Positions 1 to 60,070 of a DNA stretch of 60,070 nt are shown here, piece after piece. The stretch spans positions 1 to 60,070 of the forward strand of contig JACPHP010000016.1 of NCBI GenBank assembly GCA_016188605.1, read 5' to 3'. The notes under the pieces were generated by a model. That model was not told the origin of the DNA and searched no databases. It saw nothing but the letters and a program-made list of their open reading frames with translations. How positions within the stretch are numbered: position 1 is the stretch's first letter; the number at the start of each line of letters is the position of its first letter. Both the position numbers and the translations under genes were made by a program. Source of the DNA: Candidatus Spechtbacteria bacterium. GTDB lineage: Bacteria > Patescibacteriota > Minisyncoccia > Spechtbacterales > JACPHP01.

Positions 1-666
1 GTGATGACGAATGTAACGGGCATTCCTGTTTCAGCTTTAGCAAACGGCACAGACGGTGAACTTATCACCTGGGACGCTTCGGGCGTTGCCACAACAGTCG
101 CCGCAGGAACAGCCGCCCAAGTTCTTACCTCCAATGGCGCGGGAGCGGCTCCAACGTTCCAAGCGGCGGCGGGAGGAGGGACGACGATCCTTCACCGGGT
201 GAGCGCGGCACAGGCGGCGACGACTTGCGCGACAACGGATACGAATTTGACGGGAGGGACGTATACAATTCCAGCAAATCTTTTGTCTACAAACAAAGGG
301 ATAAGGTGGACAGCTTTAGTTAGTACTGTTGCCATAGGAACTGCAGATCAGATCAACTTCCTTATAGATATAGCAGGAACTAATATTGTTACCAATAGCC
401 ATTCCCTAGCATTTGGCAATTCTGTCACTGAAGTTTCTGGATTATTATATAATCGAGACAGCACTTCTTCCCAGATTGCATATAACAACCTAAGTTTTAC
501 CGGAGATGCAAGTGGTTCTAGAATTGCGTATGGAACTGCAGGTGTAGATAGCACTGCAGATATCAGTTTTTCTATCCAATGCATTGATGTTAATCCCGGA
601 TCTGGAGGTGACGACGATCAATTTACTTTACAAATGTTAATTATTGAACAAGTAGGAACAGAATAA
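1..666 (+). CDS. hypothetical protein, 5' end cut by window edge; Gly/Ala/Thr-rich, tail-fibre-like motif (LTSNGAGAAPTFQAAAGGG)
   Basis: Open frame from the window edge to TAA at 664-666, followed by hairpin terminators. No family recognised with certainty. Confidence 0.55.
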   Translation: MMTNVTGIPVSALANGTDGELITWDASGVATTVAAGTAAQVLTSNGAGAAPTFQAAAGGGTTILHRVSAAQAATTCATTDTNLTGGTYTIPANLLSTNKGIRWTALVSTVAIGTADQINFLIDIAGTNIVTNSHSLAFGNSVTEVSGLLYNRDSTSSQIAYNNLSFTGDASGSRIAYGTAGVDSTADISFSIQCIDVNPGSGGDDDQFTLQMLIIEQVGTE

Positions 667-761
667 TTTAGGTACGTATCAGGCTAATCCTAGGACTAGG
701 AAGTCTAGGACCTAGCATACACGTTTGGATAAAAGGGTCAGGTACTTTTTGTTGATGTAGG

Positions 762-817
762 AGTGTTAGACATCCGATGTCTAACATCAAAAAAAGGAGG
801 GTCTGACCCTCCTTTTT
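762..817 (+). terminator. two consecutive hairpins; the second is aaaaaGGAGGGTCtGACCCTCCttttt
   Basis: Palindrome ttgatgt..gttagacatc/gatgtctaac..acatcaa at 762-790. An 8-bp GC stem with A/T runs follows at 791-817. Confidence 0.6.
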
Positions 818-988
818 GCTAGTTTGAGATTATTGCGGTAACCTCTTTTATTTTTATAGCTATTTGCTACAGTGGGGATATATACTAAACGGCAAGGGTA
901 TCTTAGCTTTTAATTTTTTGTAAAAAATTAAAAGCTAAGTGCTCTTGTTTGTGCTTATTAATTTGTTTATCAAGGTTAATAATAAGGT

Positions 989-1066
989 ATCCAGCTTCGC
1001 TGGATGCTCATAATTGCAGCCGTTAAGGCTGTGTTACAAAGTAACTTGCCTTAACGGGCAATTATG
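989..1066. repeat. hairpin pair upstream of glmS; the second is a member of the CATAATT...AATTATG(GCAT) family
   Basis: atccagc-ttc-gctggat at 989-1005. Arms cataattgcagccgttaaggc (1009-1029) and gccttaacgggcaattatg (1048-1066) end 2 nt before the glmS ATG. Confidence 0.7.
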
Positions 1067-1068
1067 GC

Positions 1069-2901
1069 ATGTGCGGAATCGTCGGCTACATAGGCAAAAA
1101 CAATGATCCTCGTTTGGGGCTCGAGGCCCTGAAGCGTTTGGAGTACCGCGGATACGATTCCGCCGGTATGGCTGTTTATGACGCTAAAAAAAAGCGTATA
1201 GTTTCGTTGCGCGCGGTTGGCCGTATCAGCGAGCTTGAAAAGAAATTTTACGAACATCCTTTTGAAGGCATGCCGTTTATTTTTCATACGCGCTGGGCAA
1301 CGCACGGTGAGCCATCAGTGAAAAACGCTCACCCTCATTTTGATTGCACGAAAACAATTTCAGTCGCTCATAACGGTATTATTGAAAATTATCAAACCCT
1401 TAAAGAGCATTTGCAAAAAGAAGGACATGTTTTTCATTCAGACACCGACACCGAGGTGCTTGCGCATCTAATTGAATCTCTGTATAAAAATAGTTTGGAA
1501 AAGGCGGTGCACAAGGCGCTAGGTATGGTGCGTGGAACTTACGGCCTTGCTGTTTTAAGCTCGCGCGAGCCGGATAAAATAATTGCGGCGCGCCTTTCAA
1601 GCCCCCTGCTTATTGGCGTTGGCAAGGGAGAGCATATCATTGCCTCGGACGCTTCTGCGGTTCTTGCGCATACCAAAGATGTGGTTTATATGCAGGACGG
1701 CGATATTGCAGTAATTACTCCTGATTCATTCAGTATCACAACGAAAAATTACGAAGCCCGCAATCCTGCGGTAGAGCAACTGGAGTGGAATCTTGAAGCG
1801 GCGCAAAAAGGCGGGTATCCGCATTTCATGCTCAAGGAAATTTTTGAGCAGCCGGATGCGATAGAGAATTCTTTGCGAGGGCGCATTCTCGCGCAAGACG
1901 GAAAAGCAAAACTAGGCGGCCTTGAAGTTGTAAAAGAAAAACTTCGAGATATTGAAAAAGTGCATATCATTGCCTGCGGGACTGCGTCGTACGCCGCTTC
2001 GGTGGGCGAATATATGCTAGAGGAATACGCCGGCATTCCCACGGAAGTTGATTTTGCTTCAGAGTTTCGTTACCGCAAACCTTTGCTTAATTCGCGTACC
2101 GCGGTGTTAGCGGTCTCTCAATCTGGCGAAACTGCTGACACGCTCGCGGCGCTGCGCGAGGCAAGAGAAAAAGGCGCGATGACGCTCGGTATCGTTAATG
2201 TCGTCGGCTCCACAATTGCCCGCGAGACAGACGCTGGCGTTTACAATCACGCCGGTCCGGAAATTGGAGTTGCGTCCACAAAAGCCTTTACATCGCAACT
2301 TGCAGTGCTAGCGCTTTTGACTTTGTTTTTGGGACGCCAGCGCGGCATGTCGGTCGTGATAGGAAAGCGCATCGCAAACGAACTCGCGCTTATTCCCGGA
2401 CACATGAGGGAAATTTTAAAGCAGGACGCGGCGATTAAAAAAATAGCGGCAAAATACCGCAACGCGCAAAACGCGCTTTACATTGGCAGAAAATATAATT
2501 TTCCAATTGCCCTTGAGGGAGCTTTGAAATTAAAAGAGATTTCATATATTCACGCAGAGGGATACGCATCGGGCGAAATGAAGCATGGCCCAATCGCGCT
2601 TATAGACGACAAATTCCCGACCATCGCGATCGCGCCGGAAGATTCGGTGTATGAAAAAATGCTTTCAAATATACAGGAGATAAAAGCGCGCAAAGGAAAA
2701 ATCATCGCGGTGACAACAATGGGCAACACAAAAATTAGCGCGCTTGCCGATGACGTTATTTATATTCCCAAAACCTTGGAGATGCTCACGCCTCTGCTAA
2801 GTGTCTTGCCGCTTCAGCTTTTGGCGTATCATATTGGCGTACTTAACGGCCGCGACGTAGACAAGCCAAGGAACTTGGCGAAGAGTGTGACCGTGGAATA
2901 G
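1069..2901 (+). CDS. glmS: glutamine--fructose-6-phosphate aminotransferase
   Basis: N-terminal MCGIVGY (Cys2 Ntn amidotransferase) plus two SIS domains and C-terminal KSVTVE. 610 aa. Confidence 0.97.
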   Translation: MCGIVGYIGKNNDPRLGLEALKRLEYRGYDSAGMAVYDAKKKRIVSLRAVGRISELEKKFYEHPFEGMPFIFHTRWATHGEPSVKNAHPHFDCTKTISVAHNGIIENYQTLKEHLQKEGHVFHSDTDTEVLAHLIESLYKNSLEKAVHKALGMVRGTYGLAVLSSREPDKIIAARLSSPLLIGVGKGEHIIASDASAVLAHTKDVVYMQDGDIAVITPDSFSITTKNYEARNPAVEQLEWNLEAAQKGGYPHFMLKEIFEQPDAIENSLRGRILAQDGKAKLGGLEVVKEKLRDIEKVHIIACGTASYAASVGEYMLEEYAGIPTEVDFASEFRYRKPLLNSRTAVLAVSQSGETADTLAALREAREKGAMTLGIVNVVGSTIARETDAGVYNHAGPEIGVASTKAFTSQLAVLALLTLFLGRQRGMSVVIGKRIANELALIPGHMREILKQDAAIKKIAAKYRNAQNALYIGRKYNFPIALEGALKLKEISYIHAEGYASGEMKHGPIALIDDKFPTIAIAPEDSVYEKMLSNIQEIKARKGKIIAVTTMGNTKISALADDVIYIPKTLEMLTPLLSVLPLQLLAYHIGVLNGRDVDKPRNLAKSVTVE

Positions 2902-2956
2902 TTGACATTTTAATGCTTTTACTGTAGAAATTTTATAGATTAGAAAGGAGAGCGCG

Positions 2957-3277
2957 ATGAGCGTTAACAAGCTATCTGGAGCAGAGAAGGAAGTCATCCG
3001 CCATGTGGTGGGGGAAAGACGAGAAATGATAGAAGGTATTGTCGGGCTTCTTAGCGCTGTTGTTGGCGAGGGAGAGGCCTTGAGCAGTACTATAGCCGTT
3101 GCCCTGATGGGCGAAGTAAATCGTATAGAGGTGGCGGGCGGAGATTCGTACGGTCTTTTTTCGCTAGAAGAAGTTAGAGCGCTAGCCCGGCGCATTGATG
3201 TTAGAGGAGACGTTGATATGCAGAATGAATTGAAGGCTGTATGCGCGCCACTCTTTCAAGTTCAAGTAAGATGGTAA
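2957..3277 (+). CDS. hypothetical protein (106 aa)
   Basis: ATG preceded by gaaaGGAGAg SD and followed by a hairpin terminator. No recognisable family. Confidence 0.55.
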   Translation: MSVNKLSGAEKEVIRHVVGERREMIEGIVGLLSAVVGEGEALSSTIAVALMGEVNRIEVAGGDSYGLFSLEEVRALARRIDVRGDVDMQNELKAVCAPLFQVQVRW

Positions 3278-3330
3278 AAAGAAGCCCGGGACTAAGTCCC
3301 GGGCTTTTCAATATGCCAGCCGTCTTTGTC
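3275..3330. repeat. direct repeat copy 1 (about 56 bp), includes terminator hairpin agcccgggact-aa-gtcccgggct
   Basis: taaaaagaagcccgggactaagtcccgggcttttcaatatgccagccgtctttgtc recurs at 4089-4145 with a single A indel. Confidence 0.9.
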
Positions 3331-3355
3331 GCGGTGTACGCCTATTCTGTGGATT
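3292..3355 (-). pseudogene. relic 3' end of a paralogue of the acetyltransferase gene at 4107-4889
   Basis: The minus strand reads ..HRIGVHRDKDGWHIEKPGT*. The intact gene ends ..HKVGYVRVDKDGWHIEKPGT*. There is no upstream ORF body. Confidence 0.55.
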
Positions 3356-3379
3356 TAACGCATTTTCATTACGATTTTA

Positions 3380-3407
3380 TTGACAAGGAATAGAATTCAT
3401 TTATACT
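3380..3407 (+). promoter_or_regulatory. sigma70-type promoter TTGACA-N16-TATACT
   Basis: -35 at 3380-3385 and -10 at 3402-3407, about 35 nt upstream of the HAD gene, which has an aaGGGAGGg SD. Confidence 0.6.
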
Positions 3408-3440
3408 AGTTTAAACACTTGAGTAAGGGAGGGCAAAAAA

Positions 3441-4091
3441 ATGGTGCGGTGCATTGCGATTGACTTTGACAACACACTTGCCCACATGGACGATCCGGGC
3501 TATTCTGGTCTTTTTGCTATTTTTACGAGCCGCGGCGTTTCCCTCGAAGCAGTCAGAGAGATTTATGGCAAAGTAACAGCGCTTGTTGGGTTTACTATTT
3601 GCGCCTTGATTGACGCTATCCAAGTTGCTGGTTTATTGAAGTGTGACGATACTATTGCCATTGAAAGAGAATTCGACTATTGGCTTCTTGGACACTTGAC
3701 GTGTTACGATGATAGCACTTCGCAAGTGAACGCGTGGCTTGCTCACGGGATTCCTGTTATCATAGTAACCTCCGGAGAGGAAAGTTATCAGCGAAAAAAA
3801 ATAGAAATCTCGCAAATTGCCTGTACGGATATTATCGTTGTTCCACCAACTCGCAAAAAGTCCCATGTAATACGGGAACTTTTTGGAAAATACGGCGGTC
3901 CGATTATTATGATTGACGACAAGGCATCCGAACTTGATTCTGTAAGAGAAGATGAGCTTTCTGAATCAGACGTGCGCACTATTTGGATCAAGCGCTTTGA
4001 CGGGCGTCATACTAATCAACACGCACAGTATCCTCACAAGGAAGTGACTACTCTCGCAGATCCAATTATTATTGCCCTTATAGATCTATAA
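3441..4091 (+). CDS. HAD-superfamily hydrolase
   Basis: Motif I IAIDFDNTLAH (DxDxT) and motif IV IMIDDKASE. 216 aa. Confidence 0.8.
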   Translation: MVRCIAIDFDNTLAHMDDPGYSGLFAIFTSRGVSLEAVREIYGKVTALVGFTICALIDAIQVAGLLKCDDTIAIEREFDYWLLGHLTCYDDSTSQVNAWLAHGIPVIIVTSGEESYQRKKIEISQIACTDIIVVPPTRKKSHVIRELFGKYGGPIIMIDDKASELDSVREDELSESDVRTIWIKRFDGRHTNQHAQYPHKEVTTLADPIIIALIDL

Positions 4092-4145
4092 AAAAGAAGC
4101 CCGGGACTAAGTCCCGGGCTTTTCAATATGCCAGCCGTCTTTGTC
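4089..4145. repeat. direct repeat copy 2; bidirectional terminator between the HAD gene and the convergent acetyltransferase gene
   Basis: Same 56-bp sequence as 3275-3330. Here it encodes the last 13 codons and the stop of the minus-strand gene. Confidence 0.9.
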
Positions 4146-4889
4146 CACGCGGACGTAGCCGACTTTATGAATTTGAGTATCAAATTGTTCAACTAGATTA
4201 GACACCGTCATGATCCCAGAGCGCTCTTGAAGAATATCTCCAATAACTCCCAGCGCTTCTAATATCGTTCGGTCTCTTTGCCCGCGCGCAATAACTAGCG
4301 TGCCGCGATTTTTGGTTTGCGGGGTTGCTTCGGGCACGTCTTTTGTTACGATTGATCCGGCGGCAATATATGCGTATTTACCAACATGCAGAGGAGCGAC
4401 AAGCATACTGCCGGATCCTACAAACACCGACTTATCCAAAACGGTTTTGTTTTTATGCACGCCATCGTAGTTGCAAAAAACCGCTCCTGCCCCGATATTA
4501 CACTCCGCTCCAATGCGCGCGTCGCCAATATAGCAAAAATGTTTTGCCTTTACGCGCATTCCAAGGAAAGAGCGTTTTATTTGGGCGTTGTCCTCAATTT
4601 TGCATTGCGGATTTATCACGGAGGATTCTATCCTGCAGAATGTGCCAATCACGCAGTTATCTGCTATGCGAGAATCAGCGATATAGTTATTGGGACCAAT
4701 TACACATTCGCGGCCAATGGTTGTCCCGCCTTCAATAACTACGCCCGGATAAATAATCGTGCCACTCCCTACCGACACTTTGTCTTCAATGTAGATATGG
4801 TCGGGGTCAATTATTATAACACCCGCTTGTATCAGTGTAATTATTTTTGTTTGTCGTTTGACCGAGTCTGCGTATGTTGGAATTTTCAA
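4107..4889 (-). CDS. left-handed beta-helix acetyltransferase resembling the GlmU C-terminal (GlcN-1-P acetyltransferase) domain only
   Basis: Hexapeptide repeats and CYIGDARIGAECNIGAGAVFCNYDGVHKNKTVLDKSVFVGSGSMLVAP, as in GlmU. No uridyltransferase domain. TTG start with AGGAGG SD. About 60 extra C-terminal residues. Confidence 0.85.
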   Translation of the reverse strand: MKIPTYADSVKRQTKIITLIQAGVIIIDPDHIYIEDKVSVGSGTIIYPGVVIEGGTTIGRECVIGPNNYIADSRIADNCVIGTFCRIESSVINPQCKIEDNAQIKRSFLGMRVKAKHFCYIGDARIGAECNIGAGAVFCNYDGVHKNKTVLDKSVFVGSGSMLVAPLHVGKYAYIAAGSIVTKDVPEATPQTKNRGTLVIARGQRDRTILEALGVIGDILQERSGIMTVSNLVEQFDTQIHKVGYVRVDKDGWHIEKPGT

Positions 4890-4944
4890 TTTGACCTCCT
4901 ATTGATGCAAAGAACATTAATCGCTATTGCGATAATCTTTTCTT

Positions 4945-5988
4945 ATGCTATACCATAAACACTATCTTATGCAAGAAAAAAAGACGCAATTTCGTATCGC
5001 GTTGGTGGGCGGGGGAACTGGCACCTCGCGTATTTTAACTGGCCTTAAAGACTTGCCGGCGCGTGTTTCAGTGCTTGTGACAACCGCGGACAGCGGCGGC
5101 TCTTCCGGCCGTCTGCGCAAGGATTTTAACATGGTGCCGCCTGGCGACGCGCGGCAATGCCTCGGCGCGCTGATTGGCAATGAAACATGGCAAAAATATT
5201 TTCACGCGAGATTTGCTACAGGCAAGCTGAAAGGGCATAATATAGGCAATCTGCTGCTAGCGCTTTTGCACGAAAAAAACGGCGATATTCAGTCGGCGCT
5301 TGATGAGGCATTAAATCTTTTTGACGTGCAAGATCACGAAATAGTGCCGGTTACAATTAAGCCAACAAGCCTAGTAGCTTTTTTGAAAAATGGAAAGAGA
5401 TTGCGTGGCGAAGATAGCATAACGTCATCCGATATAATACGCGCGGATCTGGAAAGTCTTTCACTTCTGCCAATCAATGTCTCTGCTAATCCTCGCGCAG
5501 TGAGCGCGTTGATGAATGCCGACGCAATTGTAGTAGGTCCAGGCAATTTATTTTCCAGCATCATTCCTAATTTTTTGGTACCGCAAATTAAGGAAGCATT
5601 TATTAATTCTTCGGCTAAGAAATTTTTTGTCGCAAACCTGATGACGCAGTCGGGGCATACAGATGGATTTACGCCAGGGGACTATGCAAAAGTCGTAGAA
5701 CAATACACTAAAGAAAATATTTTCGATTACGTGCTGTGCAATTCTCGTTTTATTCCGCGGAAGTTTTGGAATAAGCAGGGAATGGGTGAAGCGGTTCATG
5801 CCCCATTAGAGGCGATGCCTATAACGGGGCGAGCGGGAAGGGTCGAGAAAAATAAGCTTCGCTTCATATCCGGAGACTTTGTGGATTTTACCGTAGTGAA
5901 GCAAGATCCGTCAGATCCGCTGACGCGCACATCCGTAAGACACAACGGTGCGGCAATCGCACGTACAATTTTGCAATGTCTTCAGTAA
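4945..5988 (+). CDS. YvcK/CofD-like (UPF0052, gluconeogenesis-factor family) protein
   Basis: IALVGGGTGTSRILTGLK..VTTADSGGSSGRLR motif. Alternative start ATG at 4969. Confidence 0.85.
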   Translation: MLYHKHYLMQEKKTQFRIALVGGGTGTSRILTGLKDLPARVSVLVTTADSGGSSGRLRKDFNMVPPGDARQCLGALIGNETWQKYFHARFATGKLKGHNIGNLLLALLHEKNGDIQSALDEALNLFDVQDHEIVPVTIKPTSLVAFLKNGKRLRGEDSITSSDIIRADLESLSLLPINVSANPRAVSALMNADAIVVGPGNLFSSIIPNFLVPQIKEAFINSSAKKFFVANLMTQSGHTDGFTPGDYAKVVEQYTKENIFDYVLCNSRFIPRKFWNKQGMGEAVHAPLEAMPITGRAGRVEKNKLRFISGDFVDFTVVKQDPSDPLTRTSVRHNGAAIARTILQCLQ

Positions 5989-6701
5989 TAATACTTGATT
6001 TTGATAAAACTTTGTTTGATGCTGACGCTTTTCGCGGTGCGCTGGCGGGTGTTTTTGCCCGTCATGGGATAAGCGCCGAAGATGTTTATGCAACGTACGC
6101 GATGTGCAAACAGCATCATTCACAAAAATGGGTGCCAGAATATCAAATTGAATTGCTAGGGAAAAAATACAGCCAGATTGACTCTGCGTATCTGCTTAGC
6201 AACATCAATCTTTTGTGCAGAGCAAGCGAAAGATTTGTTTATCCCGACACCATTTCGTTTCTCGCGACCCTACAAGGTGCTGGCCACGAACTGCACGTGC
6301 TGTCGTTCGGCGACGAGCGTATTCAAGCAGAAAAAATTAACGGCTGCGGCATTGCTAAATACCTTTCATCTGTAAAGGTTACATCGCATAAAGATAAATC
6401 TCAGGAGCTGCACAATTACTTAGGCAAAGGCACTAAGCCGTCCGCGATTTTCATTGACGACAATAAAGATATTCTGCGAAGTGTAAAAATGCGACACCCT
6501 TTTGTTGTGACAATTTTAATGTCGCGAGATGGTGTTGGCCTAGGTAATATCGGGTCGTGCGCAGGTGAGGGCAAGATTTGTTTTACAGGAATTGATTATG
6601 AAGTCAGCTCGCTAGAGCAGGCACAAAGGATTATTGATATTAAAAATAGCAATTACCCATGGATATACTCTCTTTGGCAAAAGATAACGAAGAAGACGTA
6701 A
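5976..6701 (+). CDS. HAD-superfamily hydrolase
   Basis: VIILDFDKTLFD (DxDxT) and IFIDDNKD motifs. 241 aa. Confidence 0.75.
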   Translation: MSSVIILDFDKTLFDADAFRGALAGVFARHGISAEDVYATYAMCKQHHSQKWVPEYQIELLGKKYSQIDSAYLLSNINLLCRASERFVYPDTISFLATLQGAGHELHVLSFGDERIQAEKINGCGIAKYLSSVKVTSHKDKSQELHNYLGKGTKPSAIFIDDNKDILRSVKMRHPFVVTILMSRDGVGLGNIGSCAGEGKICFTGIDYEVSSLEQAQRIIDIKNSNYPWIYSLWQKITKKT

Positions 6702-7294
6702 TCTCGCGCGCAATACAAGCTTTGCAAAACGGCGGGGTTATTATTTACCCCACCGACACGCTGTACGGGCTTGGCGTAGATATTAAAAACGACGCCGCCG
6801 CGCGTCGACTTTTTGCGCTTAAAAAAAGGCCGGAGAATAAACCCGTGCCAGTGCTTGTGGATAGTATCGCGATGGCAAAAGAATACGCATTCATAGATGC
6901 AAAGCAAGAGAAGGTTTTAGGGTCGCTCTGGCCAGGGCCAGTAACTGTTATTTTGTGGAAGAAGAATAAAATTTCTTCGCTTGTCGCTTCCGGTGGGCAA
7001 ACAGTTGGGTTGCGCATTCCAGCTTCACAATTTTGTATTAATTTAATACATGCATTTGGCGGGGCGATTTCGGGTACGTCCGCCAATATTTCCGGCGAAC
7101 AGCCATCACTTGCTCTTGATCCTATTCTCGTGCAATTTCGCGAGCATGCTCGCTATCCCGATTTTGTTATTGATGCTGGCACGCTTAAATCTTCACCGCC
7201 CTCAACCGTTGTGGATTTAACAGGACATAGTCCAAAGATTTTGCGAGTAGGGCCGGTAACGGCAGGACAACTAAAGATGATTTTAGGAAATTAA
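6659..7294 (+). CDS. tsaC: L-threonylcarbamoyladenylate synthase (YrdC/Sua5 domain)
   Basis: IIYPTDTLYGLGVD..RLFALKKRP..LRIP..GTSANISG motifs. Confidence 0.9.
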   Translation: MDILSLAKDNEEDVISRAIQALQNGGVIIYPTDTLYGLGVDIKNDAAARRLFALKKRPENKPVPVLVDSIAMAKEYAFIDAKQEKVLGSLWPGPVTVILWKKNKISSLVASGGQTVGLRIPASQFCINLIHAFGGAISGTSANISGEQPSLALDPILVQFREHARYPDFVIDAGTLKSSPPSTVVDLTGHSPKILRVGPVTAGQLKMILGN

Positions 7295-7310
7295 AAAACA
7301 TAATAATAAA

Positions 7311-7362
7311 AGTTGAATTTCACTTAACATCAACGGCCGTTGATGTTAAGTGAAATTCAACT
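7311..7362. repeat. 52-nt perfect palindrome, copy 1
   Basis: agttgaatttcacttaacatcaacggccgttgatgttaagtgaaattcaact. The second copy is at 11979-12030. Confidence 0.95.
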
Positions 7363-7363
7363 T

Positions 7364-7389
7364 GCAAAAAAAACGACACGAGGTCGTTT
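7364..7389 (-). terminator. rho-independent terminator downstream of tRNA-Leu
   Basis: Minus strand reads aaacgac-ctcgt-gtcgttt followed by a U run. Confidence 0.65.
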
Positions 7390-7395
7390 TAGTCT

Positions 7396-7481
7396 TGGTG
7401 CCGGAGGAGGGAGTTGAACCCTCACCTTCTTGCGAAGACGAGATTTTGAGTCTCGCGTGTCTGCCATTCCACCACCCCGGC
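7396..7481 (-). tRNA. tRNA-Leu (anticodon CAA), CCA encoded
   Basis: Reverse complement is GCCGGGGTGGTGGAATGGCAGACACGCGAGACTCAAAATCTCGTCTTCGCAAGAAGGTGAGGGTTCAACTCCCTCCTCCGGCACCA. It has a 7-bp acceptor stem, CTCAAAA anticodon loop, long variable arm and TTCAACT T-loop. Confidence 0.93.
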
Positions 7482-7605
7482 ATCATTTGTACGGGATAAA
7501 TCTGCCAGCTAGAATTATAATAAGTGAAGTAAAGGCGAAACAATCTAGTTTCGCCCATGATACGTCTGCTACCTTGGCGATTGGAACTGAAAGTCCTAGG
7601 TCTCT

Positions 7606-7749
7606 TTACCTTTCAATAGTTGGTTTGATAGTCTCTATCTTTACGTATTCTTTGCAGATAGGACATCTCATAGGTGTTCCAATAAGAGTCTGGAAGTTAT
7701 GCTTGCACGTAGGGTTTGAACATTGGCAATCGAACCAATTTCTTCCCAT
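7606..7749 (-). CDS. small zinc-ribbon protein (47 aa), not in the ORF track
   Basis: GGAGGGattcgATG, then MGRNWFDCQCSNPTCKHNFQTLIGTPMRCPICKEYVKIETIKPTIER*. It has CxC..C and CxxC pairs and is divergent from parA. Confidence 0.45.
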   Translation of the reverse strand: MGRNWFDCQCSNPTCKHNFQTLIGTPMRCPICKEYVKIETIKPTIER

Positions 7750-7805
7750 CGAATCCCTCCGTATACCTTATGATCTTATATATAAGATATGAAAAAAATA
7801 TCATT

Positions 7806-7834
7806 TTGTCAACGAATCCACATTATGATATAGT
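7806..7834 (+). promoter_or_regulatory. promoter TTGTCA-N17-TATAGT upstream of parA
   Basis: -35 at 7806-7811 and -10 at 7829-7834. Confidence 0.55.
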
Positions 7835-7858
7835 AAAAACACTTTTTGAATATAATTC

Positions 7859-8644
7859 ATGGGAAAAGTTATAACCCTTTGCAACCAGAAAGGAGGAACG
7901 GGAAAAACCACTACCGCGGTTAATCTTGGCGTGTATCTTGCCGCCAAGGGCAAGCGCACGCTTCTTATTGATCTTGATCCGCAAGCTAATGCGACATCCG
8001 CGCTCTCGCTTCAGCCGCATCGTATCAGCCCAAACCTTTATCATAGTCTTGTTGGTGGAGTTCTCCCCGAGGACATTGTCCGCGAAACGGGTATTTTTGG
8101 ATATCACGTATTTCCATCATCACCGGACCTTGCGGGTGCGTCTGTTGAACTAGTAACGCAAAAAAATAGAGAGTTTCGCCTATATGACATTGTCTCTCGC
8201 TTGCGCAATGTTTATGATTTTATTCTTATTGATTGCCCGCCGAGCCTTGGGCTCCTTACGTTAAATGGGCTGGTAGCCGCCGACGAGGTAATAATTCCAG
8301 TGCAATGTGAATATTATGCGATGGAAGGGCTAGGGCAGATTCTTGAAACAGTTGATTTAATACGAGATAATTTACAAAGAGACGTAAAAGTTATGGGCGC
8401 GTTGCTTACAATGTATGACAAACGTAATCGTCTTGCGCGTTACATTACCAAAGAGTTGCGTAGAAATTTCCCCGGATATGTTTTTGACGCAGTTATTCCG
8501 CGCAATGTTAGTTTAGCGGAAGCTCCCGGGTATGGTAAAACAATTTTTCAATTTGATCCGGACTCGCAGGGCGCGCGAGCGTATCAACAGTTTGCAGATG
8601 AGGTGATTAAGGTTTCATCCGGAGCGCCGCGGATAATTATTTAA
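7859..8644 (+). CDS. parA: chromosome partitioning ATPase ParA/Soj
   Basis: Deviant Walker A NQKGGTGKTTTAVNL, with typical ParA length and motifs. Confidence 0.95.
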   Translation: MGKVITLCNQKGGTGKTTTAVNLGVYLAAKGKRTLLIDLDPQANATSALSLQPHRISPNLYHSLVGGVLPEDIVRETGIFGYHVFPSSPDLAGASVELVTQKNREFRLYDIVSRLRNVYDFILIDCPPSLGLLTLNGLVAADEVIIPVQCEYYAMEGLGQILETVDLIRDNLQRDVKVMGALLTMYDKRNRLARYITKELRRNFPGYVFDAVIPRNVSLAEAPGYGKTIFQFDPDSQGARAYQQFADEVIKVSSGAPRIII

Positions 8645-8679
8645 TCCTTATATTAATCTTATAAGCTAAATTATATTGT

Positions 8680-8791
8680 CACTTAGTATATATTTTAAAC
8701 GAAGCCGCGTTGAAAATATATACTAAGTGCTCATAATTCTAACATCTCGGCGGCATCTTGCCATGCAAGATTTGCCTCGCTGAGAATTATG
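8680..8791. repeat. two hairpins separating parA from parB; the second is of the CATAATT...AATTATG(GCAT) family
   Basis: cacttagtatatatttt..aaaatatatactaagtg at 8680-8729. Arms at 8732-8761 and 8765-8791 end 4 nt before the parB ATG. Confidence 0.7.
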
Positions 8792-8795
8792 GCAT

Positions 8796-9674
8796 ATGCG
8801 CGGACTAGAGTCACTTATACCTCCTCGTAAACAAACAGAATTTCAAGACGGAAAATCAAAGCAAAGCGTTTTTTTAATAGAAACAGAAAATATTTCTCCC
8901 AATCAATATCAGCCTCGCAAGGAGTTTGATCTAGAGGAATTAAATTCGCTCGCAGATTCAATTCGCAAATACGGTATTCTCCAGCCGTTAATTGTAAACA
9001 AGATTGAGGAAGACGTGCCTTATGGCAGAAAGGTGCGTTATGAGCTTATTGCCGGCGAGCGCAGGTTACGCGCGGCAAAATTGGCGCATCTGCCGCAAGT
9101 GCCTGTTGTTATTCGTAACGCAACTCCAAATGAAAAATTGGAAATTTCTTTGATTGAAAATTTGCAGCGCTACGATCTAAATCCAATCGAAGAAGCTTTA
9201 GCGTACAAGCGTTTGCAGGAGGAGTTTGGGCTTTCACAATTTGATATTGCAGCTAAGGTGGGGAAGAGTAGGCCAAGGATTACTAATACGTTGCGCATAT
9301 TGCGCCTGCCGCAAATTATTCAGGACGCGGTTCGTGACGGCACGATCACTGCGAATTACACGCAGCCAATACTTTCTTTGAAAACATCGGAGGAGCAGAT
9401 AAAGTTTTTTAATGAAATATGCGAAAAGGGCATGTCAGCGAATGATGCTGAAGATCGCGCGCATGAAATTATCAACAAACCATCAGCCAAAGCAATTCTG
9501 CGCGCATATCAAGATCCGGAATTGACAGAACTTACGGAAAGGCTAAAAAAGTTGTTATTTAACGCCAAAAAAGTAGTTGCGCGAGCGGACAAAAACAAAG
9601 CTCATTTAGCTTTAGAATTTACTTCGCGGGATGAAATGGTGGTTTGGATGAAACGTTGGACGAAAACCAGATAA
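8796..9674 (+). CDS. parB: chromosome partitioning protein ParB/Spo0J
   Basis: RGLESLIP, QPRKEFD..L..LA.SI...G.LQPLIV, and LIAGERRLRAAK with an HTH. Confidence 0.95.
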   Translation: MRGLESLIPPRKQTEFQDGKSKQSVFLIETENISPNQYQPRKEFDLEELNSLADSIRKYGILQPLIVNKIEEDVPYGRKVRYELIAGERRLRAAKLAHLPQVPVVIRNATPNEKLEISLIENLQRYDLNPIEEALAYKRLQEEFGLSQFDIAAKVGKSRPRITNTLRILRLPQIIQDAVRDGTITANYTQPILSLKTSEEQIKFFNEICEKGMSANDAEDRAHEIINKPSAKAILRAYQDPELTELTERLKKLLFNAKKVVARADKNKAHLALEFTSRDEMVVWMKRWTKTR

Positions 9675-9690
9675 GTATTTGTAAATCTAC

Positions 9691-9741
9691 GGGCGTAAAA
9701 CAAACTGCGCGGCTATTAGCCGCGCAGTTTGTTTTACGCCC
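9691..9741. terminator. 23-bp-stem bidirectional terminator between convergent parB and rel
   Basis: gggcgtaaaacaaactgcgcggc-tatta-gccgcgcagtttgttttacgccc. The right arm overlaps the last codons of rel. Confidence 0.8.
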
Positions 9742-11905
9742 GTTTGACCTCGCGCACGTCGCGAATTGCTTTAATTTTACTGATGAATCCTCGTAATTCC
9801 TCCAACGAACGCACCTCTATCGTTAGCGATATTGCGGCAACATCATTTTCCGTACGCACGCTCAGCGTGGCAATGTTGATATTTTGGTTAGCAGCAACAG
9901 TGCTGATATCCTGCATCAGTCCTACCCTGTCGTAACAAAAAACTACAAGAGAAACTAAGGCAGCTTTTGCTTGCGAGGCCTTATCCCAGTAAGCAGGGAG
10001 TAACCTGCCGTCCTCCTTAACAGTGCGGACGCTATGACAATTTTTTTTGTGAATGCTTGCGCCAGATCGTACCGTGATATACGCGATTATAGGTTCACCG
10101 GCGATTGGCGTGCAACATTGCGCGACGCGTCCTTTCATGCCTTTCTGGCCAGAGATACGAATAGGGAAAGAATCGTTGCCTTTGTTTTTTTTCTCTAAAG
10201 TTACGGGCTGAATTTTATCAGTAAAAACATCTTTCTCATCAACCAGATAACGGATGACTCTTTGCAAGGAAATCTCGCCTAAGCCAACGCCTATAAGAAT
10301 ATCATCAAGCGTTTTACTCGCAAGATGAGAGAGTAATTCCTCCTTTTTCTCTTTAGGCAGCTTGTCCCAAGATAATTGTTTGTATAGCTCAAGCTCACGG
10401 TTTATTATTTCAAGTCCACGCAAAAGATTTTCATCGCGATTTTTTTTCTTTAGCCACGTGCGAATATGCGAACGCGCCTGGTTTGTTTTAACAAACTCTA
10501 GCCATGCGCGAGAAGGCTCGCGTCCTTTGGCGCGAATAATCTCTATCACATCGCCGCTCTGGAGTTCGTAGTTTAGTGGAACCATTTTGCCATTTACCTG
10601 CGCGCCGCCGCACTCATCTCCGAGAGTGGAGTGAATGGCATAGGCAAAGTCAACCGGAGTTGCTCCTTCTGGCAAATCAAACACATCGCCTCGCGGAGAA
10701 AATACAAAGATTCTGTCTTTGAAAATATCTATTTTGAGATTTTCCATTAGTTCCTCTGACTCCGCGATTTCTTTTTGCCAATCACTGATTTGGCGCACCC
10801 AAGAGAGCTTTGGGTCGTTTGCTTTCGCGCCCTTATTTGGTTTCCCTTTTTCGTTGTATGCCCAGTGCGCGGCGATACCATTTTCCGCGTGTTCGTGCAT
10901 TTCCGGCGTGCGAATCTGAAACTCCGTCGTAACACCGTCCACGCAAAAAACCGTGGTATGCAAGCTTTGGTAGCCGTTTCCTTTTGGTAGGGCAATGTAA
11001 TCCTTAATGCGGCCGGGCAATGGCTTCCATAGTTTATGTATTACGCCGAGCGCGGCGTAACATTCCTCAATCGATTTTACGATGATGCGCGCGGCAACTA
11101 GGTCGTGAATCGCGTCCCAATTGTAATCGTATTTTTGTAATTTTCGCCACAAGCTGTACATGTGCTTTGCGCGCGCATGAACCTCCAGTGGCACGATTTT
11201 TTCTTTTTTTAATTCGCGCAGAAGCATAGGTTTTACGCGATCAAGATACTGTCCGCGCGCGGGATAGCGTTTTTTTACTTCTTCATCAATAAACTTGTAT
11301 TCGTCGGGATAGAGATGGGGAAATGCCAAGTCCTCAAGCTGTTTGGCAATTTCCGCGACACCAAGACGCATGGCAATCGGCGCGTAGATTTCCATTGTTT
11401 CAAGCGCGATGCGGCGGCGTTTTGCTTCTGGCAGCGCCGAAAGTGTTTTCATGTTGTGCAAGCGGTCAGCAAACTTAATCAGCACAACACGAATATCTTC
11501 TGCCATTGCAAGAAGCATTTTGCGCAAGTTTTCTGCGTGTCGTTCAGCCCCGCGATACTTTAATTTTCCCAATTTTGTTACGCCATTCACCAAGAAGCTT
11601 ATTTCTTCGCCGAATTCCTTTTCAAGTTCTTTTTCTGTGATATTGGTGTCTTCAACAACGTCGTGCAGCATAGCCGCGGCAACGGTAGATGGGTCAAGGT
11701 GCATCAGGGCAAGAGTGAGAGCGGCATCAAGCGGATGCACAACGTAGGGCTCGCCGGATTTTCGGAATTGCCCCTCGTGGGCATTTCTTGCCATCACAAA
11801 AGCGCGTTCAATAAGCATTCTATCTTTTTGTTTCTTAAAACAAGATAAAATTCGTTTGAGCGTTTTTTCAATATCCGTTGTTTGTTGTTCTTGCGTAAGG
11901 GTCAT
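9734..11905 (-). CDS. rel: bifunctional (p)ppGpp synthetase/hydrolase RelA/SpoT homologue
   Basis: HD hydrolase (HEGQFRKSGEPYVVHPL..HD), RelA_SpoT synthetase, and TGS and ACT regions. 723 aa. Confidence 0.95.
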   Translation of the reverse strand: MTLTQEQQTTDIEKTLKRILSCFKKQKDRMLIERAFVMARNAHEGQFRKSGEPYVVHPLDAALTLALMHLDPSTVAAAMLHDVVEDTNITEKELEKEFGEEISFLVNGVTKLGKLKYRGAERHAENLRKMLLAMAEDIRVVLIKFADRLHNMKTLSALPEAKRRRIALETMEIYAPIAMRLGVAEIAKQLEDLAFPHLYPDEYKFIDEEVKKRYPARGQYLDRVKPMLLRELKKEKIVPLEVHARAKHMYSLWRKLQKYDYNWDAIHDLVAARIIVKSIEECYAALGVIHKLWKPLPGRIKDYIALPKGNGYQSLHTTVFCVDGVTTEFQIRTPEMHEHAENGIAAHWAYNEKGKPNKGAKANDPKLSWVRQISDWQKEIAESEELMENLKIDIFKDRIFVFSPRGDVFDLPEGATPVDFAYAIHSTLGDECGGAQVNGKMVPLNYELQSGDVIEIIRAKGREPSRAWLEFVKTNQARSHIRTWLKKKNRDENLLRGLEIINRELELYKQLSWDKLPKEKKEELLSHLASKTLDDILIGVGLGEISLQRVIRYLVDEKDVFTDKIQPVTLEKKNKGNDSFPIRISGQKGMKGRVAQCCTPIAGEPIIAYITVRSGASIHKKNCHSVRTVKEDGRLLPAYWDKASQAKAALVSLVVFCYDRVGLMQDISTVAANQNINIATLSVRTENDVAAISLTIEVRSLEELRGFISKIKAIRDVREVKRA

Positions 11906-11978
11906 CGGAGATAAATTATATCATGAAAAATTGTGGGTGTAAAATAATCTTGTATTGCCAAATGGCATGCGCTAAACC

Positions 11979-12030
11979 AGTTGAATTTCACTTAACATAC
12001 ACGGCCGTGTATGTTAAGTGAAATTCAACT
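11979..12030. repeat. 52-nt palindrome, copy 2
   Basis: Identical to 7311-7362 except the centre is catACacggccgtGTatg rather than catCAacggccgtTGatg. The change is symmetric and keeps pairing. Confidence 0.95.
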
Positions 12031-12036
12031 GAAATG

Positions 12037-12315
12037 GAAAAGGGGCATAGCTGTTACGCTGTGCCCCTTGCGATGAGTTGGGCTTTAGACGGCGGTATGG
12101 TGGGTTAGTGTATTGTCGAATAAGTCGCAACCCGCGACCTCATGTCCAGGGATAGGTCGAGGATTACCACAACCCTTGCGGCATTCTTTTTCTCGATTTT
12201 TTTTCGGGCACTTTCCCCTGCGGCCAAGTCGTGGTTGCCGTATCTTCGTGAAAAGTATCCCGACACATGTCATTGGCTTGAGGTTCCAGCTACGCAGGTC
12301 GCTGAATAGCGGCAG
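12037..12315 (-). ncRNA. candidate structured RNA or long leader of unknown class, bounded by two terminators
   Basis: About 245 nt of relatively GC-rich non-coding sequence between the topA terminator and the hairpin aaggggcacagcgtaacagctatgcccctttt (12037-12069). The ORFs there are not protein-like. No known RNA family core was recognised. Confidence 0.3.
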
Positions 12316-12320
12316 ACAAA

Positions 12321-12350
12321 AATTCCGCCACGCGACTGCGTGGCGGAATT
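12321..12350 (-). terminator. rho-independent terminator of topA
   Basis: Minus strand reads aattccgccacg-cagtcg-cgtggcggaatt followed by ttttt. Confidence 0.8.
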
Positions 12351-12352
12351 TC

Positions 12353-14557
12353 CTAATTCTCTTCTTTATAATCACATTCCCTGCTAGAGCACTTAATACC
12401 TTTTTTAGTTTCAACTAGCGCATTACCGCATTTCGGGCAGAGGACTACTTTTGCGTTGCCTGTACTGAGCGTAGTCGAAGTATCACCCCCTCCTTCGATT
12501 TGCGGCTTATCCCACACTGCAAAATCACATTCAGGGTACCTGCTGCAGCCGTAGAATATTTTTCCGCGCTTGGTGCGTATTTCTTTTACAAATCCCGGGT
12601 TGTCTCGCCTTGCTTGATCAGCCAAGCATTTTGGGCATTTAACTTGTGGGAATGAAGATGATGCCTGCTCAAGCGGCGCGGTATATTTGCAATCCGGGAA
12701 ACCGGAGCACGCGTAAAAGCGTCCGAAACGTCCGTTGCGGATAACAAGATTCTTTCCACACTGCGGGCAGATTTTGTCTGTTTCTTCCACTGGCGGCGTA
12801 GCTTTTTTTACTTCTTCGTATTTTTCTTCAAGAAGTTTTTTAAATGGATCATAAAATGTATGCAAAATTTTTACCCAATTTTTTTCACCCGTTGCAACTT
12901 CGTCAAGCTGCTGCTCAACATTGGCAGTAAATTGAATATCTACAATTTGCGGGAAGTGCTCCACGAGCAGGTCCGTAACCGTGATACCAATTTCTGTTGG
13001 CTGAAAACGTTTCTGTTCGTTTTTAGTGATGTAGTTTCTTTCTTGAATCGTAGAAAGCGTTGGCGCGTAAGTGGAAGGGCGGCCGATGCCAAATTCTTCA
13101 AGCGCTTTCACTAAGCTTGCCTCGCTATATCGCGCGGGCGGTTCTGTGAAATGCTGGTCGTCAGCAAGTTTATCCAAGATAAGCGGCTGATCTTTCTTTA
13201 GATCAGGCAACTCGTTTTCCTCTACTTTTACAGGATAGACGCGCAAGAATCCTTCAAATTTCATAATGGAGCCATTGGCGCGGAAGGTGTAAGGTGTGCC
13301 GGTAGCAATTGTCGCCGCGGTTGAATCAAACACTGCTTGCGCCATCTGGCTTGCGATGAATCTTTGCCAAATAAGCGCGTAAAGTTTTCGTTGAGCATCC
13401 TCCATCTTTATTGCTCCCGGTTCGCGGTCGGAATAAGCAGGCTTGCCCGCCATAGCTTCAGCGAAGGCGGGGCGAATTGCCTCGTGCGCTTCCTGCGCGC
13501 CTTTTGATTTTGTTTTAAATAAACGCGGCGCGCCAGCCCAGAATTGTTTGCCGTATTTTGTTTCAATAAAATCTCGCGCGCCAGAAAGAGCGGAATCCGT
13601 GATATTCAGCGAGTCTGTGCGGTGATATGTGATATATCCGCGCTCATACAAATTTTGCGCGAGCATCATGGTGCGCTTTGCAGAAAATCCTAATTTTCTC
13701 GCAGCTTCCTGCTGAAGGGTGCTAGTAGTAAATGGCGGCATGGGATTTCGTTTCGTTTCTTTGCGCGCGATATCCTTCACGCTCCAATCGGCGGATTTGA
13801 GAGAATTTAATATTTCATCCGCATCTTTTTTATTATGTACGTCTAATTTTTCTAAAGGCTTTTCGTCTTTGGCGTAGAGTCTGGCAAGAAAGGTTTCGCG
13901 TAATTCCGCGTCCTTTTCCGCGTTTACTCCGCGCGGTTGAAGCCAGGCTTCAACCGACCAGTATTCTTGCGGTACGAATTTTTCAATTTCGCGTTCACGG
14001 TCAACAACAAGGCGCACGGCCACTGATTGCACGCGGCCGGCGGACAGCCCACGCATAACTTTTTTCCACAAGAAAGGCGAAAGTTTGTATCCGACAAGAC
14101 GGTCAAGAATACGGCGCGCCTGCTGCGCGTCGACAAGATTGTCGTCAATTTTTCTCGGGCTTTCTAGCGCGTGTTCAATCGCGGTTTTGGTAATTTCATG
14201 GAACACGATGCGCTTGTAATCTTTTAGCTTTAATACCTCCGCCAAGTGCCAGGAAATTGCTTCCCCTTCGCGGTCGGCATCGGTAGCTAGTATGACGCTA
14301 TCTACGGCAGCGGCTTTTTTCTTTAATTCCGTAACGCGCTTTTTTGCTTTCATCGGAACAATATATTTTGGCGCAAAGTCGTGCTCGGTATCCACGCCCA
14401 GAGTTGATGTTGGCAAATCACGCACGTGGCCATACGAAGATTCCACGGTGTATTCACTGGGTAAAAATTTGCTAATGGTTTTAGCTTTAGTTGGCGACTC
14501 TACTATAATTAGTTGAGTTTCTTTTGTTGTTTGTGCTGTTTTTTTTATGCGTTGCAT
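12353..14557 (-). CDS. topA: DNA topoisomerase I
   Basis: Toprim LIIVESPTKAKTI, type IA core, and C-terminal CxxC zinc ribbons. 734 aa. Confidence 0.97.
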   Translation of the reverse strand: MQRIKKTAQTTKETQLIIVESPTKAKTISKFLPSEYTVESSYGHVRDLPTSTLGVDTEHDFAPKYIVPMKAKKRVTELKKKAAAVDSVILATDADREGEAISWHLAEVLKLKDYKRIVFHEITKTAIEHALESPRKIDDNLVDAQQARRILDRLVGYKLSPFLWKKVMRGLSAGRVQSVAVRLVVDREREIEKFVPQEYWSVEAWLQPRGVNAEKDAELRETFLARLYAKDEKPLEKLDVHNKKDADEILNSLKSADWSVKDIARKETKRNPMPPFTTSTLQQEAARKLGFSAKRTMMLAQNLYERGYITYHRTDSLNITDSALSGARDFIETKYGKQFWAGAPRLFKTKSKGAQEAHEAIRPAFAEAMAGKPAYSDREPGAIKMEDAQRKLYALIWQRFIASQMAQAVFDSTAATIATGTPYTFRANGSIMKFEGFLRVYPVKVEENELPDLKKDQPLILDKLADDQHFTEPPARYSEASLVKALEEFGIGRPSTYAPTLSTIQERNYITKNEQKRFQPTEIGITVTDLLVEHFPQIVDIQFTANVEQQLDEVATGEKNWVKILHTFYDPFKKLLEEKYEEVKKATPPVEETDKICPQCGKNLVIRNGRFGRFYACSGFPDCKYTAPLEQASSSFPQVKCPKCLADQARRDNPGFVKEIRTKRGKIFYGCSRYPECDFAVWDKPQIEGGGDTSTTLSTGNAKVVLCPKCGNALVETKKGIKCSSRECDYKEEN

Positions 14558-15441
14558 ATATATCGTTCACCTCCCACATCTTTAACATTATTAGCAAGTT
14601 TTAATGAGTTAATGCAAGAAACGACTTGCGAAGGTAATAATGTAGTTAATTCTATAATCTTGTCAATAGAGAGAGGCGTGCCAGTGTCTTGCAGTGTCTT
14701 ATATACTCTTTCTTCTTCGGGTGAAGAGAAGATTGGCTGTTGTTTCGTGCCCGCATGCGCATTTTCTATACCAAGGGCTTGTAGAATATCGCTAGCAGAG
14801 CGCACGCACACAGCTCCTTTTGCAATAAAATCATTTGTTCCTTCCGATTGTTTGGTGTACAGCGGACCCGGCACAGCTCCTACGTCGCGGTTTTGTTCAA
14901 GCGCAAAGCGCGCTGTAATCAGAGCGCCGCTCTCGTATGGCGCTTCTATAACAACTGTCATACGGGCGAGGCCAGCGATGATGCGATTGCGTGCTGGAAA
15001 ATTAGATGGATAAGTCGGGCTGGCTGGCTCGTATTCGCTTACTATTGCGCCGCCATTTTCAAGAATGTTTTTTGCAAGCCGCATATTGGCGCGGGGATAT
15101 ATAGAAGCATCATCTATGCCAGAGCCAAGCACGGCAATGGTTTTGCCATTTTCTTCAAGCGCTGTTTGATGCGCCACCGTGTCTATGCCAAGCGCCATGC
15201 CGCTTGCAATGCCAACGCCGGCGCGTGTCAAATCACGCACAAGATTCATTGTAACTTGTTTTCCGTAAGAAGTGCATTTGCGCGTGCCAACAATTGCAAC
15301 AAATGGAATTGTTTGCGTTGTTGTAATATCACCTCTTATATATAGCGGTGACGGCGGGTCGTGAATTTCTTTTAGTAACGCAGGATAGGTTTCGTCGCTA
15401 TTTGTGATTTGAGAAACTGGAAATTTTTCTTGTTGTGTCAT
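14545..15441 (-). CDS. dprA: DNA-processing protein DprA/Smf
   Basis: GMALGIDTVAHQTALE..TIAVLGSGID..YP..N motif. Conserved dprA-topA pairing with a 13-nt overlap. Confidence 0.93.
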   Translation of the reverse strand: MTQQEKFPVSQITNSDETYPALLKEIHDPPSPLYIRGDITTTQTIPFVAIVGTRKCTSYGKQVTMNLVRDLTRAGVGIASGMALGIDTVAHQTALEENGKTIAVLGSGIDDASIYPRANMRLAKNILENGGAIVSEYEPASPTYPSNFPARNRIIAGLARMTVVIEAPYESGALITARFALEQNRDVGAVPGPLYTKQSEGTNDFIAKGAVCVRSASDILQALGIENAHAGTKQQPIFSSPEEERVYKTLQDTGTPLSIDKIIELTTLLPSQVVSCINSLKLANNVKDVGGERYICNA

Positions 15442-15494
15442 TTGCTTTGCAGTATATCGTAGCCAGAAGAAAAAGGCACGTGTGCATAAAAAAG

Positions 15495-15573
15495 AATACA
15501 GATGCCATAATTACCCAAGAGGGCAAGTTATTCATAACGCAGTCCTCTTGGCTGTAATTATGGCATCTGTATT
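15495..15573. repeat. hairpin with ATGCCATAATT / AATTATGGCAT termini
   Basis: aatacagatgccataattacccaagagg (15495-15522) pairs with cctcttggctgtaattatggcatctgtatt (15544-15573). The right arm supplies the last five codons and the stop of mfd. Confidence 0.8.
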
Positions 15574-17522
15574 TCTGTTCTTATTTTCTCAATCGCGTCC
15601 TGCAGCATTTGGCAATAAAGGTTTAAGCCGATTTTATTGAGCGTGCCGCTCTGGTCGCGGCCAAGCAGGTTGCCGGCGCCGCGCATCTCAAGGTCTTTTA
15701 ATGCTATTTGATAACCGGCGCCTAAGAATTGCAATGTTTCCAAAGTCTCCACGCGTTCTTTGGCCGCGTCGTCCAGAGATTTTTCGGGGTAAAGCAAATA
15801 CGCGTAGGCCTGTACGTCGCCGCGACCGATCCTACCGCGAATTTGGTGCGCCTGCGCTAGGCCGAGCCGCGTGACATCATCAACTATTAGCGTGTTGACG
15901 TTAGAAATATCAAGGCCATTTTCAATAATGGTAGTTGCAACAAGTATATCAATTTTGCCCTTACGGAATTCGTCCATAGTGGCGATGAGCTGGTGGTCGG
16001 GAAGCTTGGCATGGCTCACTTCAACTCTGGCATCTGGAAAGAGCTCGCGGACATCCTGCGCGACTTTGTAAATTGTTTGCACTTTGTTGTGCAGAAAGTA
16101 AATCTGTCCGTTGCGTGCCAGCTCTTCTTCAATAGCTTTTTGCATTATCTTTTTATCCCACGGCGCCGCAATAGTTTTTATTGGCATGCGATTTGGCGGA
16201 GAAGTTTGAATGATGCTGACATCGCGCAGGCCGGAAAGCGTGAATGAAAGCGTGCGGGGAATTGGCGTTGCCGACAGCGAAAGAATATCAATATGCGCGC
16301 GCATTTTTTTCATGTGCTCTTTGTGGCGCACGCCAAATCTTTGCTCCTCATCAACCACAAGCAATCCCAAGTTTTTGAAGCGAACATCTTTGCTCAGTAG
16401 GCGATGCGTGCCGATAACAATATCAATAGCGCCACTGGCCAGGCCCTCAAGAATTTCTTTTTGTTCTTGTTTTGATGTTATTCGAGAAAGCATAGCCACG
16501 CGAATAGGAAATGCGGCAATGCGTTCTTGTAAGGTGCGAAAGTGCTGCCACGCGAGCACAGTCGTTGGCGCAATGAGCGCCGTCTGGCGGCCGGAAAATA
16601 CCGCGCGGGCTATGGCGCGCAAAGCAATCTCGGTTTTGCCAAACCCCACATCGCCGCAAATTAAGCGATCCATAGGATATTCTTTTTCCATATCCAAAAA
16701 TACTTCCTGGATCGCGACTGTTTGATCTCGCGTTTCTTCGTGCGGGAATTGCGAAGCAAAATCTTCTTCCATAGCGCGCTCCGCGCTGTATGGCTCTCGT
16801 GTCGCAAGCTCGCGTTTGGCGTATATTTGCGCTAGTTCTTGCGCGGTTTTAATAATATCATCGCGGGCCTTCTGTTTTGTCTTTTCCCACAGGTTGCCGC
16901 CAAGACGATGAATAGTCGGCGTACCAAAGCCGATGTAGGGTGTTACTTTACGCGCAACTTCAACAGGGACGAGAATTTTGTCGCCAGCGGCATACTCTAG
17001 AATAAGATATTGCCCTTCACGTTTAAGCGCAGTATCGTTTCTATGATTGGCAAAAGGAGGGTCTGACCCTCCTTGGAGGGTCAGACCCTCAATTCCCGCG
17101 AACCGAGCTATTCCGTGATCTTCGTGTACTACAAACATTCCCTCAACAAGCGGCATCTGCGGCAGGGGAGACGCGCGTTTTTCAATTAATTTTTTTAACG
17201 GTTTTTCAAGCTCCTCGTTTTTGATTGAGAATATCGGCGAAATTGTGTCGATGGTATTTCCTTGGAACTCAATGCGCAGCGCCGTGCGCATCGTGAGCGC
17301 AAATACATCAACAATTCCGCCGCGCGCCGCAAAGTCGCCAGGGTTATGTACCGATTGCTCTTTGCGATAGCCAAGATCGTCTAGTTTGCGTAAAAATTCC
17401 GAGAGGGAAATTTTTTGGTTCGGGTATATTTCGAATAGCTGGTAGTTCCACCAAGAACGTTCCGTGCGAGATGAAAGAATATGGTGCCAGTTTTCCTCAA
17501 ACCACAAAACGCCCTTTTCCAA
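15558..17522 (-). CDS. mfd: transcription-repair coupling factor, short form (654 aa)
   Basis: RID (VVHEDHGIARF..ILEYAAGDKILVPV), helicase motifs (GDVGFGKTE, DEEQRFG, QIRGRIGRG) and the TRG region. Most of the UvrB-homology N-terminus and the C-terminal D7 are missing. By my count the first codon of the track ORF (17520-17522) reads TGG, so the start is unresolved. The nearest in-frame TTG is at 17505-17507. Confidence 0.88.
   Translation of the reverse strand: MEKGVLWFEENWHHILSSRTERSWWNYQLFEIYPNQKISLSEFLRKLDDLGYRKEQSVHNPGDFAARGGIVDVFALTMRTALRIEFQGNTIDTISPIFSIKNEELEKPLKKLIEKRASPLPQMPLVEGMFVVHEDHGIARFAGIEGLTLQGGSDPPFANHRNDTALKREGQYLILEYAAGDKILVPVEVARKVTPYIGFGTPTIHRLGGNLWEKTKQKARDDIIKTAQELAQIYAKRELATREPYSAERAMEEDFASQFPHEETRDQTVAIQEVFLDMEKEYPMDRLICGDVGFGKTEIALRAIARAVFSGRQTALIAPTTVLAWQHFRTLQERIAAFPIRVAMLSRITSKQEQKEILEGLASGAIDIVIGTHRLLSKDVRFKNLGLLVVDEEQRFGVRHKEHMKKMRAHIDILSLSATPIPRTLSFTLSGLRDVSIIQTSPPNRMPIKTIAAPWDKKIMQKAIEEELARNGQIYFLHNKVQTIYKVAQDVRELFPDARVEVSHAKLPDHQLIATMDEFRKGKIDILVATTIIENGLDISNVNTLIVDDVTRLGLAQAHQIRGRIGRGDVQAYAYLLYPEKSLDDAAKERVETLETLQFLGAGYQIALKDLEMRGAGNLLGRDQSGTLNKIGLNLYCQMLQDAIEKIRTEIQMP
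17052..17090. repeat. in-frame double palindrome inside mfd
   Basis: aaaaGGAGGGTCTGACCCTCCttGGAGGGTCAGACCCTC. Its first 23 nt are identical to the terminator at 792-814. It encodes EGLTLQGGSDPPF. Confidence 0.9.
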
Positions 17523-17683
17523 AGAGTGGGGGGTGAGGGCGACGAGATAATAGCTATTTAGTTTTTGGCTTGACGAAGTGATGAGAACACGGTAGGTTTT
17601 TTAGATCGTTTGGTCAAGATAGTTGAATATAAAGAGCATTCTGGGTAAATCCACGGCGTTCTTTGTATTGTGATTGCTAAATT

Positions 17684-18277
17684 TTAATTAAACTCATTCA
17701 TCGCCCGCGCAATTCCTTTATCAAGCGCGACAAAAATAGCCTCGGTGCAGCGCGCGATTGCGTCCGCAAACTCTTCTTTTTCTTTTCCACCGAATGGCTT
17801 AACGACAAACGCGTTCATAATATCCATTGATCTGCTTGCAGGCATGCGCGCGGGGCGGATGCCGACACGAAAGCGCGTGAAATTATTTGCGCCAAGTGTA
17901 TCTATAATAGAAGCAACACCTTTGTGTCCGCCGGCGCCGCGGTTTTGTACAATCTTTATAGTACCAAGCACAAGGTCAACATCGTCGTGTATCACCCAAA
18001 TATTTTCATGCGGCAGTTCAAGATTTTTTAATAATTCGTGAAGCGCAGTGCCAGATTTGTTCATGAAGGTAGTGGGCTTTACCAGAGTAATAGCATAATT
18101 CTCATATGATACGCTTGCCCCGTTAGAGGTACCACCTCTAGCGGGGCGGAATTGCGCGTTTAACTTTTTTGCCACAGCGTCAACAACCATAAAGCCGGCG
18201 TTGTGCGGAGAGCCCTCGTATTCTTTGCCAATATTGCCAAGGCCGAGGATTATAATTTTATTTGTTGATTCCGTCAT
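17684..18277 (-). CDS. pth: peptidyl-tRNA hydrolase
   Basis: IIILGLGNIGKEYEGSPHNAGF..VIHDDVDL motifs. Conserved pth-mfd neighbourhood. Confidence 0.95.
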   Translation of the reverse strand: MTESTNKIIILGLGNIGKEYEGSPHNAGFMVVDAVAKKLNAQFRPARGGTSNGASVSYENYAITLVKPTTFMNKSGTALHELLKNLELPHENIWVIHDDVDLVLGTIKIVQNRGAGGHKGVASIIDTLGANNFTRFRVGIRPARMPASRSMDIMNAFVVKPFGGKEKEEFADAIARCTEAIFVALDKGIARAMNEFN

Positions 18278-18316
18278 AGTGTTGATAATTATTAAATGAC
18301 TACCCCTAGCGAGCGA

Positions 18317-19378
18317 TTACGTTGTCGGCGAAAGTATTTGTTGGATGAATTGTTGTATCTGTGAATAATCTTCCAGGCCTGCTTTGGGCTGTAAAGTATA
18401 TGCTTGCTGGCCGTCCCAGTTTGCAATTTTTGAAACAAGCAGATTATCTGGCTCAGAGCTTATTACATGAAATTCTACGTTGCCTTGCGAGAATCCTTTT
18501 GTAATATTCCATACACGCTGAATCTCCCCGATAGACGCGTTTGACGCAATATGGCTTTGCGCGTGCTGATAGATTTTTATAATTGTTGGCAGATCCTTTA
18601 CAGAATTGAGCCCTTGTATTTTTTGTTTGAGCGCAAGGAGCACGGTATGTTGGCGGCGCATGCGGTCAAAGTCACCATTGCCAGTGTGGCGCGTGCGAAC
18701 ATATTTTAGCGCATCTTGCCCGTTGAGGTAACGCCATCCGCGTTGTACGGCGAAAGTTTCAAATCCGCGGTCATCCGTAGGGAAAGTTTTATCTTTTAAA
18801 GAATCTTCTTGTGGAATAGAGATGCCACCGACATCATCAATTACTTGTGTTAGCGCGTCAAAGTCGGCGATAAAATAGTACTGAGCTTTAATGCCTGTAA
18901 TTTCTTGCACTTTCTGCTGGATAAGATCCACGCCACCAGGATTTGGGAATACAGCGCTGCCGCTAAACTCGTAAAGCGCATTTATTTTTGTAATAGTTCC
19001 GCGACCGGGTACTGAAACAGCAAGGTCGCGTGGAATAGAGAAGATATCTGCCTTTATATTCACGGTATCAAAAGAGGCGAGCATGATAGTATCTGTCAGG
19101 AGCGAGCCAGGATGATCTTCGCCGCCAATGCCAAGGATGAGCACATTTACGCGGCCTGTTTCTTCGCCTTGCAATTTTACCTCCGGAGTAAGAGGAAGCG
19201 AGGCGACGGGAACCGCGTCTTTTGCTTCGGTAATTATTTGCTGTAATTTTTGTCCATTGGTTGTGTTAACAAAAGACATAATCGCGTCTTTTGTCACAGC
19301 GCCTAAAACTACGGCACTCAAAAAGCCGACTAGGAAAATAAATTTTACACCGCCACGGTTGTTTTGATTAGCACTCAT
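18317..19378 (-). CDS. LytR-CpsA-Psr (LCP) family cell-envelope protein
   Basis: N-terminal TM helix, NVLILGIGGED..LTDTIMLASFD, and RTRHTGNGDFDRMRRQ. Confidence 0.85.
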   Translation of the reverse strand: MSANQNNRGGVKFIFLVGFLSAVVLGAVTKDAIMSFVNTTNGQKLQQIITEAKDAVPVASLPLTPEVKLQGEETGRVNVLILGIGGEDHPGSLLTDTIMLASFDTVNIKADIFSIPRDLAVSVPGRGTITKINALYEFSGSAVFPNPGGVDLIQQKVQEITGIKAQYYFIADFDALTQVIDDVGGISIPQEDSLKDKTFPTDDRGFETFAVQRGWRYLNGQDALKYVRTRHTGNGDFDRMRRQHTVLLALKQKIQGLNSVKDLPTIIKIYQHAQSHIASNASIGEIQRVWNITKGFSQGNVEFHVISSEPDNLLVSKIANWDGQQAYTLQPKAGLEDYSQIQQFIQQILSPTT

Positions 19379-19503
19379 TATACAAGTATCATAGCAAAGG
19401 GCAGGCCGGGCGAAAATGGTCTTTTACAGCCGCCATTTGCAAAGTCGTATTTCTATGCTAAAATAGCGTTGTTTAGCATAAAATTGCAGACCAAAAATAG
19501 TAC

Positions 19504-20073
19504 ATGTTTGATTTAAAAGAGTTTCGGGCATTTGTGGGGGAGGCGCTGCGCATCGTAGTGATCTCCCTTCTTATTATTTTGCCGATTAGGTACTTTGTTA
19601 CCCAGCCGTTTTTTGTACGCGGGGCAAGCATGGAGCCATCCTTTCTGGACGGCGACTACCTTATTATTGACGAACTCTCATATCGTTTTTATGAACCAAG
19701 GAGGGGGGATACGGTTGTATTCCGTTTCCCAGGAGACCCTTCGCAGTTTTATATAAAGCGAGTAATTGGCCTTCCTGGTGAAACCTTGCAAATACATGAC
19801 GGTTCTGTTTATATCCAACGCCAAAGCGACGCGCAACCCTGGAAGCTTAGTGAACCATATTTGGGCGATCTGCAAACATTCGGTGAGTTAACCGCTCGCA
19901 TTGATGATAATAAGCTATTTGTTATGGGTGATAATCGTGCCGCTTCGTATGATTCGCGCCATTGGGGGCCACTGCCATTAAACGCAGTTATCGGCCGCGC
20001 GTGGGCTCGGCCATGGCCAATAGAAGAGTTCGGCTCAGTTAATGAGGTGCAGTACTCTGAACCCGCATTGTAA
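19504..20073 (+). CDS. lepB: signal peptidase I
   Basis: TM helix, GASMEPSF (catalytic Ser), YIKRVIGLPGE (Lys), and GDNRAASYDSRHWG. Confidence 0.92.
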   Translation: MFDLKEFRAFVGEALRIVVISLLIILPIRYFVTQPFFVRGASMEPSFLDGDYLIIDELSYRFYEPRRGDTVVFRFPGDPSQFYIKRVIGLPGETLQIHDGSVYIQRQSDAQPWKLSEPYLGDLQTFGELTARIDDNKLFVMGDNRAASYDSRHWGPLPLNAVIGRAWARPWPIEEFGSVNEVQYSEPAL

Positions 20074-20096
20074 CCGAGTTTATAAGTATAAAGAAT

Positions 20097-21383
20097 ATGA
20101 AGAATAATTTTCAAATTCCATCGGGGATGCATGACATTTTGCCGGAACAGCAAAATGTTTGGCAAAAAATAAACGACACGCTTAGCTCCATAGCGCAATT
20201 TTATGGTTTCCAGAGAATCGACACGTCCATAATGGAAGATTCGGAACTTTACATAAAAGGAACCGGTGAGAGCAGCGAAATAGTGCAAAAGCAAATGTAT
20301 ACACTAAAAACAGCGGGAGGCGACTCACTGACATTGCGTCCAGAAATGACTCCGGGAATTATACGTGCCTATCTGGAGCATGGAATGCCCAACCTAGCAT
20401 CGCCAATGAAGCTCTATGCTTCGGGCCCGGTGTTTCGCAGAGAACGTCCGCAATCAGGCAGGTATAGACAATTTCACCAGTTTGACTTGGAAACAATCGG
20501 TGAGCAGGATCCAGTGCTGGATGTGCAAATTATTCAATTTTGCGCAGTTGCGTTGCAATCCCTGCATGTTGGTCCATTCATAATCCACATAAATAGTATA
20601 GGATGCAACCAGTGCCGTCCGCACTACAAAAAAGCTTTAAAAGATTTTTATCGCAGTAAATTGCGGCAGGTGTGCGCGGATTGCCGCGCGCGCTATAAAA
20701 CAAATGTTTTGCGCATACTTGATTGTAAAGATGAGAAGTGCCAGCGCGTGCGAACGCAAGTTCCGCCAATACTTGATTATCTTTGCGAAGAGTGCCATAA
20801 TCATTTCAAGTTAGTCTTGGAATATATGGACGCCACCGGGTTTTCATATATAGTCAACCATTATCTTGTACGCGGCCTGGACTACTATACTAAAACCGTA
20901 TTTGAAATCTTCGCGGGCGATGTATCTACCTCAACAGAGCAAACGCCAGTTGCGCTTGCTGGGGGCGGTCGTTATGATGGTTTGGTAAGATTACTTGGAG
21001 GAAAGGATACGCCAGCAGTTGGCATGGCGATGGGCATGGAGCGCATTATGAATATATTAGAGGAGAAGAAAGCTACTTTTGGGAAAGAGGCGCGGATACG
21101 TGTATTTTTGGTTCAGCTTGGTGATTTGGCTAAGAAAAAAAGCTTGGGATTGATGGAGCGATTTCGTTTGTCGGGAATTCCCGTGCAGGAATCACTCGGT
21201 CGCGCGTCAATTAAATCTCAGTTAAGGATTGCCGATAAAGTTGGCGCGGAGTTTGCGCTTATTCTTGGGCAGAAAGAGGCGATCGACGGAACTGTAATCG
21301 TGCGCGAAATGGAAAACGGCATACAGGAAACAGTGCCGCTTGAACAAATTGTATCGTATTTGAAAAAAAGATTTGCAGGTTAA
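20097..21383 (+). CDS. hisS: histidine--tRNA ligase
   Basis: GMHDILP, LRPEMT, RRERPQSGRYRQFHQ and GGGRYDGL motifs. Confidence 0.96.
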   Translation: MKNNFQIPSGMHDILPEQQNVWQKINDTLSSIAQFYGFQRIDTSIMEDSELYIKGTGESSEIVQKQMYTLKTAGGDSLTLRPEMTPGIIRAYLEHGMPNLASPMKLYASGPVFRRERPQSGRYRQFHQFDLETIGEQDPVLDVQIIQFCAVALQSLHVGPFIIHINSIGCNQCRPHYKKALKDFYRSKLRQVCADCRARYKTNVLRILDCKDEKCQRVRTQVPPILDYLCEECHNHFKLVLEYMDATGFSYIVNHYLVRGLDYYTKTVFEIFAGDVSTSTEQTPVALAGGGRYDGLVRLLGGKDTPAVGMAMGMERIMNILEEKKATFGKEARIRVFLVQLGDLAKKKSLGLMERFRLSGIPVQESLGRASIKSQLRIADKVGAEFALILGQKEAIDGTVIVREMENGIQETVPLEQIVSYLKKRFAG

Positions 21384-21465
21384 AAGTAAAGGTTAGTAGT
21401 GGGCGGTAAGTAGTTTGTAGAACACGCGCGCCTTGGGCGCGCGACCCATTACTTACTAAAAGATT

Positions 21466-21798
21466 ATGAAAAATTGTATTTTTTGTGCCATTGCTGGCAA
21501 GAAAAAAGAAGCAGAGATCTTGCACGAGAATGACAAAATGGTAGTAATACGCGACATTCGTCCAAGCGCGCCAGTGCATTTACTAATTATTCCAAAGAAG
21601 CATATAGATTCGGTAAATGAGCTTGAGGAAAGCGATAAAGAATTAGTGGGAGAAATGGTATTGCTTGCAAAGAAAATGGCTAGGGAGCGGGGGATAGGTA
21701 GCGGTTATCAGCTAAGAGTGAATGTTGGCAAGGACGGAGGGCAGATAATTCCGCATTTGCATTTGCACTTACTTGGCGGATGGAAGGAGGACAAATAA
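21466..21798 (+). CDS. HIT-family (histidine triad) nucleotide-binding protein
   Basis: CIFC..I near the N-terminus and HLHLHLLGG. Confidence 0.92.
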   Translation: MKNCIFCAIAGKKKEAEILHENDKMVVIRDIRPSAPVHLLIIPKKHIDSVNELEESDKELVGEMVLLAKKMARERGIGSGYQLRVNVGKDGGQIIPHLHLHLLGGWKEDK

Positions 21799-21938
21799 AT
21801 TTCAAATTAAAATAGGATATCACAATTTAATTTTCAATTTACAATTTTCAATGATTCGATTTACTAGTTAGTGTTTGAAAATTAGTTCATTAGTTATTCA
21901 TTGAAAATTGAATTTTGAAAATTGAAAATTAGTTTTTT
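21799..21938. repeat. word-built inverted repeat spacer (ttttcaat / attgaaaa words)
   Basis: caatttaattttcaatttacaattttcaatg pairs with cattgaaaattgaattttgaaaattgaaaatt. The words are shared with 37234-37531. Confidence 0.7.
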
Positions 21939-22199
21939 ATGACACAGAAATTATCAAACATTATCGTTGAGCGAAAAGAACGCGAGGCAATGGGCGCGCT
22001 TTTGCGACGTTTTACTACGCATGTGCAAAAATCAGGTGTGATAAAATCGGTGCGCAAGCATCAATTTTACATAAAACCTACAAGCAAGAATCGTCGTTTA
22101 AGCTCGGCTCTTGAGCGCAACCAACGCCGCGCGGAGTATCAAAAATTAGTGAAGCTCGGCAGGGCCAAGAAAAATGTAAAGAAAGGAGGAAAGAGATAA
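21939..22199 (+). CDS. rpsU: 30S ribosomal protein S21
   Basis: ALLRRF....KSGVIKSVRKHQFYIKPTSKNRR pattern. Basic, 86 aa. Confidence 0.85.
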   Translation: MTQKLSNIIVERKEREAMGALLRRFTTHVQKSGVIKSVRKHQFYIKPTSKNRRLSSALERNQRRAEYQKLVKLGRAKKNVKKGGKR

Positions 22200-22215
22200 T
22201 AAAATAGCAGGGTTC

Positions 22216-22674
22216 ATGGGAAATCTTCAAACTCGCATCAATAGTGATCTGGTTACAGCGATGAAGGCTGGCGACGAAGTCGCAAAGTCTGTTTTGCGCA
22301 TGCTGCGCGCGGAAATTACGCGCAAGGAAATTGAGCTGATGAAGAGAGAGCTAGGCCTTGATGATGCCGAGGTAGTGGCGCTGGTGGCGAAAGAAATAAA
22401 AAAACGCCAAGAAGCAATTGAACTATATGCAAAAGGAGGAAGGCAAGATCTTGTAGATCAAGAACAAAAAGAATTGAAGGTATTGGAGATGTATAGGCCA
22501 GCCCAACTAAGCGATGAAGATGTGAAACAAGTCATATCTCGTGTTATGATGGAAGCGCAGGGCGTAAAAGATGTAGGGCTTATTATGAAAAAAGTTATGG
22601 AGCAAATTCGCGGGCAAGCGGATGGTGCGCGAGTGAGAATACTCGTGGAGGAAATCGTAAAATTTTCTTTATAA
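22216..22674 (+). CDS. GatB/YqeY-domain protein
   Basis: L..AMKAGD...SVLRML.AEI start, 152 aa. Conserved rpsU-yqeY neighbourhood. Confidence 0.85.
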   Translation: MGNLQTRINSDLVTAMKAGDEVAKSVLRMLRAEITRKEIELMKRELGLDDAEVVALVAKEIKKRQEAIELYAKGGRQDLVDQEQKELKVLEMYRPAQLSDEDVKQVISRVMMEAQGVKDVGLIMKKVMEQIRGQADGARVRILVEEIVKFSL

Positions 22675-22675
22675 T

Positions 22676-23179
22676 ATGGACGAGAGTTTGATTAATTGTA
22701 AGGTTGAAAATTTTACAAGAGCGCGTATTTCAACTCGGGGTGTCTGTAATCTTGTTCAAGAGGCCGGTCTGCGCGTGCAAAGAGAATTGCCCACGTCTTC
22801 GACTAAGGCATGGCAGAAGCAATATCGGGACGGATGCATTTTTGTTTTTTTTGTAGGGAAGGTAGAGTCGCGAGCGCTTAACAATAAATTTCGTAATCAA
22901 GACACGGCAACAGACGTAATTTCATTTGAATACGAGGATTCATTAAATGATCCGGAGCACCGCGTCGGAGAGATTGTTGTGTGTCCAATTCTTATAAAAA
23001 AACAGGCGAAGGTACGAGGAGTGCGCTTTGAAGATGAACTTGCTCACGCGCTTATTCATGGCACCATGCATGTATTTGGTCATCATCATGAGAAGAATGA
23101 AAAGGAAACGAGGTGGGTGCACAATCAAGAAGATTTTATTTTACATAAATTGGGGTACAAGACAGCACACACGCCATAA
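22676..23179 (+). CDS. ybeY: rRNA maturation endoribonuclease YbeY
   Basis: HALIHGTMHVFGHHHE metal-binding motif. Confidence 0.85.
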   Translation: MDESLINCKVENFTRARISTRGVCNLVQEAGLRVQRELPTSSTKAWQKQYRDGCIFVFFVGKVESRALNNKFRNQDTATDVISFEYEDSLNDPEHRVGEIVVCPILIKKQAKVRGVRFEDELAHALIHGTMHVFGHHHEKNEKETRWVHNQEDFILHKLGYKTAHTP

Positions 23180-23191
23180 TCTCAAAACTTT

Positions 23192-23366
23192 CAGCCATAG
23201 GCTGATCCCCGCCAGAGGCGAACAGGCGCCTCTGGCGGAAAATCAAATCGCAAAACTAAAACTCAAATCTTGAAATTACATAAAACCTCTTGATGAAGAT
23301 TTTCGATTTAAGATGTAGATTTGAGATTTACGATTTGAGTTTTGCGATAACATGTTGAGATTTTAG
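23192..23366. repeat. spacer containing a reverse-orientation copy of the CCGCC module plus a word-built inverted repeat (caaaac/ctcaaat words)
   Basis: ggctgatccccgccagaggcgaacaggcgcctctggcggaaaat at 23200-23243, then atcgcaaaactaaaactcaaatc pairing with gatttgagatttacgatttgagttttgcgat. Confidence 0.75.
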
Positions 23367-24632
23367 ATGAGTACAATAATAGTTGCTCTTATGCCACGCG
23401 ATCATATAGTTGCAGGTTTAGATATAGGAACGAGTATGGTATACACCATTGTCGCGCAAAAGCGACATGATGTTGTTATTCCGCAAATTATTGGCGTGGG
23501 CGCTGCTCCTTCGGCAGGTATGCGCAGAGGTACAGTCGTTGATGCTGACGAGGTAATAAAAAGCATTCGTCATTCTGCTGCTGAGGCTCAGCGTGTTTCA
23601 GGTGTGGCTATCGAGCGCGTATATGTTGGCGTAGGAGGAACTCATATTTCTTGCATTCCCAGCAAGGGCGTTGTTGCGGTATCCCGAGCTGACCAAGAGA
23701 TTTCAAATGAAGATGTAGAGCGAGTATTAGCTGCGGCGCAGGCAATTTCTCTTCCTTCAAACCGTGAAATAGTGCATGTTTTCCCTAGCGAATATATAGT
23801 TGATGGCGAGGGTGGGCTTCATGACGCGGTCGGAATGAACGGCGTGCGCCTCGAAGTAAACACGCTTATTGTTGGAGGATCAAGCCCATATATTAAAATT
23901 TTAAAACGCTGCACGCAAGAAGCCGGACTGGAGGTGGCGGGTATGGTTTTGAATTCTTTTGCATCAAGCAAGGCGGTATTGAGTAAGAGACAAAAAGAAC
24001 TCGGCGTGGTCTGCATAGATATCGGGGGCGGTACGACAAGTCTAGTGGTATTTGAAGAAGGAGATATCGTGCATACGGCCGTGTTTCCTATTGGGTCCAT
24101 GCATATAACAAACGATATTGCCATCGGTTTGCGCACATCAATTGATGTTGCGGAGCGCGTTAAGAAAGAATATGGGCTTGCTCTTGTGCGAGAAGCATCA
24201 AAAAAAGAAACGATTGATTTAAATAAAATTGATCCTCAAGAAGAGGGAACGATTATGCGACGAGATGTCGCAGAGATAGTAGAGGCTCGTCTTGGTGAGT
24301 TGTTTGACTTTTCCAACAAAGAACTTCGCAAGATTGGCAAAGAAGCATTCTTGCCCGGAGGCGTAGTGCTTGTAGGCGGTGGCGCCAAGGTTCCATTGAT
24401 TATCGACCTTGCCAAGGAGCGTATGCGCTTACCGGTGCAAATTGGTTTCCCGCGCGAAGTTGAGGGCATTGTTGATTCTGTTGATGATCCGGCGTTTGCC
24501 ACAGCTCTGGGGCTTGTATTTTGGGGACTTGAGCTTGAAGATGAAAACGGCGGAATACAAAGGCCTCAATTTTCATCATTAAATGGAAGTGTGGGTAAAA
24601 TGCGAAAATGGTTTCGGGCATTTTTGCCATAA
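23367..24632 (+). CDS. ftsA: cell division protein FtsA
   Basis: Actin-fold GLDIGTS, IDIGGGTT and LVGGGA motifs. 421 aa. Confidence 0.93.
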   Translation: MSTIIVALMPRDHIVAGLDIGTSMVYTIVAQKRHDVVIPQIIGVGAAPSAGMRRGTVVDADEVIKSIRHSAAEAQRVSGVAIERVYVGVGGTHISCIPSKGVVAVSRADQEISNEDVERVLAAAQAISLPSNREIVHVFPSEYIVDGEGGLHDAVGMNGVRLEVNTLIVGGSSPYIKILKRCTQEAGLEVAGMVLNSFASSKAVLSKRQKELGVVCIDIGGGTTSLVVFEEGDIVHTAVFPIGSMHITNDIAIGLRTSIDVAERVKKEYGLALVREASKKETIDLNKIDPQEEGTIMRRDVAEIVEARLGELFDFSNKELRKIGKEAFLPGGVVLVGGGAKVPLIIDLAKERMRLPVQIGFPREVEGIVDSVDDPAFATALGLVFWGLELEDENGGIQRPQFSSLNGSVGKMRKWFRAFLP

Positions 24633-24663
24633 GGGGCTAGGAGGAGGCTAATACTCGATTCGA

Positions 24664-24752
24664 TATAGAATCTATTTAAATTTTTATCTTTAGCCAATTT
24701 TCCAAGTTTATCTCTAACGGGGTTGACATTTATTACTACGAATTGCTAATGT
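24664..24752 (+). promoter_or_regulatory. reused promoter cassette, copy 1 (TTGACA-N18-TAATGT) upstream of ftsZ
   Basis: tatagaatctatttaaatttttatc..tttatctctaacggggTTGACA is closely similar to 48114-48178. -35 at 24723-24728. Confidence 0.6.
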
Positions 24753-24780
24753 AGAGTATTACATAAATATTTTAAATTCT

Positions 24781-25989
24781 ATGCCGCAAGTCAAACCAGA
24801 TATACAAACATTCGCACGCATTAAGGTTGTTGGTGTCGGTGGATCCGGATGTCACGCGCTCGCGCGCATGATGGCGCTGCGTGTTGAGGGAGTGGAGTTT
24901 GTCGCAATCAATACCGATGCGCAGGATTTACATAATTCTAACGCGCCGCAGAAGATTCATATCGGCAAGAATTTAACGCGCGGACTTGGCGCGGGTATGA
25001 ATCCTGAAATCGGACGGCAAGCAGCGGAAGAGAATCGCGATGAGCTTCAGGAAGCACTGCGCGGCTCTGACATGGTGTTTGTTGCGGGAGGTCTTGGCGG
25101 AGGTACGTGTACGGGTGCCGCACCCATTGTTGCAGAGGCTGCAAAGCAAAGCGGCGCGTTGACTGTAGCGGTAATCACCAAACCATTTGCATTTGAAGGT
25201 ATGCAGCGCGCGCGACTCGCGGAAGAAGGTCTTGCAAGTTTGCGCGAGCGCGTTGATACGTTGATCACAATTCAAAACGACAGACTCTTGCAGATTATCG
25301 ACCGTAAAACAACTCTTCTAAATGCGTTTGCAATTGTTGACGATGTGTTGCGCCAAGGCGTGCAAGGGATTTCCGATCTTGTTGTGCAACCCGGTATTGT
25401 TAACGTAGATTTTGCAGATATCAAGGCAATTATGCAAGACGCGGGGCCGGCATTGATGGGCATTGGACATGCTTCCGGTGAAGAACGGGCAATGGAAGCG
25501 GCGCGAAGCGCCATTAACTCCCCGCTTTTAGATATTTCTATTGATGGCGCGCGCGGGGTTCTATTTTGTGTAAGCGGGGGCGATGATCTTGCAATGTCTG
25601 AAATTAATGACGCGGCAAAAGTAATCACAGACTCAATTAATCCGGAAGCAAAAGTTATTTTTGGAGCTGTGCTTGATGAACGACTAAAAAAGGGTGAGCT
25701 TAAAGTTACGGTGATAGCAACGGGATTTAGCGATAATGATAATATTGGTAGCCGTAAAGAAGAAACGTCACGACGGGAGCGAGGAATTCCTGACATACAA
25801 AAAAGAGTCGCTGACCATCGTCACGAATCTCCAGTTTCCATAACAGTTAGCAGTGAAAAGGAGTATGTGGAAGAAAATGAAAATAATAACGCAAATAAAG
25901 TTCGACCACTAGAAACAAATATTCCCGTCGCAACCGAGGAAGAAGAAGATTGGGATATCCCCGCGTTTATTAGAAAGAAGTTAAAATAA
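24781..25989 (+). CDS. ftsZ: cell division protein FtsZ
   Basis: VVGVGGSGCHA, GGGTCTGAAP, and the C-terminal DIPAFIRKK peptide. Confidence 0.98.
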   Translation: MPQVKPDIQTFARIKVVGVGGSGCHALARMMALRVEGVEFVAINTDAQDLHNSNAPQKIHIGKNLTRGLGAGMNPEIGRQAAEENRDELQEALRGSDMVFVAGGLGGGTCTGAAPIVAEAAKQSGALTVAVITKPFAFEGMQRARLAEEGLASLRERVDTLITIQNDRLLQIIDRKTTLLNAFAIVDDVLRQGVQGISDLVVQPGIVNVDFADIKAIMQDAGPALMGIGHASGEERAMEAARSAINSPLLDISIDGARGVLFCVSGGDDLAMSEINDAAKVITDSINPEAKVIFGAVLDERLKKGELKVTVIATGFSDNDNIGSRKEETSRRERGIPDIQKRVADHRHESPVSITVSSEKEYVEENENNNANKVRPLETNIPVATEEEEDWDIPAFIRKKLK

Positions 25990-26050
25990 AGTTGCGCAAA
26001 TAAAAAACTGGCATGCGGTATGTATGCCAGTTTTTTATTTGCGTGGATAA
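25988..26050. repeat. terminator-containing direct repeat, copy 1
   Basis: aaagttgcgcaaataaaaaaC[ctggcat..atgccag]ttttttatttgcgtggataa. The conserved flanks recur at 29087-29149. Confidence 0.85.
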
Positions 26051-26082
26051 AAGCTTCCATTATTCACACCCCTTGCTCTTGC

Positions 26083-26097
26083 GGGGGGGGGGGGGGG
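26083..26097. repeat. homopolymeric G15 tract
   Basis: 15 consecutive G, 100 nt upstream of the 931-aa gene. It lies between TTGCTC (26073-26078) and TATAAG (26100-26105). Confidence 0.98.
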
Positions 26098-26196
26098 CTT
26101 ATAAGAATAAAATGAAAAGTACTAGGGTTTAAGGAGCTTTGTAGAGGTTAAACCTCTACAAAGCCCTACACTTAAATTAACTAAAGCATCTTCTCT

Positions 26197-28992
26197 ATGA
26201 AAAACATAGTCATAATAGACGACAACAAAACTTTACTTGAACACAAAGAGCTTCACAGAAAAGCTCGTCTGTTTTCAGCAAGCACTCTGGCCGCTGTTAT
26301 ATCTTCTGTTGTGATCGTAAGCTTATTTATTAACCTTGGGCCTGGAAAAGCGGCAGGAACAAACAATATACAGGTATATACAATAAAGAAAGCTCCTGCC
26401 AGTACCACGGTGAGCACAGTAAGTTCTACGAGAAGAGCGGTTAATTTTACTACAGGCGTAGATGCTTACAAAACTGGCATGAGCGCATCAATAGTGCTTG
26501 GGCAGCCTGATTTTACTAGCAGTACGGTTAATAATGGAGGGGTTTCTGCAAACTCATTAAATTCCCCTAGTGCTGTAGAGATAGCCGATGGAAAAATGGT
26601 TGTTGCGGATTCTTCTAATAATAGAATTCTAATTTGGAATTCAGTTCCGAATAGTTCAACACCCGCCGATTTGGTTTTGGGCCAACCCAATTTCACAAGT
26701 AATACTGCAAATAATGGCGGTATCTCCGCAAGTACTCTTAATGGTCCCCAGTCAGTTATATATGTTGGCGGTAGGTTATTTATAGCGGATTCTTCTAATA
26801 ATAGAATTCTAATTTGGAATTCAGTTCCGAATAGTTCAACACCCGCCGATTTGGTTTTGGGCCAACCCAATTTCACAAGTAATACTGCAAATAATGGCGG
26901 ACTAAGCGCTAGTACTTTCGGTTCTATATGGGACGTAGCTTCAGATGGTACAAAATTAGCCGCGCTAGATCCGACTAATAATAGAATTCTTATATGGAAC
27001 AGCTTGCCTACAGTAAATCAGCAGGCCGCAGATGTGGTTTTGGGTAATAGTATTTTTACAACGGCATTAAGTAATACAGCTTCAGCAAAGGATTTTCAAT
27101 GTGCTTATACATGTAGTATAGATATTAACAACGGAAAATTATTCTTAATGGATAAAATTAACGCACGTGTTCTTATCTGGAATTCAATTTCTACTGTTAA
27201 TTACACTTCTGCTGATGTTGTAATCGGCCAGCCTGATTTTACAACTGCCACCAATAATATTTTTTCAGGAACTAATGTTGTTTCCTCAAAATCGACAAGG
27301 TGGCCATCTGGAGCTTATTCTGATGGACAGAGATTATTTATTTCAGATCATCATAATCATAGGATAATGGTATTTAATTCTATGCCAACTAGTAATTATG
27401 CAGCTGCGGACATAGTAATCGGTCAGACTAGTATGGATACCAGTAATGGACTCGCTAATGGTACTTATACGGGTTCAATTACAGCTTTTAACACCAATAG
27501 TCCAAGTAAACCAGTATATTATAATGGTAACCTGATAGTGCCAGATAGCGGCAACAACCGCATCCTCATCTTCCCCTCCACTGTAGCCACCTCCGCAATC
27601 GCTAGCACTCCTTCCACCACATCCTCGTCAATAACCTACAACACCAACAGCCTCACCTCCACCAAAGCAGACTACGGACTCACAGACCAATATGGTTCAA
27701 CAACATCAGAAACAGACACCTCGCCCAGAGTAATGAGCCACACAGTCTCACTATCCAGCCTCGTAGCATGCACCACCTATCATTACAGAACAAGAGCCAC
27801 AGACGCCACAGCCACGGAAGATGTAAGCAGTGACAACACCTTCACCACCACGGGCTGCACCGCCTCTGCTCCAGTCACCGCAGAAACAGCTTCAGCAATC
27901 ACCACAGCCGCAGGAGGCACGGTAGCTCTAACATCAAACAACACAGGCATATCACTGGCCATCCCCGCGGCATTCACAGGCACAGACGCTAATATCCAAG
28001 TAAAGAAGATAGATGCCACAACTGTCTTTAGAGCAGTAACGGCTCCATCAGGTTACAGCGGCATCAGCACATACACATACGACCTTAAAGCGCTAAGCGG
28101 CGTGGGAACCTCTGTTACAACCTTCAATAACCCTATTACAATTACAATGACATACACCGACGCTGACATTCCTCCTACTATCTCCCAGCATACCCTCAAG
28201 ATACACAGATATGACGGAGTAAATTGGAACGAGCTAACCGGCTGTACCGTAAACAGTTTGGCTAAAACAGTCACCTGCACCACCACAAGCTTTTCTACCT
28301 TCGCCCTCTTTGGCTCTACTTCTTCATCATCCCTAAGTTCATGTTCCAACATTCAGCCAGGCTCTATTCTACCTCAAATTACCAAAGCAGAGGCTCAATC
28401 AACCACCTCCATCCTTCTTACCATCCAAGATGGCAGTGACCCCATCTCTAATTACTACCTGCAATACGGCACATCGCCAAATTCTTACTCTCAAGGATTA
28501 TTCAACATAGGCGCTAAAGGAGTAGGCACATATATCGTTTCTTCTCTTACCCCCAACACCACCTATTACTTTGTCATTGCTTCAGCTAATGACTGTGTTA
28601 CCGGCGCTTGGTCAAAGGAAGTATCGGCAACTACGACCTTGGCTGTTATTAAACCAGAGTCACCCGTGGAGACTCCGAGCGTAGCCCCATCAACTACACC
28701 GATCGAGTCTCCGCCGGCGCAGACTGTTCCAACGCAAACAGAAGTCCCGTCTGTGCAGACAGAGGAAACTGCGGAGAAGGAGGTGCCGAGCGCGCCATCT
28801 GTTTCAATTAATACTTGCCAATCCTATATTGTTAAGGTAGGTGATTCTCTCTGGTCATTAGCAGCTCGCTTTCTCGGCAGCGGTCTTGAATACAAAACAC
28901 TAGCAAAACAAAACGTCTCGTCACATCGCTCGCTTAAAAAGAATTATGATATTATATGGATTGGATGGAGGCTGAAGATAGGATGCGAGTGA
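26197..28992 (+). CDS. large surface-anchored protein: N-terminal TM, NHL-type beta-propeller repeats, Ig/FN3-like middle, C-terminal LysM
   Basis: Repeated ..DSSNNRILIWNS..ADLVLGQP.FTS.. blades, and C-terminal YIVKVGDSLWSLAARFLGSG..YKTLAKQN (LysM). Confidence 0.85.
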   Translation: MKNIVIIDDNKTLLEHKELHRKARLFSASTLAAVISSVVIVSLFINLGPGKAAGTNNIQVYTIKKAPASTTVSTVSSTRRAVNFTTGVDAYKTGMSASIVLGQPDFTSSTVNNGGVSANSLNSPSAVEIADGKMVVADSSNNRILIWNSVPNSSTPADLVLGQPNFTSNTANNGGISASTLNGPQSVIYVGGRLFIADSSNNRILIWNSVPNSSTPADLVLGQPNFTSNTANNGGLSASTFGSIWDVASDGTKLAALDPTNNRILIWNSLPTVNQQAADVVLGNSIFTTALSNTASAKDFQCAYTCSIDINNGKLFLMDKINARVLIWNSISTVNYTSADVVIGQPDFTTATNNIFSGTNVVSSKSTRWPSGAYSDGQRLFISDHHNHRIMVFNSMPTSNYAAADIVIGQTSMDTSNGLANGTYTGSITAFNTNSPSKPVYYNGNLIVPDSGNNRILIFPSTVATSAIASTPSTTSSSITYNTNSLTSTKADYGLTDQYGSTTSETDTSPRVMSHTVSLSSLVACTTYHYRTRATDATATEDVSSDNTFTTTGCTASAPVTAETASAITTAAGGTVALTSNNTGISLAIPAAFTGTDANIQVKKIDATTVFRAVTAPSGYSGISTYTYDLKALSGVGTSVTTFNNPITITMTYTDADIPPTISQHTLKIHRYDGVNWNELTGCTVNSLAKTVTCTTTSFSTFALFGSTSSSSLSSCSNIQPGSILPQITKAEAQSTTSILLTIQDGSDPISNYYLQYGTSPNSYSQGLFNIGAKGVGTYIVSSLTPNTTYYFVIASANDCVTGAWSKEVSATTTLAVIKPESPVETPSVAPSTTPIESPPAQTVPTQTEVPSVQTEETAEKEVPSAPSVSINTCQSYIVKVGDSLWSLAARFLGSGLEYKTLAKQNVSSHRSLKKNYDIIWIGWRLKIGCE
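26605..26900 (+). repeat. intragenic tandem duplication, 180-nt period
   Basis: The 116-nt blocks 26605-26720 and 26785-26900 are identical by eye. Confidence 0.9.
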
Positions 28993-29014
28993 GCTTGAGA
29001 AGAAGTCCTTGAGA

Positions 29015-29060
29015 AGAAGCCTAGCTTCCACGAGCGCGTGGAAGCTAGGCTTCAAGGAGA
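29015..29060 (+). terminator. 17-bp stem hairpin after the surface-protein gene
   Basis: gaagcctagcttccacg-agcg-cgtggaagctaggcttc. Confidence 0.7.
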
Positions 29061-29086
29061 CTTCGGAGATTGGTGGAAATTGAAAT

Positions 29087-29149
29087 AAAGTTGCGCAAAT
29101 AAAAAACAAATCCACGTTACGCGGATTTGTTTTTTATTTGCGTGGATAA
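29087..29149. repeat. terminator-containing direct repeat, copy 2
   Basis: aaagttgcgcaaataaaaaaC[aaatccacg..cgcggattt]gttttttatttgcgtggataa. Confidence 0.85.
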
Positions 29150-29411
29150 CTAAAATAAAATTAATAATTTTATTTTTGTAGTTATCCACATGTTTATGAT
29201 TTGCATTATGTTATATAATATAAATGTACATTGAGTAAAAATTATTTTGTATGAAGTTCCCTTCGACTCGCGATGCAAAAATGTATGGATTATAAAAATA
29301 TAATTCAATGCTTAGCATGAGCGAGGGGACGGTTGATTTCATACACTCTGTATTTTCCATCCGAGGCGTTTGCCGCCTCTAGCGAAAAAAGTTTAATTTA
29401 CATACAAAAAT

Positions 29412-29513
29412 ATGGCAACACGACGAGCAGCAAAAAAGACTGCAACAAAGCGCAGGGTAGCAAAGCGAGCGCCTGCAAAAAAGCGAGTGGCACGACGACG
29501 AGCGCGCAGATAA
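29412..29513 (+). CDS. possible small Lys/Arg/Ala-rich protein (33 aa), not in the ORF track
   Basis: MATRRAAKKTATKRRVAKRAPAKKRVARRRARR*, followed by a strong terminator. No SD. It overlaps a 63-aa track ORF in another frame that looks less protein-like. Confidence 0.3.
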   Translation: MATRRAAKKTATKRRVAKRAPAKKRVARRRARR

Positions 29514-29535
29514 TAATGTTGTGAGTTCTTTTAGT

Positions 29536-29575
29536 AAATAAACATCGTCCCGCCTTGGCGGGACGATGTTTATTT
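29536..29575 (+). terminator. rho-independent terminator
   Basis: aaataaacatcgtcccgcc-ttgg-cgggacgatgtttattt. Confidence 0.75.
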
Positions 29576-29688
29576 ACACGCGTTATGCTTTGCTACAATG
29601 AAAACTGGTATTTAGTGTTTTAGAAATAGAGATAATTAAATTAAACCAGCAGTTGCAGAAATACTATATACTATATTAAATATTAGTT

Positions 29689-31092
29689 ATGAATGCTATG
29701 CATTTTTTAAATCACCAATTATTCTCTCGCATAATTTTGTTTGCCTGTATCGGCTTACTTGTTGTACTCGCGTATATTTCTTTTTTTGGAGAATTGGGCG
29801 CTTACACGCTAAAGACTGGAAGCGCGGAGATTCAGGGTGATGTTGTAGATTTTCCGATAACTAAATCGGGAAGCACGCGCGTTACTTTGAATCTTTCGAG
29901 CGGTGATAAGGTATTGATATTTTTACCGCTGGCCACAATGGTGCATTTCGGCGACCGCATTGTCGTTAAGGGGAAGATTCAGAATGCTGACAGCGTGCAG
30001 CCGTCTGATTATGCAAGTTATTTGCGCGGGAAAAACATTAACGCGGTGATGTATGGCGCGTCGCTTGTAAACATAACAAAAGGGAGTTCGCAAAATCTTT
30101 TTATTATTCTCGCGCAACTGCGCGAGTACGCGCAAAACACTATAATGTATTTTCTTCACGGGTCTGTGGGCGAAGTTGTTTCTGCGATGGCAATAGGAAC
30201 AAATATGTCGTCTGCAATCAACCAATTATTCGCGCGCGCTGGCATTCTTCATATAGTCGCCATTTCTGGAATGAATATTGTTATGATAATGGAAGCGTTG
30301 CTTGTATTCTTTTTGCTTTGCGGCATGCGCAGGCAAACCGGGATCATTGCTTCCCTCGCAGTTATTTTTGCCTTTATATTTTTAGCAGGTTTTAGTTCTT
30401 CCGTAGTGCGCGCGGGAGTAATGGGAAGTATGCTGTACGTCGCTCAGCTTTTTGGCAGGCCCGTTTCATCTTTGCGTTTGTTGCTTTACGCGGCAGTTAC
30501 AATGCTGGTATGGAATCCGTTTTTACTTGCGGGGGACGTCGGTTTCCAGCTTTCGTTTGCCGCAATGGCAGGAATCATTATTCTGGCGCCTTTTGTTAAC
30601 GATGAACTGCGGCGGCTCTTTGAGAGGAGGGTGAGAGACATTGATTCGTATACCAAAAAACCAAATTGGCTTGCATATCTATGGCAGGGCGCGCGAGGCA
30701 TTATTGCGATGTCGCTTGCCGCAACACTTTTTACAATGCCTATTAGTATTTATCATTTCGGTCTTTTTTCTGTGATAGGCCTCGCGCTTAACATTATCGC
30801 CGTTCCTTTATTGCCGATAATTTTAATTCTCGTATTTTTTATGATTATTCTAGGTTCAGTTCACGCGTTTTTGGGGATGATTGTTTCGTGGCCGGTTTGG
30901 CTCATAGTATCTTTATTGTACGGCGTTGCATCGTTTGCAGGATCGTTGCCGCTTGCGACCATCTCACTGCCAGCAAAATCTTTATTCTTTTTTGTTGTAG
31001 GATACTTTTTTGTAGGTTTTGTAATTTTTGTCGCATCGCGCAAAGGATATCATCCACTGCGCGCGTCATCAACATATTTTTATTTTGATTAA
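29689..31092 (+). CDS. comEC: ComEC/Rec2 competence membrane-channel domain protein
   Basis: Multi-TM protein with AGILHIVAISGMNI and GFQLSF motifs. No beta-lactamase domain in this ORF. Confidence 0.85.
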   Translation: MNAMHFLNHQLFSRIILFACIGLLVVLAYISFFGELGAYTLKTGSAEIQGDVVDFPITKSGSTRVTLNLSSGDKVLIFLPLATMVHFGDRIVVKGKIQNADSVQPSDYASYLRGKNINAVMYGASLVNITKGSSQNLFIILAQLREYAQNTIMYFLHGSVGEVVSAMAIGTNMSSAINQLFARAGILHIVAISGMNIVMIMEALLVFFLLCGMRRQTGIIASLAVIFAFIFLAGFSSSVVRAGVMGSMLYVAQLFGRPVSSLRLLLYAAVTMLVWNPFLLAGDVGFQLSFAAMAGIIILAPFVNDELRRLFERRVRDIDSYTKKPNWLAYLWQGARGIIAMSLAATLFTMPISIYHFGLFSVIGLALNIIAVPLLPIILILVFFMIILGSVHAFLGMIVSWPVWLIVSLLYGVASFAGSLPLATISLPAKSLFFFVVGYFFVGFVIFVASRKGYHPLRASSTYFYFD

Positions 31093-31136
31093 CAAGTTAC
31101 TAGGGAGTCCCGGCTTCCCTAGTTAATATCACATGT

Positions 31137-31982
31137 ATGCTTAATGCGATTTTTAATTATCGGTCAGCAATGGGGGTCTGCGTTGGGGTGGCGGCGTTAT
31201 TTACTATCCTGCTATACCAAGAAGCACAGTCGCGTTCGCTATCTATATCTTTTTTGGACATTGGGCAGGGCGATTCGGCGCTGATTGTTACTCCCTCGGG
31301 CCGTACTATGCTTGTTGACACTGGACCAGACGGAGCATCGGTCAGTGAGGGCATCGCGCGGCATATGCCATTTTACGCGCGTACCATTGATCTCATTGTC
31401 CTTACGCACCCGGATAAAGATCATATCGGTGGAACACTAGCGGTGTTGAAAGAATATGATGTGCGCGGAATAATCATGCCGTACGCGGGAAAAGACATAC
31501 CTGTTTTTCAAGAGATACTTAATACTGCTAAAGCGCGCAATATTCCAATTCTTTTTGCGCGTTGGCACGAGCGTATAAATCTTGATAGTGAAGTTTCGTT
31601 GCGCGTGTTGTGGCCGCCGGAGGGAGCGGAAAATATTTTTAGCGCATCCAACGATATGTCGCTCGTGATGAAACTGACTTATAAAGACGATTCATTTATG
31701 TTAACTGGGGATATGGAAGCTCGTGGTGAGCACGTTCTCTCTGTATTTGGAGTAGATCTTGCAAGTGATGTGTTGAAAGTTGGGCATCACGGCAGTAGCG
31801 GTTCGACAAGCGAGGACTTTTTGCAAAAAGTTTCACCTAAAATTGCGGTAATTTCAGCGGGAGTTAATAACAGATATGGACATCCGACCGCCGAGGTGCT
31901 TCGGCGGTTATCCAGCATAAAGACTTTACGAACTGACAAAAATGGTGATATAACACTTGTAAGTCAAGGTAATAGCTTTTAA
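31137..31982 (+). CDS. ComEC-type metallo-beta-lactamase domain protein (separate ORF)
   Basis: FLDIGQGDSALI..LVDTG, THPDKDHIGG and VGHHGS motifs, with an N-terminal TM helix. Confidence 0.88.
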   Translation: MLNAIFNYRSAMGVCVGVAALFTILLYQEAQSRSLSISFLDIGQGDSALIVTPSGRTMLVDTGPDGASVSEGIARHMPFYARTIDLIVLTHPDKDHIGGTLAVLKEYDVRGIIMPYAGKDIPVFQEILNTAKARNIPILFARWHERINLDSEVSLRVLWPPEGAENIFSASNDMSLVMKLTYKDDSFMLTGDMEARGEHVLSVFGVDLASDVLKVGHHGSSGSTSEDFLQKVSPKIAVISAGVNNRYGHPTAEVLRRLSSIKTLRTDKNGDITLVSQGNSF

Positions 31983-31987
31983 AATTT

Positions 31988-32110
31988 AAGGACTTTCGCG
32001 TTCGGCGCATTTCGTTGTTGCGGCCTCCGTTCCTCGACAACGTATTTCTATATACGTTTTACTCCGGTACTCGTCCGCGCCTAGAAATGCACTCAAACGC
32101 AAAAATCCTT
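31988..32110 (-). ncRNA. structured element B, homologous to the tuf-leader element A at 42807-42927
   Basis: The reverse complement aligns with element A, including the identical CTAGGCGCGGACGAG (32070-32084). The outer helix is continuous, with three G.U pairs, only as a minus-strand RNA. Confidence 0.5.
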
Positions 32111-32121
32111 TACTTCTAAAT

Positions 32122-32718
32122 ATGGAACAAAAACATCCAGCCGAAGAAACAACAGTATTATTGGTTAAGCCAGATGGAGTAAAGCGTGGCTTGGTCGGTG
32201 AGGTTGTAAAGCGTATTGAAATGCGAGGGTTAAAAATTATTGCGCTTAAAATGATTGCCGTGTCTCGTGAGCACGCGCGGAATCATTATCCTAACACTGA
32301 CGAATGGATGCGTGGAATGGGAGAAAAAACTCTTTCCAATTACAATCAATATGGGAAGGATTCAATTCAAGAAATAGGCACAGCAGATCCATTGGAAATA
32401 GGCAAAATGGTGGCAGAATGGAATGTGGATTTTCTCACGTCAGGCCCTGTTGTCGCAATGTTAATAAAAGGAATACATGCTGTTGATATGGTGCGTAAAA
32501 TTGTAGGCAAAACTATTCCATCGCAAGCGGAAATGGGAACGATTCGCGGCGATTATTCCGTGGATTCGCCAACCATGGCAAACTTTGCAAAACGCGCAAT
32601 TCATAACGTGGTGCACGCGTCAGGCGACCCATCTGAAGCGGCGCACGAACTTGAGCATTGGTTTACCGCAGAAGAAATTCACGACTATAAGAGAGCAGAG
32701 GAAGATATTATGTTTTAA
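32122..32718 (+). CDS. ndk: nucleoside diphosphate kinase (long form with insertion)
   Basis: TVLLVKPDGVKRGLVGEV..R.E..GLKI and NVVHASGD (catalytic His). Confidence 0.92.
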   Translation: MEQKHPAEETTVLLVKPDGVKRGLVGEVVKRIEMRGLKIIALKMIAVSREHARNHYPNTDEWMRGMGEKTLSNYNQYGKDSIQEIGTADPLEIGKMVAEWNVDFLTSGPVVAMLIKGIHAVDMVRKIVGKTIPSQAEMGTIRGDYSVDSPTMANFAKRAIHNVVHASGDPSEAAHELEHWFTAEEIHDYKRAEEDIMF

Positions 32719-32870
32719 GGCTTGTGAGTTTTGCAAAACAAAACTGTCTTTGTAACCGCAAGGGCAGTTTCGTTGTAACTGCTCACCGAACCTAAAAAAA
32801 CCTAGTCATTGCGGATAAACTACTCGTAATTACGTGCATTATATGTGGGTTAGTGAGCAGATATGTTTTG

Positions 32871-32899
32871 TTGACAAAAAATATCATGGATTGTACTAT
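32871..32899 (+). promoter_or_regulatory. promoter TTGACA-N17-TACTAT
   Basis: -35 at 32871-32876 and -10 at 32894-32899. AAGGAGG at 32917-32923 and GTG at 32930 follow. Confidence 0.6.
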
Positions 32900-32929
32900 G
32901 CGCACAGTTATTTTAGAAGGAGGCGTATT

Positions 32930-33397
32930 GTGGTTGTGGTACACGATATCAAGACGGTGAAGGTACATCTTCCCGTCGGTGGTCTTACGTTTTCGGTTTC
33001 TGGCATGAGGGATTCAGGCGAACTACAGGGTCCCCCTCACTTGTTATTTGCATTTGCTGTTCAAATGATTCGACAGCTTCTGCTGACTTTGTCAGAACAG
33101 GAGCTTGAAGGATTGCGATATCCTATAACAGATCTTGCAGTTCAACTGGTGCCTCATATTATGTCAAAAGATTCAGCTAACCAGGAGAGTCTAGGCAATA
33201 GAGGAGTAGAATTGGGGAAATTTGTTAGTGCGACAGAGCCGGTGATTGAAATTATTAAATTGTTGTTGCGGATCCAAAAAGAACATGATGCTGACCACAG
33301 GGCGGTCTGGGAAAAGGAACAGCGTCGTTCGATTATAGATTCTCTTCAAAATAGGCTTCCTGAAGCAAGGGCAAGGTTGCATAATAGCGTCTCATAG
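32930..33397 (+). CDS. hypothetical protein (155 aa from the GTG start)
   Basis: Start chosen from the SD and promoter geometry; the track ORF begins at 32834. A terminator follows. No family recognised. Confidence 0.55.
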   Translation: MVVVHDIKTVKVHLPVGGLTFSVSGMRDSGELQGPPHLLFAFAVQMIRQLLLTLSEQELEGLRYPITDLAVQLVPHIMSKDSANQESLGNRGVELGKFVSATEPVIEIIKLLLRIQKEHDADHRAVWEKEQRRSIIDSLQNRLPEARARLHNSVS

Positions 33398-33402
33398 CAA
33401 CA

Positions 33403-33446
33403 GGCGCCCCGTACTAGTCTGTAGAAGACTGTAGCGGGGCGCTTTT
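33403..33446 (+). terminator. rho-independent terminator
   Basis: ggcgccccg...cggggcgc followed by ttttc. Confidence 0.7.
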
Positions 33447-33672
33447 CTTTTTTCTGCGCCATGCTATACTCGTTCCAGAGGCACTGTTCTTAATTTGAAT
33501 TCGGCTCAAACTGTTTTTTAAAGAGGGAGCTTTATATTTTCCGGCGCTGTGGCGTCGGATTGCGAGCGCCAAACTTAGAATCAACCGAATTCTGATATAG
33601 AACATCCTCTGACAAGGCTTCGTCTTCATGGCGTAGCCTTGTTTATAGGAAAATAATCTCTTTATAATCAGA

Positions 33673-34380
33673 ATGCCAAGACAAACAAAAAAAGAAACAA
33701 TCGTCATAGCCCTCGGAGGGTCTATTATCGTTTCGCAAAAAATACAGTCACAATTTCTTAAACGTTTCCGAGACATGATACTCCCATTATTTGGGGAGTA
33801 TCGTTTTATAATTGTCGCGGGCGGAGGGACAACAGCGCGCAACTATCAGCAGGCGGCTTCGCAGGTTGTGGCAGTCAGCGACGAAGACAAAGATTGGATT
33901 GGCATTCACTCTACTCGTTTGAATGGACATTTGCTGCGCACCATATTTGTCGGCGAAGCGTATCCCGCGGTAATCGATAACCCACTGAAGCCAATTACAA
34001 AAAGTGATTTGGACAAATACGCGCTTTTCATTGCGGCTGGTTGGAGACCGGGATGGTCGACCGACTATGTCGCCGCGCGCCTTGCTGACCGTTTTCGCGC
34101 ATCCAAAATGATTATCGCGACTAAGATTCCTTACGTGTATGACGCCGATATTACAATCCATAAAGATGCCAAACCATTCCCAGATATTACATGGGCTCAT
34201 TACCGTACTTTAGTTGGTGATAAATGGATGCCAGGCATGAAAGCGCCCGTGGACCCAGTCGCCAGCCGCTACGCGCAAGAAAAAAATATGGATATGGTTG
34301 TGGCGCGAGGAACGGATTTAGCGAATTTGAGAAATATTATTCTGGGGAAGAAATTTAAAGGGACGATAGTGCACTCGTAG
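33673..34380 (+). CDS. pyrH: UMP kinase, archaeal-type (amino-acid-kinase fold)
   Basis: IVIALGGSI, IIVAGGGTTARNY, IGIHSTRLNG, GWRPGWSTDYVAA and GT.V patterns match short archaeal PyrH. Confidence 0.75.
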   Translation: MPRQTKKETIVIALGGSIIVSQKIQSQFLKRFRDMILPLFGEYRFIIVAGGGTTARNYQQAASQVVAVSDEDKDWIGIHSTRLNGHLLRTIFVGEAYPAVIDNPLKPITKSDLDKYALFIAAGWRPGWSTDYVAARLADRFRASKMIIATKIPYVYDADITIHKDAKPFPDITWAHYRTLVGDKWMPGMKAPVDPVASRYAQEKNMDMVVARGTDLANLRNIILGKKFKGTIVHS

Positions 34381-34460
34381 GATATATACGGCGGTCGTGA
34401 AATCAAATATGTAGAGAATAGAAGAGGCCCCATCATTATGATGGGGCCTTTGAAATTAGG

Positions 34461-34706
34461 TTAACCGTTCCAGGCATGGCCGAGATAAGCGAGAACCATG
34501 CCCAGGCCGACGAGACCAGGAGTCATGACGTAGAAGTTGCCGAACCAGGCAACTACAGGAGGATACTCGAAGTGTCCGCCGTCGTAGCCGAACACATCAA
34601 GCAGAGCGTTCATAACACGAGGCAGCATCGCTAGGCCGAAAGCCAGAGCAAGAGCTACCCCAACGAGAGCAAGAGGAGCAGAGAGAGCAGAGAACAGGAA
34701 ATCCAT
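34461..34706 (-). CDS. small integral membrane protein (81 aa), GC-rich relative to its neighbours
   Basis: GGGAGGaaaaagaaATG SD, three hydrophobic segments, and a hairpin at 34425-34449 downstream. Confidence 0.6.
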   Translation of the reverse strand: MDFLFSALSAPLALVGVALALAFGLAMLPRVMNALLDVFGYDGGHFEYPPVVAWFGNFYVMTPGLVGLGMVLAYLGHAWNG

Positions 34707-34950
34707 TTCTTTTTCCTCCCTTTCGAGGCTACTAAAAAAAGAACAACGACATTGGTTATTATCTCCTCGTGCAGTCGTAGGGTCAACTGTGGATAACTTC
34801 GGGCGCTATTATGGCTTGTACAAGCCATAATAGCGCCCATCACGCCGAAGCTCCGCTTAGCGGAGCGAGGGATGATGTATTGATTAGTGTTGTGCATAAC
34901 TATTAAACTGATATAATTATAAGCGATTTGACTTTTAATTTTTGATTTAT

Positions 34951-35454
34951 ATGGACTGGTACGCAATTCTTGTCGTGGGGCATATCATTGGCGTTGTGCT
35001 CGGCGTGGGCGGCGAAACATTTGCCGAGATTTTTCATTTGCGCGCAATGCGAGACGGTCAGATTGATGCGGTCGAGGGAGATTTTTTAAAAACGACCTAT
35101 CGCATTCTGCGAGCAGGGCTTCTCCTGCTCGTCTTATCCGGTTTTGGATTCTTGTTGTATTATCGGCTTACCGGCCAATCTGAACTTATATACCAAGCGC
35201 ATTTTTTGGCTAAATTGACTATTGTCGGCATACTCTTGGCTAACGCCGTGATGATGCAGGCAAGAAAAATGCCGCTTTGGCTTGGCAGCGCCATTTCACT
35301 CACATCGTGGTACGGAGCGCTTATTATTGGCGCGTGGGGAAGTGGCATTGGAACTTCGTATTTTACTATTATGGGGATGTATATTATTGCGATAGGCGCG
35401 GTGGCGGTGGCGATGAGCTTCGTAAGAGAATTTTTAGGCGTTAAGTTGCCATAA
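34951..35454 (+). CDS. integral membrane protein, unknown function
   Basis: About 4-5 TM helices. ATG at 34951; the track uses TTG at 34942. Confidence 0.65.
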   Translation: MDWYAILVVGHIIGVVLGVGGETFAEIFHLRAMRDGQIDAVEGDFLKTTYRILRAGLLLLVLSGFGFLLYYRLTGQSELIYQAHFLAKLTIVGILLANAVMMQARKMPLWLGSAISLTSWYGALIIGAWGSGIGTSYFTIMGMYIIAIGAVAVAMSFVREFLGVKLP

Positions 35455-35455
35455 T

Positions 35456-35911
35456 ATGTCATTATTCTTTAAATTCGCGTTGATTGACCATGTGTTGTAT
35501 GGATTGCTGGCAATAGCGTGTTTTTACGTTGCGTGGCTGTGGGTTTTAAAACAAAAACCGCCAGTGTCATCTCTGCGCAAAGTAACTTTCGCGGGGTTTA
35601 TTCTTTTTGTTTTGTCGTGGCTGGCGGGGGGAGATTATTATCTTCATTACTACGGGCAGTTCGTTAAACCAGTTATTAAAGCCGGCCAGTATAGCTGGGC
35701 GCATACCGTGGGTATGGAAACTAAAGAACACATATTCCTTTTTTTGCCGTTTCTTGCGTTAAGCGTGTTTGCAACGATTTGGTTTGCGGGAGAAAGACTT
35801 GAAACCAACCCTGCGCTGAAACGCGCGCTAACTTATGTTACTGGTCTTGTGATGGTGCTAGGTACAGCCATTGCAGTTATCGGGATGATTATTTCCGGCG
35901 CAGTTAGGTAA
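35456..35911 (+). CDS. integral membrane protein, unknown function
   Basis: 4 TM helices. Its start is 1 nt after the previous stop. Confidence 0.65.
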   Translation: MSLFFKFALIDHVLYGLLAIACFYVAWLWVLKQKPPVSSLRKVTFAGFILFVLSWLAGGDYYLHYYGQFVKPVIKAGQYSWAHTVGMETKEHIFLFLPFLALSVFATIWFAGERLETNPALKRALTYVTGLVMVLGTAIAVIGMIISGAVR

Positions 35912-35936
35912 CGCAAATAGCAATGAACAGCGAACA

Positions 35937-36386
35937 ATGAACAACACAAACTTAAATCCTAAATCAAACCAGCTTTACGCGGTGCTTGTTAGCGCGGTAG
36001 GCGCGGTCGTGTTTACGACTTTTGTTATAGTTGCCTCGTATTTATGGCCCTCAGTGCAATCATGGCTCGCTAAAATATTCTCGCATCACTGGATAGGAAA
36101 GAGCGTTCTTGCAACAGGATTTTTCTTTGTTAGTCTTGCTATAAACATGGTAGTTATGAAAATGCGCCCGCAGGCAGATTCGGCCCCCTCGACTACTTCG
36201 ACTGGTTCGACCCCTTCGATAAACTCCCCGCAATTTTATTCGGGGCAGGCAGGGCAAGCAAGCTCACTGCAGGCAACCGACGAGAAAATTGTAAGAATGC
36301 TTTGGAAATTGTTTTGGTTTTCGCTTGTCGGCACAGCGCTTATTTTTGGACTAAACACGTACGAAACATTTTTGGCGGGGAAGTGA
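35937..36386 (+). CDS. membrane protein with a Ser/Thr/Pro-rich insert
   Basis: TM helices flank a low-complexity segment encoded by the repeat at 36204-36251. Confidence 0.6.
   Translation: MNNTNLNPKSNQLYAVLVSAVGAVVFTTFVIVASYLWPSVQSWLAKIFSHHWIGKSVLATGFFFVSLAINMVVMKMRPQADSAPSTTSTGSTPSINSPQFYSGQAGQASSLQATDEKIVRMLWKLFWFSLVGTALIFGLNTYETFLAGK
36204..36251. repeat. hairpin-containing element embedded in frame in a CDS, copy 1
   Basis: ggttcgaccccttcgataaactCCCCGcaattttattCGGGGcaggca. The second copy is at 42344-42392. Confidence 0.85.
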
Positions 36387-36396
36387 TAAATAAAAA

Positions 36397-36442
36397 CAGC
36401 AAAGTAAAAAGTCCGGTCGTGGCCGGACTTTTTACTTTGCTG
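36397..36442. terminator. long bidirectional terminator
   Basis: gcaaagtaaaaagtccgg-tcgt-ggccggactttttactttgc. Confidence 0.8.
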
Positions 36443-36513
36443 TCGGGGTGCCGAGAATCGAACTCGGACTACAACCACCCCATGGTCGCGTACTACCACT
36501 ATACTACACCCCG
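36443..36513 (-). tRNA. tRNA-Pro (anticodon GGG), CCA not encoded
   Basis: Reverse complement is CGGGGTGTAGTATAGTGGTAGTACGCGACCATGGGGTGGTTGTAGTCCGAGTTCGATTCTCGGCACCCCGA. C1-G72 and A73 are typical of bacterial tRNA-Pro. G37 and a TTCGATT T-loop are present. Confidence 0.88.
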
Positions 36514-36977
36514 CATTCCGACATTAAAAAGAAATAACTCCAATGTACCGTCATGCCAGCAACAGTATATTTCTCGCTATAGCCAAGGTGCGCTGGGAAT
36601 TTTTTAACGGAAAGCGCCTCGCCTTGCGAGAGGCTTTCCTAAAATTCCCGACTAAAGCAAAGCAGTTTGCTTTAGTCCTCAATCAAAAAATTGACGCTGT
36701 CATGACTACCCCGGGTTCTTTTGAACCCGTCACCAAGCTCCAAGTATTCGCTTGGTGACCCCCAGCCTCGCGTACTGCCACTATAAATGGCAACGAGGAA
36801 GAAATGAAAATGGCAGAGAGAAAATAATCATTTTATTTTCTTGAAGACAATTTCATTTCGACCGAGTGAACCATTTATATCCGCAGATATACTACGCCCC
36901 GCCTTCGCTCCGCCAAACGGAGCTACGGCGGGCACAGCCCGCTCTATACACGCTTTTCGTCTCGTACTAAATACTAG

Positions 36978-37169
36978 TTATTTCGCTACTAGCGCTGTTT
37001 TTTTCATGCACTGCGTGCATGCCTTAACACGCTTCCCTGTGGAAAGTTTTATCCATTGCAGATTGGGATACTTCCTTTTCTTGGCCGTAAAGTTATAATG
37101 ACCACGCAGGAGTTTTCGTTTTCCTTCAAGGTGTGATCCTTTTCCGCACACCGTGCATGTTTTTGCCAT
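36978..37169 (-). CDS. rpmB: 50S ribosomal protein L28 (Cys4 zinc type)
   Basis: MAKTCTVCGKG..G......H....KR.YPNLQ...L.TGKRVKACTQC. Confidence 0.88.
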   Translation of the reverse strand: MAKTCTVCGKGSHLEGKRKLLRGHYNFTAKKRKYPNLQWIKLSTGKRVKACTQCMKKTALVAK

Positions 37170-37233
37170 AGTTCAAGATTTATCTATAATAGGGGTACTA
37201 TATGTCAATTTTACGTTTTGTGCAAGACGGACT

Positions 37234-37531
37234 GAATTTTCAATGATCAATTTACAATTTTCAACGTATAGTTGCGTGGCAACCACGTTGCTTTACGCAA
37301 TCAATGACCTAAGGCTCTAATTTTCTCCGCCTGAGACGCCTGCCCGCCTCTGGCGGGGATCAGCCTTAGCGTAAAATTACATTTTGTTGTAATTTTTGTT
37401 AAACGTAGAAATACATTTTTTTGTATTTCTTGCTCCGGCTGAAAACACACGATGAGTCATTGTAAAATTGAAAATTCATTGCGTAGAGCAACGTGGTTGC
37501 CACGCAACTCTACGTTGTAAATTAAAAATTG
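37234..37531. repeat. 298-bp MITE-like element: ~75-bp imperfect terminal inverted repeats around the CCGCC module
   Basis: The left arm (37234-37308) pairs with the right arm (37456-37531). The centre carries ctaattttctccgcctgagacgcctgcccgcctctggcggggatcagcc at 37317-37375. No ORF. Confidence 0.6.
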
Positions 37532-37551
37532 GTGCTTGAACATTTTAAATT

Positions 37552-37866
37552 ATGGATGTAACTTTCTTTAATTCAAGCATAGAAGAATTTTTATCATCTA
37601 TAAATACAGATTCTTCTGCTAAATCTTACAGGCAAATAAAGCTACTTAGAACATTCGGCGATAAGTTGCGGATGCCATACTCCAGACAAATCTCAACCAA
37701 TCTATATGAGTTACGCGTACATGCTCGCCAAGAAGTTAGGTTGTTGTATTGCTTTTATAAGCAAAAGGCGGTTATATTACATGTTTTCATAAAAAAATCT
37801 CAGAAAACTCCTAAAAAAGAGATTAGTATTGCGCAGGGCAGAATTTCTGCGTTGACGACCTTATAA
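37552..37866 (+). CDS. type II toxin, RelE/HigB-like (phage Gp49-like family)
   Basis: ..LYELRV....EVRLLYCFYKQKAVILHVFIKKSQKTPKKEI..A pattern. The toxin-first order is typical of HigBA. Confidence 0.78.
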   Translation: MDVTFFNSSIEEFLSSINTDSSAKSYRQIKLLRTFGDKLRMPYSRQISTNLYELRVHARQEVRLLYCFYKQKAVILHVFIKKSQKTPKKEISIAQGRISALTTL

Positions 37867-37888
37867 CATATATGTTATACAAAACTAT

Positions 37889-38173
37889 ATGGAAAAATTT
37901 CAACCTGTATCATTTGATAAATCTTTAGCCAAAGCCCTTAAAGATCCTAAATTCAAAAAGGCATACGATGCCATGGATTTAGAGTTTAGTATTATTGAAC
38001 AGGTTATTAGAAGGCGATTAGAGAAAGGAATGAGCCAGAAACAGTTGGCAAATAAAATTGGCACTAAGCAATCTGCAATTTCCAGGCTTGAGGGCGGTAG
38101 CGCTAATCCGTCTGTAGCTTTTTTAGAAAAAGTATCTAAAGCTCTGGGCGGAAAATTGCGTATTTCAATTTAA
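37889..38173 (+). CDS. XRE-family HTH antitoxin (HigA-like)
   Basis: MSQKQLANKIGTKQSAISRLEGGSANPSVAFLEKVSKALG helix-turn-helix. Confidence 0.85.
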   Translation: MEKFQPVSFDKSLAKALKDPKFKKAYDAMDLEFSIIEQVIRRRLEKGMSQKQLANKIGTKQSAISRLEGGSANPSVAFLEKVSKALGGKLRISI

Positions 38174-38174
38174 T

Positions 38175-38825
38175 ATGGAAATCATTCTCTTTCTCGTCAT
38201 TCTCATTTTTTCTGTTGTTGTGCACGAAGTTTCGCACGGCCTCGCGGCTAACGCTCTTGGCGACCCTACGGCTCGCATGATGGGGCGGTTGACATTAAAC
38301 CCTATCGTGCACATTGACCCAATAGGTTCTATAATAGTGCCTTTGATGTTGGTAATATCGGCACAACTTGGCGCGCCCTTGATGTTGTTTGGCTGGGCAA
38401 AGCCGGTGCCATATAATCCTTACAATCTTTCAAATCAGCAGTGGGGGCCTGCGATGGTGGGGCTAGCGGGCCCTGCGGCTAACTTTGCCATTGCAATAGT
38501 GTTTGGCATCGCGTTGCGTTTTCTACCATTATCATCCCTGGGGCAAGGAACTCCACTTGATGCTGTAAGTGTTGTATTTAGCGTTATTGTGTACCTCAAT
38601 CTTGTTCTTGGGGTTTTTAACCTTATGCCAATTCCGCCGCTGGATGGCTCCAAGCTATTATTCGCAATTCCGGGATTGCCTTGGCAGGCAAAAATATTCA
38701 TGGAGCGTTACGGGCTTATACTCGTTGTCATGTTTATCGTTCTAGGATTTTCAGCGGCAATTTTTCCGATTGTCTCGTTTCTTTTTCAGATAATCACAGG
38801 TCATCCAATAAATTTGTTTTTCTAA
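38175..38825 (+). CDS. site-2 protease family (peptidase M50) membrane metalloprotease
   Basis: HEVSHGLAA (HExxH), multi-TM, and NLMPIPPLDGSK. Confidence 0.85.
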   Translation: MEIILFLVILIFSVVVHEVSHGLAANALGDPTARMMGRLTLNPIVHIDPIGSIIVPLMLVISAQLGAPLMLFGWAKPVPYNPYNLSNQQWGPAMVGLAGPAANFAIAIVFGIALRFLPLSSLGQGTPLDAVSVVFSVIVYLNLVLGVFNLMPIPPLDGSKLLFAIPGLPWQAKIFMERYGLILVVMFIVLGFSAAIFPIVSFLFQIITGHPINLFF

Positions 38826-38859
38826 CGGGGTTGACAATCAACGCTATTTCGCATAAATT
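38821..38859 (+). promoter_or_regulatory. reused promoter core, copy 3: tctaacggggTTGACA-N17-TAAATT; leaderless geometry for rpsL
   Basis: -35 at 38831-38836 and -10 at 38854-38859. The rpsL ATG at 38866 lies 7 nt after the -10 element. Confidence 0.55.
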
Positions 38860-38865
38860 GGCTCT

Positions 38866-39294
38866 ATGCCCACAATACATCAGCTTGTAAAGCGATCTCG
38901 TAAAAATCCTAAGAAGAAAAATAAAACGCCGGCGCTCCGACGTAATTTTAATGTACTGAAAAATCGTCCATCATTAAGTTTTTCTCCATTTAAGAGGGGC
39001 GTATGCACGAGCGTAAGAACAGTCACTCCAAAGAAGCCGAACTCCGCTTTGCGTAAAGTGGCGCGCGTGCGCCTGACTAACGGCATGGAAGTTACAGCCT
39101 ACATCCCGGGCGAAGGTCACAACCTACAAGAACACTCAATTGTTATGATTCGAGGCGGCCGCGTGAAGGACTTGCCGGGTGTGCGTTATCACATTGTCCG
39201 TGGAGTGCTGGACGCTTCAGGAGTTGAAGGCCGAAAGAACAGCCGATCTATGTATGGAACTAAGAAAAACGCAGCAGTTAAAGGTAAAAAATAA
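38866..39294 (+). CDS. rpsL: 30S ribosomal protein S12
   Basis: [24 protein letters not shown] and [10 protein letters not shown]. Confidence 0.98.
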
Positions 39295-39416
39295 ATTTAA
39301 AATGCAAATCTCAAACCTCAAAATGACAATTAAAAATGAAAAATTTACGTCGTTAGTTAGTTTTACATTTTACACTGTAATTTTGAGATTTGAATTTTAA
39401 TTTTTGAGATTGAAAT
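39295..39416. repeat. word-built hairpin spacer (caaaatgcaaatctcaaa words)
   Basis: aaaatgcaaatctcaaacctcaaaatg pairs with gtaattttgagatttgaattttaatttttgagattg. Confidence 0.75.
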
Positions 39417-39881
39417 ATGCGTAAGTCAAATATTGCAAAGCGCGTTGCTTCACCCGATCCAAAATTCAACAACCCCACCATTGGTAAGTTTATAAACTAT
39501 ATAATGGTGGAAGGCAAGAAGTCTGTTGCCCGACGCGTGGTGTACGGCGCGTTTGATATTATTGCGGAAAAAACAAAAAAAGATCCGATTGAGATTTTTG
39601 ACGAAGCGTTGAAAAACGCAGCTCCTTTGATGGAGCTCAAGTCCCGCCGCGTTGGTGGCGCTAACTACCAAGTGCCTTTGCAGGTGCGCGGAGAACGCCG
39701 TTCTATTATCGCTATGAAGTGGATTATTAACGCCGCGCAGGCCAAGAAAGGCGCCCCGATGGCAAAGAAACTTTCTGATGAACTAATGGCTGCGGCGCGT
39801 AACGAAGGCGCCGCGATTAAGAAGAAAGAAGATACCCACCGCATGGCACAAGCTAATCGCGCATTTTCACATTTTGCTTAA
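39417..39881 (+). CDS. rpsG: 30S ribosomal protein S7
   Basis: DPKF.N..I.KFIN.IM..GKKS.A..V and RRVGGANYQVP. Confidence 0.98.
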   Translation: MRKSNIAKRVASPDPKFNNPTIGKFINYIMVEGKKSVARRVVYGAFDIIAEKTKKDPIEIFDEALKNAAPLMELKSRRVGGANYQVPLQVRGERRSIIAMKWIINAAQAKKGAPMAKKLSDELMAAARNEGAAIKKKEDTHRMAQANRAFSHFA

Positions 39882-39898
39882 GCGAAACCTGAGAAAGC

Positions 39899-40006
39899 AA
39901 TGCCAAAGTCCAAATTATAAAGACCAAATCAATGTCAAAATCCAAAATCCAAAGTTTTGACATTAGGGCATTTGGACTTTATTTGTAATTTGACATTTGG
40001 ACTTTG
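39899..40006. repeat. word-built hairpin spacer (caaagtccaaat words)
   Basis: aatgccaaagtccaaattataaagaccaaatcaatgtcaaaatccaaa pairs with ttttgacattagggcatttggactttatttgtaatttgacatttggactttg. Confidence 0.8.
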
Positions 40007-40019
40007 AATTATTTTTTTT

Positions 40020-42128
40020 ATGCCTCGTCTCTATACTCTTGAAAAAACACGAAATATCGGCATTATCGCACACATTGACGCGGGTAAAACTACAGTTACC
40101 GAGCGTATTTTATTTTACACTGGTATTTCCCATAAAATAGGCGAGGTGCACGAGGGCGCCGCGATTATGGACTGGATGGAGCAGGAGCGAGAGCGCGGCA
40201 TTACTATTACTTCCGCGGCCACGACTTGTTTTTGGATTCCGACAGAGTTTCCTCGCGACGATAAAAGCCATGAAAATCGTTTTAATATTATAGATACTCC
40301 AGGGCACGTGGATTTTACCGTAGAAGTAGAGCGCTCTATGCGCGTGCTGGACGGCGGCGTGGTGGTGTTTGACGGGGTTGCTGGCGTTGAGCCACAATCA
40401 GAAACAGTATGGCGACAGGCGGACAAATACCGCGTGCCACGCATTTGTTTTATAAATAAACTTGACCGCATGGGCGCTAGTTTTGATCGCAGCCTTCAGT
40501 CTATCAAAAATCGTCTCACCACAAACGCGGTGGCAATCCAAATTCCAGTAGGTGAAGAAAGCAATTTTAATGGCGTTATTGACTTACTGACGCAAAAACA
40601 CGTCCGTTTTGAGGGCGAGCACGGCGAGCGCATAATTCATGAAGAAATCCCAGCGAACTTAAAAGAAAAAGCAGATGCGATGCGCGCCGTGATGATGGAA
40701 AGGATTGTAGAACAAGACGACAGTTTGATGGAGCGATATCTAAACGGAGGTGAAATCAGCGTGGACGAGCTTCGCGCGGTGTTGCGCAAAGCAACAATTG
40801 CAAATGATCTAGTGCCTGTTTTGTGCGGAAGCGCGCTGAAAAATCAGGGCGTACAGCTCATGCTCGATGGTGTAGTTTACTATTTACCAAATCCGACAGA
40901 AACCCACGAGATTAAAGGGGAAGACCCTAAGACTGGAGAAGAAGTTCGCCGGAATATAGCGGATACCGATCCGTTTACTTCTCTTGCTTTCAAAATCGCA
41001 AACGACCCCTTTGTGGGCCAGTTGGTGTACTTTCGTGTTTACGCCGGAGTGCTTATGAAGGGTTCGTATGTGTTGAACGCCAGCACCGGCAATAAGGAGC
41101 GCATTGGTCGCATCGTGCGTATGCATGCAAATCAGCGAGAAGAGGTGGACGAGGTATATGCGGGGGATATCGCGGCGGCAGTTGGACTGAAGGGTACAAC
41201 TACCGGTAACACGCTTTGTGATCCCGACCATCCGATTCTTCTTGAAAATATTGTATTCCCAGAGCCAGTTATTTCCGTGCGCATTGAACCGAAGACTCGC
41301 GCCGACCAAGAGAAGATGGGTATCGCGCTTCATCGCCTCACGGAGGAAGACCCGACCTTCCGAGTCAGAACCGACGAAGAAACTGCCGAGGTTATTATCT
41401 CCGGCATGGGCGAGCTTCACCTTGAGATTATCGTTGATCGCATGATGCGCGAGTTTGGCGTGCAGGCAAATATCGGCAGGCCGCAAGTTGCGTATCGCGA
41501 AACTATTAAAAATACAGCAGAGGCAGAAGGAAAATATATTCGCCAAACCGGCGGTCGCGGACAATACGGCCATGTGTGGCTTCGCGTGGAGCCGATGGAG
41601 CAGGGAGCAGGCTACGAATTTATTAATGCTATTAAGGGAGGTATTATTCCCCAAGAATATATTCCTGCGGTTGGAAAGGGCGTGAAGGAAGCGATGGATC
41701 GCGGCGTGCTGGCAGGGTTTCCCATGGTTGACGTTAAGGTTACGCTTTATGACGGATCTTACCATGACGTTGACTCTTCTGAAGCGGCCTTTAAGATTGC
41801 GGGTTCTATCGCATTTCAAGAGGCAACGCGCAGCGCAAAGATTGTTCTCCTTGAGCCGATTATGAAAGTTGAAACTATTACGCCGGACGATCACCTCGGG
41901 GATGTTACGGGCGATTTGAGTTCTAAGCGCGCGCAAATTGAAGAAATGGGCGAGCGAGGAATCTTGAAGACCGTACACGCTCTCGTGCCACTTGCGGAAA
42001 TGTTTGGCTACGCAACACAATTGAGGTCAATGACACAAGGTCGAGGAAGCTACAGCATGGAGTTTAGCCACTACGCGGAGGTGCCGAATAATATCGCGAT
42101 GGGGATTGTGGAAGGGAGGAAGAAGTAA
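40020..42128 (+). CDS. fusA: elongation factor G
   Basis: [15 protein letters not shown] and DTPGHVDF, with all five EF-G domains. 702 aa. Confidence 0.98.
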
Positions 42129-42132
42129 ATTC

Positions 42133-42202
42133 TGTCTACCGACAACAGCTTACCGACGACCGTCTCGTGACGGTTAGCGGTCAGCGGTTGACGGTAGTCA
42201 AC
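42133..42202. repeat. accgac-word hairpin spacer, copy 1
   Basis: tgtctaccgacaacagcttaccgacgaccgtc pairs with gttagcggtcagcggttgacggtagtcaa (the 29-mer 42173-42201 is shared with copies 2 and 3). Confidence 0.85.
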
Positions 42203-42212
42203 TTTATTAAAT

Positions 42213-42548
42213 ATGTGGGAATCACTCAAAAAGTTTATACATAGCAATCATGATCGTATAGTCGTTGTTGAGGATAACGAGCCGCGGTACGTGATAATGC
42301 CAATTGCAGAATACACGGCTTTGATAGAGAGGGGGCGGCAGGCGGATTCGACCCCTTCAATAAACTCCCCTCAATCTAATTCGGGGCAGGCACCGCAGGC
42401 AGACTCAACCGAGGCGCTGCAAAAGGTGAACAATGCGCTTCAAGAGGCACACGAGTCGGAGTCACTGATATCTCCTCCGATTGTGCCTCAAAAAGAGCCA
42501 GAGGACAGGCGTAGATCGGGGATTAGTATAGAAGACCTGCCTATTTAA
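42213..42548 (+). CDS. hypothetical protein inserted between fusA and tuf; N-terminus faintly Phd/YefM-antitoxin-like
   Basis: RIVVVEDNEPRYVIMPIAEYTALIE resembles the Phd/YefM beta-strand/helix pattern (weak, by eye). The C-terminal half is low-complexity and encoded by the repeat at 42344-42392. Confidence 0.5.
   Translation: MWESLKKFIHSNHDRIVVVEDNEPRYVIMPIAEYTALIERGRQADSTPSINSPQSNSGQAPQADSTEALQKVNNALQEAHESESLISPPIVPQKEPEDRRRSGISIEDLPI
42344..42392. repeat. hairpin-containing element embedded in frame in a CDS, copy 2
   Basis: ggattcgaccccttcaataaactCCCCtcaatctaattcGGGGcaggca. Same reading frame as copy 1 (DSTPSINSPQ.NSGQA). Confidence 0.85.
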
Positions 42549-42712
42549 TGTCAAAGTCCAAATTACAAATGACAAAAGAATGTCAAAATCTAAAAATTCA
42601 AAATTGTTAACTTTGACTAAATGCCCTAATTTTCTCCGCCTGAGACGCCTGCCCGCCTCTGGCGGGGATCAGCCTTTGGCTGAGACATTTGGACTTTGAA
42701 ATTTGAGCTTTA
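42549..42712. repeat. caaagtccaaat-word hairpin enclosing the CCGCC module, copy 3
   Basis: The arms tgtcaaagtccaaattacaaatgac.. and ..gacatttggactttgaaatttgagc flank 42626-42674, which is identical to 37317-37365. Confidence 0.8.
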
Positions 42713-42723
42713 AATTGCATCTA

Positions 42724-42751
42724 TTGACGTAATCATAAATATAAGTAAAAT
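42724..42751 (+). promoter_or_regulatory. promoter TTGACG-N16-TAAAAT for tuf (about 200-nt leader)
   Basis: -35 at 42724-42729 and -10 at 42746-42751. Confidence 0.5.
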
Positions 42752-42806
42752 ACATCTTGTGTCCTTAACTTACCTTTTTGCTCAGTAGACACTGACGCGA
42801 AAAGCT

Positions 42807-42927
42807 AGGGCTTACGCGTTTGGATGAGATGCTAGGCGCGGACGAGCAGCCGACCGAGACGTACTAAAGTACGTTGAGGAAGGAAGCGCAGTCCGCAACA
42901 ACGCAGATCGCCAAACGCGTAAGCCCT
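42807..42927 (+). ncRNA. structured element A in the tuf leader
   Basis: 17-bp closing helix agggcttacgcgtttgg/ccaaacgcgtaagccct, inner gcggac/gtccgc, and hairpin ACGTAC-taaa-GTACGT. Its homologue is at 31988-32110. Confidence 0.55.
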
Positions 42928-42959
42928 ATAAGCAATAAACTAACTAATAAATAAAATAT

Positions 42960-44153
42960 ATGGCAGAAAAATATCAGCGCACAAAACCTCATATAAACGT
43001 AGGCACAATCGGTCACGTTGACCACGGCAAGACTACACTAACAGCCGCGATTTTGAAGTACGCGCAGCTTAAAGGATGGACAGCATCCAAGAAAGGAATT
43101 AATGAAATTGACTCCGCGCCGGAGGAGCGCGCTCGTGGGATTACGATTGCATTGGCTCACGTTGAGTACGAGACATCTAATCGTCATTACGCGCACATTG
43201 ACGCTCCAGGACACGCGGATTACATTAAGAATATGATTACCGGCGCCGCGCAGATGGACGGCGCAATTTTGGTGGTATCAGCAGCAGACGGTCCAATGCC
43301 CCAGACTCGTGAGCACATACTTTTAGCTCGACAGGTAGGCGTGCCAAATATCATCGTATTCTTAAACAAAGTAGACCAGGTAGATGATCCAGAGCTTATA
43401 GAGCTTGTAGAAACAGAAATTCGTGAGCTTTTGAATAAATACGAATATGATGGCGAAAAAACTCCTATCATCAAGGGTTCAGCGCTCAATGCTTTGAGCG
43501 CGGCATCCGCAGATGACGCGGCGGCGTTGCCAATCGGCGAATTGCTCACTACAATGGACGAATACTTCCCACTGCCTGTACGCGAAACGGAAAAGCCGTT
43601 TCTAATGCCAGTTGAAGACATTTTTTCCATTGAAGGCCGCGGTACTGTTGTTACTGGTAAAATTGAGCGCGGTAAAATCAACATCAATCAGGAAGTTGAA
43701 ATCGTCGGCATTCGCCCAACGTCAAAGACAGTTGTCACTGGTATTGAAATGTTCAACAAACAACTCGATGAGGGTCTAGCTGGCGATAATGTTGGTTTGC
43801 TTTTGCGCGGTTTGAAGAAAGAAGACGTAGAACGCGGGCAGGTTATTGCCGCAACCGGCACAATCACACCGCATACGGAATTCACAGCACAAGTATATAT
43901 TCTCTCAAAAGAAGAAGGTGGCCGCCACACTCCGTTTTTCACTGGATACAAGCCGCAATTTTATTTCCGCACAACTGATGTTACCGGCGATGTAACCTTA
44001 CCTGAAGGCACCGAAATGGTTATGCCTGGCGATACCGTGTCGTTGAATGTTAAATTGGTTTCTCCTATAGGCATGGAGGAACAACAGCGATTTGCTATTC
44101 GTGAGGGAGGCCGCACAGTCGGCGCGGGTGCCGTAACAAAGATTTCCGCCTAA
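42960..44153 (+). CDS. tuf: elongation factor Tu
   Basis: [27 protein letters not shown] and NKVD. 397 aa. Confidence 0.99.
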
Positions 44154-44196
44154 GTGTTAAATTACATTTTTTTGTAATTATATTAATTTTTCTGCA

Positions 44197-44595
44197 ATGA
44201 GCGCACAAACAACAAAAGGACAAAAAAAAACGCAAACTGTGGTACGAGCGGTCCACGAAGGCGGACGCGAAAGCGTGAAAACAGAAGAGGCTCACCAGCG
44301 ATTGCGCATCAAAATAAAAGCGTATGATCATAAAGTCATTGACTCAAGCGTGCGCCAGATTGTTGATACCGCAATGCGCTATGGCGCAGAGATGCGGGGT
44401 CCTATACCTCTTCCTACGGAATTCCACAAGTACACGGTTAATCGTTCCACTTTTATCCATAAGGACGCCAGAGAGCAGTTTGAAATGAGGATTCATAAAC
44501 GATTGCTTGACATTATCAACCCTTCTCCGCAAGTTATTGATTCTTTGATGGATCTGAACTTGCCGGCGGGTGTGGATATTGAGATAAAGATGTAA
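44197..44595 (+). CDS. rpsJ: 30S ribosomal protein S10 with a ~30-aa N-terminal extension
   Basis: [16 protein letters not shown]...IPLPT....TV.RS...HK..REQFE.R.HKRL. There is no internal start near the canonical N-terminus. Confidence 0.93.
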
Positions 44596-44700
44596 AAAAG
44601 TTAGGTTGAATTTATTAGTATTTAAACAAACTAAATGGTACACAATCGTTTAGTGCGATTATTTTCATTGTGATAAGCGCGATAAGATTTGCGTTAGCCG

Positions 44701-44740
44701 TTTTATAAAAAATCGGGGCTAGCCCCGATTTTTTATAAAA
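44701..44740. terminator. terminator-like hairpin between rpsJ and rplC
   Basis: ttttataaaaaatcggggc-ta-gccccgattttttataaaa, symmetric with A/T runs on both sides. Confidence 0.6.
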
Positions 44741-44753
44741 ATAAATTCTAGCC

Positions 44754-45365
44754 ATGAGTAAAATAATTTTGGGTACAAAACTCGGCATGAGCCAGATATT
44801 CACAGAGCAAGGACGTGTCATTCCCGTGACGCTTATTTCTTGTGGTCCATGCAAAGTTACCCAAACAAAGACCAAGGATAAGGATGGCTACAATGCAATG
44901 CAAGTTGGATTCGGCACCAAGAAAAAACTCTCACCGGCGATGAAGGGCCACTTGAAAGGATTGGAATTTTTCCGCTGGCTCCGCGAGCTTCGCTTGTCGG
45001 AAAACCAAGAGCCGACTGTCAAGCGTGGTGACGTGATAGATGTTTCTTCATTTGCAGAAAAAGAAGAGGTGAGTGTTACGGGAGTTTCTAAAGGAAAAGG
45101 TTTCCAGGGCGTAGTGAAGCGTTGGGGATTTGCGGGGCATTTTCACACACATGGAACTAAGAATACAGAACGCGCTCCAGGCGCAATAGGATCGGGATTT
45201 CCTCAGCACGTGCTAAAAGGCAGAAAAATGGCCGGTCGCATGGGCGGAGATCAGATGACGCGTCGCATGAAGATTGTAAAAGTTGACGCTAAAAACAATA
45301 TCCTTATGCTGGATGGGCCAGTGGCTGGTGTGGCAGGATCGTTAGTTGAGATTCGATCTAACTAA
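44754..45365 (+). CDS. rplC: 50S ribosomal protein L3
   Basis: ILGTKLGMSQIF..G...PVT and KGKGFQGVVKRWGF. Confidence 0.97.
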   Translation: MSKIILGTKLGMSQIFTEQGRVIPVTLISCGPCKVTQTKTKDKDGYNAMQVGFGTKKKLSPAMKGHLKGLEFFRWLRELRLSENQEPTVKRGDVIDVSSFAEKEEVSVTGVSKGKGFQGVVKRWGFAGHFHTHGTKNTERAPGAIGSGFPQHVLKGRKMAGRMGGDQMTRRMKIVKVDAKNNILMLDGPVAGVAGSLVEIRSN

Positions 45366-45375
45366 AATATAAATA

Positions 45376-45454
45376 TTGTCAACCGACAACCGCTTACCGA
45401 CAACCGTTTCGTTATTCGTTTGACAGTTAGCGGTCAGCGGTTGACGGTAGTCAA
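45376..45454. repeat. accgac-word hairpin spacer, copy 2
   Basis: Tandem accgacaaccgctt / accgacaaccgttt at 45382-45409. The right arm agttagcggtcagcggttgacggtagtcaa is at 45425-45454. Confidence 0.9.
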
Positions 45455-45466
45455 ATTGATTAACTT

Positions 45467-46159
45467 ATGAAACTTCCCTTATACACAATTGAAGGAAAAG
45501 AAAAAGGGACGGTAGAAGTACCAGATGCGATTTTTGGTGTGAGCGCAAGCTCTGATTTGCTTCACCAAGCAGTAAACGCGGCGCTAGCAAATTTGCGCAA
45601 GCCTTATGCTCATACGAAAGATCGTAGCGAAGTACGTGGCGGCGGTCGCAAGCCATGGAAGCAAAAAGGCACAGGCCGCGCTCGTCATGGATCAAGACGA
45701 TCTCCATTATGGGTTGGTGGAGGTGTTACGTTCGGCCCAAGCAAGGAAAAAGTTTTTGCGCAGAAGATTAATACCAAGATGAAGCAAAAGGCTTTATTCG
45801 GCGCATTATCATCAAAGATGATGGAAAACAACATTTTTATTGTAGAAAGTTTTACAACTCCGGAGGTAAAAACAAAGAAAGGGGTAGCTTTTTTGCAAGC
45901 GATTAAGTCTGTACGAGGCGCGGATAAGAAATTAGGAAAGGTGTTAATTTGGGGATCGATGGACGACAAAGAATTTCGCCGAATGTTTCGAAACATTGCA
46001 GGGGTTACCCCGCTCCGCATTGAGAATATAAATATTATTGATGTATTTAATCACGCGCATGTGATATTTTCAAAGTCGGCGCTTGATTTATTCATTACGC
46101 GATATGGCAATACTAGATTGGTTCAACCAAAAGCAGGAGCAGCAAAGGAAGCAGTCTAA
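45467..46159 (+). CDS. rplD: 50S ribosomal protein L4
   Basis: RGGGRKPWKQKGTGRARHGSRRSPLWVGGGVTFGP. Confidence 0.97.
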   Translation: MKLPLYTIEGKEKGTVEVPDAIFGVSASSDLLHQAVNAALANLRKPYAHTKDRSEVRGGGRKPWKQKGTGRARHGSRRSPLWVGGGVTFGPSKEKVFAQKINTKMKQKALFGALSSKMMENNIFIVESFTTPEVKTKKGVAFLQAIKSVRGADKKLGKVLIWGSMDDKEFRRMFRNIAGVTPLRIENINIIDVFNHAHVIFSKSALDLFITRYGNTRLVQPKAGAAKEAV

Positions 46160-46592
46160 GGGGGTACAATCCGAAAGGACAAAATCCTCAAAGGCAAGGC
46201 AGCCCAAGAAGCAAACTGCGCAGCAGACGGAAGTCGCTGAAAATAAAGAAGAGATAAAAAAGCCCCTAAAATTGGGGGAAGAAGTTGTTGGCGTAAAGAA
46301 CACGTTAACCGCAGGGTTCCAACATATTATTCATTCCGCATACATTACTGAAAAGACTACGAATATGCAGCCGATGGGTAAGTATGTATTTCGTATTTTC
46401 CCCACAGCAAATTCCACGCAAGTTGCAAATGCTATCAAGGCGATTTATAAAGTCCATGTGCGTAACGTGCATATTATAACTCTTCCCGAAAAGAGGGTGA
46501 GAAGAGGACGATACACTGCGACGCGCACGCGCTATCCGAAGGCAATCGTGACATTGAAGCAGGGCGAAACGATTGAAGTAGTACCAAATTAA
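46104..46592 (+). CDS. rplW: 50S ribosomal protein L23 with a ~70-aa Lys/Gln-rich N-terminal extension
   Basis: The C-terminal 95 aa are L23-like (YITEKT......KYVF.....ANSTQV..AI...Y.V.V..V). The start is uncertain (ATG 46104 or TTG 46083) and overlaps the rplD 3' end. Confidence 0.85.
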   Translation: MAILDWFNQKQEQQRKQSKGVQSERTKSSKARQPKKQTAQQTEVAENKEEIKKPLKLGEEVVGVKNTLTAGFQHIIHSAYITEKTTNMQPMGKYVFRIFPTANSTQVANAIKAIYKVHVRNVHIITLPEKRVRRGRYTATRTRYPKAIVTLKQGETIEVVPN

Positions 46593-46720
46593 AAAACTAA
46601 AATCTTAAATCTCAAACCTCAAATCTACAACTCAAATCTTAAATCTACGTAAGAAGTTTTGAGATTTTAGATTCAGTTTTGAGATTTGCCATTTGAGATT
46701 TGAGATAAAAAGTTAAATTT
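46593..46720. repeat. word-built hairpin spacer (aaatctcaaa words) at the non-canonical L23|L14 junction
   Basis: ctaaaatcttaaatctcaaacctcaaatctacaactcaaatcttaaatc pairs with gttttgagattttagattcagttttgagatttgccatttgagatttgag. Confidence 0.8.
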
Positions 46721-47086
46721 ATGATTCAGGCAGAAACAAAACTTAATGTAGCAGATAATACCGGAGCTAAAGAAATCCAGTGTTTTAAGGTACTGGGAGG
46801 TACTCGACGCCGCTACGCGCAGATAGGCGATATTATCGTTGCCGCAGTAAAAGTCGCGGAGCCGCGCCGAATCGTGAAGTTGCACGAAGTGGTAAAGGCT
46901 GTTATTGTGCGTCAGCGCACCCCATTCCGCCGCAAGGATGGTTCGTATATTCGTTTTGACGAGAATGCGGCAGTTATCCTAGACGGAAAAGAGCCTAAGG
47001 GAGGCCGTATATTCGGTCCTATTCCAAGGGAATTAAAGGAGCGTGGTTTTGATAAGATAGCATCGCTGGCGCCGGAATTGATATAA
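46721..47086 (+). CDS. rplN: 50S ribosomal protein L14
   Basis: [24 protein letters not shown] and IRFD.NA.V. Confidence 0.98.
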
Positions 47087-47089
47087 CAA

Positions 47090-47167
47090 CTATGAATAGT
47101 GAATCATGAATAGTGAATCATGCAGGTGTAGGTATTCATGATTCGTGATTCACTATTCAGTATTCAT
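47090..47167. repeat. word-built hairpin spacer (exact 14-nt tandem atgaatagtgaatc x2)
   Basis: Tandem units at 47092-47105 and 47106-47119, then ATGCAGG. The right arm is attcatgattcgtgattcactattcagtattcat. Confidence 0.9.
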
Positions 47168-47174
47168 TTAACCT

Positions 47175-47480
47175 ATGAAACTAAAAAAGGGAGACATAGT
47201 CGTAATCACGAAAGGAAAGGATCGTGGCAAAAAAGCGAAGATACTTCGCGCTTTTCCTTCTGTTGAAAAGATTATGGTTGAGGGCGTTAATATCCACAAG
47301 CGACATCGCCGCCGACGTTCACAGAGAGAAAAAGGGCAAATTATTTCTATGCCCGTGCCATTTTCTGTATCCAATGTAAAAATTGTATGCGGCAAGTGTA
47401 ATCGGGCGGCGCGCGTACAGTACCAAGGACACGGGAAAGAAAAAGTCCGGATATGCTCATCTTGCAGTGAAAAACTATGA
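47175..47480 (+). CDS. rplX: 50S ribosomal protein L24 with a C-terminal CxxC...CxxC motif
   Basis: KOW motif KLKKGDIVVITKGKDRGKKAKI. The C-terminus reads CGKCNRAARV..RICSSCS. Confidence 0.95.
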   Translation: MKLKKGDIVVITKGKDRGKKAKILRAFPSVEKIMVEGVNIHKRHRRRRSQREKGQIISMPVPFSVSNVKIVCGKCNRAARVQYQGHGKEKVRICSSCSEKL

Positions 47481-48052
47481 TAAATTATTCATTCCAAAAA
47501 CAGTATAAAGATGTCGTTATTCCTGTATTAAAGGAAGCTTTCGGATACAAAAATATTCAGAGCATTCCTCGTCTGGATCGCGCGGTGATTAATGTCGGCG
47601 TCGGAAGAATGCTTAATCAACGCAGCCAAGCCGGAGTTAAAAACGAGGATGCGATAAAAGATATTGTTAAAGCGCTTGCGTTAATTAGCGGGCAGAAGCC
47701 GATTATAGTGCGCTCAAAAAAATCAATTGCAGGATTTAAACTTCGCGCGGGAATGATTAGCGGTGTCAAGGTAACACTACGCAGATCTCGCGCCGAGGAG
47801 TTCTTGGGGAGATTGGCGCACGTCGCTTTGCCCAGAACGCGCGATTTCCGCGGCATTCGTCGATCGACCGTTGATCCATACGGCAACCTTACAATCGGCA
47901 TCAAAGAAAGTATTATTTTTCCAGAACTCGCAGAACTTACTAGCCATTTTGGTCTTGAGGTAACATTTGTTTCTACGGCAAAGACACGCGATGAAGCCTT
48001 CCTTTTATTTGAAAAGTTAGGCATTCCATTCCAAAAAGAAAAAGATAATTAA
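47477..48052 (+). CDS. rplE: 50S ribosomal protein L5
   Basis: Y.....P.L.E.F.YKN....PRLD..VINVGVG and RDFRG. Confidence 0.97.
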   Translation: MINYSFQKQYKDVVIPVLKEAFGYKNIQSIPRLDRAVINVGVGRMLNQRSQAGVKNEDAIKDIVKALALISGQKPIIVRSKKSIAGFKLRAGMISGVKVTLRRSRAEEFLGRLAHVALPRTRDFRGIRRSTVDPYGNLTIGIKESIIFPELAELTSHFGLEVTFVSTAKTRDEAFLLFEKLGIPFQKEKDN

Positions 48053-48068
48053 TCTTTATTAGGGTGGG

Positions 48069-48177
48069 GTTGACCCCGTTAGAGATGCAGGCATAAAACA
48101 AAATAAAGTACTTTATAGAATCCATTTAAATTTTTATCCTAAACCTATTTTCCACATTTATCTCTAACGGGGTTGAC
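48069..48177. repeat. inverted repeat spacer whose right arm carries the reused promoter core
   Basis: gttgaccccgttagagat (48069-48086, followed by ATGCAGG) pairs with atctctaacggggttgac (48160-48177). Confidence 0.8.
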
Positions 48178-48200
48178 TTAAATGTAATTTTCTGTAAAAC
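48114..48200 (+). promoter_or_regulatory. reused promoter cassette, copy 2: TTGACT-N16-TAAAAC; leaderless geometry for rpsN
   Basis: tatagaatccatttaaatttttatc..tttatctctaacggggTTGACT. -35 at 48173-48178 and -10 at 48195-48200. The ATG at 48208 lies 8 nt after the -10. Confidence 0.5.
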
Positions 48201-48207
48201 TTTTTCT

Positions 48208-48393
48208 ATGGCTAGAAAAGCCCTCATCAACAAAGCGCAAAGGACGCCAAAATTTTCAACTCGGCTTGTTCGACGATGTTTCCGTTGCGGAAGAAAAAAT
48301 TCATATATGAGAGATTTTAGATTGTGCAGAATTTGTTTCAGAGAGCTTGCAAATAGAGGAGAGCTCCCGGGTGTTAAAAAAGCTTCTTGGTAG
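48208..48393 (+). CDS. rpsN: 30S ribosomal protein S14, type Z (zinc)
   Basis: 61 aa with CFRCGR..........CRICFRE. Confidence 0.96.
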
Positions 48394-48458
48394 TGCCACA
48401 AAACGGCACTCGCGGACAACGCGGACTTAACGCAGAAATACGCAGAAAAATTAAATTT

Positions 48459-48653
48459 ATGGATATTCGTGAAACGAGACAAAAATCAATACCCGAACTA
48501 GAATCGCTTTTGAGAGAAAATCAGGCGCATTATCTTGATTTGCGATTTCGCGTGCAAGGAGGACGAGTGAAGAACGTTAACGAGATGCAGCGCGCGCGCA
48601 AGGATATCGCGCGATTATTTACTCTTCTGCGCCAAGCTACTCTAAAGAAATAA
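48459..48653 (+). CDS. rpmC: 50S ribosomal protein L29
   Basis: MDIRETRQKSIPELESLLRENQAHYLDLRF. The track ORF start at 48387 extends into the spacer. Confidence 0.9.
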   Translation: MDIRETRQKSIPELESLLRENQAHYLDLRFRVQGGRVKNVNEMQRARKDIARLFTLLRQATLKK

Positions 48654-48778
48654 TTTAGATTGTAAAATGTATATTCTAATACTTAAAAAGTAAAATAATT
48701 TGAAGCTCAGTATACAGTTGTAACTGTATACTGAGTGATGAATTTGCAACATCGCTTCGCTCTGGCAAATTCTATCAT

Positions 48779-49081
48779 ATGACAGCAACATTCCCCAAAA
48801 AATTTGAAGGAACCGTGGTGTCCAACTCAATGGATAAGACTGTTGTCGTGGAAGTGCGAATGTTGAAGCAGCATCCTAAATACAAAAAGTTCATGAAGCT
48901 GAGCAAACGCTATAAGGCGCACGATGATGGGAATATATATAAAGTAGGCCAGCGTGTTTCTATTGTTGAGGTGCGGCCAATATCTAAAGATAAGAAATGG
49001 AAAGTCCAAGAGCTTCTGTCAGATGTTAAAGAAATAGCAGAGGAGATCGGAGAAGTTAATGAAGAGATTGCATCATTATGA
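48779..49081 (+). CDS. rpsQ: 30S ribosomal protein S17
   Basis: FEGTVVSNSMDKTVVVEV......PKYKK......RYKAHD and V.I.E.RPISK.K.W. Confidence 0.95.
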   Translation: MTATFPKKFEGTVVSNSMDKTVVVEVRMLKQHPKYKKFMKLSKRYKAHDDGNIYKVGQRVSIVEVRPISKDKKWKVQELLSDVKEIAEEIGEVNEEIASL

Positions 49082-49905
49082 AATACCGCAAACCAACGTC
49101 ACCAGGACAACGCGGGATGGTCGTTTCAGACTTTTCCGACCTAATCAAGCCGAAAAGAAAAAAACGGCTTGTTGTTGCGCATCATCGTTTTGTTGGTCGC
49201 AGCAGAGGAAAGATAACAGTGCGCCATAAAGGTAGTGGCGCAAAGCGTTTATATCGTCTCGTTGATTTCAAGCAAGATAAATTTGATATTTCCGCGACAG
49301 TTTTGCATTTGGAATATGACCCCAATAGAAGCGCGCGCATCGCATTTGTTCAATACAAAGACGGCGAAAAAAGATATGTGCTTGCCACGCAAGACACAAA
49401 GCCGGGTGATGAAATAATGTCATCAGAAAAGAAGATCGCGCTTATAAACGGCAATCGTATGCCACTTAAACATATCACCATTGGAACGTTTGTGCACAAC
49501 ATTGAGTTGGGACATAATCGTGGAGGTATGCTTGCGCGTTCTGCGGGAGCGTATGGCAAAGTTGCGGCACAGGAAGGGGCATCAACGCATATTATAATGC
49601 CTTCATCTGAAGTGCGTATAATTCAAAATGACTGTTTGGCAACAGTTGGCGTGGCGTCCAACGCTTCGCATAGCGAAGAAGTAATAGGAAAAGCAGGTCG
49701 TAATCGCCACAAGGGAATTCGTCCGACTGTTCGTGGTACAGCAATGAACCCGGTTGATCATCCGCACGGAGGAGGTGAGGGCAGAGCGCCGATTGGCATG
49801 CCTCATCCAAAGACACCGTGGGGCAAGCCCGCGCTTGGCGTGAAGACGCGAGACAGACGGCGATATTCTAACAGGCTTATTGTTCAACGAAGAAGGAAGA
49901 AATAG
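49078..49905 (+). CDS. rplB: 50S ribosomal protein L2
   Basis: KPTSPGQRG and [15 protein letters not shown] 4-nt ATGA overlap with rpsQ. Confidence 0.98.
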
Positions 49906-49908
49906 AAC

Positions 49909-50019
49909 TAAAGTTAAAAGTTAAAAGTCACAAGTTAAAAATTATAGTATGCCGCTTCGCGGCAATATATACATCCCCAAAGGGGATACCGACACTTTTA
50001 ACTTTTGACTTTACACTTT
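49909..50019. repeat. two-hairpin core module, copy a (aagttaaaagtcac-word arms)
   Basis: Core at 49941-49990: attatagtaTGCCGCttcGCGGCAatatatacATCCCCaaaGGGGATacc. Confidence 0.9.
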
Positions 50020-50033
50020 GTATTTTTTTAATT

Positions 50034-50342
50034 ATGTCACGATCACTGAAAAAAGGAGCATACGTAAATGAGAAGCTGATGAAAAAAATCGGCAAGCTTA
50101 GAGTTGGCGATAAAACCGTAATCAAGACGTGGTCGCGCTCCTCAACTATTACTCCTGAGATGATTGGATTGACTTTTGGAGTGCATAATGGCAAAGATCA
50201 TATTCCAGTGTATGTTACAGAAGACATGGTCGGACATAAGTTAGGTGAATTTTCCCCAACACGAAAGTTTGCGCGTCACGGAGGAAAAATGCAGAAAGAG
50301 ATTGAGGGTAAAGGAGTGGCACAGCCAGTAGCCAAAAAATAA
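50034..50342 (+). CDS. rpsS: 30S ribosomal protein S19
   Basis: [22 protein letters not shown] and VHNGK. Confidence 0.98.
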
Positions 50343-50351
50343 TATTAAAAA

Positions 50352-50438
50352 TGTCTACCGACGACCGCTTACCGACTACAGCTCACAGCCATCAGACGAG
50401 TAATGGGCAGTTAGCGGTCAGCGGTTGACGGTAGTCAA
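50352..50438. repeat. accgac-word hairpin spacer, copy 3
   Basis: tgtctaccgacgaccgcttaccgac pairs with agttagcggtcagcggttgacggtagtcaa (50409-50438). Confidence 0.9.
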
Positions 50439-50450
50439 TTAATTGGATTT

Positions 50451-50801
50451 ATGCCAACAGCAACAGCAAAACTTTCTTATATGCACATCGCGCCTCGCAA
50501 GGTGCGGCTTGTTGCTGATGTTATTCGTGGCATGCGTGTTGATCGAGCGGAAGAGCAGTTACGTTTTTCACGTAAACGCGCGGCCCACGATATTTTGAAG
50601 CTTTTGAAGTCTGCCCAGGCAAACGCAAGGGGATCGGAAAAAGATGTAAAAAATCCCGCACCCCTGTATGTGCGAAGTATTGTTGTTGAACAGGGTCCGG
50701 CATACAAGCGTTATCATCCGCAATCGCGAGGCCGCGCGGCATTGATTAAAAAGATAACCAGCCATGTGAAAATTGAATTGGCTGAAAAGGAAACTAAATA
50801 A
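50451..50801 (+). CDS. rplV: 50S ribosomal protein L22
   Basis: I.PRKVRLVADVIRG..V..A...L.FS.K.AA. Confidence 0.97.
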   Translation: MPTATAKLSYMHIAPRKVRLVADVIRGMRVDRAEEQLRFSRKRAAHDILKLLKSAQANARGSEKDVKNPAPLYVRSIVVEQGPAYKRYHPQSRGRAALIKKITSHVKIELAEKETK

Positions 50802-50896
50802 AGTTAAAAGTCACAAGTTAAAAATTATAGTATGCCTCTTCGCGGCAATATATACATCCCCAAAGGGGATACCGACACTTTTAACTTTTGACTTTA
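50802..50896. repeat. two-hairpin core module, copy b
   Basis: Core at 50824-50873, with stem TGCCTC/GCGGCA (a U.G pair in the sense strand). Confidence 0.9.
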
Positions 50897-50919
50897 AATT
50901 TTACACTCGCAGTAAACTT

Positions 50920-51645
50920 ATGGCACACAAAGTTCACCCCACATCATTTAGACTCGGTATTTTAACGGAATGGAAGTCACGTTGGTTTAGCGCGCGCGGA
51001 TATCAAGATAATTTGCAAGAAGAAATATACATTCGTGAGAAATTAGTGAAACAATTGCGCAGTGCCAGCATAGATAAGATTGAATTTGAACGGTCTGGAA
51101 ACAAACTTTCTGTTATTATACATACGGCTCGCCCAGGGCTTATTATTGGTCGCGGGGGCGCTGGCGCGGATGATTTACGCGCATCAATAGTGAAGATGAT
51201 ACGCGCCACTCGCTTGGTTAATAAGCCGGAAAAAGGTATAAATAAATCTACACATCATCGCGAAGACAAAAAAGAAGTAGAGCAGCCGAAGCGTCTACCC
51301 GAAGTTCGCGTTGAGATTCGCGAAGTACGACAACCCGAACTTTACGCGGCCCTTGTTGGTCAAGGTATCGCAGAGCAGCTAGAAAAACGCATGCCTTTCC
51401 GACGTGTAATTAAGCGAACATTGGATCGCGTGATGATGAATAAAGCCGTACAAGGCGCGAAGATTATGGTTAAGGGTCGTCTTGATGGTTCTGAAATGGC
51501 GCGCAGAGAGTTGGTTAGAGCTGGCCGTCTCCCTTTACAAAAGCTCCGCGCTGATATAGATTATGCTCACACCATTGCGTATACTACGTACGGTGTTATT
51601 GGCGTGACAGTGTGGATTTATCGAGGAGATAAGCTGGAGAAATAA
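50920..51645 (+). CDS. rpsC: 30S ribosomal protein S3
   Basis: MAHKVHPTSFRLGI...W.S.WF with a KH domain. The track ORF start at 50773 reads through the repeat. Confidence 0.96.
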   Translation: MAHKVHPTSFRLGILTEWKSRWFSARGYQDNLQEEIYIREKLVKQLRSASIDKIEFERSGNKLSVIIHTARPGLIIGRGGAGADDLRASIVKMIRATRLVNKPEKGINKSTHHREDKKEVEQPKRLPEVRVEIREVRQPELYAALVGQGIAEQLEKRMPFRRVIKRTLDRVMMNKAVQGAKIMVKGRLDGSEMARRELVRAGRLPLQKLRADIDYAHTIAYTTYGVIGVTVWIYRGDKLEK

Positions 51646-51646
51646 T

Positions 51647-51762
51647 AAATTCAAAATGCAAATCTTAAATCTCAAAATTATGGTGTGCCGCGGAGCGGCA
51701 CTATATACATTCCCCAAAGGGGATACCAAAGTTTTGCATTTTGAGATTTAAGTTTTGAGATT
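51647..51762. repeat. two-hairpin core module, copy c (caaaatgcaaatc-word arms)
   Basis: Core at 51677-51727: attatggtGTGCCGCggaGCGGCACtatatacatTCCCCaaaGGGGAtacc. Confidence 0.9.
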
Positions 51763-51767
51763 GAAAT

Positions 51768-52181
51768 ATGTTAGTCCCAAAGAAGGTAAAACATCGTAAA
51801 TGGACAAAGGGCCATCATCGTACGGCGATAGATTCGCGTGGCACGACGCTTAGTTTTGGTTCTTACGGTCTGCAAGTCAAGGAAGGCCATGGGCGTGTTA
51901 CGAGCCGTCAGATTGAAGCTGTGCGCCGCGTGTTTACACGCGCGATGAAAAAAGGAGGAAAAGTGTGGATCCGTATTTTCCCAGATCGGCCAATAACTAA
52001 GAAAGGAGTGGAGGTTCCGATGGGCGGAGGAAAGGGTTCGGTAGAGCATTATGTGGCGGACGTTGGTCCGGGACGCATTTTGTTTGAGATTGATGGAATA
52101 ACTCCCGATGTCGCAAAAGAAACAATGCGGCTTGCAGGATTCAAGCTGTCGGTGCGGACACGGATGATTACTAGAGAGTAA
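51768..52181 (+). CDS. rplP: 50S ribosomal protein L16
   Basis: MLVPKKVKHRK...G, with the G.YGL pattern and RQIEA.RR. Confidence 0.98.
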   Translation: MLVPKKVKHRKWTKGHHRTAIDSRGTTLSFGSYGLQVKEGHGRVTSRQIEAVRRVFTRAMKKGGKVWIRIFPDRPITKKGVEVPMGGGKGSVEHYVADVGPGRILFEIDGITPDVAKETMRLAGFKLSVRTRMITRE

Positions 52182-52287
52182 AAGTTAGTTAAAAGTTAAA
52201 AGTCACAAGTTAAAAATTATAGTATGTCGCTTCGCGGCAATATATACATCCCCAAAGGGGATACCGACACTTTTAACTTTTGACTTT
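52182..52287. repeat. two-hairpin core module, copy d, at the non-canonical L16|L6 junction
   Basis: Core at 52216-52265, with stem TGTCGC/GCGGCA (a U.G pair in the sense strand). Confidence 0.9.
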
Positions 52288-52308
52288 AAATTTTACACTT
52301 ATTTAATT

Positions 52309-52851
52309 ATGTCACGAATTGGCAAACAACATATTACGTTACCAAAAAATGTCACGATCGAACAAAACGACCGTGTTTTGAATATAAGCGGGCCGCGGGG
52401 CGCGCTTTCCATAATACTAACCAATGAGGTTGAAGTAAGAAATGAGAATGGCGTATATATTGTTGGGCTTTCTAGCAATGAACTAAATAAAAAAAGCGTA
52501 TCTTTATGGGGGCTTACAAAACGCTTAATTGAAAATGCCGCGAAAGGAGTAAGTGAAGGGTTTAGTAAGAAAATGTTTATTGAAGGTGTTGGCTACCGGG
52601 CAGAAATACAGGGGAAAGATTTAGTGTTGAGTTTGGGATTCTCTCATCCGGTTCGCATTTCTGCTCCAGAAGGAATACAATTCAATGTTGATAAAAACAC
52701 ACTTACTGTTTCGGGGAACGATAAATATCTAGTTGGGCAGGTTGCGGCAAATATCCGCGTGTATCGAAAGCCAGAACCATATAAAGGAAAGGGTATTCGT
52801 TATGAGGGCGAACGCGTTCGTCGCAAGGCTGGTAAGAAAGCGGCTGCGTAA
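52309..52851 (+). CDS. rplF: 50S ribosomal protein L6
   Basis: MSRIGKQ.I.LP..V and PEPYKGKGIRY. Confidence 0.97.
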   Translation: MSRIGKQHITLPKNVTIEQNDRVLNISGPRGALSIILTNEVEVRNENGVYIVGLSSNELNKKSVSLWGLTKRLIENAAKGVSEGFSKKMFIEGVGYRAEIQGKDLVLSLGFSHPVRISAPEGIQFNVDKNTLTVSGNDKYLVGQVAANIRVYRKPEPYKGKGIRYEGERVRRKAGKKAAA

Positions 52852-52879
52852 TTGATTTTAATTATTTGAACAAAGATTT

Positions 52880-53245
52880 ATGGAAAGTCGCGTCTCTACA
52901 AAAAAAAGAATATTAAGAAATCGTCGTCACAAGCGAATTCGCAGTACGATGCAGGGGACCAAACAGCACCCGCGGCTTTGCGTATTTCGTTCAAATACAT
53001 CAATATACGCGCAAATTATTGATGATGAGAAGGGTATGGTATTGGCTTTTGCAACAGATCGTAAGTTGAATGATAAAAAGAAAGAAGGTAAGGTTGGCCG
53101 CGCGGAGCGAGTAGGAGAGCAAATCGCTGAACTTGCCAAGAATGCGGGTATTAAAAAAGTGAAATTTGATCGCGGAGGATATAGATATCACGGTCGTATA
53201 AAAGCGCTTGCCGATGGCGCAAGGAAAGGAGGGTTGATATTCTAA
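52880..53245 (+). CDS. rplR: 50S ribosomal protein L18
   Basis: R..R.R......T...PRL.VFRSN..IYAQIIDD and FDRGGY.YHGR.KALA. Confidence 0.97.
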   Translation: MESRVSTKKRILRNRRHKRIRSTMQGTKQHPRLCVFRSNTSIYAQIIDDEKGMVLAFATDRKLNDKKKEGKVGRAERVGEQIAELAKNAGIKKVKFDRGGYRYHGRIKALADGARKGGLIF

Positions 53246-53343
53246 CTAAAGTTAAAAGTCACAAGTTAAAAATTATAGTATGTCGCTTCGCGGCAATATA
53301 TACATCCCCAAAGGGGATACCGACACTTTTAACTTTTGACTTT
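53246..53343. repeat. two-hairpin core module, copy e, at the non-canonical L18|S8 junction
   Basis: The core at 53272-53321 is identical to copy d. Confidence 0.9.
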
Positions 53344-53363
53344 AAATTTTGAATTTATATTTT

Positions 53364-53756
53364 ATGCATTCCGATCCAATAGCAGACATGCTTAATCGAA
53401 TAAAGAACGCTTCTATACTCCACCACGAGGTGGTGAAGATTCCGTATTCCAAAGTAAAAGGGCAACTCGCCGATTTGCTATTGGAAGAAGGTTTTTTGGC
53501 AGGAGTGGATCGCAAGAAAGACGGCGTGCGAAAATATCTTGTTATTAATTTGCGCTATGAAGGGGGTGCGTCGGCAGTTAATGGAGTTGCGCGAATCAGT
53601 AAGCCTGGGCGCCGTATGTATGTTAAGGCGGCGGAAGTTAAGCCGGTTAAGCATGGCTATGGTTGCGCGGTTATATCAACGTCCAAAGGTCTCATGACGG
53701 ATAAGCGCGCCCGCGAGAAAGGGCTTGGCGGAGAGTTTTTTTGTAAAGTTTGGTAA
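53364..53756 (+). CDS. rpsH: 30S ribosomal protein S8
   Basis: DPIADMLNRIKNA and ST..G....RA....GGE. The ATG at 53364 is preferred to the track TTG at 53349. Confidence 0.96.
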   Translation: MHSDPIADMLNRIKNASILHHEVVKIPYSKVKGQLADLLLEEGFLAGVDRKKDGVRKYLVINLRYEGGASAVNGVARISKPGRRMYVKAAEVKPVKHGYGCAVISTSKGLMTDKRAREKGLGGEFFCKVW

Positions 53757-53767
53757 AAAGGTACATT

Positions 53768-54433
53768 ATGCCAACACCACAATTATCACAATCAAGAAAT
53801 TCACAAGACCATCGTCGTATGGGGCCTGGAGGAGGAAGGGGGGGCGAGCGAAGGGGTGGGATACAGCAAAGGAGAGAACGAGGTCCGCAAACTCAAAGAG
53901 AGGGATCGCGTTTTGCGTCACAAGAATTTGAGCAAAAACTTTTACAGCTTGCTCGCGTTGCTCGTGTCACGAAAGGCGGACGACGATTTAGTTTCCGCGC
54001 GACAGTAGTTATTGGTGATCGCAATGGTCGTGTCGGGGTGGGGGTTGCAAAGGGAACTGACGTTTCCGCGGCAGTTGAAAAAGCCGTGCGTAATGCTAAG
54101 CGCGCTTTGATTATTGTCCCAATGACAAAAAATAAGACTGTTCCTTATGAAGTCATCGGCAAGCAGACTAGCGCCCGAGTATTTTTGGCACCGGCATTCG
54201 GCGGGCGTGGAATTATTGCTGGAGGCGCTGTGCGCGCAGTGTGCGACCTGGCAGGATATCGTGATATTTCAGCAAAAATTTTAGGACGCACGAGTAATAA
54301 ATTAAATAACGCGCTTGCAACCATTAAAGCATTGCAATCAATTAAGATGATGAAGCGAGGAAAGGTTACGCAAAACGAAGTAATCTCAAACGAAACGGTC
54401 GTGAGTGAGGATGAGGTTCAACTAGTAAAATAA
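53768..54433 (+). CDS. rpsE: 30S ribosomal protein S5 with an Arg/Gly-rich N-terminal extension
   Basis: VTKGGRRFSFRATVVIGDRNGRVGVGVAKG, preceded by about 50 aa of GGGRGGERRGG-type sequence. Confidence 0.95.
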   Translation: MPTPQLSQSRNSQDHRRMGPGGGRGGERRGGIQQRRERGPQTQREGSRFASQEFEQKLLQLARVARVTKGGRRFSFRATVVIGDRNGRVGVGVAKGTDVSAAVEKAVRNAKRALIIVPMTKNKTVPYEVIGKQTSARVFLAPAFGGRGIIAGGAVRAVCDLAGYRDISAKILGRTSNKLNNALATIKALQSIKMMKRGKVTQNEVISNETVVSEDEVQLVK

Positions 54434-54437
54434 AATA

Positions 54438-54519
54438 TCTAGAATACAGAATCTAGAATACAGAATGCAGGAAAAACTAACCGCAACTCCCCGTATTCTT
54501 GATTCTGTATTCTGTATTC
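54438..54519. repeat. word-built hairpin spacer (exact 14-nt tandem tctagaatacagaa x2)
   Basis: Units at 54438-54451 and 54452-54465, then ATGCAGG. The right arm is gtattcttgattctgtattctgtattc. Confidence 0.9.
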
Positions 54520-54525
54520 AAAGTT

Positions 54526-54969
54526 ATGCAGATGCACGAATTACAAAAACCGAAGACTCAGAGAAAATCTCGACGCGTGGGACGCGGCGGAAAGCGCGGT
54601 ACTTATTCTGGTCGTGGCATGAAAGGGCAAAAAGCGCGCGCGGGCGCAAAGATACGCCCGGAATTCCGTGAATTTTTTAAGCGCGTTCCGAAGCTCCGCG
54701 GCTCAAACGGCCCAACTTTTGCATTCAAAAAAAATAATGTAGAGGTGGTTTCCCTCCAGGCGCTTGATAAATATTTTGAAAAAGGAGATGTTGTATCGCC
54801 AAAGACACTGGTTGAGCACAAGGTTGCCGTTAAGCTTAACGGCCGCTTGTCACTTGTAAAGATTCTCTCTAAAGGTACAATTTCTAAAGGAGTGAATGTG
54901 GAAGGATGTTCCCTTTCAGCATCAGCACGTAAGCAGATTGTGAGTGCAGGAGGAAGCGTTAAAAACTAA
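54526..54969 (+). CDS. rplO: 50S ribosomal protein L15
   Basis: RRVGRGGKRGTYSGRGMKGQKARAG. It directly follows rpsE, with no L30 gene between them. Confidence 0.95.
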   Translation: MQMHELQKPKTQRKSRRVGRGGKRGTYSGRGMKGQKARAGAKIRPEFREFFKRVPKLRGSNGPTFAFKKNNVEVVSLQALDKYFEKGDVVSPKTLVEHKVAVKLNGRLSLVKILSKGTISKGVNVEGCSLSASARKQIVSAGGSVKN

Positions 54970-55088
54970 ACTCAAAATGCAAATCTCAAATCTCAAAATT
55001 ATGGTGTGCCGCGAAGCGGCACTATATAAATCCCGCCAGAGGCGGGATACCACAACTTTGCATTTTGAGCTTTAAGTTTTGAGATTGA
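54970..55088. repeat. two-hairpin core module, copy f (variant second hairpin)
   Basis: Core at 54998-55051: attatggtGTGCCGCgaaGCGGCACtatataaaTCCCGCCagaGGCGGGAtacc. Confidence 0.9.
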
Positions 55089-55093
55089 AACCT

Positions 55094-56368
55094 ATGTCCG
55101 TTCTACGTCAACTATTCTATACATCCGAACTTCGCAATAAGATATTTTTCGTTCTCGGCGCTTTAGCCCTGTTTCGCGTGTTTGCTAACATTCCTATTCC
55201 GGGCATTAATCCCGAGCGCCTCGCCGCCTTCTTTGCGGGCAATCAATTCTTCGGTCTTCTTAATCTATTTTCAGGCGGAGCGCTTAGCAACCTCTCGCTT
55301 ATGATGCTCGGTCTTGGTCCGTACATTACCGCAACGATTATTTTGCAGCTTTTTACAATGATATTTCCTCGCCTCAAAGAGATGTATCAAGAGGAGGGCG
55401 AGATGGGCAGGCAAAAATTCAATCAATATTCGCGCATGCTTACCGTACCGCTGTCATTATTGCAGGGGTATGGTCTTATTACTCTTTTTACGCGTCAGGG
55501 GCTCATAGATCCATTAAAACCGCTTGCTTTAGCAGCGGCTTTGCTTACTGTCACCGCCGGATCATTGTTGCTTATGTGGATTGGCGAACTTATTTCTGAA
55601 AAAGGAATTGGTAATGGCATCTCGCTATTAATTTTTGCCGGTATTATTGCTGACGCGCCTAGTTCTATTCAGCAACTTATTGCATCAGGCACGCAAGAAG
55701 ATATTCCCGGATATATCATTTTCGCCGCGCTTTCTGTAATTATTGTGGCAAGTGTTGTGGTAGTTAATGAGGCGCGAAGGAATATTCCCGTGACCTATGC
55801 TAAACGAGTTCGTGGAAATAAGATGTACGGCGGCGTTTCTACTTTTTTACCGATTAATTTGAATCCGGCAGGTGTTATTCCTATCATTTTTGCGCTTTCC
55901 ATCTTACTGCTTCCAACCATGATAGCTAGTTTTGCGGCGGCCTCTACGAATCATTTGGTGATTAGAATTTCTGAATATATAACAAAATTCTCGCAAGGAA
56001 GCTGGGAATATAATCTAATATATTTTATTTTAGTGGTGCTATTTACTTATTTTTATACCGCTGTAACTTTTGAGCCGCACAATATTGCGACAAATCTTCA
56101 GAAGCAAGGGGGCTTCATTCCGGGCATTCGTCCAGGGAATCCAACTTCGGAGTATCTTTCCTACATTTTGAATCGCACTCTTTTCGTTGGCGCGTTATTT
56201 TTAGGGACGATTGCTGTTTTTCCTTCAATAATTCAAGGCGCAGTTAATATTCAGGCCTTTCGATTTCTTGTTGGCGGTACAGCCGTACTGATTGTTGTTT
56301 CCGTAGTGCTTGAAACAGTGCGGCAGATTCGCGGCCAATTGGCGATGCGCCAATATGAAGAATTTTAA
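55094..56368 (+). CDS. secY: preprotein translocase subunit SecY
   Basis: 10-TM protein with the SecY N-terminal and GLGPYITA..I motifs. The ATG at 55094 is preferred to the track TTG at 55079. Confidence 0.96.
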   Translation: MSVLRQLFYTSELRNKIFFVLGALALFRVFANIPIPGINPERLAAFFAGNQFFGLLNLFSGGALSNLSLMMLGLGPYITATIILQLFTMIFPRLKEMYQEEGEMGRQKFNQYSRMLTVPLSLLQGYGLITLFTRQGLIDPLKPLALAAALLTVTAGSLLLMWIGELISEKGIGNGISLLIFAGIIADAPSSIQQLIASGTQEDIPGYIIFAALSVIIVASVVVVNEARRNIPVTYAKRVRGNKMYGGVSTFLPINLNPAGVIPIIFALSILLLPTMIASFAAASTNHLVIRISEYITKFSQGSWEYNLIYFILVVLFTYFYTAVTFEPHNIATNLQKQGGFIPGIRPGNPTSEYLSYILNRTLFVGALFLGTIAVFPSIIQGAVNIQAFRFLVGGTAVLIVVSVVLETVRQIRGQLAMRQYEEF

Positions 56369-56370
56369 GG

Positions 56371-56414
56371 TAAAATTAAAATAACCCCGCCATGGCGGGG
56401 TTATTTTAATTTTA
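56371..56414. terminator. strong bidirectional terminator after secY
   Basis: taaaattaaaataaccccgcc-atg-gcggggttattttaatttta. Confidence 0.8.
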
Positions 56415-56473
56415 CAAAAGCTTTATTTTATAAGAAGATATGATATTATGCGGATATAATTTCTTATTGTTTC

Positions 56474-57694
56474 ATGCCGGTAAAAAAATTTGTTCCAAAA
56501 TTAAGAAGCAAGAAAAAATACTCTTTTGCCACCAAAGCCCTTCACAGCGGCTACAAGGCGGGCGTCTGGGACGCTTCTTTAGTACCGCCTTTGTATTTGG
56601 GCGTGGCGCATGAGTTTGAAAGCACTAAATTTGCCAACGATGTATTCACGGGCAGGCGCGAGGGTTTTGTGTACGGTCGCATCAACAATCCCACATGCGA
56701 TATATTTGAAAAACGCATGGCTGAACTAGAAAACGGCGAAGCGGCAATTGGTACTGCGTCCGGTATGGCGGCGATATTTGTAACCAGTATTGCTTTATCA
56801 TCAGCCGGAGATGAAATTGTCAGTTCCGACCGCGTGTACGGCGGAACATTTCATTTATTTTCCGATACATTGCCGCGGCTCGGCATTAAGGTGAACTTTG
56901 TAAAAAATCCTCACGCGGTTTCATCATGGGAAGCGGCAATCACGCCAAAGACAAAATTTTTGTATGTGGAAACGCCATCAAACCCGGTGCTCGATGTTTT
57001 TGACATTGAAATGCTCGCAAACTTGGCAAATAAACATCACTTGCCCTTGGTGGTAGACAGCACCATCGCAAGTCCCGCGCTGACAAGGCCAATTGAGCTT
57101 GGCGCTGATATTGTAGCGCATTCAGCGACAAAATATATTTGTGGCAATTCCACTGCCCTCGGCGGGGTTATTGTAGGCAAGAAAGCATTGATTGACGGCA
57201 TTCGCGTCGGCGTGTATCGCGATATTGGCCCGACGCTTGCGCCGATGAACGCGTGGCTTATGCTTAACGGCCTTGGAACGCTTGCCATGCGCATGGAAAA
57301 TCACTCGCGCAATGCGCAAGCCGTCGCGGAATTTTTGCAAGCGCATCATAAAATTAGCCGCGTGTTTTATCCCGGGCTTTCAAATTCGCCATATCGCGCG
57401 CTTGTGGACAAGCAAATGCAAGGTAATGCGAGCGCCCTGCTTGCGTTTGAAATGAAGGGAACAAAGGCGGGATGCTCTAAATTTATTGAGGCGCTTGAGC
57501 TTACGACTCACGCCGCGCATCTTGGCGACATTAGAACCCTTGCCATTCATCCCGCATCAACGACGCATGAACAATTGTCGGCGGAAGCAAAAAAGAAAGC
57601 CCATATTTCTGATACGCTGGTGCGCATGTCCATTGGCCTTGAGGACGTTGGCGACATTATCGCGGATATTCGCAACGCGCTAACCAAAGTCTAA
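56474..57694 (+). CDS. Cys/Met-metabolism PLP enzyme (O-acetylhomoserine sulfhydrylase / methionine gamma-lyase family)
   Basis: YGRINNPTCDIFEKRMAELENGEAA.GTASGMAA, HSATKYICG (PLP-binding Lys) and VRMSIGLED. Confidence 0.88.
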   Translation: MPVKKFVPKLRSKKKYSFATKALHSGYKAGVWDASLVPPLYLGVAHEFESTKFANDVFTGRREGFVYGRINNPTCDIFEKRMAELENGEAAIGTASGMAAIFVTSIALSSAGDEIVSSDRVYGGTFHLFSDTLPRLGIKVNFVKNPHAVSSWEAAITPKTKFLYVETPSNPVLDVFDIEMLANLANKHHLPLVVDSTIASPALTRPIELGADIVAHSATKYICGNSTALGGVIVGKKALIDGIRVGVYRDIGPTLAPMNAWLMLNGLGTLAMRMENHSRNAQAVAEFLQAHHKISRVFYPGLSNSPYRALVDKQMQGNASALLAFEMKGTKAGCSKFIEALELTTHAAHLGDIRTLAIHPASTTHEQLSAEAKKKAHISDTLVRMSIGLEDVGDIIADIRNALTKV

Positions 57695-57701
57695 TCATTA
57701 T

Positions 57702-58364
57702 ATGGTTGAAGCTATCCATCCACGCATCGTTATTCTTCTTGGCCGCTCCGGGGCGGGTAAGGGAACGCAAGCAAAATTATTGCAGGAAAAATACGGACTT
57801 ACCTATATGGGGTCCGGCGATTTATTAAGGGAACGCGCGACACACGACGATTTTTCCGGAAAAAAAATTCACACCGTGCTTGCAAGCGGCGGATTCTCTC
57901 CCACAATTTTTATCGCGAAACTCTGGATGGACAAGTTTGAAGAGTTTAAGCAGTTAGAAAATTTTAAGGGCGTTCTTTTTGACGGCAGCCCGCGAAAATT
58001 ATTGGAAGCCCAGCTTATCGATCAGGCAATTGCGTGGTATGAGTGGGAGGGCGACCAACGCGTGTTCCTGCTTGATATTCCGCGTGACGTAGCATACCAG
58101 CGATTGATCGATCGCCGTATTTGCAAAGCCTGTTCGTTTGTTACTTCTATTCATGAAACGCCGGATACAAGCTGCCCAACATGTCATAATTCGTTAGATA
58201 TACGTTTTGATGATAAGCCCGACCTTATTAATTCACGTCTTGATCTTTTTGAAAGCGAAGTTGAGCCCGTGGTAGAGTATTATGAGAAGAATAATCGCCT
58301 AACACGCATTAACGGTGTTGGCGAAATTTCCGAAATATTTGAATCTATTTGTAAGTATTTATAA
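57702..58364 (+). CDS. adk: adenylate kinase, copy 1 (Cys4 lid)
   Basis: LLGRSGAGKGTQ, with lid CKAC....CPTC. Confidence 0.92.
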   Translation: MVEAIHPRIVILLGRSGAGKGTQAKLLQEKYGLTYMGSGDLLRERATHDDFSGKKIHTVLASGGFSPTIFIAKLWMDKFEEFKQLENFKGVLFDGSPRKLLEAQLIDQAIAWYEWEGDQRVFLLDIPRDVAYQRLIDRRICKACSFVTSIHETPDTSCPTCHNSLDIRFDDKPDLINSRLDLFESEVEPVVEYYEKNNRLTRINGVGEISEIFESICKYL

Positions 58365-58384
58365 TATTATTGAATCACAGCAAT

Positions 58385-59056
58385 ATGACATCGACTGATC
58401 AGAAAATTGCCGTTATTCTCCTTGGTCCTCCCGGCGCGGGCAAGGGGACGCAAGCAGAGCGTCTTGCGAAAAAATTTAGTTTACACATGGTTGCGACCAG
58501 CGCAATTTTACATGAAAAAATAAAAAATGCAGTTGATGATCCAGAAGCGCAAGAAGCAAAAAGAGTTATGGAGCGTGGCGAATTAGTAGATTCAAAACTG
58601 GTGACAAAATGGATTATTGAAGAGATCGCGCATCTTGCTGAAAAAGGCGCCAGTATTATTTTTGACGGATCGCCCCGTACGCTCTATGAAGCAGAGCAGG
58701 AATATTATGCCCTAAAAAGAGAGTATGATGATAATATTTACGTTTTTTTTATCAGTATACCAGAAGAAGAAATTATTTTTCGCAATGTACACCGCAGAAC
58801 ATGCGAGCAATGCAAGCGGTCGCTCATCTATTCCGAAGAAACCGAACGCCTTACCGCGTGTCCTTATTGCGGAGGGAAGCTTATCCATCGCGTTGACGAC
58901 GATCCGGAAGTAATCAAGGCGCGCATAGAGCAATATAATAGCCGCACTATGCCCGTAGTGAATTATTTTAAAGATAAGAAAATACTTATTGAGATAGATG
59001 GTAAACAATCCGTGGACATGGTGTTTGAAGATATTGTGGAGAGTATAATGAAATAA
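58385..59056 (+). CDS. adk: adenylate kinase, copy 2 (Cys4 lid)
   Basis: LLGPPGAGKGTQ, with lid CEQC....CPYCGG. The ATG at 58385 is preferred to the track TTG at 58370. Confidence 0.92.
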   Translation: MTSTDQKIAVILLGPPGAGKGTQAERLAKKFSLHMVATSAILHEKIKNAVDDPEAQEAKRVMERGELVDSKLVTKWIIEEIAHLAEKGASIIFDGSPRTLYEAEQEYYALKREYDDNIYVFFISIPEEEIIFRNVHRRTCEQCKRSLIYSEETERLTACPYCGGKLIHRVDDDPEVIKARIEQYNSRTMPVVNYFKDKKILIEIDGKQSVDMVFEDIVESIMK

Positions 59057-59097
59057 AAATTGTCAGCCTCTGGCTGAAAGTTTTTCATTTGTTTAAC

Positions 59098-59865
59098 ATG
59101 TCAAAAGTTATCATCAAAACTCCACAGGAAATAGAGCTGATGCGCGCGAGTGGACGTATTGCCGCGGAAATCTTGAAAGACTTGCAAGAGCACGCAAAGC
59201 CGGGCGTTACGACTATGGAACTTAACGCGCGCGCGATTGAGCTTGTTGGGCTACGCAACAAGCAGCTAGGCGGTGTGAAAGTGGCATTTAAGGGATATGA
59301 AGGTTTTCCCGCGGCAGCGTGCACTTCGCTTAATGAAATTATCGTACATGGTGTGCCAAATAAAGTGCCGTTGAAAGAGGGCGATAGTCTCGGTCTTGAT
59401 TTTGGCGTAACTTACAAAGGATGGTACTCGGATACCGCGATAACAATTCCCATTGGCGAGGTGAGCCCGGAGGTGAAGCGAATTATTCGTGTATGCCAAG
59501 AATCGCTTAATGTTGGGATTGCTAAGGCGCGCGTTGGCAGTACAACGGGTGATATCGGGGCGGCAGTGCAACAATACGTGGAAAAAGAGGGTTATGGCAT
59601 TGTGCGCAATCTGTGCGGCCATGGCGTGGGCAAAGATTTACACGAGTCGCCGGAAGTGCCTAATTTTGGCAAGCGCCACGAGGGCGTGAAGCTTGTCCCG
59701 GGTATGGTTATTGCAATCGAGCCGATGATAGTTGCAGGCAGCCCGCTTCTGCGCCCTGCTAAAGATGGCTATGGCTATGAAACAAAAGACAAATCTCTAA
59801 CCGCGCATTTTGAGCATACGGTGGCGATTACGGAGAAAGGCCCGGAGGTGTTGACGCGTATCTAA
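59098..59865 (+). CDS. map: methionine aminopeptidase, type I
   Basis: KTPQEIELMR, metal ligands D..D, GHGVG, E.M and E. The ATG at 59098 is preferred to the track TTG at 59089. Confidence 0.95.
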   Translation: MSKVIIKTPQEIELMRASGRIAAEILKDLQEHAKPGVTTMELNARAIELVGLRNKQLGGVKVAFKGYEGFPAAACTSLNEIIVHGVPNKVPLKEGDSLGLDFGVTYKGWYSDTAITIPIGEVSPEVKRIIRVCQESLNVGIAKARVGSTTGDIGAAVQQYVEKEGYGIVRNLCGHGVGKDLHESPEVPNFGKRHEGVKLVPGMVIAIEPMIVAGSPLLRPAKDGYGYETKDKSLTAHFEHTVAITEKGPEVLTRI

Positions 59866-59929
59866 GGAGGGTCGGTCCGTCCTGCGCGCCATCCTCAACC
59901 ATAGACTTATCCACACCCTACCCATCGCA

Positions 59930-59941
59930 GGGGGGGGGGGG
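59930..59941. repeat. homopolymeric G12 tract
   Basis: 12 consecutive G, preceded by cttatccacaccctacccatcgca, which is homologous to the sequence upstream of the G15 tract. TATACT lies at 59950-59955. Confidence 0.98.
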
Positions 59942-60010
59942 ATTCATGATATACTATATTCATAGGTCTGCCAGTTTATATTCTTATTCATTAAACTATA
60001 TATATATAAT

Positions 60011-60070
60011 ATGCTACCCATATTAAAAAAAAGACAAACCTGGAGCGCTATAGCCAGTATTATCATAGCA
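60011..60070 (+). CDS. start of a membrane/secreted protein gene, cut by the window edge
   Basis: ATG then MLPILKKRQTWSAIASIIIA (basic residues then hydrophobic). Only 20 codons are visible. Confidence 0.35.
   Translation, partial: MLPILKKRQTWSAIASIIIA

Follow-up and report, generated by a model that had tools for sequence, protein, structure and literature searches.

A short palindromic doublet in the RNA-polymerase-interacting domain of a Patescibacteria Mfd is probably a tolerated REPIN

Introduction

Intragenic REP dimers tagged with GTAG/CGTC often occur in replication and repair genes, the repair hosts being uvrA, uvrB, uvrD, polA, recBCD, and dnaE (Di Nocera et al. 2013, PMC3733652). 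More than half of the intragenic REPs in that study are dimers, the host ORFs stay open, and approximately 20-30 residues are encoded. Different REPs are located near the same site of recB in two Xanthomonas species. The gene mfd is absent from the text and supplements of the study that we examined.

Here, we analyse a palindromic insert in an mfd gene from the metagenome-assembled genome (MAG) of an uncultivated groundwater bacterium of the Patescibacteria (CPR). The window is the whole stretch of 60,070 nucleotides that was analysed. The insert is likely to be a REPIN that belongs to a small family in this CPR genome, was spread by a REP-associated Y1 transposase, and is tolerated in a loop of Mfd. 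It resembles the described intragenic dimers as a short palindromic dimer in an open ORF of a repair gene, and differs from them in its Patescibacteria host, its location in mfd, a CAAAAG/CTTTTG stem, a spacer of 2 nt, and an encoded peptide of 12-13 residues.

REPIN-RAYT systems (Bertels & Rainey 2011, PMC3116915) share with the family of the window inverted REPs that form one long hairpin, the doublet as a unit, a Y1 HUH gene flanked by REPs, and the occurrence of singlets. Classical REPINs are extragenic, approximately 70-110 bp long, and present in tens to hundreds of copies, whereas the family of the window has about 4-5 doublets of 34-45 nt, one of which is coding, and transposases of approximately 240 aa that score below the RAYT cut-off. 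The IS200/IS605 elements also have a Y1 HUH transposase that recognises subterminal hairpins in single-stranded DNA, and a gene bracketed by hairpins. Here, however, the same palindrome is inverted on both flanks in place of distinct ends, and the hairpins also occur alone.

Elements of the RPE-1 type are roughly 100-150 bp long and specific to Rickettsia. The element in the window is 36-42 nt long, is carried by a Patescibacteria MAG, and is associated with a Y1 transposase family, and thus falls outside Rickettsia palindromic elements in size and family. Both are mobile palindromes in frame at positions tolerated by the protein fold (PMC3733652), and in mfd the host ORF remains open. A likeness to Rickettsia palindromic elements had been proposed in an earlier description made from the DNA letters alone (the sequence-only reading), and it holds in that a repeated palindrome, which is also intergenic, is in frame in the Mfd loop.

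Results

Short-form Mfd that carries the insert

The host gene and the domain affected by the insert are:
15558..17522, minus strand, short-form Mfd-like gene hosting the insert (654-aa ORF and Pfam domains)
16932..17144, minus strand, RNA-polymerase-interacting domain (RID), residues 127-197 (PF02559, 49.1 bits against a cut-off of 23)

The 654-aa ORF contains the Pfam domains UvrB_inter (residues 32-107), CarD_TRCF_RID (127-197), DEAD (266-424), and Helicase_C (463-567). The RID has extra residues, since the PF02559 match covers 71 residues on a 57-position profile. The RID region aligns with the solved Mfd structures 6ac6 and 6x26 with E-values from 1e-12 to 3e-10. The protein has the core of Mfd/TRCF, composed of the RID and an SF2 translocase module (PF02559, PF00270, PF00271, and matches to Mfd in the PDB). 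Of the full-length Mfd architecture, neither the N-terminal UvrB-homology module nor the C-terminal TRCF domain was found by Pfam in the 654 aa. The close homologues are all 620-700 aa long, and the short form runs across these Patescibacteria homologues. A contig search with an alignment of full-length Mfd was too general, as it returned Mfd from every phylum and, from CPR, only L004 and L005.

The Mfd ORF is intact around the insert, with uninterrupted Mfd coding sequence on either side. The mfd sequence shows 0 differences among contigs assembled independently from four groundwater sequencing runs, and the insert is therefore not an artefact of a single assembly. No mfd without the insert is present among the contigs of the four runs, which is a weak negative since contigs drop rare variants.

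Palindrome copies in the window

The palindrome copies and the codons that they contribute to mfd are:
788..818, unstranded, intergenic REP singlet, C-A7-GGAGGGTCTGACCCTCC-T5-G, between an ORF ending at 666 and glmS (1069-2901)
17051..17091, unstranded, REP doublet (REPIN) with outer CAAAAG flank (inverted repeat)
17056..17072, unstranded, REP copy 1, GGAGGGTCTGACCCTCC, with centre T on the plus strand (exact match, identical to 796-812)
17075..17091, unstranded, REP copy 2, GGAGGGTCAGACCCTCa, with centre A and a different last base (one mismatch; reverse complement of copy 1)
17052..17090, minus strand, codons of the REP-encoded peptide EGLTLQGGSDPPF, ORF residues 145-157 (translation)

The sequence aaaaGGAGGGTCTGACCCTCCtt occurs at both 792-814 and 17052-17074, with 23/23 bases identical, in agreement with the sequence-only reading, which had also placed a copy with an inverted centre directly after the first one; this second copy spans 17075-17091, and its centre base A marks it as inverted. 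A pattern search with GGAGGGTCWGACCCTCC, allowing up to two mismatches, found exactly three copies in the window (796-812, 17056-17072, and 17075-17091) and none in 100 dinucleotide-preserving shuffles. The two copies in mfd are mutually reverse-complementary, their 16-bp arms being separated by a spacer of 2 nt, and the sense RNA of the doublet forms a single hairpin of 15 bp (-40.5 kcal/mol, z -5.5). The minus strand of the pair reads GAG GGT CTG ACC CTC CAA GGA GGG TCA GAC CCT CCT TTT and encodes the peptide EGLTLQGGSDPPF, which is positioned between HGIARFAGI and ANHRNDTALKREGQYLILEYA. The window REPs lack the GTAG/CGTC tag of the Di Nocera super-families, and have CAAAAG and CTTTTG as flanks.

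The intergenic singlet has an RNA fold of -21.4 kcal/mol (z -4.6). Its segment 791-817 has the G+C-rich hairpin and following U-run of an intrinsic terminator, predicted for the minus strand, and with its A/T flanks the hairpin can putatively also serve as a two-way terminator. The copy in mfd is intragenic, has just four U after the sense hairpin (CUUUUG), and fails the terminator scan. The label "terminator-type", given to the palindrome earlier, falls short as a full description, as the A/T-run flanks match the outer CAAAAG/CTTTTG stem of hairpins beside Y1 genes of related organisms and point to a REP. The suggestion that the insert attenuates mfd transcription is unsupported, given the four U and the lack of a U-tract after the hairpins of relatives.

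Two other candidates were considered in the window. A DNA uptake sequence, suggested by the adjacent dprA and by the enrichment of uptake sequences in repair genes, was rejected on the basis of 3 copies per 60 kb and few half-sites. A palindrome in topA (13934-13956), which has an 11-bp stem and encodes VEAWLQP, is probably due to chance; the peptide resembles native TopA sequence, as in the E. coli protein.

Repeat family in the source metagenome

In the same runs, other contigs whose depth is close to that of the genome carry the doublet with different spacers (TTT or 5 nt), at two or more further doublet loci. A contig of 23,443 nt with a depth of 20.6 (genome 20.4) contains one further singlet and one doublet. 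At the mfd doublet, runs X4 and X1 show 4.3-4.4 times the sequencing depth of the flanking sequence, and at a coarser scale the ratio is about 3 in all four runs, because other contigs carry the same doublet. The short imperfect palindrome is thus present at several loci of one genome, in a small family of about 4-5 doublets per genome equivalent. Since the inverted doublet, with its single hairpin and inverted centre base, is the unit repeated elsewhere in the source metagenome, it is a REPIN. The pair had been described as a "doubled" palindrome. The pair is indeed present, and its recurrence elsewhere makes local doubling in mfd improbable.

Further coding copies, which the sequence-only reading had proposed to look for, do exist. 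The window palindrome forms in-frame doublets in radical-SAM (two orthologues, same site), rsmI-like, glmS, and ychF-like genes. Among low-GC metagenomic doublets of the palindrome, 5/9 are in frame inside known genes. L212 carries doublets of the same kind in two genes, mfd and tsaD, and the one in tsaD is in frame. The window palindrome also forms hairpins that resemble terminators in unrelated genomes.

Y1 transposase genes flanked by the palindrome

The MAG contig L085 carries a 244-aa Y1_Tnp (IS200/RAYT-like) gene with aGCAAAGGAGGGTC[A/T]GACCCTCCTTTGCt on both sides; the flanking sequence is the 17-mer of the window with its centre inverted. The arrangement recurs for homologous transposases in L239 (Spechtbacterales), L240, and L212, each of which has its own hairpin on either side, and two of these three layouts have outer CAAAAG...CTTTTG stems like the window copies. 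Pfam assigns two of the transposases to Y1_Tnp with 27.8 bits (the L085 protein) and 34.1 bits against a cut-off of 23. The curated RAYT model NF047646 is the sole NCBIfam family matched, and its cut-off of 80 bits is not reached (42.2 and 35.8). Inspection of the sequences shows the HUH (NHYH) and Y..NP motifs.

The transposase has more than 500 homologues. Those named by taxon belong to Spechtbacterales or Paceibacterota (CPR), and the rest are labelled "bacterium" or "putative transposase". The 60-kb window contains no Y1 transposase gene. One homologue is located on a contig that tracks the depth of the window genome over the four runs (35.5/30.8/43.4/19.9 against 38.4/36.5/42.5/20.4). The literature searched yielded no paper linking hairpin-flanked Y1 transposases of about 240 aa to Patescibacteria.

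The loop at the tip of the RID β-hairpin

Translation, Pfam domains, and an AlphaFold2 model agree with the earlier assignment of the in-frame insert to the RID loop of Mfd. In the model, numbered as P0001 (ORF numbering minus 5), β-strands 132-143 and 164-171 are connected by coil 144-163, and the pLDDT is below 50 at residues 145-162:
17022..17075, minus strand, low-confidence loop at the RID β-hairpin tip, ORF residues 150-167 (AlphaFold2)

The model thus places the insert in what is probably a solvent-exposed, disordered loop tolerated by the fold. At the insert, the protein from the window is 14-15 residues longer than the aligned sequences of solved Mfd structures.

The loop varies in length from 0 to about 60 aa across 120 homologues, and relatives with 58-64% identity have short loops. 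The proposed lineage specificity of the segment was assessed by this comparison of homologues, by which the insert is lineage-specific. P0003, the one orthologue that shares the peptide, encodes it with the same palindrome and not with unrelated DNA. P0005 has 86% protein identity to P0003 and lacks the palindrome; its empty site has no structure (z +0.96). We recovered no clean empty site that showed a target duplication; the difference of P0005 from P0003 looks like a replacement of about 18 nt by 42 nt, or like divergence, and unlike a simple insertion.

The L001 orthologue and the window share the 17-nt core of the second REP with 100% identity. The Mfd proteins of the two are 67% identical, and 6/6 codons of the second REP are the same, compared with 46% of codons gene-wide. 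This codon identity counts against a purely neutral old insert, which would not predict 6/6. L090 contains a doublet with 27-bp arms in the same Mfd loop, and a single compensatory base pair, substituted in each of the four half-stems, distinguishes its palindrome from that of L212. In at least three Mfd lineages (window/L001, L090, and L212/L214), this β-hairpin tip is filled by a strong hairpin, with RNA folds of -32 to -52 kcal/mol and z from -3.4 to -9.7; L001, L090, and L212 lack a U-tract.

By peptide pattern, a hairpin-type insert is absent from 115/120 homologues. The loops of P0084 (L213), P0090 (L091), and P0002 (L092) contain no palindromes, as read at the DNA level for L092 and L091. 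Loop inserts of the NFQFS/KSQ type in other Patescibacteria Mfd proteins have no hairpins and no repeated 11-mers in their 8-kb loci.

Discussion

We propose that two REPs of approximately 17-27 nt in inverted orientation would form the REPIN, and that a REP-associated Y1 (HUH) tyrosine transposase acting on hairpins of single-stranded DNA may have spread the family. The doublet of the window was presumably moved by a RAYT of the same genome. One copy would have landed, or been copied, into the DNA of the RID β-hairpin tip. It would have survived there because its length of 36-42 nt is a multiple of three, its frame is free of stops, and its 12-14 extra residues fall in an exposed, disordered, and tolerant loop. 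Inside mfd, the insert is most likely a tolerated passenger, and we infer that it is neutral for the function of Mfd. Several observations weigh against this reading: the window has no Y1 gene, which leaves the link to a RAYT of this genome indirect, the family is small, the transposases score under the RAYT cut-off, the GTAG/CGTC tag is missing, no clean empty site was recovered, and the codons of the second REP are the same in the window and L001.

One might suspect an ordinary intrinsic terminator whose match is due to chance, or a repeated k-mer that misled the assembly, since the intergenic copy fits the terminator consensus and the same palindrome is terminator-like in unrelated genomes. 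Both are refuted for practical purposes and hardly credible, as 0/100 shuffles gave a match, the flanks are continuous Mfd coding sequence, four independent run assemblies are identical, and the palindrome also occurs in an orthologue from a different sample. It is also improbable that the pair arose at mfd without a transposase, being generated or refreshed by quasi-palindrome template switching or gene conversion in a freely varying loop. The element begins at a native GAG, the Glu codon of the common G-I-E motif, and therefore shares short homology with the REP end GAGGG. The arms of L090 reach the native-looking codons AATTGAA and TTCAATT, L214 has a local tandem duplication of IGVYRG with decayed copies, and neither a target duplication nor a clean empty site was recovered. 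A doublet with the same arms is, however, present at other loci of the source metagenome at genome-like depth, and template switching leaves unexplained the identity of 23 nt, flanks included, between sites 16 kb apart. Furthermore, the palindrome flanks a Y1 transposase gene elsewhere, and a mechanism for its dispersal thus exists.

The hairpin could instead be kept in mfd for a function, as an attenuator or pause site, a site for RNase III or for a protein or transposase, or a peptide that tunes the contact of Mfd with RNA polymerase. The filling of one tip in at least three lineages with stable folds, the compensatory pair of L090 and L212, the identical codons shared with L001, and the CUUUUG that follows the window hairpin on the sense strand are all consistent with such a role. 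We nevertheless consider it very doubtful. Most homologues manage without a hairpin-type insert, including L092 and L091 at the DNA level, and so does P0005, the nearest relative of P0003. The U-tract is missing in L001, L090, and L212, and the mfd site of the window is not recognised by the terminator scan. The encoded peptides vary by lineage, and the modelled loop is disordered. In-frame doublets in the unrelated genes tsaD and glmS favour tolerance over a role specific to mfd. A tolerated REPIN spread by a Y1 transposase remains the reading that we prefer.

We speculate, with some reserve, that REPINs of Patescibacteria preferentially land or are retained at the RID β-hairpin tip, which would be repeatedly occupied or homogenised with the evolving REPs of each genome, although we think this rather unlikely. 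If it were true, part of a conserved repair protein would be evolving together with a mobile element and the transposase of that element, and the cause could be site-specific targeting, or a role gained by the hairpin or peptide in Mfd expression or RNA polymerase contact.

Intragenic REP dimers have been known since 2013, and the mfd doublet therefore adds a further bacterial group to those in which such events are known. What is new is a REP doublet in Patescibacteria and in mfd. The findings tie a large family of Y1 transposases of about 240 aa, with hairpins of their own, to small-genome uncultivated Patescibacteria. In such gene-dense genomes, repeats often persist in essential genes as short in-frame insertions in loops. 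Gene calling, alignment, and protein modelling in CPR are affected, and the repeats may explain some lineage-specific loop peptides. A single Mfd loop hit repeatedly by related palindromes offers a system for separating targeting from filtering by tolerance, and a test case for the long-term upkeep of a mobile hairpin in coding sequence.

Palindrome pair in mfd and the loop it encodes

The doubled palindrome of the window lies in the gene of a short Mfd-like protein.

15558-17522, minus strand, ORF of 654 aa: short Mfd-like protein gene

The pair is a real feature, rightly spotted by the sequence-only reading. The palindrome inside mfd is the same as the intergenic one, since the 23 bases aaaaGGAGGGTCTGACCCTCCtt are present both at 792-814 and at 17052-17074. 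When at most two mismatches were allowed, GGAGGGTCWGACCCTCC matched at three places in the window (796-812, 17056-17072, and 17075-17091) and nowhere in 100 shuffles. The copy at 17075-17091, reported earlier as an adjoining copy with an inverted centre, has A where that at 17056-17072 has T, and is therefore its reverse complement. Together they form an inverted repeat with 16-bp arms and a 2-nt spacer. The window copies are flanked by CAAAAG (17051-17056) and by C-A7...T5-G (788-818). The mfd sequence including the pair is identical in contigs from four groundwater metagenome runs, each assembled independently. Before glmS, the intergenic singlet of this repetitive palindrome (REP) stands back to back with a second, unrelated hairpin directly upstream (GTGTTAGACATCCGATGTCTAACAT, 763-788).

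The Mfd-like protein contains UvrB_inter, CarD_TRCF_RID (residues 127-197), DEAD, and Helicase_C domains; Pfam detected no UvrB-homology module at its N-terminus and no TRCF domain at its C-terminus. The short form of about 650 aa is common to the window Mfd and all its close homologues. The claim of an in-frame insert in a loop of the RNA-polymerase-interacting domain (RID) is borne out by the open frame of the pair, translated E G L T L Q G G S D P P F, and by homologues, solved structures, and a model. Among 120 aligned homologues, all Patescibacteria-type and 620-790 aa long, the gap from HG[IV]xxFxG to YxxLEYA varies from about 0 to 60 residues. The window Mfd has 14-15 residues more, exactly at this segment, than the E. 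coli and mycobacterial proteins of known structure. In the AlphaFold2 model (mean pLDDT 79.4), strands 132-143 and 164-171 are joined by a coil whose pLDDT stays under 50 over residues 145-162, from which the REP-encoded residues are predicted to be the disordered tip of the RID β-hairpin. The alignment of orthologues also supports a lineage-specific segment, as the loops of P0004 and P0005, relatives at 58-64% identity, are short, and that of P0002 carries an unrelated insert. Many Paceibacteria-type Mfd genes have low-complexity inserts of 20-40 residues with NFQFS, KSQ, or NPK motifs at the same hairpin tip (L117, L144, L145, L122, L005, and L200); neither a hairpin nor local repeats were found in the DNA of these inserts.

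Related doublets in Mfd and other genes

Contig L001 (protein P0003, Mfd 67% identical) carries GAGGGTCTAACCCC...CCCTAGGAGGGTCAGACCCTCCTAGGG at the same codon as the window element, and its second 17-nt REP core is identical to that of the window. In L090 (P0060), a doublet of GGAAGTC[C/G]GACTTCC with 27-bp arms follows the same G-I-E. The mfd gene of L212 (P0095) contains GAGGTCGGACCTCC-CAA-GGAGGTCCGACCTC three codons earlier than the window site, and tsaD, at a distance of 10 kb, has the same doublet in frame. In L214 there are a singlet and decayed copies. The palindromes of L090 and L212 are one compensatory base pair apart, and that of the window differs from the L212 one by an extra G:C pair and the centre base. 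Folding energies of the sense RNAs of the Mfd doublets are -32 to -52 kcal/mol (z -3.4 to -9.7), and P0005 shows no structure at its empty site. Between mfd and topA, L212 has a gene of a Y1 (HUH-class) tyrosine transposase, in the place of which the window has dprA.

L212 12074-12787: Y1 transposase gene with CTTACGAGGCGAAGCCTCGTAAG hairpins on both sides, directly downstream of mfd (Nealsonbacteria MAG)
L212 20388-20430: in-frame REP doublet in tsaD, encoding GGPTSRKILREVGPL

Further coding copies, for which the sequence-only reading had proposed a search, were found in a metagenome scan, which gave 24 loci with doublets of the window palindrome. Nine of these loci are low-GC, and at five of the nine the doublet is read in frame within a gene that could be recognised, namely two orthologous radical-SAM genes (same site) and the genes of an RsmI-type methylase, of GlmS, and of a YchF-like GTPase. 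REP arrays with a different flank type make up the high-GC loci, one of which adjoins a Y1 transposase. In a Verrucomicrobia MAG (Limisphaerales), the same palindrome forms a doublet around a 10-nt spacer (L088 3002-3043) and has copies on two more contigs; thus the core sequence serves as a repeat in distant phyla.

When contigs of the source metagenome were placed on the region, the doublet bins had about three-fold depth in all four runs, and a finer depth table for runs X4 and X1 located the rise at 17052-17090. The excess comes from other contigs with the same two arms and spacers of TTT or 5 nt. A 23,443-nt contig at depth 20.6 (mfd contig, 20.4) contains one further singlet, with AAAA..TT flanks as in the window, and one doublet. 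With other contigs also carrying the doublet, the summed depth there reaches 4.3-4.4 times that of the genome, so this is a small family, repeated as the inverted doublet. An inverted REP doublet as the repeated unit defines a REPIN (PMC3116915), and structurally the mfd element is one.

Proposed link to a tyrosine transposase

Across 185,579 species genomes, no more than six stretches contain the exact palindrome together with AA..TT flanks. One of these, L085, has two copies at a distance of 780 bp on either side of a 244-aa gene, with aGCAAAGGAGGGTCAGACCCTCCTTTGCt on one side and its T-centred version on the other. The protein exceeds the Pfam Y1_Tnp cut-off; its sole NCBIfam match is REP-associated tyrosine transposase (RAYT), at 42 bits under a cut-off of 80. 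Homologues on L239 (Spechtbacterales), L240, and L212 (Nealsonbacteria) each have their own hairpin on both sides, and the centre base is inverted between the sides in all three single-base-centred cases (L085, L239, and L240). The family has more than 500 members, the taxon-named ones all from the CPR groups Spechtbacterales or Paceibacterota. The window has no Y1 transposase gene; one homologue is encoded on a contig that follows the window genome in depth in 4/4 runs.

The terminator-type label given earlier holds in part. The intergenic hairpin, A and T flanks included, fits a two-way terminator. However, outer stems CAAAAG...CTTTTG occur in two of the transposase-flanking hairpin sets, and therefore the "terminator" A/T runs of the window copies match the outer stem of such hairpins. 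Attenuation within mfd is an unlikely purpose of the hairpin, because no more than four U follow the sense hairpin, which failed the terminator scan, and the hairpins of L001, L090, and L212 lack a U-tract.

Judging from the REPIN and IS200/IS605 literature and the flanking layout, REP doublets are most likely spread by a Y1 transposase that acts on single-stranded DNA hairpins. Many insertions would hit genes where genomes are gene-dense. Survivors would add a multiple of three bases in a tolerated protein loop and avoid the one stop-containing frame (GTC TGA in the T-centred copy); the RID hairpin tip is probably one such place.

History of the insert

P0005 is the nearest relative of P0003 (86% protein and 79.5% DNA identity), yet it lacks the palindrome, whereas the window Mfd is only 64-67% identical to both and shares the 5′ junction of the element with P0003. 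The pattern implies either two entries of the same REP into one codon or an old element that P0005 has lost. Nine of the ten REP codons are the same in the window and L001, compared with a gene-wide 46%, a result better matched by a recent insertion or by homogenisation than by neutral decay of an old element. The 3′ junctions are unlike (window TTTTGCC, L001 TAGGGAT), and comparison of P0005 with P0003 recovered no clean empty site. Because of the absence from P0005, the codon identity, the unlike 3′ junctions, and the missing clean empty site, a minority reading of the Mfd loop as a targeted or maintained site stays alive.

Other hairpins in the window

A 52-nt perfect palindrome with 25-bp arms occurs twice between ORFs (7311-7362 and 11979-12030), the copies differing only in mirror-symmetric centre changes (CAACGGCCGTTG and ACACGGCCGTGT); it apparently represents a second family of hairpin repeats. 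Two plus-strand ORFs have at their ends the same 55-nt module (3276-3330 and 4091-4145), which includes a 12-bp hairpin (AAGCCCGGGACTAAGTCCCGGGCTT) and resembles a duplicated terminator or repeat unit. At 49904-55090, six copies of a 74-131-nt intergenic module, an AT-rich motif followed by attatRgtRtGcCGC..GCGGCAmTATATA, recur upstream of successive plus-strand ORFs and may be a promoter or leader element. Very long perfect hairpins lie between ORFs at 9689-9743 (27-bp stem) and 29016-29053 (17 bp), and inside a mechanically listed 103-aa minus-strand ORF (34655-34966) at 34801-34838 (18 bp). A palindrome in the topA coding sequence (13934-13956, CGGTTGAAGCCAGGCTTCAACCG, 11-bp stem) is probably due to chance; it encodes VEAWLQP, which presumably resembles native TopA sequence.

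Relation to known systems

More than half of REPs inside genes are dimers, many are in replication and repair genes, and recB of two species has different REPs at about the same site (PMC3733652); mfd is absent from the text and supplements searched of that paper. A literature search on Patescibacteria yielded no paper about REP or RAYT systems. The mfd element lacks the tag of GTAG/CGTC-tagged REPs, and the linked transposase scores below the cut-off of the curated RAYT model. The proposed likeness to Rickettsia palindromic elements stands for behaviour; in size and host the mfd element differs from them. The kind of event is thus already known as intragenic REP dimers, of which the mfd doublet is a further member. 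It stands out for its new host group, for its compact form within coding sequence, and for the recurrent occupation of a single Mfd loop.

Follow-up and report, generated by a model that had tools for sequence, protein, structure and literature searches.

Contingency promoters built on homopolymers are characteristic of pathogens adapted to a host. In Neisseria meningitidis porA (poly-G) and opc (poly-C), in Haemophilus influenzae hif (TA repeats) and in Mycoplasma hyorhinis vlp (poly-A), the promoter spacer carries a repeat that lies between the -35 and -10 elements or overlaps them, and slippage results in on, intermediate or off expression of a surface protein. Patescibacteria (CPR) are ultrasmall bacteria, many of them episymbionts that rely on contact with the host surface and on escape from phage, and they have very few recognisable regulators. 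In the fim promoters of Bordetella, the distance between the activator and the -10 element is under the control of a conserved fim box together with a C-stretch of 7–22 nt; C-stretch length varies among strains and changes transcription (PMC1891110). For Campylobacter jejuni, one report describes hypermutable G/C homopolymers of ~8–13 nt, which are concentrated in surface-structure genes (PMC8355987). A full-text literature search yielded no report of homopolymer phase variation that concerns Patescibacteria, CPR or Saccharibacteria; the CPR “hypervariation” paper deals with 9-mer repeats in coding sequence (PMC6851277).

The 60,070-nt stretch of DNA analysed here over its full length (the window) includes a ribosomal-protein cluster, ftsA/ftsZ, hisS, dprA and comEC, and the nearest named relatives of its FtsZ are Candidatus Spechtbacterales; it is chromosomal DNA of a Patescibacterium living in groundwater. 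It harbours two poly-G tracts, both intergenic: that of locus 1 separates ftsZ from the gene for a 931-amino-acid protein, and that of locus 2 separates map (methionine aminopeptidase) from the gene for a signal-peptide repeat protein. The elements of the two loci are the following:

26060–26071, + strand: upstream box of locus 1, TTATTCACACCC, its first 9 nt equal to the DnaA-box consensus, TTATNCACA
26083–26097, + strand: poly-G tract of locus 1, an uninterrupted G15 in the window, where other assemblies of this sequence have G14 or G13
26197–28992, + strand: gene for the 931-amino-acid protein of locus 1, which is anchored in the membrane by its N-terminus and has NHL repeats, fn3 and, at the C-terminus, a LysM domain
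59907–59918, + strand: upstream box of locus 2, TTATCCACACCC, its first 9 nt likewise equal to the DnaA-box consensus
59930–59941, + strand: poly-G tract of locus 2, an uninterrupted G12 in the window; G14 in MAG contig JACPCQ010000070
60011–60070, + strand: gene for the secreted repeat protein of locus 2 (ATG at 60011, signal peptide), which runs off the window

A first-pass annotation, made from the letters alone, had placed a G15 and a G12 at exactly these coordinates and had stated that long G runs are otherwise absent. Indeed, no other run of nine or more Gs occurs on either strand of the window, the runner-up being a G7 at 53838, within coding sequence. Overlapping matches to the G 9-mer number 11 versus 0.10 expected, and none of 100 shuffles of the window reaches 11. 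In purity and length (G15 and G12; G8–G14 in relatives), the tracts qualify as slippable repeats, i.e., homopolymers of about eight nt or more.

Both tracts lie downstream of the 12-mer TTATYCACACCC, which is matched without mismatch at only two places in the window, 26060–26071 and 59907–59918. The box ends 11 nt ahead of the tract at both window loci, and the two copies are identical at 11 of 12 positions. The annotation had quoted 24 nt of homologous upstream sequence: this homology is real for the 12-mer, but the rest of the quoted sequence is unlike, except for the GC/GCA that abuts the tract. Its description of the downstream products as basic, then hydrophobic at the N-terminus applies to both (locus 1, MKNIVIIDDNKTLLEHKELHRKARLFSASTLAAVISSVVIVSLF...; locus 2, MLPILKKRQTWSAIASIIIAVFLISGLTQA...), and the idea of a shared, oriented upstream module before two surface-protein genes is borne out.

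Among 5.8 billion sequences, nothing closely homologous to the 931-amino-acid protein was found, the best match showing 50% identity over 39% of the query. At least 547 amino acids of the locus-2 protein, rich in Thr/Ser/Gly repeats, are visible in an NCBI MAG contig (L008), and they gave no match in Pfam; in the orthologue comparison, this protein matched its own MAG copy only, P0124 was without record and the sequence upstream of P0206 contains Ns. The NHL region of the locus-1 gene (26600–27244) contains 180-nt tandem units, with DNA identity of 94–100% between 26600–26736 and 26780–26916; recombination among such units is a possible second source of size variation. The putative 5′ UTR of the same gene includes one further structured element, unique in the window and without a T run, which could be an operator or a 5′ stabiliser of the mRNA:

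26136–26164, + strand: hairpin with a perfect 14-bp stem and a 1-nt loop, GCTTTGTAGAGGTT/AACCTCTACAAAGC (-15.3 kcal/mol, z = -5.6)

We scanned GTDB genomes and JGI metagenomes with a pattern consisting of the box, 6–16 nt of any sequence and at least nine Gs. The annotation had recommended searching for further copies of the upstream element with G tracts, and such copies were found in other Patescibacteria-type MAGs, mostly before genes for surface or secreted proteins. The common layout consists of the box, 8–16 nt, a pure run of G8–G15, 8–11 nt and an extended -10 element; in the other MAGs, the run is mostly G8–G10. Three paralogous copies (G9, G10 and G10) occur in the Hainich aquifer Patescibacteria MAG H41-bin111_1, and single copies in DeMMO3_42 and DeMMO3_36; the module is also present in the groundwater contigs L016, L038, L024 and L036. 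The sample of related sites is biased in that the search pattern demanded the box and at least G9; independently of the pattern, an unselected G8 in contig L006 also lies behind a box, and a box stands ahead of every run of at least G8 in ~120 kb of module loci. The strand is equally independent of the pattern: in all nine sites, the Gs stand on the coding strand of the gene behind the tract.

In H41-bin111_1, again independently of the pattern, three different upstream contexts turn identical precisely at the first T of the box. These copies, on L004, L005 and L010 (the same data as L018, L019 and L014), follow uvrB and other genes; the box, the G9/G10 tract and the gene's 5′ end are identical among them; two of them are located at contig ends.

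The products encoded behind the tracts are, for five of the eight distinct proteins, membrane-anchored, secreted or pilin-like: the NHL/fn3/LysM protein of locus 1, the signal-peptide repeat protein of locus 2, a collagen-like protein that is membrane-anchored and has a pectate-lyase fold (the three copies of H41-bin111_1), a protein resembling type IV pilins and carrying a Fib_succ_major domain (L036) and another signal-peptide protein. The other three (both sites in L006 and that in L007) are without signal peptide.

A second group of metagenome matches, CAGGGAT-TTATCCACACCCCCC-TA-G9-14-TTATCACCCCCC, was discarded as eukaryotic repeats: their contigs, all from JGI samples, lack long ORFs and carry CA microsatellites. 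In this eukaryotic-looking repeat (CAGGGAT-TTATCCACACCCCCC-TA-Gn-TTATCACCCCCCTAG; contigs L012, L013, L015, L020–L023, L026–L028, L030, L031, L035, L037, L039 and L040), the same 12-mer and G9–G14 coincide by chance, often at contig ends, and the repeat may be a transposon terminus. Matches in L009/L025/L043 (Oscillospiraceae), L011 (Verrucomicrobiales) and L044 appear to be chance matches or different elements and were set aside too. The scan of viral contigs gave nothing relevant. A promoter G-quadruplex was likewise rejected: with a requirement of four G runs (~11 G for two tetrads, 15 for three), it is possible for the two window tracts only, the G8–G10 members of the family being unable to form one.

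The comparison across loci suggests a common promoter anatomy. An extended -10 element (TGn[T/G]AnnnT), with its hexamer 8–11 nt past the tract, is present in six of nine independent sites; ~0.3 sites are expected by chance, and the maximum in 2000 composition-matched shuffles was three, in a count where the script took two window sites twice. At locus 2, the element reads TGATATACT; relatives show, for example, TGGTATAAT, TGGTAAAAT and TGGGATACT. These elements were recognised through the cross-locus comparison only, and a consensus scan for canonical sigma-70 promoters on the gene strand found none at locus 1 or locus 2. The extended -10 at a fixed distance past the tract would place the tract within the promoter. 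Directly ahead of the tract, TTGC, TAGC or TCGC is found at both window loci, in L036, L024 and H41 and at both sites of L006; from the sequence, this T(T/A/C)GC running into the tract would be part of a putative -35-like hexamer. The corresponding elements in the window are:

26079–26084, + strand: -35-like TTGCGG abutting the tract of locus 1, a reading from sequence
26100–26105, + strand: candidate -10 TATAAG of locus 1, at a distance of 40 from the box, where the family spans 40–43
26108–26113, + strand: alternative -10 TAAAAT of locus 1, read from sequence
59947–59955, + strand: extended -10 element TGATATACT of locus 2, its hexamer 8 nt past the tract and 43 nt from the start of the box

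From the start of the box to the start of the -10, the distance is 40–43 nt across sites, while the intervening segments vary: 8–16 nt between box and tract, 8–15 nt for the tract and 2–11 nt between tract and -10. The inferred spacer between -35 and -10 measures 16–19 nt in the G8–G10 loci of relatives; at locus 2, it would be 19 nt with the G12 of the window and 21 nt with the G14 of L008, and at locus 1, from TTGCGG to TATAAG, 13–15 nt with G13–G15. Locus 1 has no extended -10, and its -35/-10 assignment is ambiguous: at G15, the spacer amounts to 15 nt for TTGCGG/TATAAG, 21 nt for TTGCTC/TATAAG and 23 nt for TTGCGG/TAAAAT. The annotation had chosen the second of these parses, and its arithmetic is correct (TTGCTC at 26073–26078 to TATAAG at 26100–26105, 21 nt); however, TTGCTC does not agree with the relatives, in which the -35-like TTGC or TAGC abuts the tract. 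Nor does the optimum that it proposed, G11, hold up, for the box would then stand only 36 nt from the -10, whereas locus 1 with TATAAG falls in the family range of 40–43 at G15–G18. At locus 1, in L006 and in L007, the tract was seen to lie past the terminator of the upstream gene.

The first nine nt of the box equal exactly, at both loci, the 9-mer TTATNCACA, the DnaA-box consensus. This 9-mer occurs eight times in the window versus 2.2 expected, and four to six of its copies are intergenic versus 0.43 expected. Apart from the two poly-G loci, the copies are:

15481–15489, - strand: TTATNCACA, promoter-proximal, without tract
18360–18368, - strand: TTATNCACA, promoter-proximal, without tract
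29182–29190, + strand: TTATCCACA box of an ordinary tract-less promoter ahead of a small basic protein and then comEC, kept in relatives
34788–34796, - strand: TTATNCACA, promoter-proximal, without tract
34891–34899, - strand: TTATNCACA, promoter-proximal, without tract
45479: the eighth copy of TTATNCACA, inside coding sequence

The six promoter-proximal copies judged intergenic are each directed at the gene behind them, and so is the copy before pth, which sits at the 3′ end of the preceding gene; the genes in question are dprA, pth, that of the small basic protein with comEC, the two poly-G genes and one for a small membrane protein. In four of the five tract-less copies, the box starts 32–33 nt ahead of a TAnnnT hexamer, which positions it immediately upstream of the -35 and nearer, by roughly one turn of the helix, than in the poly-G promoters. 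Ahead of the operon of the small protein and comEC, relatives with FtsZ identity of 93% and 75% show the box unchanged, while the surrounding intergenic DNA has diverged, which marks the box as a genuine conserved promoter element of this lineage. For the protein binding there, DnaA would be no more than the obvious candidate. The likeness to DnaA boxes consists in the match with the consensus at both loci and at six other sites in the window; the difference is that the boxes here are single, promoter-proximal and aimed at the downstream gene, with no origin in the window. Indeed, oriC was rejected as an explanation: the cumulative GC skew climbs steadily across the window without a reversal of trend, and the boxes are single, 34 kb apart and ahead of genes, not clustered at a skew switch next to dnaA/dnaN.

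A side observation concerns the tract-less comEC promoter. A leader of ~220 nt (window 29190–29515; L051 1480–1750) precedes the gene for a Lys/Arg/Ala-rich protein of 33–35 amino acids just upstream of comEC, and blocks of it are kept in the 93% relative (GAAGTTCCCTT.GACTCGC ... GCGAGGGGACGGTTGATTTCATAC); it has no match in Rfam at the gathering threshold.

The surroundings of locus 1 show that the poly-G promoter and the 931-amino-acid gene constitute a strain-specific insertion of 3.1 kb (26051–29075). The ftsZ gene (24781–25989) is followed by a 20-bp terminator hairpin, and the insertion is enclosed by two copies of a 74-nt direct repeat:

25977–26050, + strand: left copy of the 74-nt direct repeat, with the 3′ end of ftsZ, the terminator hairpin and GTGGATAA
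29076–29149, + strand: right copy of the 74-nt direct repeat, with a remnant 3′ end of ftsZ, GAAATTGAAATAA

In the relatives without insertion (L051 and L052), the small basic protein and comEC come immediately after ftsZ. The remnant ftsZ end, GAAATTGAAATAA, is identical to that of the relative with 93% identity. The arrangement suggests a Campbell-type integration of a circle with homology to the end of ftsZ.

Both tracts are polymorphic between assemblies of the same sequence, as slippage in the tracts would have it. At locus 1, the tract is G14 in L001 (Logan; contig common to two samples), with no other difference over 23191–26634, and G13 in L002 (Logan; with three further similar places), with no other difference over 23191–26122, compared with G15 in the window. 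At locus 2, it is G14 in L008 (NCBI MAG contig JACPCQ010000070, NC_groundwater_287) versus G12, next to two SNPs in ~960 nt. At both loci, the tract length is the sole indel between otherwise identical assemblies. These lengths are consensus values from short-read assemblies, and runs of G12–15 are error-prone in library PCR, sequencing and assembly; the differences of 1–2 nt could therefore be technical in origin. Many Logan contigs end near the tracts, 25 nt past and also 15 nt ahead of that of locus 1 and, in six assemblies, 36 nt ahead of that of locus 2. The contig ends and the length differences are as expected of a hypermutable tract; they are also as expected if long poly-G is sequenced poorly.

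Breaks at identical positions recur in independent Logan assemblies, namely 59894 (the ends of L045 and L046) and 23191 (the starts of L001, L002, L041 and L042). The former is one k-mer (31 nt) past the map stop codon and the latter lies in the ybeY–ftsA intergenic region; such shared positions point to repeat boundaries or population variants. Exact-protein look-ups for more alleles returned no record for the map protein and the 931-amino-acid protein; the ftsA look-up added no contig spanning the tract, and every contig retrieved with the kinase gene (57702–58364) ends at or before 59894, short of the tract.

In a rival reading, the G run would be a fixed structural or recognition element of the promoter, which might serve as a rigid spacer in A-form or contribute to a site for protein binding, and the length differences between assemblies would be noise of sequencing or assembly. 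The module is kept with G8–G10 in most other MAGs, the differences are of just 1–2 nt, and the frequent ending of Logan contigs near tracts is what poor read quality of poly-G predicts. We hold such a static element to be unlikely, however: the tract varies from 8 to 15 nt between loci, yet the box-to-(-10) distance stays at 40–43 nt, so that spacing apparently outweighs G content; no tract is interrupted or shorter than the length of frequent slippage in other bacteria; and the assemblies disagree at both loci, in one case by 2 nt. A more radical doubt, that the tracts themselves are two-colour Illumina poly-G or mark a chimeric join, can invoke the dark-cycle base-calling artefact known to produce poly-G and the breaking of several contigs near tracts. 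Yet, the same junctions, with unique flanks on both sides, occur in independent assemblies (window, Logan and NCBI MAG), the same box precedes the tract in MAGs of other sites and studies, and a tract of at most 15 nt is too short for bridging k-mers; independent assemblies and MAGs of other studies effectively refute an artefact or chimera, which is extremely improbable.

The insertion at locus 1 raises the alternative that box and tract serve the recombination or integration of mobile gene cassettes instead of the control of transcription. It accords with the poly-G promoter and the 931-amino-acid gene lying in a 3.1-kb insertion with 74-nt direct repeats that is missing between ftsZ and comEC in relatives, with the exact convergence of three H41-bin111_1 contexts at the first T of the box and with the six Logan assemblies that stop one k-mer past the map stop codon. 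But the direct repeat stops 9 nt short of the box and excludes it, neither locus adjoins an integrase or transposase, the box also occurs at ordinary conserved tract-less promoters, and a duplicated gene would in any case bring along the promoter at its upstream edge; a cassette boundary is accordingly a very improbable role. Little credence is due, too, to a role in the mRNA leader, where the transcribed tract would sequester a C-rich or Shine-Dalgarno sequence or give rise to reiterative transcription from a promoter at or upstream of the box. The tract does read as G on the coding strand in nine of nine sites, and CCC or CCCC stands ahead of every tract; against this, the extended -10 lies downstream of the tract in six of the nine, the hairpin between C-run and G-run is no more stable than in shuffles (z = -0.7 and -1.65) and the terminators of the upstream genes sit just ahead of the box. 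Around both loci, Rfam showed no family, at the gathering threshold or at E ≤ 1.

The explanation that we favour, and consider fairly probable, is a slipped-strand contingency promoter, in which the length of the tract sets the distance from the upstream box to the core promoter. The composite promoter would consist of the box TTATYCACACCC, 8–16 variable nt ending in the -35-like T(T/A/C)GC, the pure G run, 2–11 nt and a -10, usually extended by TGn. Slipped-strand mispairing during replication would add or remove G; each change in tract length would shift the box, presumably the contact site of an activator or of RNA polymerase, relative to the core promoter in both distance and helical phase, and would alter the -35/-10 spacer as well. 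Transcription of the downstream surface gene would be switched or graded in a stochastic and reversible manner within the population. The model thereby presumes a biological origin of the length differences, a transcription start downstream of the tract and control of expression by tract length. Extended -10 promoters depend little on the -35, so a pure effect of spacer length may be weak, and the model then rests on the putative box-binding factor.

With the general class of SSR contingency promoters, the loci have in common the type of tract, the polymorphism between samples and the class of genes, and their tracts may also lie within the promoter. The tracts of Neisseria, Haemophilus and Mycoplasma resemble them in that here, too, a -35-like TTGC or TAGC abuts the tract, with spacers of 16–19 nt in the G8–G10 loci; they differ in that the promoters here have mostly an extended -10 and a conserved box further upstream, which suggests that the distance between activator and core may be the controlled variable. 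The closest analogues, by analogy and not by family membership, would be the fim2, fim3, fimX and fimN promoters of Bordetella pertussis and B. bronchiseptica. In both systems, one box is common to several surface-gene promoters and a homopolymer lies between box and -10: TTATYCACACCC stands ahead of every tract at 8–16 nt, with 40–43 nt from box to -10. The sequence of the fim box, to which BvgA binds, is unlike that of the box here, which also serves ordinary tract-less promoters; moreover, Bordetella is a pathogen and the bacterium here a groundwater Patescibacterium, and its genes are non-fimbrial except for one pilin-like gene (L036). As to Campylobacter jejuni, both intergenic and intragenic tracts are described, whereas those described here are all intergenic, in promoters, and carry a conserved flanking box (PMC8355987). 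The mechanism itself is classical; what is new are the phylum, the box and the cassette context.

A broader reading, which we regard as speculative and rather doubtful, would make TTATYCACA the operator of a global Patescibacteria regulator, possibly DnaA, for a regulon of DNA uptake and cell surface; a poly-G tract between operator and core promoter would turn its promoters into stochastic switches, and units of promoter plus gene would be mobile as cassettes, resulting in a combinatorial surface repertoire. The regulon in the window would then comprise dprA, the comEC operon, the small membrane protein and the two adhesin-like genes; the pilin-like gene in L036 also lies behind box and tract, and the 3.1-kb insertion flanked by the 74-nt duplication suggests movement of cassettes. 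If true, episymbionts with tiny genomes would gain a surface repertoire that is combinatorial, heritable and reversible.

The box, with its match to the DnaA consensus, offers a handle on the control of transcription in Patescibacteria. If the slipped-strand switches are real, they would allow adhesin-like proteins to vary at the level of the population without extra regulatory genes, and they would account for the recurrent assembly breaks at such loci. The combination of box and poly-G would then provide a simple signature by which a variable surface repertoire may be recognised across thousands of uncultivated genomes.

Follow-up and report, generated by a model that had tools for sequence, protein, structure and literature searches.

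Extragenic palindromes of the REP/BIME type in enterobacteria and pseudomonads, which are often located within operons and co-transcribed, protect upstream mRNA segments, and the co-transcribed MITEs Correia/NEMIS of Neisseria and ERIC of enterobacteria, of about 100-150 nt, form long mRNA hairpins that alter processing and stability. REP/BIME sequences occur in species-specific families and mosaic clusters (PMC2817692), and the Correia/NEMIS and ERIC elements have been reviewed (PMC3184786, PMC10969869). [quoted passage not shown] The short tandemly repeated repetitive (STRR) sequences of cyanobacteria consist of 7-bp units in tandem and give rise to hairpins between genes transcribed together, for example hupS-hupL, with suggested roles in transcript stability or translational coupling (PMC2670836). 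In marine Beggiatoaceae, intergenic TAACTGA heptamers are found just 5' of start codons in place of a ribosome-binding site, including in ribosomal-protein operons; a post-transcriptional role has been proposed for them, and their status as mobile elements was left open (PMC4679880). Among long simple-sequence repeats, heptamers are the most frequent, and slippage of the polymerase has been held responsible (Mrazek 2007, cited in PMC4679880 and PMC4692102).

Our analysis of a 60,070-nt stretch of DNA from an uncultured Candidatus Spechtbacteria bacterium, referred to here as the window, revealed long heptamer-word hairpins in most spacers of its S12-SecY ribosomal-protein cluster. The preliminary description of this DNA knew of no described class with such a design, but the 7-bp STRR hairpins match it (PMC2670836), and the Beggiatoaceae heptamers had been described as well (PMC4679880). 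Like STRR sequences, the elements have a 7-nt unit and form intergenic tandem arrays, with opposed arrays yielding hairpins within one operon; words are phylum-wide, and length and sequence vary between close strains (PMC2670836, PMC2408588, PMC4692102). Phylum and words are not those of STRR, however, and the arrays here nearly always form complete, spacer-filling hairpins, contain GC mini-hairpins nested as cores, belong to discrete composite families copied as units, and saturate the genome's most conserved operon cluster. The TAACTGA repeats are similar in that the arrays lie a few nucleotides 5' of the starts of genes without a canonical ribosome-binding site (PMC4679880), some of them inside ribosomal-protein operons (fusA, L3, S4, S21), as here (MacGregor 2015, PMC4679880), but they consist of one word in almost exclusively direct repeats (1 indirect set in 170), with neither stem nor composite element. 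REP sequences are 20-40 nt long and GC-rich, with a conserved head, hundreds of copies and RAYT transposases, whereas the elements here measure 70-130 nt, are AT-rich and 7-nt periodic, and are few per family; we saw no RAYT gene in the window. Correia/NEMIS and ERIC elements are marked by a TA duplication and by terminal inverted repeats that are well defined, neither of which was found in the window elements, and SRPS stems are unique and non-repetitive with experimentally shown processing, whereas the present elements are repetitive and any processing of them is putative.

Pfam gene calls place 25 gene junctions between S12 and SecY. At 19 of them the spacer is 65 nt or longer, and 15 of these contain long imperfect hairpins with tandem-word arms, broadly in line with the original report of about 17 such junctions; the remaining four (S10-L3, L5-S14, S14-L29 and L29-S17) are long and structured, of a type other than heptamer. 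The anatomy first described (tandem-word arms, an apex, an imperfectly complementary arm, placement near the start codon) was borne out, as were the exact tandems at 47092-47119, 54438-54465 and 45382-45409, and the copies reported outside the cluster are real (21799-21938, about 23235-23366, and 37170-37551). The S10/spc gene order is permuted in this clade, and the L23-L14, L16-L6 and L18-S8 junctions arise from this permutation. The elements are as follows, with minimum free energies (MFE) and z scores relative to shuffled sequences.

39295..39416, + strand: S12-S7 spacer, family B-like hairpin, left arm AAAATGCAAATCTCAAACCTCAAAATGACAATTAAAAATG, without GC core; MFE -23.9, z -2.9.
39882..40019, + strand: S7-EF-G spacer, family D hairpin, words CAAAGTC/CAAATTA, forming direct-repeat family D20 with 42547-42595; MFE -32.6, z -3.4.
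42129..42212, + strand: spacer between EF-G and a Phd-like ORF, family C hairpin, ACCGACA/ACCGCTT words, right arm GTTAGCGGTCAGCGGTTGACGGTAGTCAA; MFE -39.5, z -6.2.
42549..42720, + strand: first part of the Phd-like-EF-Tu spacer, family D arms, nested GC module (42614-42676) that recurs at 37305-37367 (D11, 94% identical); z -5.6.
45366..45466, + strand: L3-L4 spacer, family C hairpin; MFE -32.9, z -5.2.
46593..46720, + strand: L23-L14 spacer, family B-like hairpin, AAATCTC/AAACCTC words; MFE -35.0, z -6.2.
47087..47174, + strand: L14-L24 spacer, hairpin (TGAATAG TGAATCA)x2, apex ATGCAGG...; MFE -33.4, z -6.7.
49906..50033, + strand: L2-S19 spacer, family A, AAGTTAA/AAGTCAC arms, two-hairpin core TATAGTATGCCGCTTCGCGGCAATATATACATCCCCAAAGGGGATACC; MFE -38.6, z -7.6.
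50343..50450, + strand: S19-L22 spacer, family C hairpin; MFE -40.7, z -5.4.
50802..50919, + strand: L22-S3 spacer, family A element; z -4.7.
51646..51767, + strand: S3-L16 spacer, family B, CAAAATGCAAATCT.. arms and a core variant; MFE -43.5, z -7.0.
52182..52308, + strand: L16-L6 spacer, family A element; z -6.1.
53246..53363, + strand: L18-S8 spacer, family A element; z -6.1.
54434..54525, + strand: S5-L15 spacer, hairpin (TCTAGAA TACAGAA)x2, apex ATGCAGG...; MFE -29.6, z -7.1.
54970..55093, + strand: L15-SecY spacer, family B element, second mini-hairpin of the core symmetrically longer (TCCCGCC-AGA-GGCGGGA); MFE -46.5, z -7.5.
21799..21938, + strand: outside the cluster, spacer between a HIT-family gene and S21, heptamer hairpin, AATTTTC/AATTTAC words; z -2.8.
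23235..23366, + strand: outside the cluster, YbeY-FtsA spacer, heptamer hairpin preceded by a GC palindrome module (23206-23238); z -3.1.
37170..37551, + strand: composite nested element upstream of a toxin-antitoxin/M50/S12 block, with 71-nt outer arms (37235-37305 and 37474-37544, 86% complementary), heptamer words and the GC module shared with 42614-42676 (repeats I1, D11, D19); MFE -148, z -11.8.

The 15 cluster hairpins have MFE values of -24 to -47 kcal/mol and z scores of -2.9 to -7.6 (200 dinucleotide-preserving shuffles), and for 13 of 17 folded elements no shuffle reached the native stability. The stop codon is followed by the 5' stem foot within 0-16 nt, and the 3' foot precedes the next ATG by 1-23 nt; the 5-23 nt given previously captured this adjacency but not its full range. 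The reported lack of Shine-Dalgarno sequences was confirmed: GGAG/GAGG precedes none of the 26 cluster genes and only 3 of the window's 65 genes. Heptamer tracts (threshold 15/21) concentrate in the 17.5-kb cluster, which holds 22 of 27, a hot spot with about 10-fold enrichment in the window. None of the hairpins matches the intrinsic-terminator pattern, the stems being AT-rich without an adjacent T-run, and promoter-like sites are not significantly enriched (43 versus 30.8 +/- 7.4). Every family A copy contains TTAAAA-16-TATAGT (9 of 12 matches), a promoter-like motif missing from families B, C and D. Overall, the hairpins do not qualify as terminators, nor clearly as promoters. Sense folding is better than antisense folding in 11 of 20 window elements, indicating no bias, and the scanned window ORFs include no transposase domain.

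What had been described as a unit of about 14 nt proved to be a pair of related heptamers, the fundamental period being 7 nt. At a threshold of 17/21 self-matches and across lags 4-12, lag 7 gives 8 tracts in the window and every other lag 0-1 (0 in a shuffled window); the related locus L085 has 11 at lag 7 and 0 at other lags, and in 80 other loci combined the count is 108 for lag 7, 27 for lag 8 and at most 18 for any other. Each word combines a constant core of about 4 nt with about three variable bases, and changes from one heptamer to the next cluster in at most three of the seven phases (share 0.86; 0.70 under the null), so that the stems consist of 4-5-bp helices split by regular small internal loops. 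Several word families had been recognized before, and we count at least six in the window, with GC mini-hairpin modules nested at some apices. The four copies of family A lie within 3.5 kb of one another and share a 25-nt core at 100% identity; these composites of 100-120 nt, including their non-repetitive cores, are near-identical at four junctions. Copies inside one genome are near-identical, local and few per family, and the apex-core mini-hairpins keep their pairing through changes on both sides. The ends of family A and C elements are fuzzy, differing by whole 7-nt words, and no target-site duplications were seen there. The apex motif ATGCAGG is indeed present at 47120 and 54465, and the copy placed at 48084 lies at 48085; with 8 occurrences in the window versus 7.1 expected, the motif shows no enrichment.

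A comparison of spacers in related genomes, as proposed in the preliminary description, uncovered presence and absence at single junctions, the same design with other words, and again no target-site duplications. In the congener L084 (L2 90% identical), the L29-S17 spacer measures 19 nt versus 125 nt in the window, and the word family after L2 differs. L085 (L2 68% identical) has unrelated AGCTTTT-type words at seven junctions that are also filled in the window, with neighboring copies up to 100% identical over 87 nt, and lacks a hairpin at 8 of the window's 15 occupied junctions. In the relative L211 (canonical gene order, L2 62% identical), the spacers are compact, at 2-17 nt. The left arm of the window's S12-S7 hairpin, about 50 nt, is near-identical in L220/L221 and in L209 (S3 59% identical), where it sits at a different junction, S19-L22. 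At this divergence, the conservation of such arms and of the two-hairpin core with its symmetric changes exceeds the expectation from neutral slippage, and points to horizontal spread, selection, or a machinery that recognizes the sequence. The filled junctions of relatives coincide with those of the window slightly above chance, at 7 of 8 in L085 (hypergeometric p about 0.065) and 4 of 4 in L209, which could reflect selection at those junctions, and the sense fold beats the antisense fold in 8 of 9 L085 and 6 of 6 L019 elements, which hints at an RNA-level constraint there. Another conserved hairpin, distinct from these elements and 126 nt long, lacks a counterpart among Rfam families.

Across distant Patescibacteria, a 27-nt family B arm word was found in 60 stretches (14 from GTDB representative genomes, 46 from metagenomes). 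A complementary arm lies beside it at 15 of 52 distinct places, and about 20 of the 52 are in frame within ORFs; it also occurs alone or as a direct array, and only 1 of the 60 stretches is near ribosomal-protein genes. Heptamer-tract density in 81 loci is equal inside and outside ribosomal-protein clusters (0.94 versus 1.04 per 10 kb). Heptamer arrays are present in many phyla, and (AACCTGT)n arrays are common to Nostoc, Anabaena and Patescibacteria, 29 of 120 with an inverted partner. Viral contigs gave no matches to the elements. The class is thus phylum-wide in Patescibacteria and not specific to ribosomal-protein genes, and its spread beyond those genes speaks against a role dedicated to ribosomal proteins.

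Could the hairpins nevertheless be selected intercistronic RNA devices? The stem might sequester the AU-rich region 5' of the start, its melting by the upstream ribosome providing translational coupling, a reading that we regard as possible but doubtful; we are similarly hesitant about the variant in which stems hold up exonucleases or set segment stability as sites for RNase III, as in SRPS. The ribosome standby or re-initiation platforms suggested initially are likewise a possible role specific to ribosomal-protein operons. Such action has been proposed for STRR and shown for SRPS stem-loops (PMC2670836, PMC4423207), and would suit stems that span their spacers between closely placed, non-overlapping stop and start codons in an operon without Shine-Dalgarno sequences, the tendency of L085 and L209 to fill the same junctions with non-homologous hairpins, the sense-strand bias in L085 and L019, and the two-sided changes in the apex cores. 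Yet the geometry would be a trivial result of insertion into spacers originally of 2-20 nt, and a palindrome's symmetric changes can come from DNA template switching without selection. Single hairpins are dispensable, as the short L29-S17 spacer of L084 and the eight empty junctions of L085 illustrate, the window has no sense bias, and the family occurs elsewhere away from ribosomal-protein genes, even inside ORFs.

Among the roles suggested initially, a MITE-like invasion comes closest to the comparative evidence: near-identical copies, a junction filled in the window and empty in the congener, a swapped word family, and a phylum-wide arm word. Elements nested within elements and copies that break short-read contigs (Logan contig L082 begins inside the L23-L14 element) also fit. 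A simple burst of classical MITEs, with insertion-sequence deletion derivatives moved in trans by a transposase and heptamer arms as terminal inverted repeats, is improbable, though, given the missing target-site duplications, ends that vary by whole words on both sides, arms that are low-complexity arrays pairing in several registers rather than defined termini, the few, local copies per family, the lack of a transposase domain in the scanned ORFs and of viral-contig matches, and an arm word that also stands alone, in direct arrays or in frame within genes. Terminator-plus-promoter cassettes that split the cluster into many small transcription units are very improbable: very stable stems and the family A motif speak for them, but terminator-like T-runs, a significant promoter excess and the motif in other families are all absent, and a transcript beginning at the motif, which is located in the element's left arm and core, would still have to fold the downstream half. 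Purely local by-products of slippage and fold-back synthesis in each spacer, with no copying between sites, would account for 7-nt periodicity, fuzzy ends and heptamer arrays in many phyla, but are scarcely credible, being already contradicted by the composites with non-repetitive cores shared among four junctions and by 27-50-nt arms identical across distant genomes.

We therefore favor, at about an even chance of being correct, the interpretation that the spacers are filled by dispersed heptamer-word palindromic repeats, the Patescibacterial (CPR) counterpart of cyanobacterial STRR hairpins. Each element comprises two opposed 7-nt word arrays predicted to pair into a 25-45-bp imperfect stem, often with GC modules at the apex. 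Arms may lengthen and shorten in 7-nt steps through replication slippage, and whole elements are probably copied among nearby spacers without target-site duplication, perhaps as copies recombine or undergo gene conversion with one another, or through a trans-acting mobilizer. Such copying would homogenize copies within a genome and leave dominant word families differing among genomes. In this clade, the class appears to have piled up in the str/S10/spc cluster, and we speculate that this enrichment, seen in a copy census covering 60 kb of this genome, reflects local spread and tolerance, as an AT-rich stem without a U-tract would not terminate transcription. An element inserted into a spacer that began very short would have the upstream stop codon at one foot of its stem and the following start at the other.

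The elements are not a ribosomal-operon-specific device, and no single copy is likely to be indispensable. Roles in mRNA stability or translational coupling are nonetheless possible: presumably co-transcribed and folded in the polycistronic mRNA, the hairpins may act as nuclease barriers, and in a genome without Shine-Dalgarno sequences, initiation at the next cistron may need the terminating ribosome to melt the base of the stem.

The ribosomal-protein cluster of the window lies entirely on the plus strand, with open reading frames assigned by Pfam in the following order.

38866-56368 overall, + strand, first part: S12, S7, EF-G, Phd/YefM-like ORF, EF-Tu, S10, L3, L4, L23, L14
to 56368, + strand, continued: L24, L5, S14, L29, S17, L2, S19, L22, S3, L16, L6, L18, S8, S5, L15, SecY

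Spacers of at least 65 nt occur at 19 of the 25 cluster junctions. Across 80 ribosomal-protein loci of GTDB representative genomes, junctions with 60 nt or more usually make up a fraction of about 0.1-0.3 per locus, and only a few Patescibacteria among them reach 0.67-0.75. Fifteen of the cluster spacers are each a single long imperfect hairpin, with minimum free energies of -24 to -47 kcal/mol and z-scores of -2.9 to -7.6 relative to 200 dinucleotide-preserving shuffles. No shuffle equalled the native fold in 13 of the 17 elements folded. The elements measure 70-130 nt with 21-49% GC, their stems starting 0-16 nt after the stop codon and ending 1-23 nt before the next ATG. A Shine-Dalgarno (SD) motif is absent upstream of all 26 cluster genes, as the preliminary description had claimed, and of 62 of the 65 genes in the window. 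Over all gene starts of the window, GGAG or GAGG appears at just 3 of 65 and the preceding 20 nt are 74% A+T, and in nearly all cluster genes a T occupies position -1.

On re-reading of the sequence, the coordinates and exact tandem repeats of the preliminary description proved correct, and its repeat unit of about 14 nt had to be revised: the true period is 7 nt, and each 14-nt unit joins two related heptamers (TGAATAG/TGAATCA, TCTAGAA/TACAGAA, ACCGACA/ACCGCTT and AAGTTAA/AAGTCAC). With a tract defined by a minimum of 17 self-matches in 21 positions at the lag in question, the window contains eight at lag 7 and 0-1 at each other lag from 4 to 12, and its shuffled counterpart contains none. 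Differences between successive words are confined to at most three of the seven phases in a share of 0.86, against 0.70 expected, and a word therefore consists of a core of about 4 nt and about 3 variable bases. Each stem alternates short helices with small internal loops at regular spacing.

Heptanucleotide repeats of the short tandemly repeated repetitive (STRR) kind have been known in cyanobacteria since 1990, and we know of no mechanism or function established for them. These 7-bp tandem repeats, reported as hairpins between hupS and hupL in several genera (PMC2670836), have been suggested to act in transcript stability or translational coupling (PMC2670836; see also PMC2408588, PMC4692102), and their prior description overturns the preliminary view that the design belongs to no described element class. 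The window elements share with STRR-type hairpins the tandem 7-nt unit, with a unique lag-7 signal and phase-restricted word variation; the non-coding location, including between co-transcribed genes, with opposed arrays that pair, here in 15 intercistronic spacers; and words that recur in many genomes of a phylum, here the family B word described below, in 60 stretches from diverse Patescibacteria. The words themselves, however, are not those of cyanobacterial STRR, and the host belongs to the Patescibacteria rather than the cyanobacteria; the elements are therefore of the same kind as STRR but not of the same family by descent. The heptamer-repeat hairpin is itself a known kind of element; the phylum is new for it, and the form seen here is extreme. 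Arrays of the heptamer TAACTGA have been described just upstream of starts without ribosome-binding sites, including within ribosomal-protein operons (MacGregor, PMC4679880), and heptamers, according to Mrazek et al. (2007) as cited there, are the commonest long simple-sequence repeat, probably arising by polymerase slippage. Stabilizing intercistronic stem-loops are documented in Clostridium (PMC4423207). The literature that we searched contained no paper on such elements in Patescibacteria.

Within the window, the elements fall into groups by arm word.

49906, 50802, 52182 and 53246: family A, four nearly identical copies
51646 and 54970: family B, arms CAAAATGCAAATCTCAAAT..., with core-less relatives at 39295 and 46593
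three copies: family C, with an identical 29-nt right arm
two copies: family D, one with a GC module that recurs at 37305-37367

The apex core of family A, TATAGTATGCCGCTTCGCGGCAATATATACATCCCCAAAGGGGATACC, is non-repetitive, forms two GC mini-hairpins and is near-identical across the four copies. Family B differs from family A in its arms and has a homologous core, whose mini-hairpins stay paired despite two-sided changes (TCCCC-AAA-GGGGA versus TCCCGCC-AGA-GGCGGGA). ATGCAGG, considered as a shared apex signal, is not an enriched heptamer in the window, and two of its three cases come from related word families. Copies of any one family all lie within a few kilobases of each other, and 22 of the 27 heptamer tracts detected at a threshold of 15/21 fall inside the 17.5-kb cluster. 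Outside it, copies are found upstream of S21, upstream of ftsA, and as a composite element ahead of the block leading into S12. This composite nested repeat (37170-37551) is followed at once by genes for a Gp49-like toxin and an HTH antitoxin (37552-38173), which immediately precede a gene for an M50 peptidase and S12.

Other classes of element agree less well with these features. In place of the fixed terminal inverted repeats of a MITE, copies of families A and C have ends that vary by whole heptamers, the flanks of their aligned copies carry no target-site duplication, and no transposase domain was detected in the scanned ORFs of the 60-kb window. REP/BIME elements are GC-rich palindromes of 20-40 nt with a conserved head and an associated RAYT gene, unlike the 70-130-nt, 21-49% GC elements described here, and no Y1-transposase domain was found in the window. 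None of the hairpins was among the terminator-like sites, defined by a GC-rich stem followed by a T-run. At gathering thresholds, Rfam returned only two tRNAs from the whole window and nothing from the spacers; ribosomal-protein leader or autoregulatory RNAs and other Rfam families were rejected on this absence of curated covariance-model matches.

Could the hairpins be an artefact of assembly? Independent Logan contigs from this species exclude that explanation: they agree with the window at 100% identity over 3,269 and 1,219 nt and end within repeats. The host is a Patescibacterium of Parcubacteria type whose L2 protein is just 57-60% identical to the best GTDB representatives; an exact-protein look-up with S19 gave no match. 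Comparison of orthologous spacers in relatives, as the preliminary description had proposed, revealed both presence/absence and turnover of word families. In a congener (contig L084, L2 90% identical), the L29-S17 spacer measures 19 nt versus 125 nt in the window, and a word family other than that of the window follows L2. A soil metagenome contig (L085, L2 68% identical) shows this architecture at eight junctions, with unrelated AGCTTTT/AGCTTAT words and copies up to 100% identical to each other; the window, too, has an element at seven of these eight (hypergeometric p about 0.065). In a look for polymorphism across samples, L085 and a further contig, L086, proved 99.97% identical with zero indels. 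In an NCBI assembly (L209, S3 59% identical), hairpins occupy all four junctions visible on the contig; the left arm of its S19-L22 element is near-identical over about 50 nt to that of the S12-S7 element in the window, and its L16-L6 element is a family B member with a core variant. Spacers are compact, at 2-17 nt, in the nearest canonical-order relative (L211, L2 62% identical).

The S10/spc genes of the window (within 38866-56368) follow one another on one strand in the permuted order L23-[L14 L24 L5 S14]-[L29 S17]-[L2 S19 L22 S3 L16]-[L6 L18]-[S8]-S5-L15, then SecY, and the L30 gene is absent from this cluster. The permuted adjacencies are present wherever contigs L084-L088 (L2 68-90% identical) and L209 cover them, and the canonical order was found in 80 of 80 GTDB representative loci. 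Since the new S17-L2 junction overlaps (ATGA), the rearrangement is old.

Heptamer-word hairpins also occur in ribosomal-protein spacers of canonical-order Patescibacteria (L005, of the Yanofskybacteria, and L019, L029, L030 and L060) and of an Endomicrobium (L070), with AAAGTTA-type words in L019, L029, L030 and L070. The 27-nt family B arm word was found in 14 stretches of GTDB representative genomes, including MAGs labelled Yanofsky-, Berkel- and Saccharibacteria and one Flavobacterium, and in 46 metagenome stretches. A complementary arm lies downstream at 15 of 52 distinct places, and at about 20 of the 52, in other Patescibacteria (e.g., L216, L219, L226, L251, L257 and L260), the word lies in frame within long ORFs, always on the sense strand and in about 19 of 22 cases in the frame Q-N-A-N-L-K-S-Q-N. 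Judging from their translated flanks, these ORFs are taken as PcrA/UvrD-, GyrA-, GatA- and histidine-kinase-like. Only 1 of the 60 stretches places the word beside ribosomal-protein genes, and in 81 other loci heptamer-tract density is equal inside and outside the ribosomal-protein span (0.94 versus 1.04 per 10 kb); together these observations argue against a function specific to ribosomal-protein operons. The viral contigs searched yielded zero matches to the family B word, on which ground a phage vector was rejected. The family A/B core motif gave one chance match, inside an exonuclease gene, in 185,579 GTDB representative genomes and none in JGI metagenome contigs. Arrays with at least three copies of AACCTGT, a word of L005, occur in Cyanobacteria, Bacteroidota, Acidobacteriota, Chloroflexota, Gemmatimonadota, Longimicrobium, Patescibacteria and others; of 120 such arrays (L089-L208), 29 are accompanied within 150 nt by an imperfect inverted partner, far more than chance would give, and in 27 of the 29 it lies upstream of the perfect array.

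The window also holds repeats of other types. The L5-S14 spacer (48053-48207) contains a different kind of element, with terminal inverted repeats of about 20 nt, GGGGTTGACCCCGTTAGAGAT / ATCTCTAACGGGGTTGAC, around some 85 AT-rich bases, and its right half recurs at 89% identity in the FtsA-FtsZ spacer (24664-24727). In the S10-L3 spacer (44596-44753), within what is normally a single operon, lies a terminator-like hairpin flanked by A and T runs, AAAAAATCGGGGCTAGCCCCGATTTTTT (about 44703-44739). A small ORF between EF-G and EF-Tu (42213-42548) gave a weak Phd/YefM antitoxin match, and a 61-nt stretch of it recurs, 85% identical, at 36206-36266; in L085 a 97-codon ORF (3374-3667), with no Pfam match recorded, occupies the corresponding position. 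Gene ends outside the cluster carry perfect palindromes with 21-27-nt arms rather than heptamer hairpins (7310-7363, 11978-12031, 9689-9743, 36396-36443, 56370-56415, 3276-3330 and 4091-4145), two of which share 92% identity; 3276 and 4091 are the sites of an exact 55-nt duplication that includes one such hairpin. A separate imperfect hairpin of about 126 nt, conserved and of non-heptamer type, was found at five places.

42803-42928, + strand: window copy
31988-32113, - strand: window copy
940-1065: copy in L085
3129-3256: copy in L019
2724-2844: copy in contig L132

It has unpaired conserved blocks, CTAGGCGC and GCAACAACG. The L085 and L019 copies occupy the S7-EF-G spacer, antisense to the genes. 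Among three sequences, both sides differ in 15 of 42 predicted pairs, and a single U-G pair never varies; a covariance model scored 76 and 46.5 bits in two further Patescibacteria. No Rfam family matched it, and a permissive scan of 42500-43000 gave noise only. The hairpin may represent an undescribed small RNA or, alternatively, a further type of palindromic element. The two best plus-strand promoter-like sites of the region are TTGACG-16-TAAAAT (42724-42751), about 50 nt upstream of this hairpin and EF-Tu, and TTGACA-17-TAAATT (38831-38859), just upstream of S12.

What could have placed so many heptamer hairpins in one cluster? A simple MITE burst is not the explanation, because the elements lack duplications and have fuzzy ends and few, local copies; slippage acting separately at every site is not the explanation either, given the non-repetitive cores that composite copies have in common. 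The most likely course of events, in which we place about even confidence, combines growth by slippage, duplication-free copying between neighboring spacers, and tolerance in the operon. Arms would lengthen in 7-nt steps, and whole elements would be copied from spacer to spacer and homogenized within a genome; they would be tolerated because they neither terminate transcription nor part stop and start codons in space. In the mRNA, the stems could act as nuclease barriers or make initiation dependent on a terminating ribosome that melts the stem foot. The main rival, which we regard as possible though rather unlikely, is that such a role is selected. The weak excess of shared junctions speaks for selection, as does the finding that distant genomes conserve arms and core, but single copies are dispensable and elsewhere the family is spread genome-wide. 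Selection at the RNA level should favor G-U pairs and hence better folding of the sense strand; the sense strand folds better for 8 of 9 elements in L085 and 6 of 6 in L019, a bias in favor of selection, and for 11 of 20 in the window, which amounts to no bias.

Several more specific roles were also considered. The scan for terminator and promoter sites does not support promoter or terminator cassettes. Family B copies keep a 31-32-codon ORF that ends 16-18 nt before the next ATG, but a small-ORF relay through the hairpins was rejected as a general mechanism, since 5 of 16 spacers lack any ATG-initiated ORF. The window encodes ComEC and DprA, on which account a DNA-uptake signal was considered; such a signal would be expected to take the form of a single over-represented motif, in place of the many word families. 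We also speculate, with little confidence, that Patescibacteria, like cyanobacteria, possess a sequence-specific system that makes and propagates heptamer arrays and palindromes, whose products would have been co-opted in this clade as the standard intercistronic joint of SD-less ribosomal-protein operons. Such a system would account for the identical arms of 27-50 nt that far-removed genomes carry, some in spacers and others in frame within genes, and coupling by overlapping codons would give way to a stop and a start codon placed at opposite feet of a single stem.

The presence of the same design in Patescibacteria means that the heptamer-repeat phenomenon is no cyanobacterial curiosity. What stands out here are arm words conserved across the phylum, composite units copied as discrete elements, and the occupation of 15 junctions in the most conserved operon cluster in bacteria. 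The repeats break short-read assemblies inside the marker-gene cluster used for CPR phylogenomics, and they coincide with permuted gene order in the clade of the window (the window, L084-L088 and L209). The window packs about 15 stems into one SD-less operon, with a stop codon and a start codon at the opposite feet of every stem. That makes it a compact test case, in which the question of whether such stems couple translation or stabilize mRNA segments can be put to a natural system.

Follow-up and report, generated by a model that had tools for sequence, protein, structure and literature searches.

A dispersed family of hairpin repeats paired on one strand in uncultured bacteria, with two copies in a Candidatus Spechtbacteria contig

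Several kinds of small repeats that form hairpins have been described in bacterial genomes. The REPs display G-T pairing in their stems, lie downstream of genes and also have intragenic copies, and in their single-stranded form they are cleaved by the Y1 transposases called RAYTs (PMC3733652). The REPINs are described in PMC3116915. The RPEs, whose tag is CGTC, are found in Rickettsia and related bacteria only (PMC3733652). ERIC/RU-1 (127 bp) and the Correia elements of Neisseria are MITE-like imperfect palindromes of about 100-150 bp. They lie in transcribed spacers in either orientation, give long-hairpin transcripts and are occasionally intragenic, intragenic copies with open frames being documented for ERIC/RU-1 (PMC2759123). 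We describe here an element that can be compared with each of these repeats and of which two copies, A and B, are present in a stretch of 60,070 nt from Candidatus Spechtbacteria bacterium (contig JACPHP010000016.1; this whole stretch is hereafter called the window).

As is the case for REPs and REPINs, the element is non-coding, hairpin-forming and multi-copy, and its copies are mostly intergenic and sometimes intragenic. Wobble pairs in the stem and compensatory changes that keep the hairpin are also common to the element and to REPs (PMC3733652), and the hairpin of the element is specific to one strand. A further likeness is that the termini of its rods often begin with YTAG. The REP of Escherichia coli starts with GTAGGCCGGATAAG, a string that occurs in published papers, and the core of the element, CTAGGCGCGGACGAG, resembles it. 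On the other hand, the element consists of a single rod of 100-200 nt, whereas a REP is a palindrome of 20-40 nt or a doublet of small ones. Its tag, which reads CTAG, belongs to an internal loop that is itself closed off by an outer stem, whereas that of REPs is an unpaired and terminal GTAG, and its copies are apparently few per assembly (2 to about 10 seen). Moreover, no RAYT was found near any copy by a phmmer search of low sensitivity, in which IS200 and IS608 TnpA queries matched none of the ORFs of the element loci (2-10 kb each) or of the window.

The element and the RPEs are both palindromic repeats of about 100-150 bp, and both can be inserted in frame in coding genes whose homologues lack them, which for the element was observed outside the window, in a gene of the Wzy_C type. 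However, in this comparison, made with the RPEs as they are described, the element differs by its presence in several phyla and by a core that is asymmetric and of another sequence. Its likeness to ERIC/RU-1 and to the Correia elements concerns size, imperfect palindromy, location in spacers, indifference to orientation and the occasional intragenic copies with open frames. These repeats are each confined to one bacterial family or genus, whereas the element occurs in uncultured lineages of several phyla and displays no detected similarity to plasmid or phage collections.

Copies A and B in the window

A covariance model named R1 was built from 12 copies of the element with a structure set by hand. 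When it was run over the whole window with the filters off, it detected A and B only. The corresponding features are the following.

42806..42928, plus strand: copy A of the hairpin repeat, a 123-nt rod with an R1 score of 85 bits
42832..42846, plus strand: 5' core of A, made of UAGGC (5' side of the 5x6 internal loop), then GCGGAC (5' strand of helix P3), then GAG
42895..42903, plus strand: 3' core of A, GCAACAACG, in which GC terminates P3, AACAAC forms the 3' side of the internal loop and G is paired to the C of CUAGG
42724..42751, plus strand: promoter-like site TTGACG-16-TAAAAT, a consensus match only, outside the repeat and upstream of A
31988..32110, minus strand: copy B of the hairpin repeat, with a rod of 123 nt (extensible to 31978-32120) and a score of 88 bits
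32070..32084, minus strand: 5' core of B, CTAGGCGCGGACGAG, the conserved string being identical to that of A

The homology between A and B and their location, proposed in the first-pass annotation, are confirmed, the paired region of A being slightly wider than initially given. The termini of A read TAGGGC...GCCCTA and its core reads CUAGGCGCGGACGAG / GCAACAACG. The two strings CTAGGCGCGGACGAG and GCAACAACG are common, letter for letter, to the plus strand of A and the minus strand of B, and the overall identity of the two copies is about 50-60%. A and B are the sole exact occurrences of the core 15-mer in the window, where up to three mismatches give 7 matches versus 1.1 expected.

Both copies are predicted to fold into an unbranched rod. 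The plus strand of A folds with -71.1 kcal/mol (z -11.9) and the opposite strand is weaker (-62.6 kcal/mol). The minus strand of B folds with -53.2 kcal/mol (z -7.0), and its opposite strand is markedly weaker (-35.9 kcal/mol). In the comparison of the full rods, the corresponding values are -72.4 and -63.9 kcal/mol for A and -56.8 and -36.4 kcal/mol for B. The closing stem of B does contain, on the minus strand, the three G.U pairs that had been noticed before.

A is located, in the sense orientation, in a 411-nt spacer that precedes tuf (42960-44153) and follows fusA (40020-42128) and a 111-aa ORF (42213-42548). The plus strand carries all of them, together with rpsJ, rplC and rplD, which lie downstream of tuf. 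The promoter-like site and the tuf ATG that had been reported on the two sides of A are indeed present, at 42724-42751 and 42960, respectively; A is 55 nt downstream of the former and ends 32 nt before the latter. If the promoter-like site is used, A would be transcribed within the 5' UTR of tuf, and the tuf-S10 mRNA would begin with a hairpin of -72 kcal/mol. Such a hairpin could influence the stability or the processing of the messenger or be cut by RNase III, and any effect of this kind would be incidental.

B is antisense to its two neighbors, a comEC-type ORF (31137-31982) and ndk (32122-32718), which are both on the plus strand. The comEC gene of the window is made of two ORFs, the other one being at 29689-31092 on the same strand. 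B occupies the whole spacer between comEC and ndk, at a distance of 5 nt from the comEC stop and of 11 nt from the ndk ATG, so that a promoter would have no room left between B and the coding part of ndk. We suppose that B would sit passively in this spacer and that the comEC-ndk mRNA, if continuous, would carry its weaker complement (-36 kcal/mol).

A multi-copy family paired on one strand

The family to which A and B belong is dispersed and multi-copy. An exact two-block pattern scan of species genomes retrieved the element in six of them, labelled Parcubacteria, Gammaproteobacteria, Dormibacterota (two), Elusimicrobiaceae and 'Bdellovibrionales'. The last label is probably wrong and the genome a CPR one, since MAGs with a similar label carry a CPR-like EF-Tu. 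The scan of metagenomes added six real copies, together with two chance matches. In the copies from both sources the sequence of the helices differs and their pairing is kept. A relaxed scan (TAGGCGCSRRCGAG...GCAACAAC) returned 99 stretches, about 25-30 of which were chance matches in coding sequence, for example in a conserved gene of Clostridia MAGs. These were dropped after folding and model scoring, their number being as expected from the information content of the pattern, and the remaining stretches score with R1. The 5' half alone (AGATGCTAGGCGCGGACGAG), scanned for a longer autonomous form, gave ordinary copies only.

Altogether, the pattern scans and R1 yielded 85 copies at E<=0.001. 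They originate from Dormibacterota, from 'Chloroflexi'/Limnocylindrales soil MAGs, from many Patescibacteria and from Elusimicrobia, as well as from MAGs labelled Beta-, Gamma- or Deltaproteobacteria, Legionellaceae and Eggerthellaceae, these labels being the titles given by the depositors to their MAG records, some of which are unreliable. Several copies are present in each of four assemblies, namely CAYFUG01 (CPR, at least nine), JAYTVG01 (labelled 'Deltaproteobacteria', at least six), JBGPOC01 (Dormibacteraceae, four) and JANQJO01 (labelled 'Pseudomonadales', four), and one locus of CAYFUG01, L108, contains five copies inside 3.5 kb, several of them in one orientation.

Over its whole length, the element forms a single imperfect hairpin, 100-200 nt long, the detected rods measuring 70-207 nt. 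From the outside inwards, it comprises a variable terminal stem, a 3-bp helix, an asymmetric internal loop (UAGGC / AACAAC), helix P3 (GCGGAC/GUCCGC), purine-rich 2x2 loops and an apical hairpin. In the alignment of the 85 copies, which was fitted to R1 and thereby favors pairing, 88.8% of the cells are paired versus 63.3% after shuffling of the columns and 27-40% after sliding of the partners; this margin is large and the single-sequence folds agree with it. The covariation score is 0.60, versus 0.18 for shuffled and about 0.08-0.11 for slid partners. The conserved secondary structure that had been proposed from A and B alone is therefore supported by real compensatory changes, which affect both sides in 29 of the 30 pairs.

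This pairing is kept on one strand only. The 81 full rods contain 327 G.U pairs versus 20 A.C 1x1 mismatches, and the CUAGG strand is the more stable one in 78 of them, which substantiates the assignment of B to the minus strand. The rule holds for sense, antisense, convergent and divergent copies alike. Since a palindrome maintained solely as double-stranded DNA would show both types of mismatch equally, it is a single-stranded form of one strand that appears to be preserved.

The conservation of the core requires more caution because part of it is imposed by the scan patterns. In the 12 copies that were found by the model only, and that are free of this bias, the core is more variable. The best kept positions in these copies are UAGG, CGAG, the GAG...UGA that flanks the apical hairpin, an AG that precedes the 3' strand of P3, and ACnnC; the whole of P3 can be exchanged for another helix, such as AAAAUC/GAUUUU. 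The copies repeatedly show tandem G.A motifs (AGAU/AGAU), and their apical loops are not conserved. An exact core of 14 nt plus 8 nt is common to Patescibacteria, Dormibacterota, Elusimicrobiota and MAGs labelled Proteobacteria. Most copies from a same genome are old (50-75% identical) and still perfectly paired.

Insertion sites and neighboring genes

Recent amplification has taken place in some genomes. In JBGPOC01, the copies of L112, L131 and L120/L168 are 97-100% identical along a unit of 224 nt and their outside flanks are unrelated (the sequences of L120 and L168 possibly being halves of a single copy). This unit possesses 23-bp inverted ends (CTAGTGGCC...) with CTAG or TTAG at the borders. 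The four copies of JANQJO01 share one common unit, bounded by TATAGCGG...CCGCTATA with TA at the borders, and we take TATAGCGG to resemble the terminus of the Correia elements. The flanks of these two units could correspond to a CTAG/TTAG or TA target, and the termini of the rods, often (Y)TAG...CTA(R), also hint at a TA or CTAG target. Copies are, in addition, gained or lost between syntenic loci. To illustrate this, L012 and L005 have in common the order polA-fpg-copy-PAP2-cutA. In L012 an extra copy is found between PAP2 and cutA and provides the final codons and the stop codon of PAP2; in L005 these two genes abut, without a copy.

The element is thus small, non-coding and multi-copy, with complementary ends and with near-identical copies at different loci, as MITEs are. 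One would then wonder if it could be an ordinary cut-and-paste MITE, whose terminal stem would correspond to the TIRs bound by a DDE transposase, of the IS5/IS630 type for instance, and whose hairpin would be a by-product. The inverted repeats at the termini, which often start with TAG or CTAG, would be accounted for in this way, as would the 224-nt unit of JBGPOC01 with its 23-bp inverted ends and CTAG/TTAG flanks, the TA that bounds the JANQJO01 copies, and the insertion polymorphism of a multi-copy element. However, a double-stranded mechanism predicts as many G.T as A.C, to be compared with the 327 and 20 that are seen. It is also the reverse of classical MITEs that the terminal repeats vary between genomes while a non-palindromic interior is conserved, and a related insertion sequence was not found in the loci (2-10 kb each). 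We consequently judge a cut-and-paste origin to be quite unlikely.

According to Pfam scans, the neighbors of the element are housekeeping genes only. They include comEC/ndk, uvrC/rapZ, fpg/PAP2, trxB/cobO, dnaB/recR/rplU and waaA, and one copy lies antisense within a ribosomal-protein operon, between rplV and rpsC. An all-against-all BLASTP of the ORFs from the element loci revealed no protein family recurring across phyla, and no promoter, terminator or partner gene was found to be conserved at the flanks of the copies. Following a crude classification, based on gene calls that are heuristic in the high-GC loci, 20 copies are antisense and 10 are sense between co-directional genes, 11 are located between convergent genes and 11 between divergent ones.

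The element is also tolerated inside a coding sequence. In L108, three copies are inserted in frame, and antisense, in an ORF of 570 aa (1479-3191, minus strand) that encodes a Wzy_C (O-antigen-ligase) protein. A multiple alignment indicates that seven Wzy_C homologues (376-428 aa) are devoid of exactly these three element-encoded segments. Removing the three segments in silico extends the Pfam Wzy_C match from 35-148 to 3-148 of the profile, that is to its full length, and lowers the bit score from 41.6 to 34.7. Of 84 copies, 80 possess at least one open frame on the antisense strand, and 34 possess none on the sense strand. The antisense strand is thus far more often free of stops, which explains both the excess of antisense copies and the antisense orientation of those within the ORF. 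Altogether, the element is accepted in either orientation between housekeeping genes, and in frame inside an ORF.

A strand-specific hairpin with a conserved unpaired central region, copies often opposite in strand to the flanking genes and, in L108, several copies in one orientation are reminiscent of the folded single-stranded recombination sites of integrons. The element would, like attC, mark gene cassettes. Such a role is hardly conceivable, as the flanks are core housekeeping genes and not cassettes, the RYYYAAC/GTTRRRY boxes are absent from the stem base of the termini that we inspected, some copies are inside an ORF and no recurrent integrase lies nearby.

As for tuf, R1 was applied to the 80 loci that encode the closest relatives of the EF-Tu of the window (1.35 Mb in total), the closest ones being from Patescibacteria with 66-76% identity. 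The element was upstream of tuf in none of the 80. The sole match in these loci is 6.6 kb away from tuf and on the other strand, between trxB-like and cobO-like genes (identified by reading) to which it is antisense. Being absent upstream of the related tuf genes, the element is not a conserved feature of tuf. The first-pass annotation had regarded A as a tuf leader and B as an antisense small RNA, and neither proposal is supported. The first one is contradicted by the 80 relatives, the mixed orientation, the unrelated neighbors, the multiplicity of the element and the copies within an ORF; as to the second, B is one copy of a dispersed repeat of which near-identical copies are found at different loci and in all orientations. 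The covariance-model search that it had recommended did uncover a family and maintained helices, but the orientation to the neighbors proved to be mixed and not tied to tuf.

Could A still be a cis-regulatory leader, either a riboswitch or a ribosomal-protein/EF-Tu autoregulatory site, for tuf and the S10 operon? It is well placed for such a function, 55 nt 3' of the promoter-like site and 32 nt 5' of the tuf ATG, and in two orthologous CPR loci, L158 and L161, a sense copy lies just upstream of the gene of another translational GTPase, typA/bipA as judged by reading its N-terminal sequence. Yet, beside the 80 relatives that lack the element upstream of tuf, most copies are antisense, convergent or divergent to their neighbors, these neighbors are unrelated to one another (comEC/ndk, uvrC/rapZ, fpg/PAP2, trxB/cobO, rplV/rpsC, dnaB/recR) and some copies are within an ORF. 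A leader function is therefore very improbable; A is one copy of a dispersed repeat that happens to sit before tuf. A false lead towards a new EF-Tu riboswitch or leader is thus removed.

Proposed mode of spread

The explanation that we favor, with a probability of about 55%, is that the element represents a new family of non-autonomous hairpin repeats, REP/REPIN-, RPE- or ERIC-like, which spread probably via a single-stranded intermediate. The element would be a selfish insertion propagated through a single-stranded form of its CUAGG strand. This intermediate could be single-stranded DNA taken in charge by a structure-specific enzyme, in the way RAYT/IS200-type Y1 transposases handle REPs, or it could be an RNA copy. 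The lineages that retain the hairpin and the core would be those that multiply, and host selection would afterwards filter the insertions. Selection for the hairpin at the level of the lineage would lead to covariation and to G.U (G.T) wobble even in copies that are antisense to host genes. The near-exclusive bias for G.U over A.C and the non-palindromic core that crosses phyla argue for an intermediate that is single-stranded and read through its structure. The family could hence help to understand the mobilisation of REP-, RPE- and ERIC-like repeats. This proposal is tempered by the phmmer search, of low sensitivity, in which no transposase was detected in the loci (2-10 kb each). An exact core shared across phyla is unusual for a purely selfish repeat and fits a functional RNA equally well, and old copies that are still perfectly paired could reflect selection on each copy in place.

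A functional RNA has thus to be considered, since the non-palindromic conserved core, its identity across phyla and the pairing of old paralogues keep this possibility alive. The element would then be a multi-copy family of structured non-coding RNA, protein-binding or catalytic for example, whose genes would have been duplicated or carried around, with the CUAGG strand transcribed and each copy selected in place. This would account for the strong covariation with G.U on one strand only, for internal-loop nucleotides kept across phyla, for the recurrent tandem G.A motifs (AGAU/AGAU) and for the perfect pairing of old paralogues of a same genome, and the lack of a matching Rfam family agrees with it. 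It is less easily reconciled with B and the copies of L051 and L146, which fill their spacers entirely and have no room for a promoter of their own, with the copies found inside an ORF or on the opposite strand of a ribosomal-protein operon, and with their presence or absence between syntenic loci. Nor does it account for apical loops that vary or for loci devoid of any conserved flanking promoter, terminator or partner gene. We hold this alternative as unlikely.

A more radical hypothesis, which we find rather doubtful, is that the conserved loop and helix (UAGGC-GCGGAC-GAG / GCAACAAC) would constitute the active or protein-binding site of an undescribed class of RNA driving its own spread. 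This RNA could be, for example, a small ribozyme or a scaffold for a widespread protein, and the element would be an RNA-centred mobile element hosted by Patescibacteria, Dormibacterota, Elusimicrobiota and Proteobacteria. If the core were indeed the active site of an RNA, this would define a new RNA class.

Comparison with known RNAs is in keeping with the initial impression that A and B belong to no described family. With Rfam 15 at the gathering threshold, the whole window gave two tRNAs only and left A and B unmatched; at E<=10, nothing was obtained on B, and A gave just a sub-threshold match to Hammerhead_II (RF02276; 18.5 bits, E 0.27, cut-off 37). The CGGACGAG of the element resembles the core CUGAUGAG of this ribozyme, but the element folds into an unbranched rod, which contains no three-way junction, and the matched upstream GAA falls in a flank that varies among copies. 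Given this fold and the low score, a hammerhead was rejected. The sequence-level comparison with Rfam matched none of the classes of self-cleaving ribozymes. SRP RNA, 6S RNA, Y RNA, tmRNA and RNase P fragments, group II intron domain V, the k-turn and the hairpin ribozyme, as well as retron msr/msd, TnpB/IscB guide RNAs and the IS110 bridge RNA, were considered and were discarded for lack of their defining motifs or context and of Rfam support. The literature, searched by sequence string and by topic, contained no description of the element. Plasmid, phage and IMG/VR collections gave no real match and no sequence similarity, the single IMG/VR match (L010/L015) being a chance match in coding sequence.

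Whatever its mode of spread, the element has consequences for the genomes that carry it. Unmasked copies inflate ORF calls and break assemblies, and R1 with the 85-member alignment can be used to mask them in genomes of uncultured bacteria. The 'coding palindromes' of the Rickettsia RPE type are extended to the streamlined genomes of Patescibacteria, and in the case of Wzy_C a small repeat has lengthened a membrane enzyme on three occasions, by about 40-60 residues each time.

Copies of the repeat near translation genes

Beyond the window, the hairpin repeat was also found beside genes of the translation machinery:

L009 3370-3560 (metagenome contig CAAGKR010311966.1), opposite strand to the genes: repeat copy between rplV and rpsC
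L158 625-721 and L161 7133-7229 (CPR MAGs related to each other), sense: repeat copy directly upstream of a translational GTPase gene

The first copy lies inside the S10/spc ribosomal-protein gene cluster, and its antisense placement there shows that the element in that orientation is tolerated even by highly expressed operons. Judging by the N-terminal sequence, the GTPase gene of L158 and L161 is taken to be typA/bipA. These two sense copies, which are probably a single orthologous insertion, parallel copy A, the repeat copy before tuf, and are the only other case of the repeat adjoining a translational GTPase gene.

The fusA-tuf interval and the comEC-type gene

Upstream of copy A, we noted the following features in the window:

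42213-42548, plus strand: ORF of 111 aa between fusA and tuf
42636-42700, plus strand: GC-rich hairpin GCCCGCC-TCT-GGCGGGG, between this ORF and the promoter-like site TTGACG-16-TAAAAT
42781-42805, plus strand: short separate hairpin CUUUUUGCUCAGU-AGAC-ACUGACGCGAAAAG

The ORF resembles the Phd/YefM antitoxin domain weakly, with a score below threshold (E 5.5e-4; 20.1 bits versus a cut-off of 29.8), and is an odd occupant for the str/S10 region. The GC-rich hairpin, which carries a CTGAGAC direct repeat on its flanks, could be the terminator of this ORF, although the terminator scan called none at this position because a T-run is absent. The short hairpin is located directly 5' of copy A, within the predicted tuf 5' UTR.

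The comEC-type gene, which precedes the spacer holding copy B, appears as two consecutive ORFs separated by 44 nt:

29689-31092, plus strand: membrane part, 467 aa
31137-31982, plus strand: 281 aa, by appearance a metallo-beta-lactamase domain

The gene could be naturally split, or the break could come from a frameshift or from faulty assembly.

Copies within a Wzy_C gene and a 224-nt unit

One CPR MAG contig carries the repeat inside a coding sequence:

L108 1479-3191 (CAYFUG010000003.1), minus strand: O-antigen-ligase (Wzy_C) gene

Three copies lie within this gene, all in-frame, each adding about 40-60 residues, as in GALWCCHLRFVFTVPFSTPQVKPRRRLK. These three segments are missing from the homologues, whose lengths are 376-428 aa. 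A fourth copy overlaps the 3' end of the gene and a fifth is found 1.6 kb away.

Coding matches of another kind were rejected. The relaxed pattern, a loosened scan for the core sequence, matched four Clostridia MAGs (L102, L110, L129, L149), all in one conserved protein-coding sequence with no element-type fold, which is a recurrent false positive of this pattern.

Finally, the hairpin, or rod, occurs within a larger unit of 224 nt:

L112 7016-7239
L131 986-1210
L120 6228-6386 / L168 1-209
L164 about 4150-4370

The hosts are one Dormibacteraceae MAG and one MAG labelled 'Chloroflexi'. This unit has 23-bp inverted ends (CTAGTGGCCyGrCCCAGAAATAG), CTAG or TTAG flanks, an off-centre rod and two further small hairpins; it could represent a miniature transposon of composite or nested build that amplified recently.
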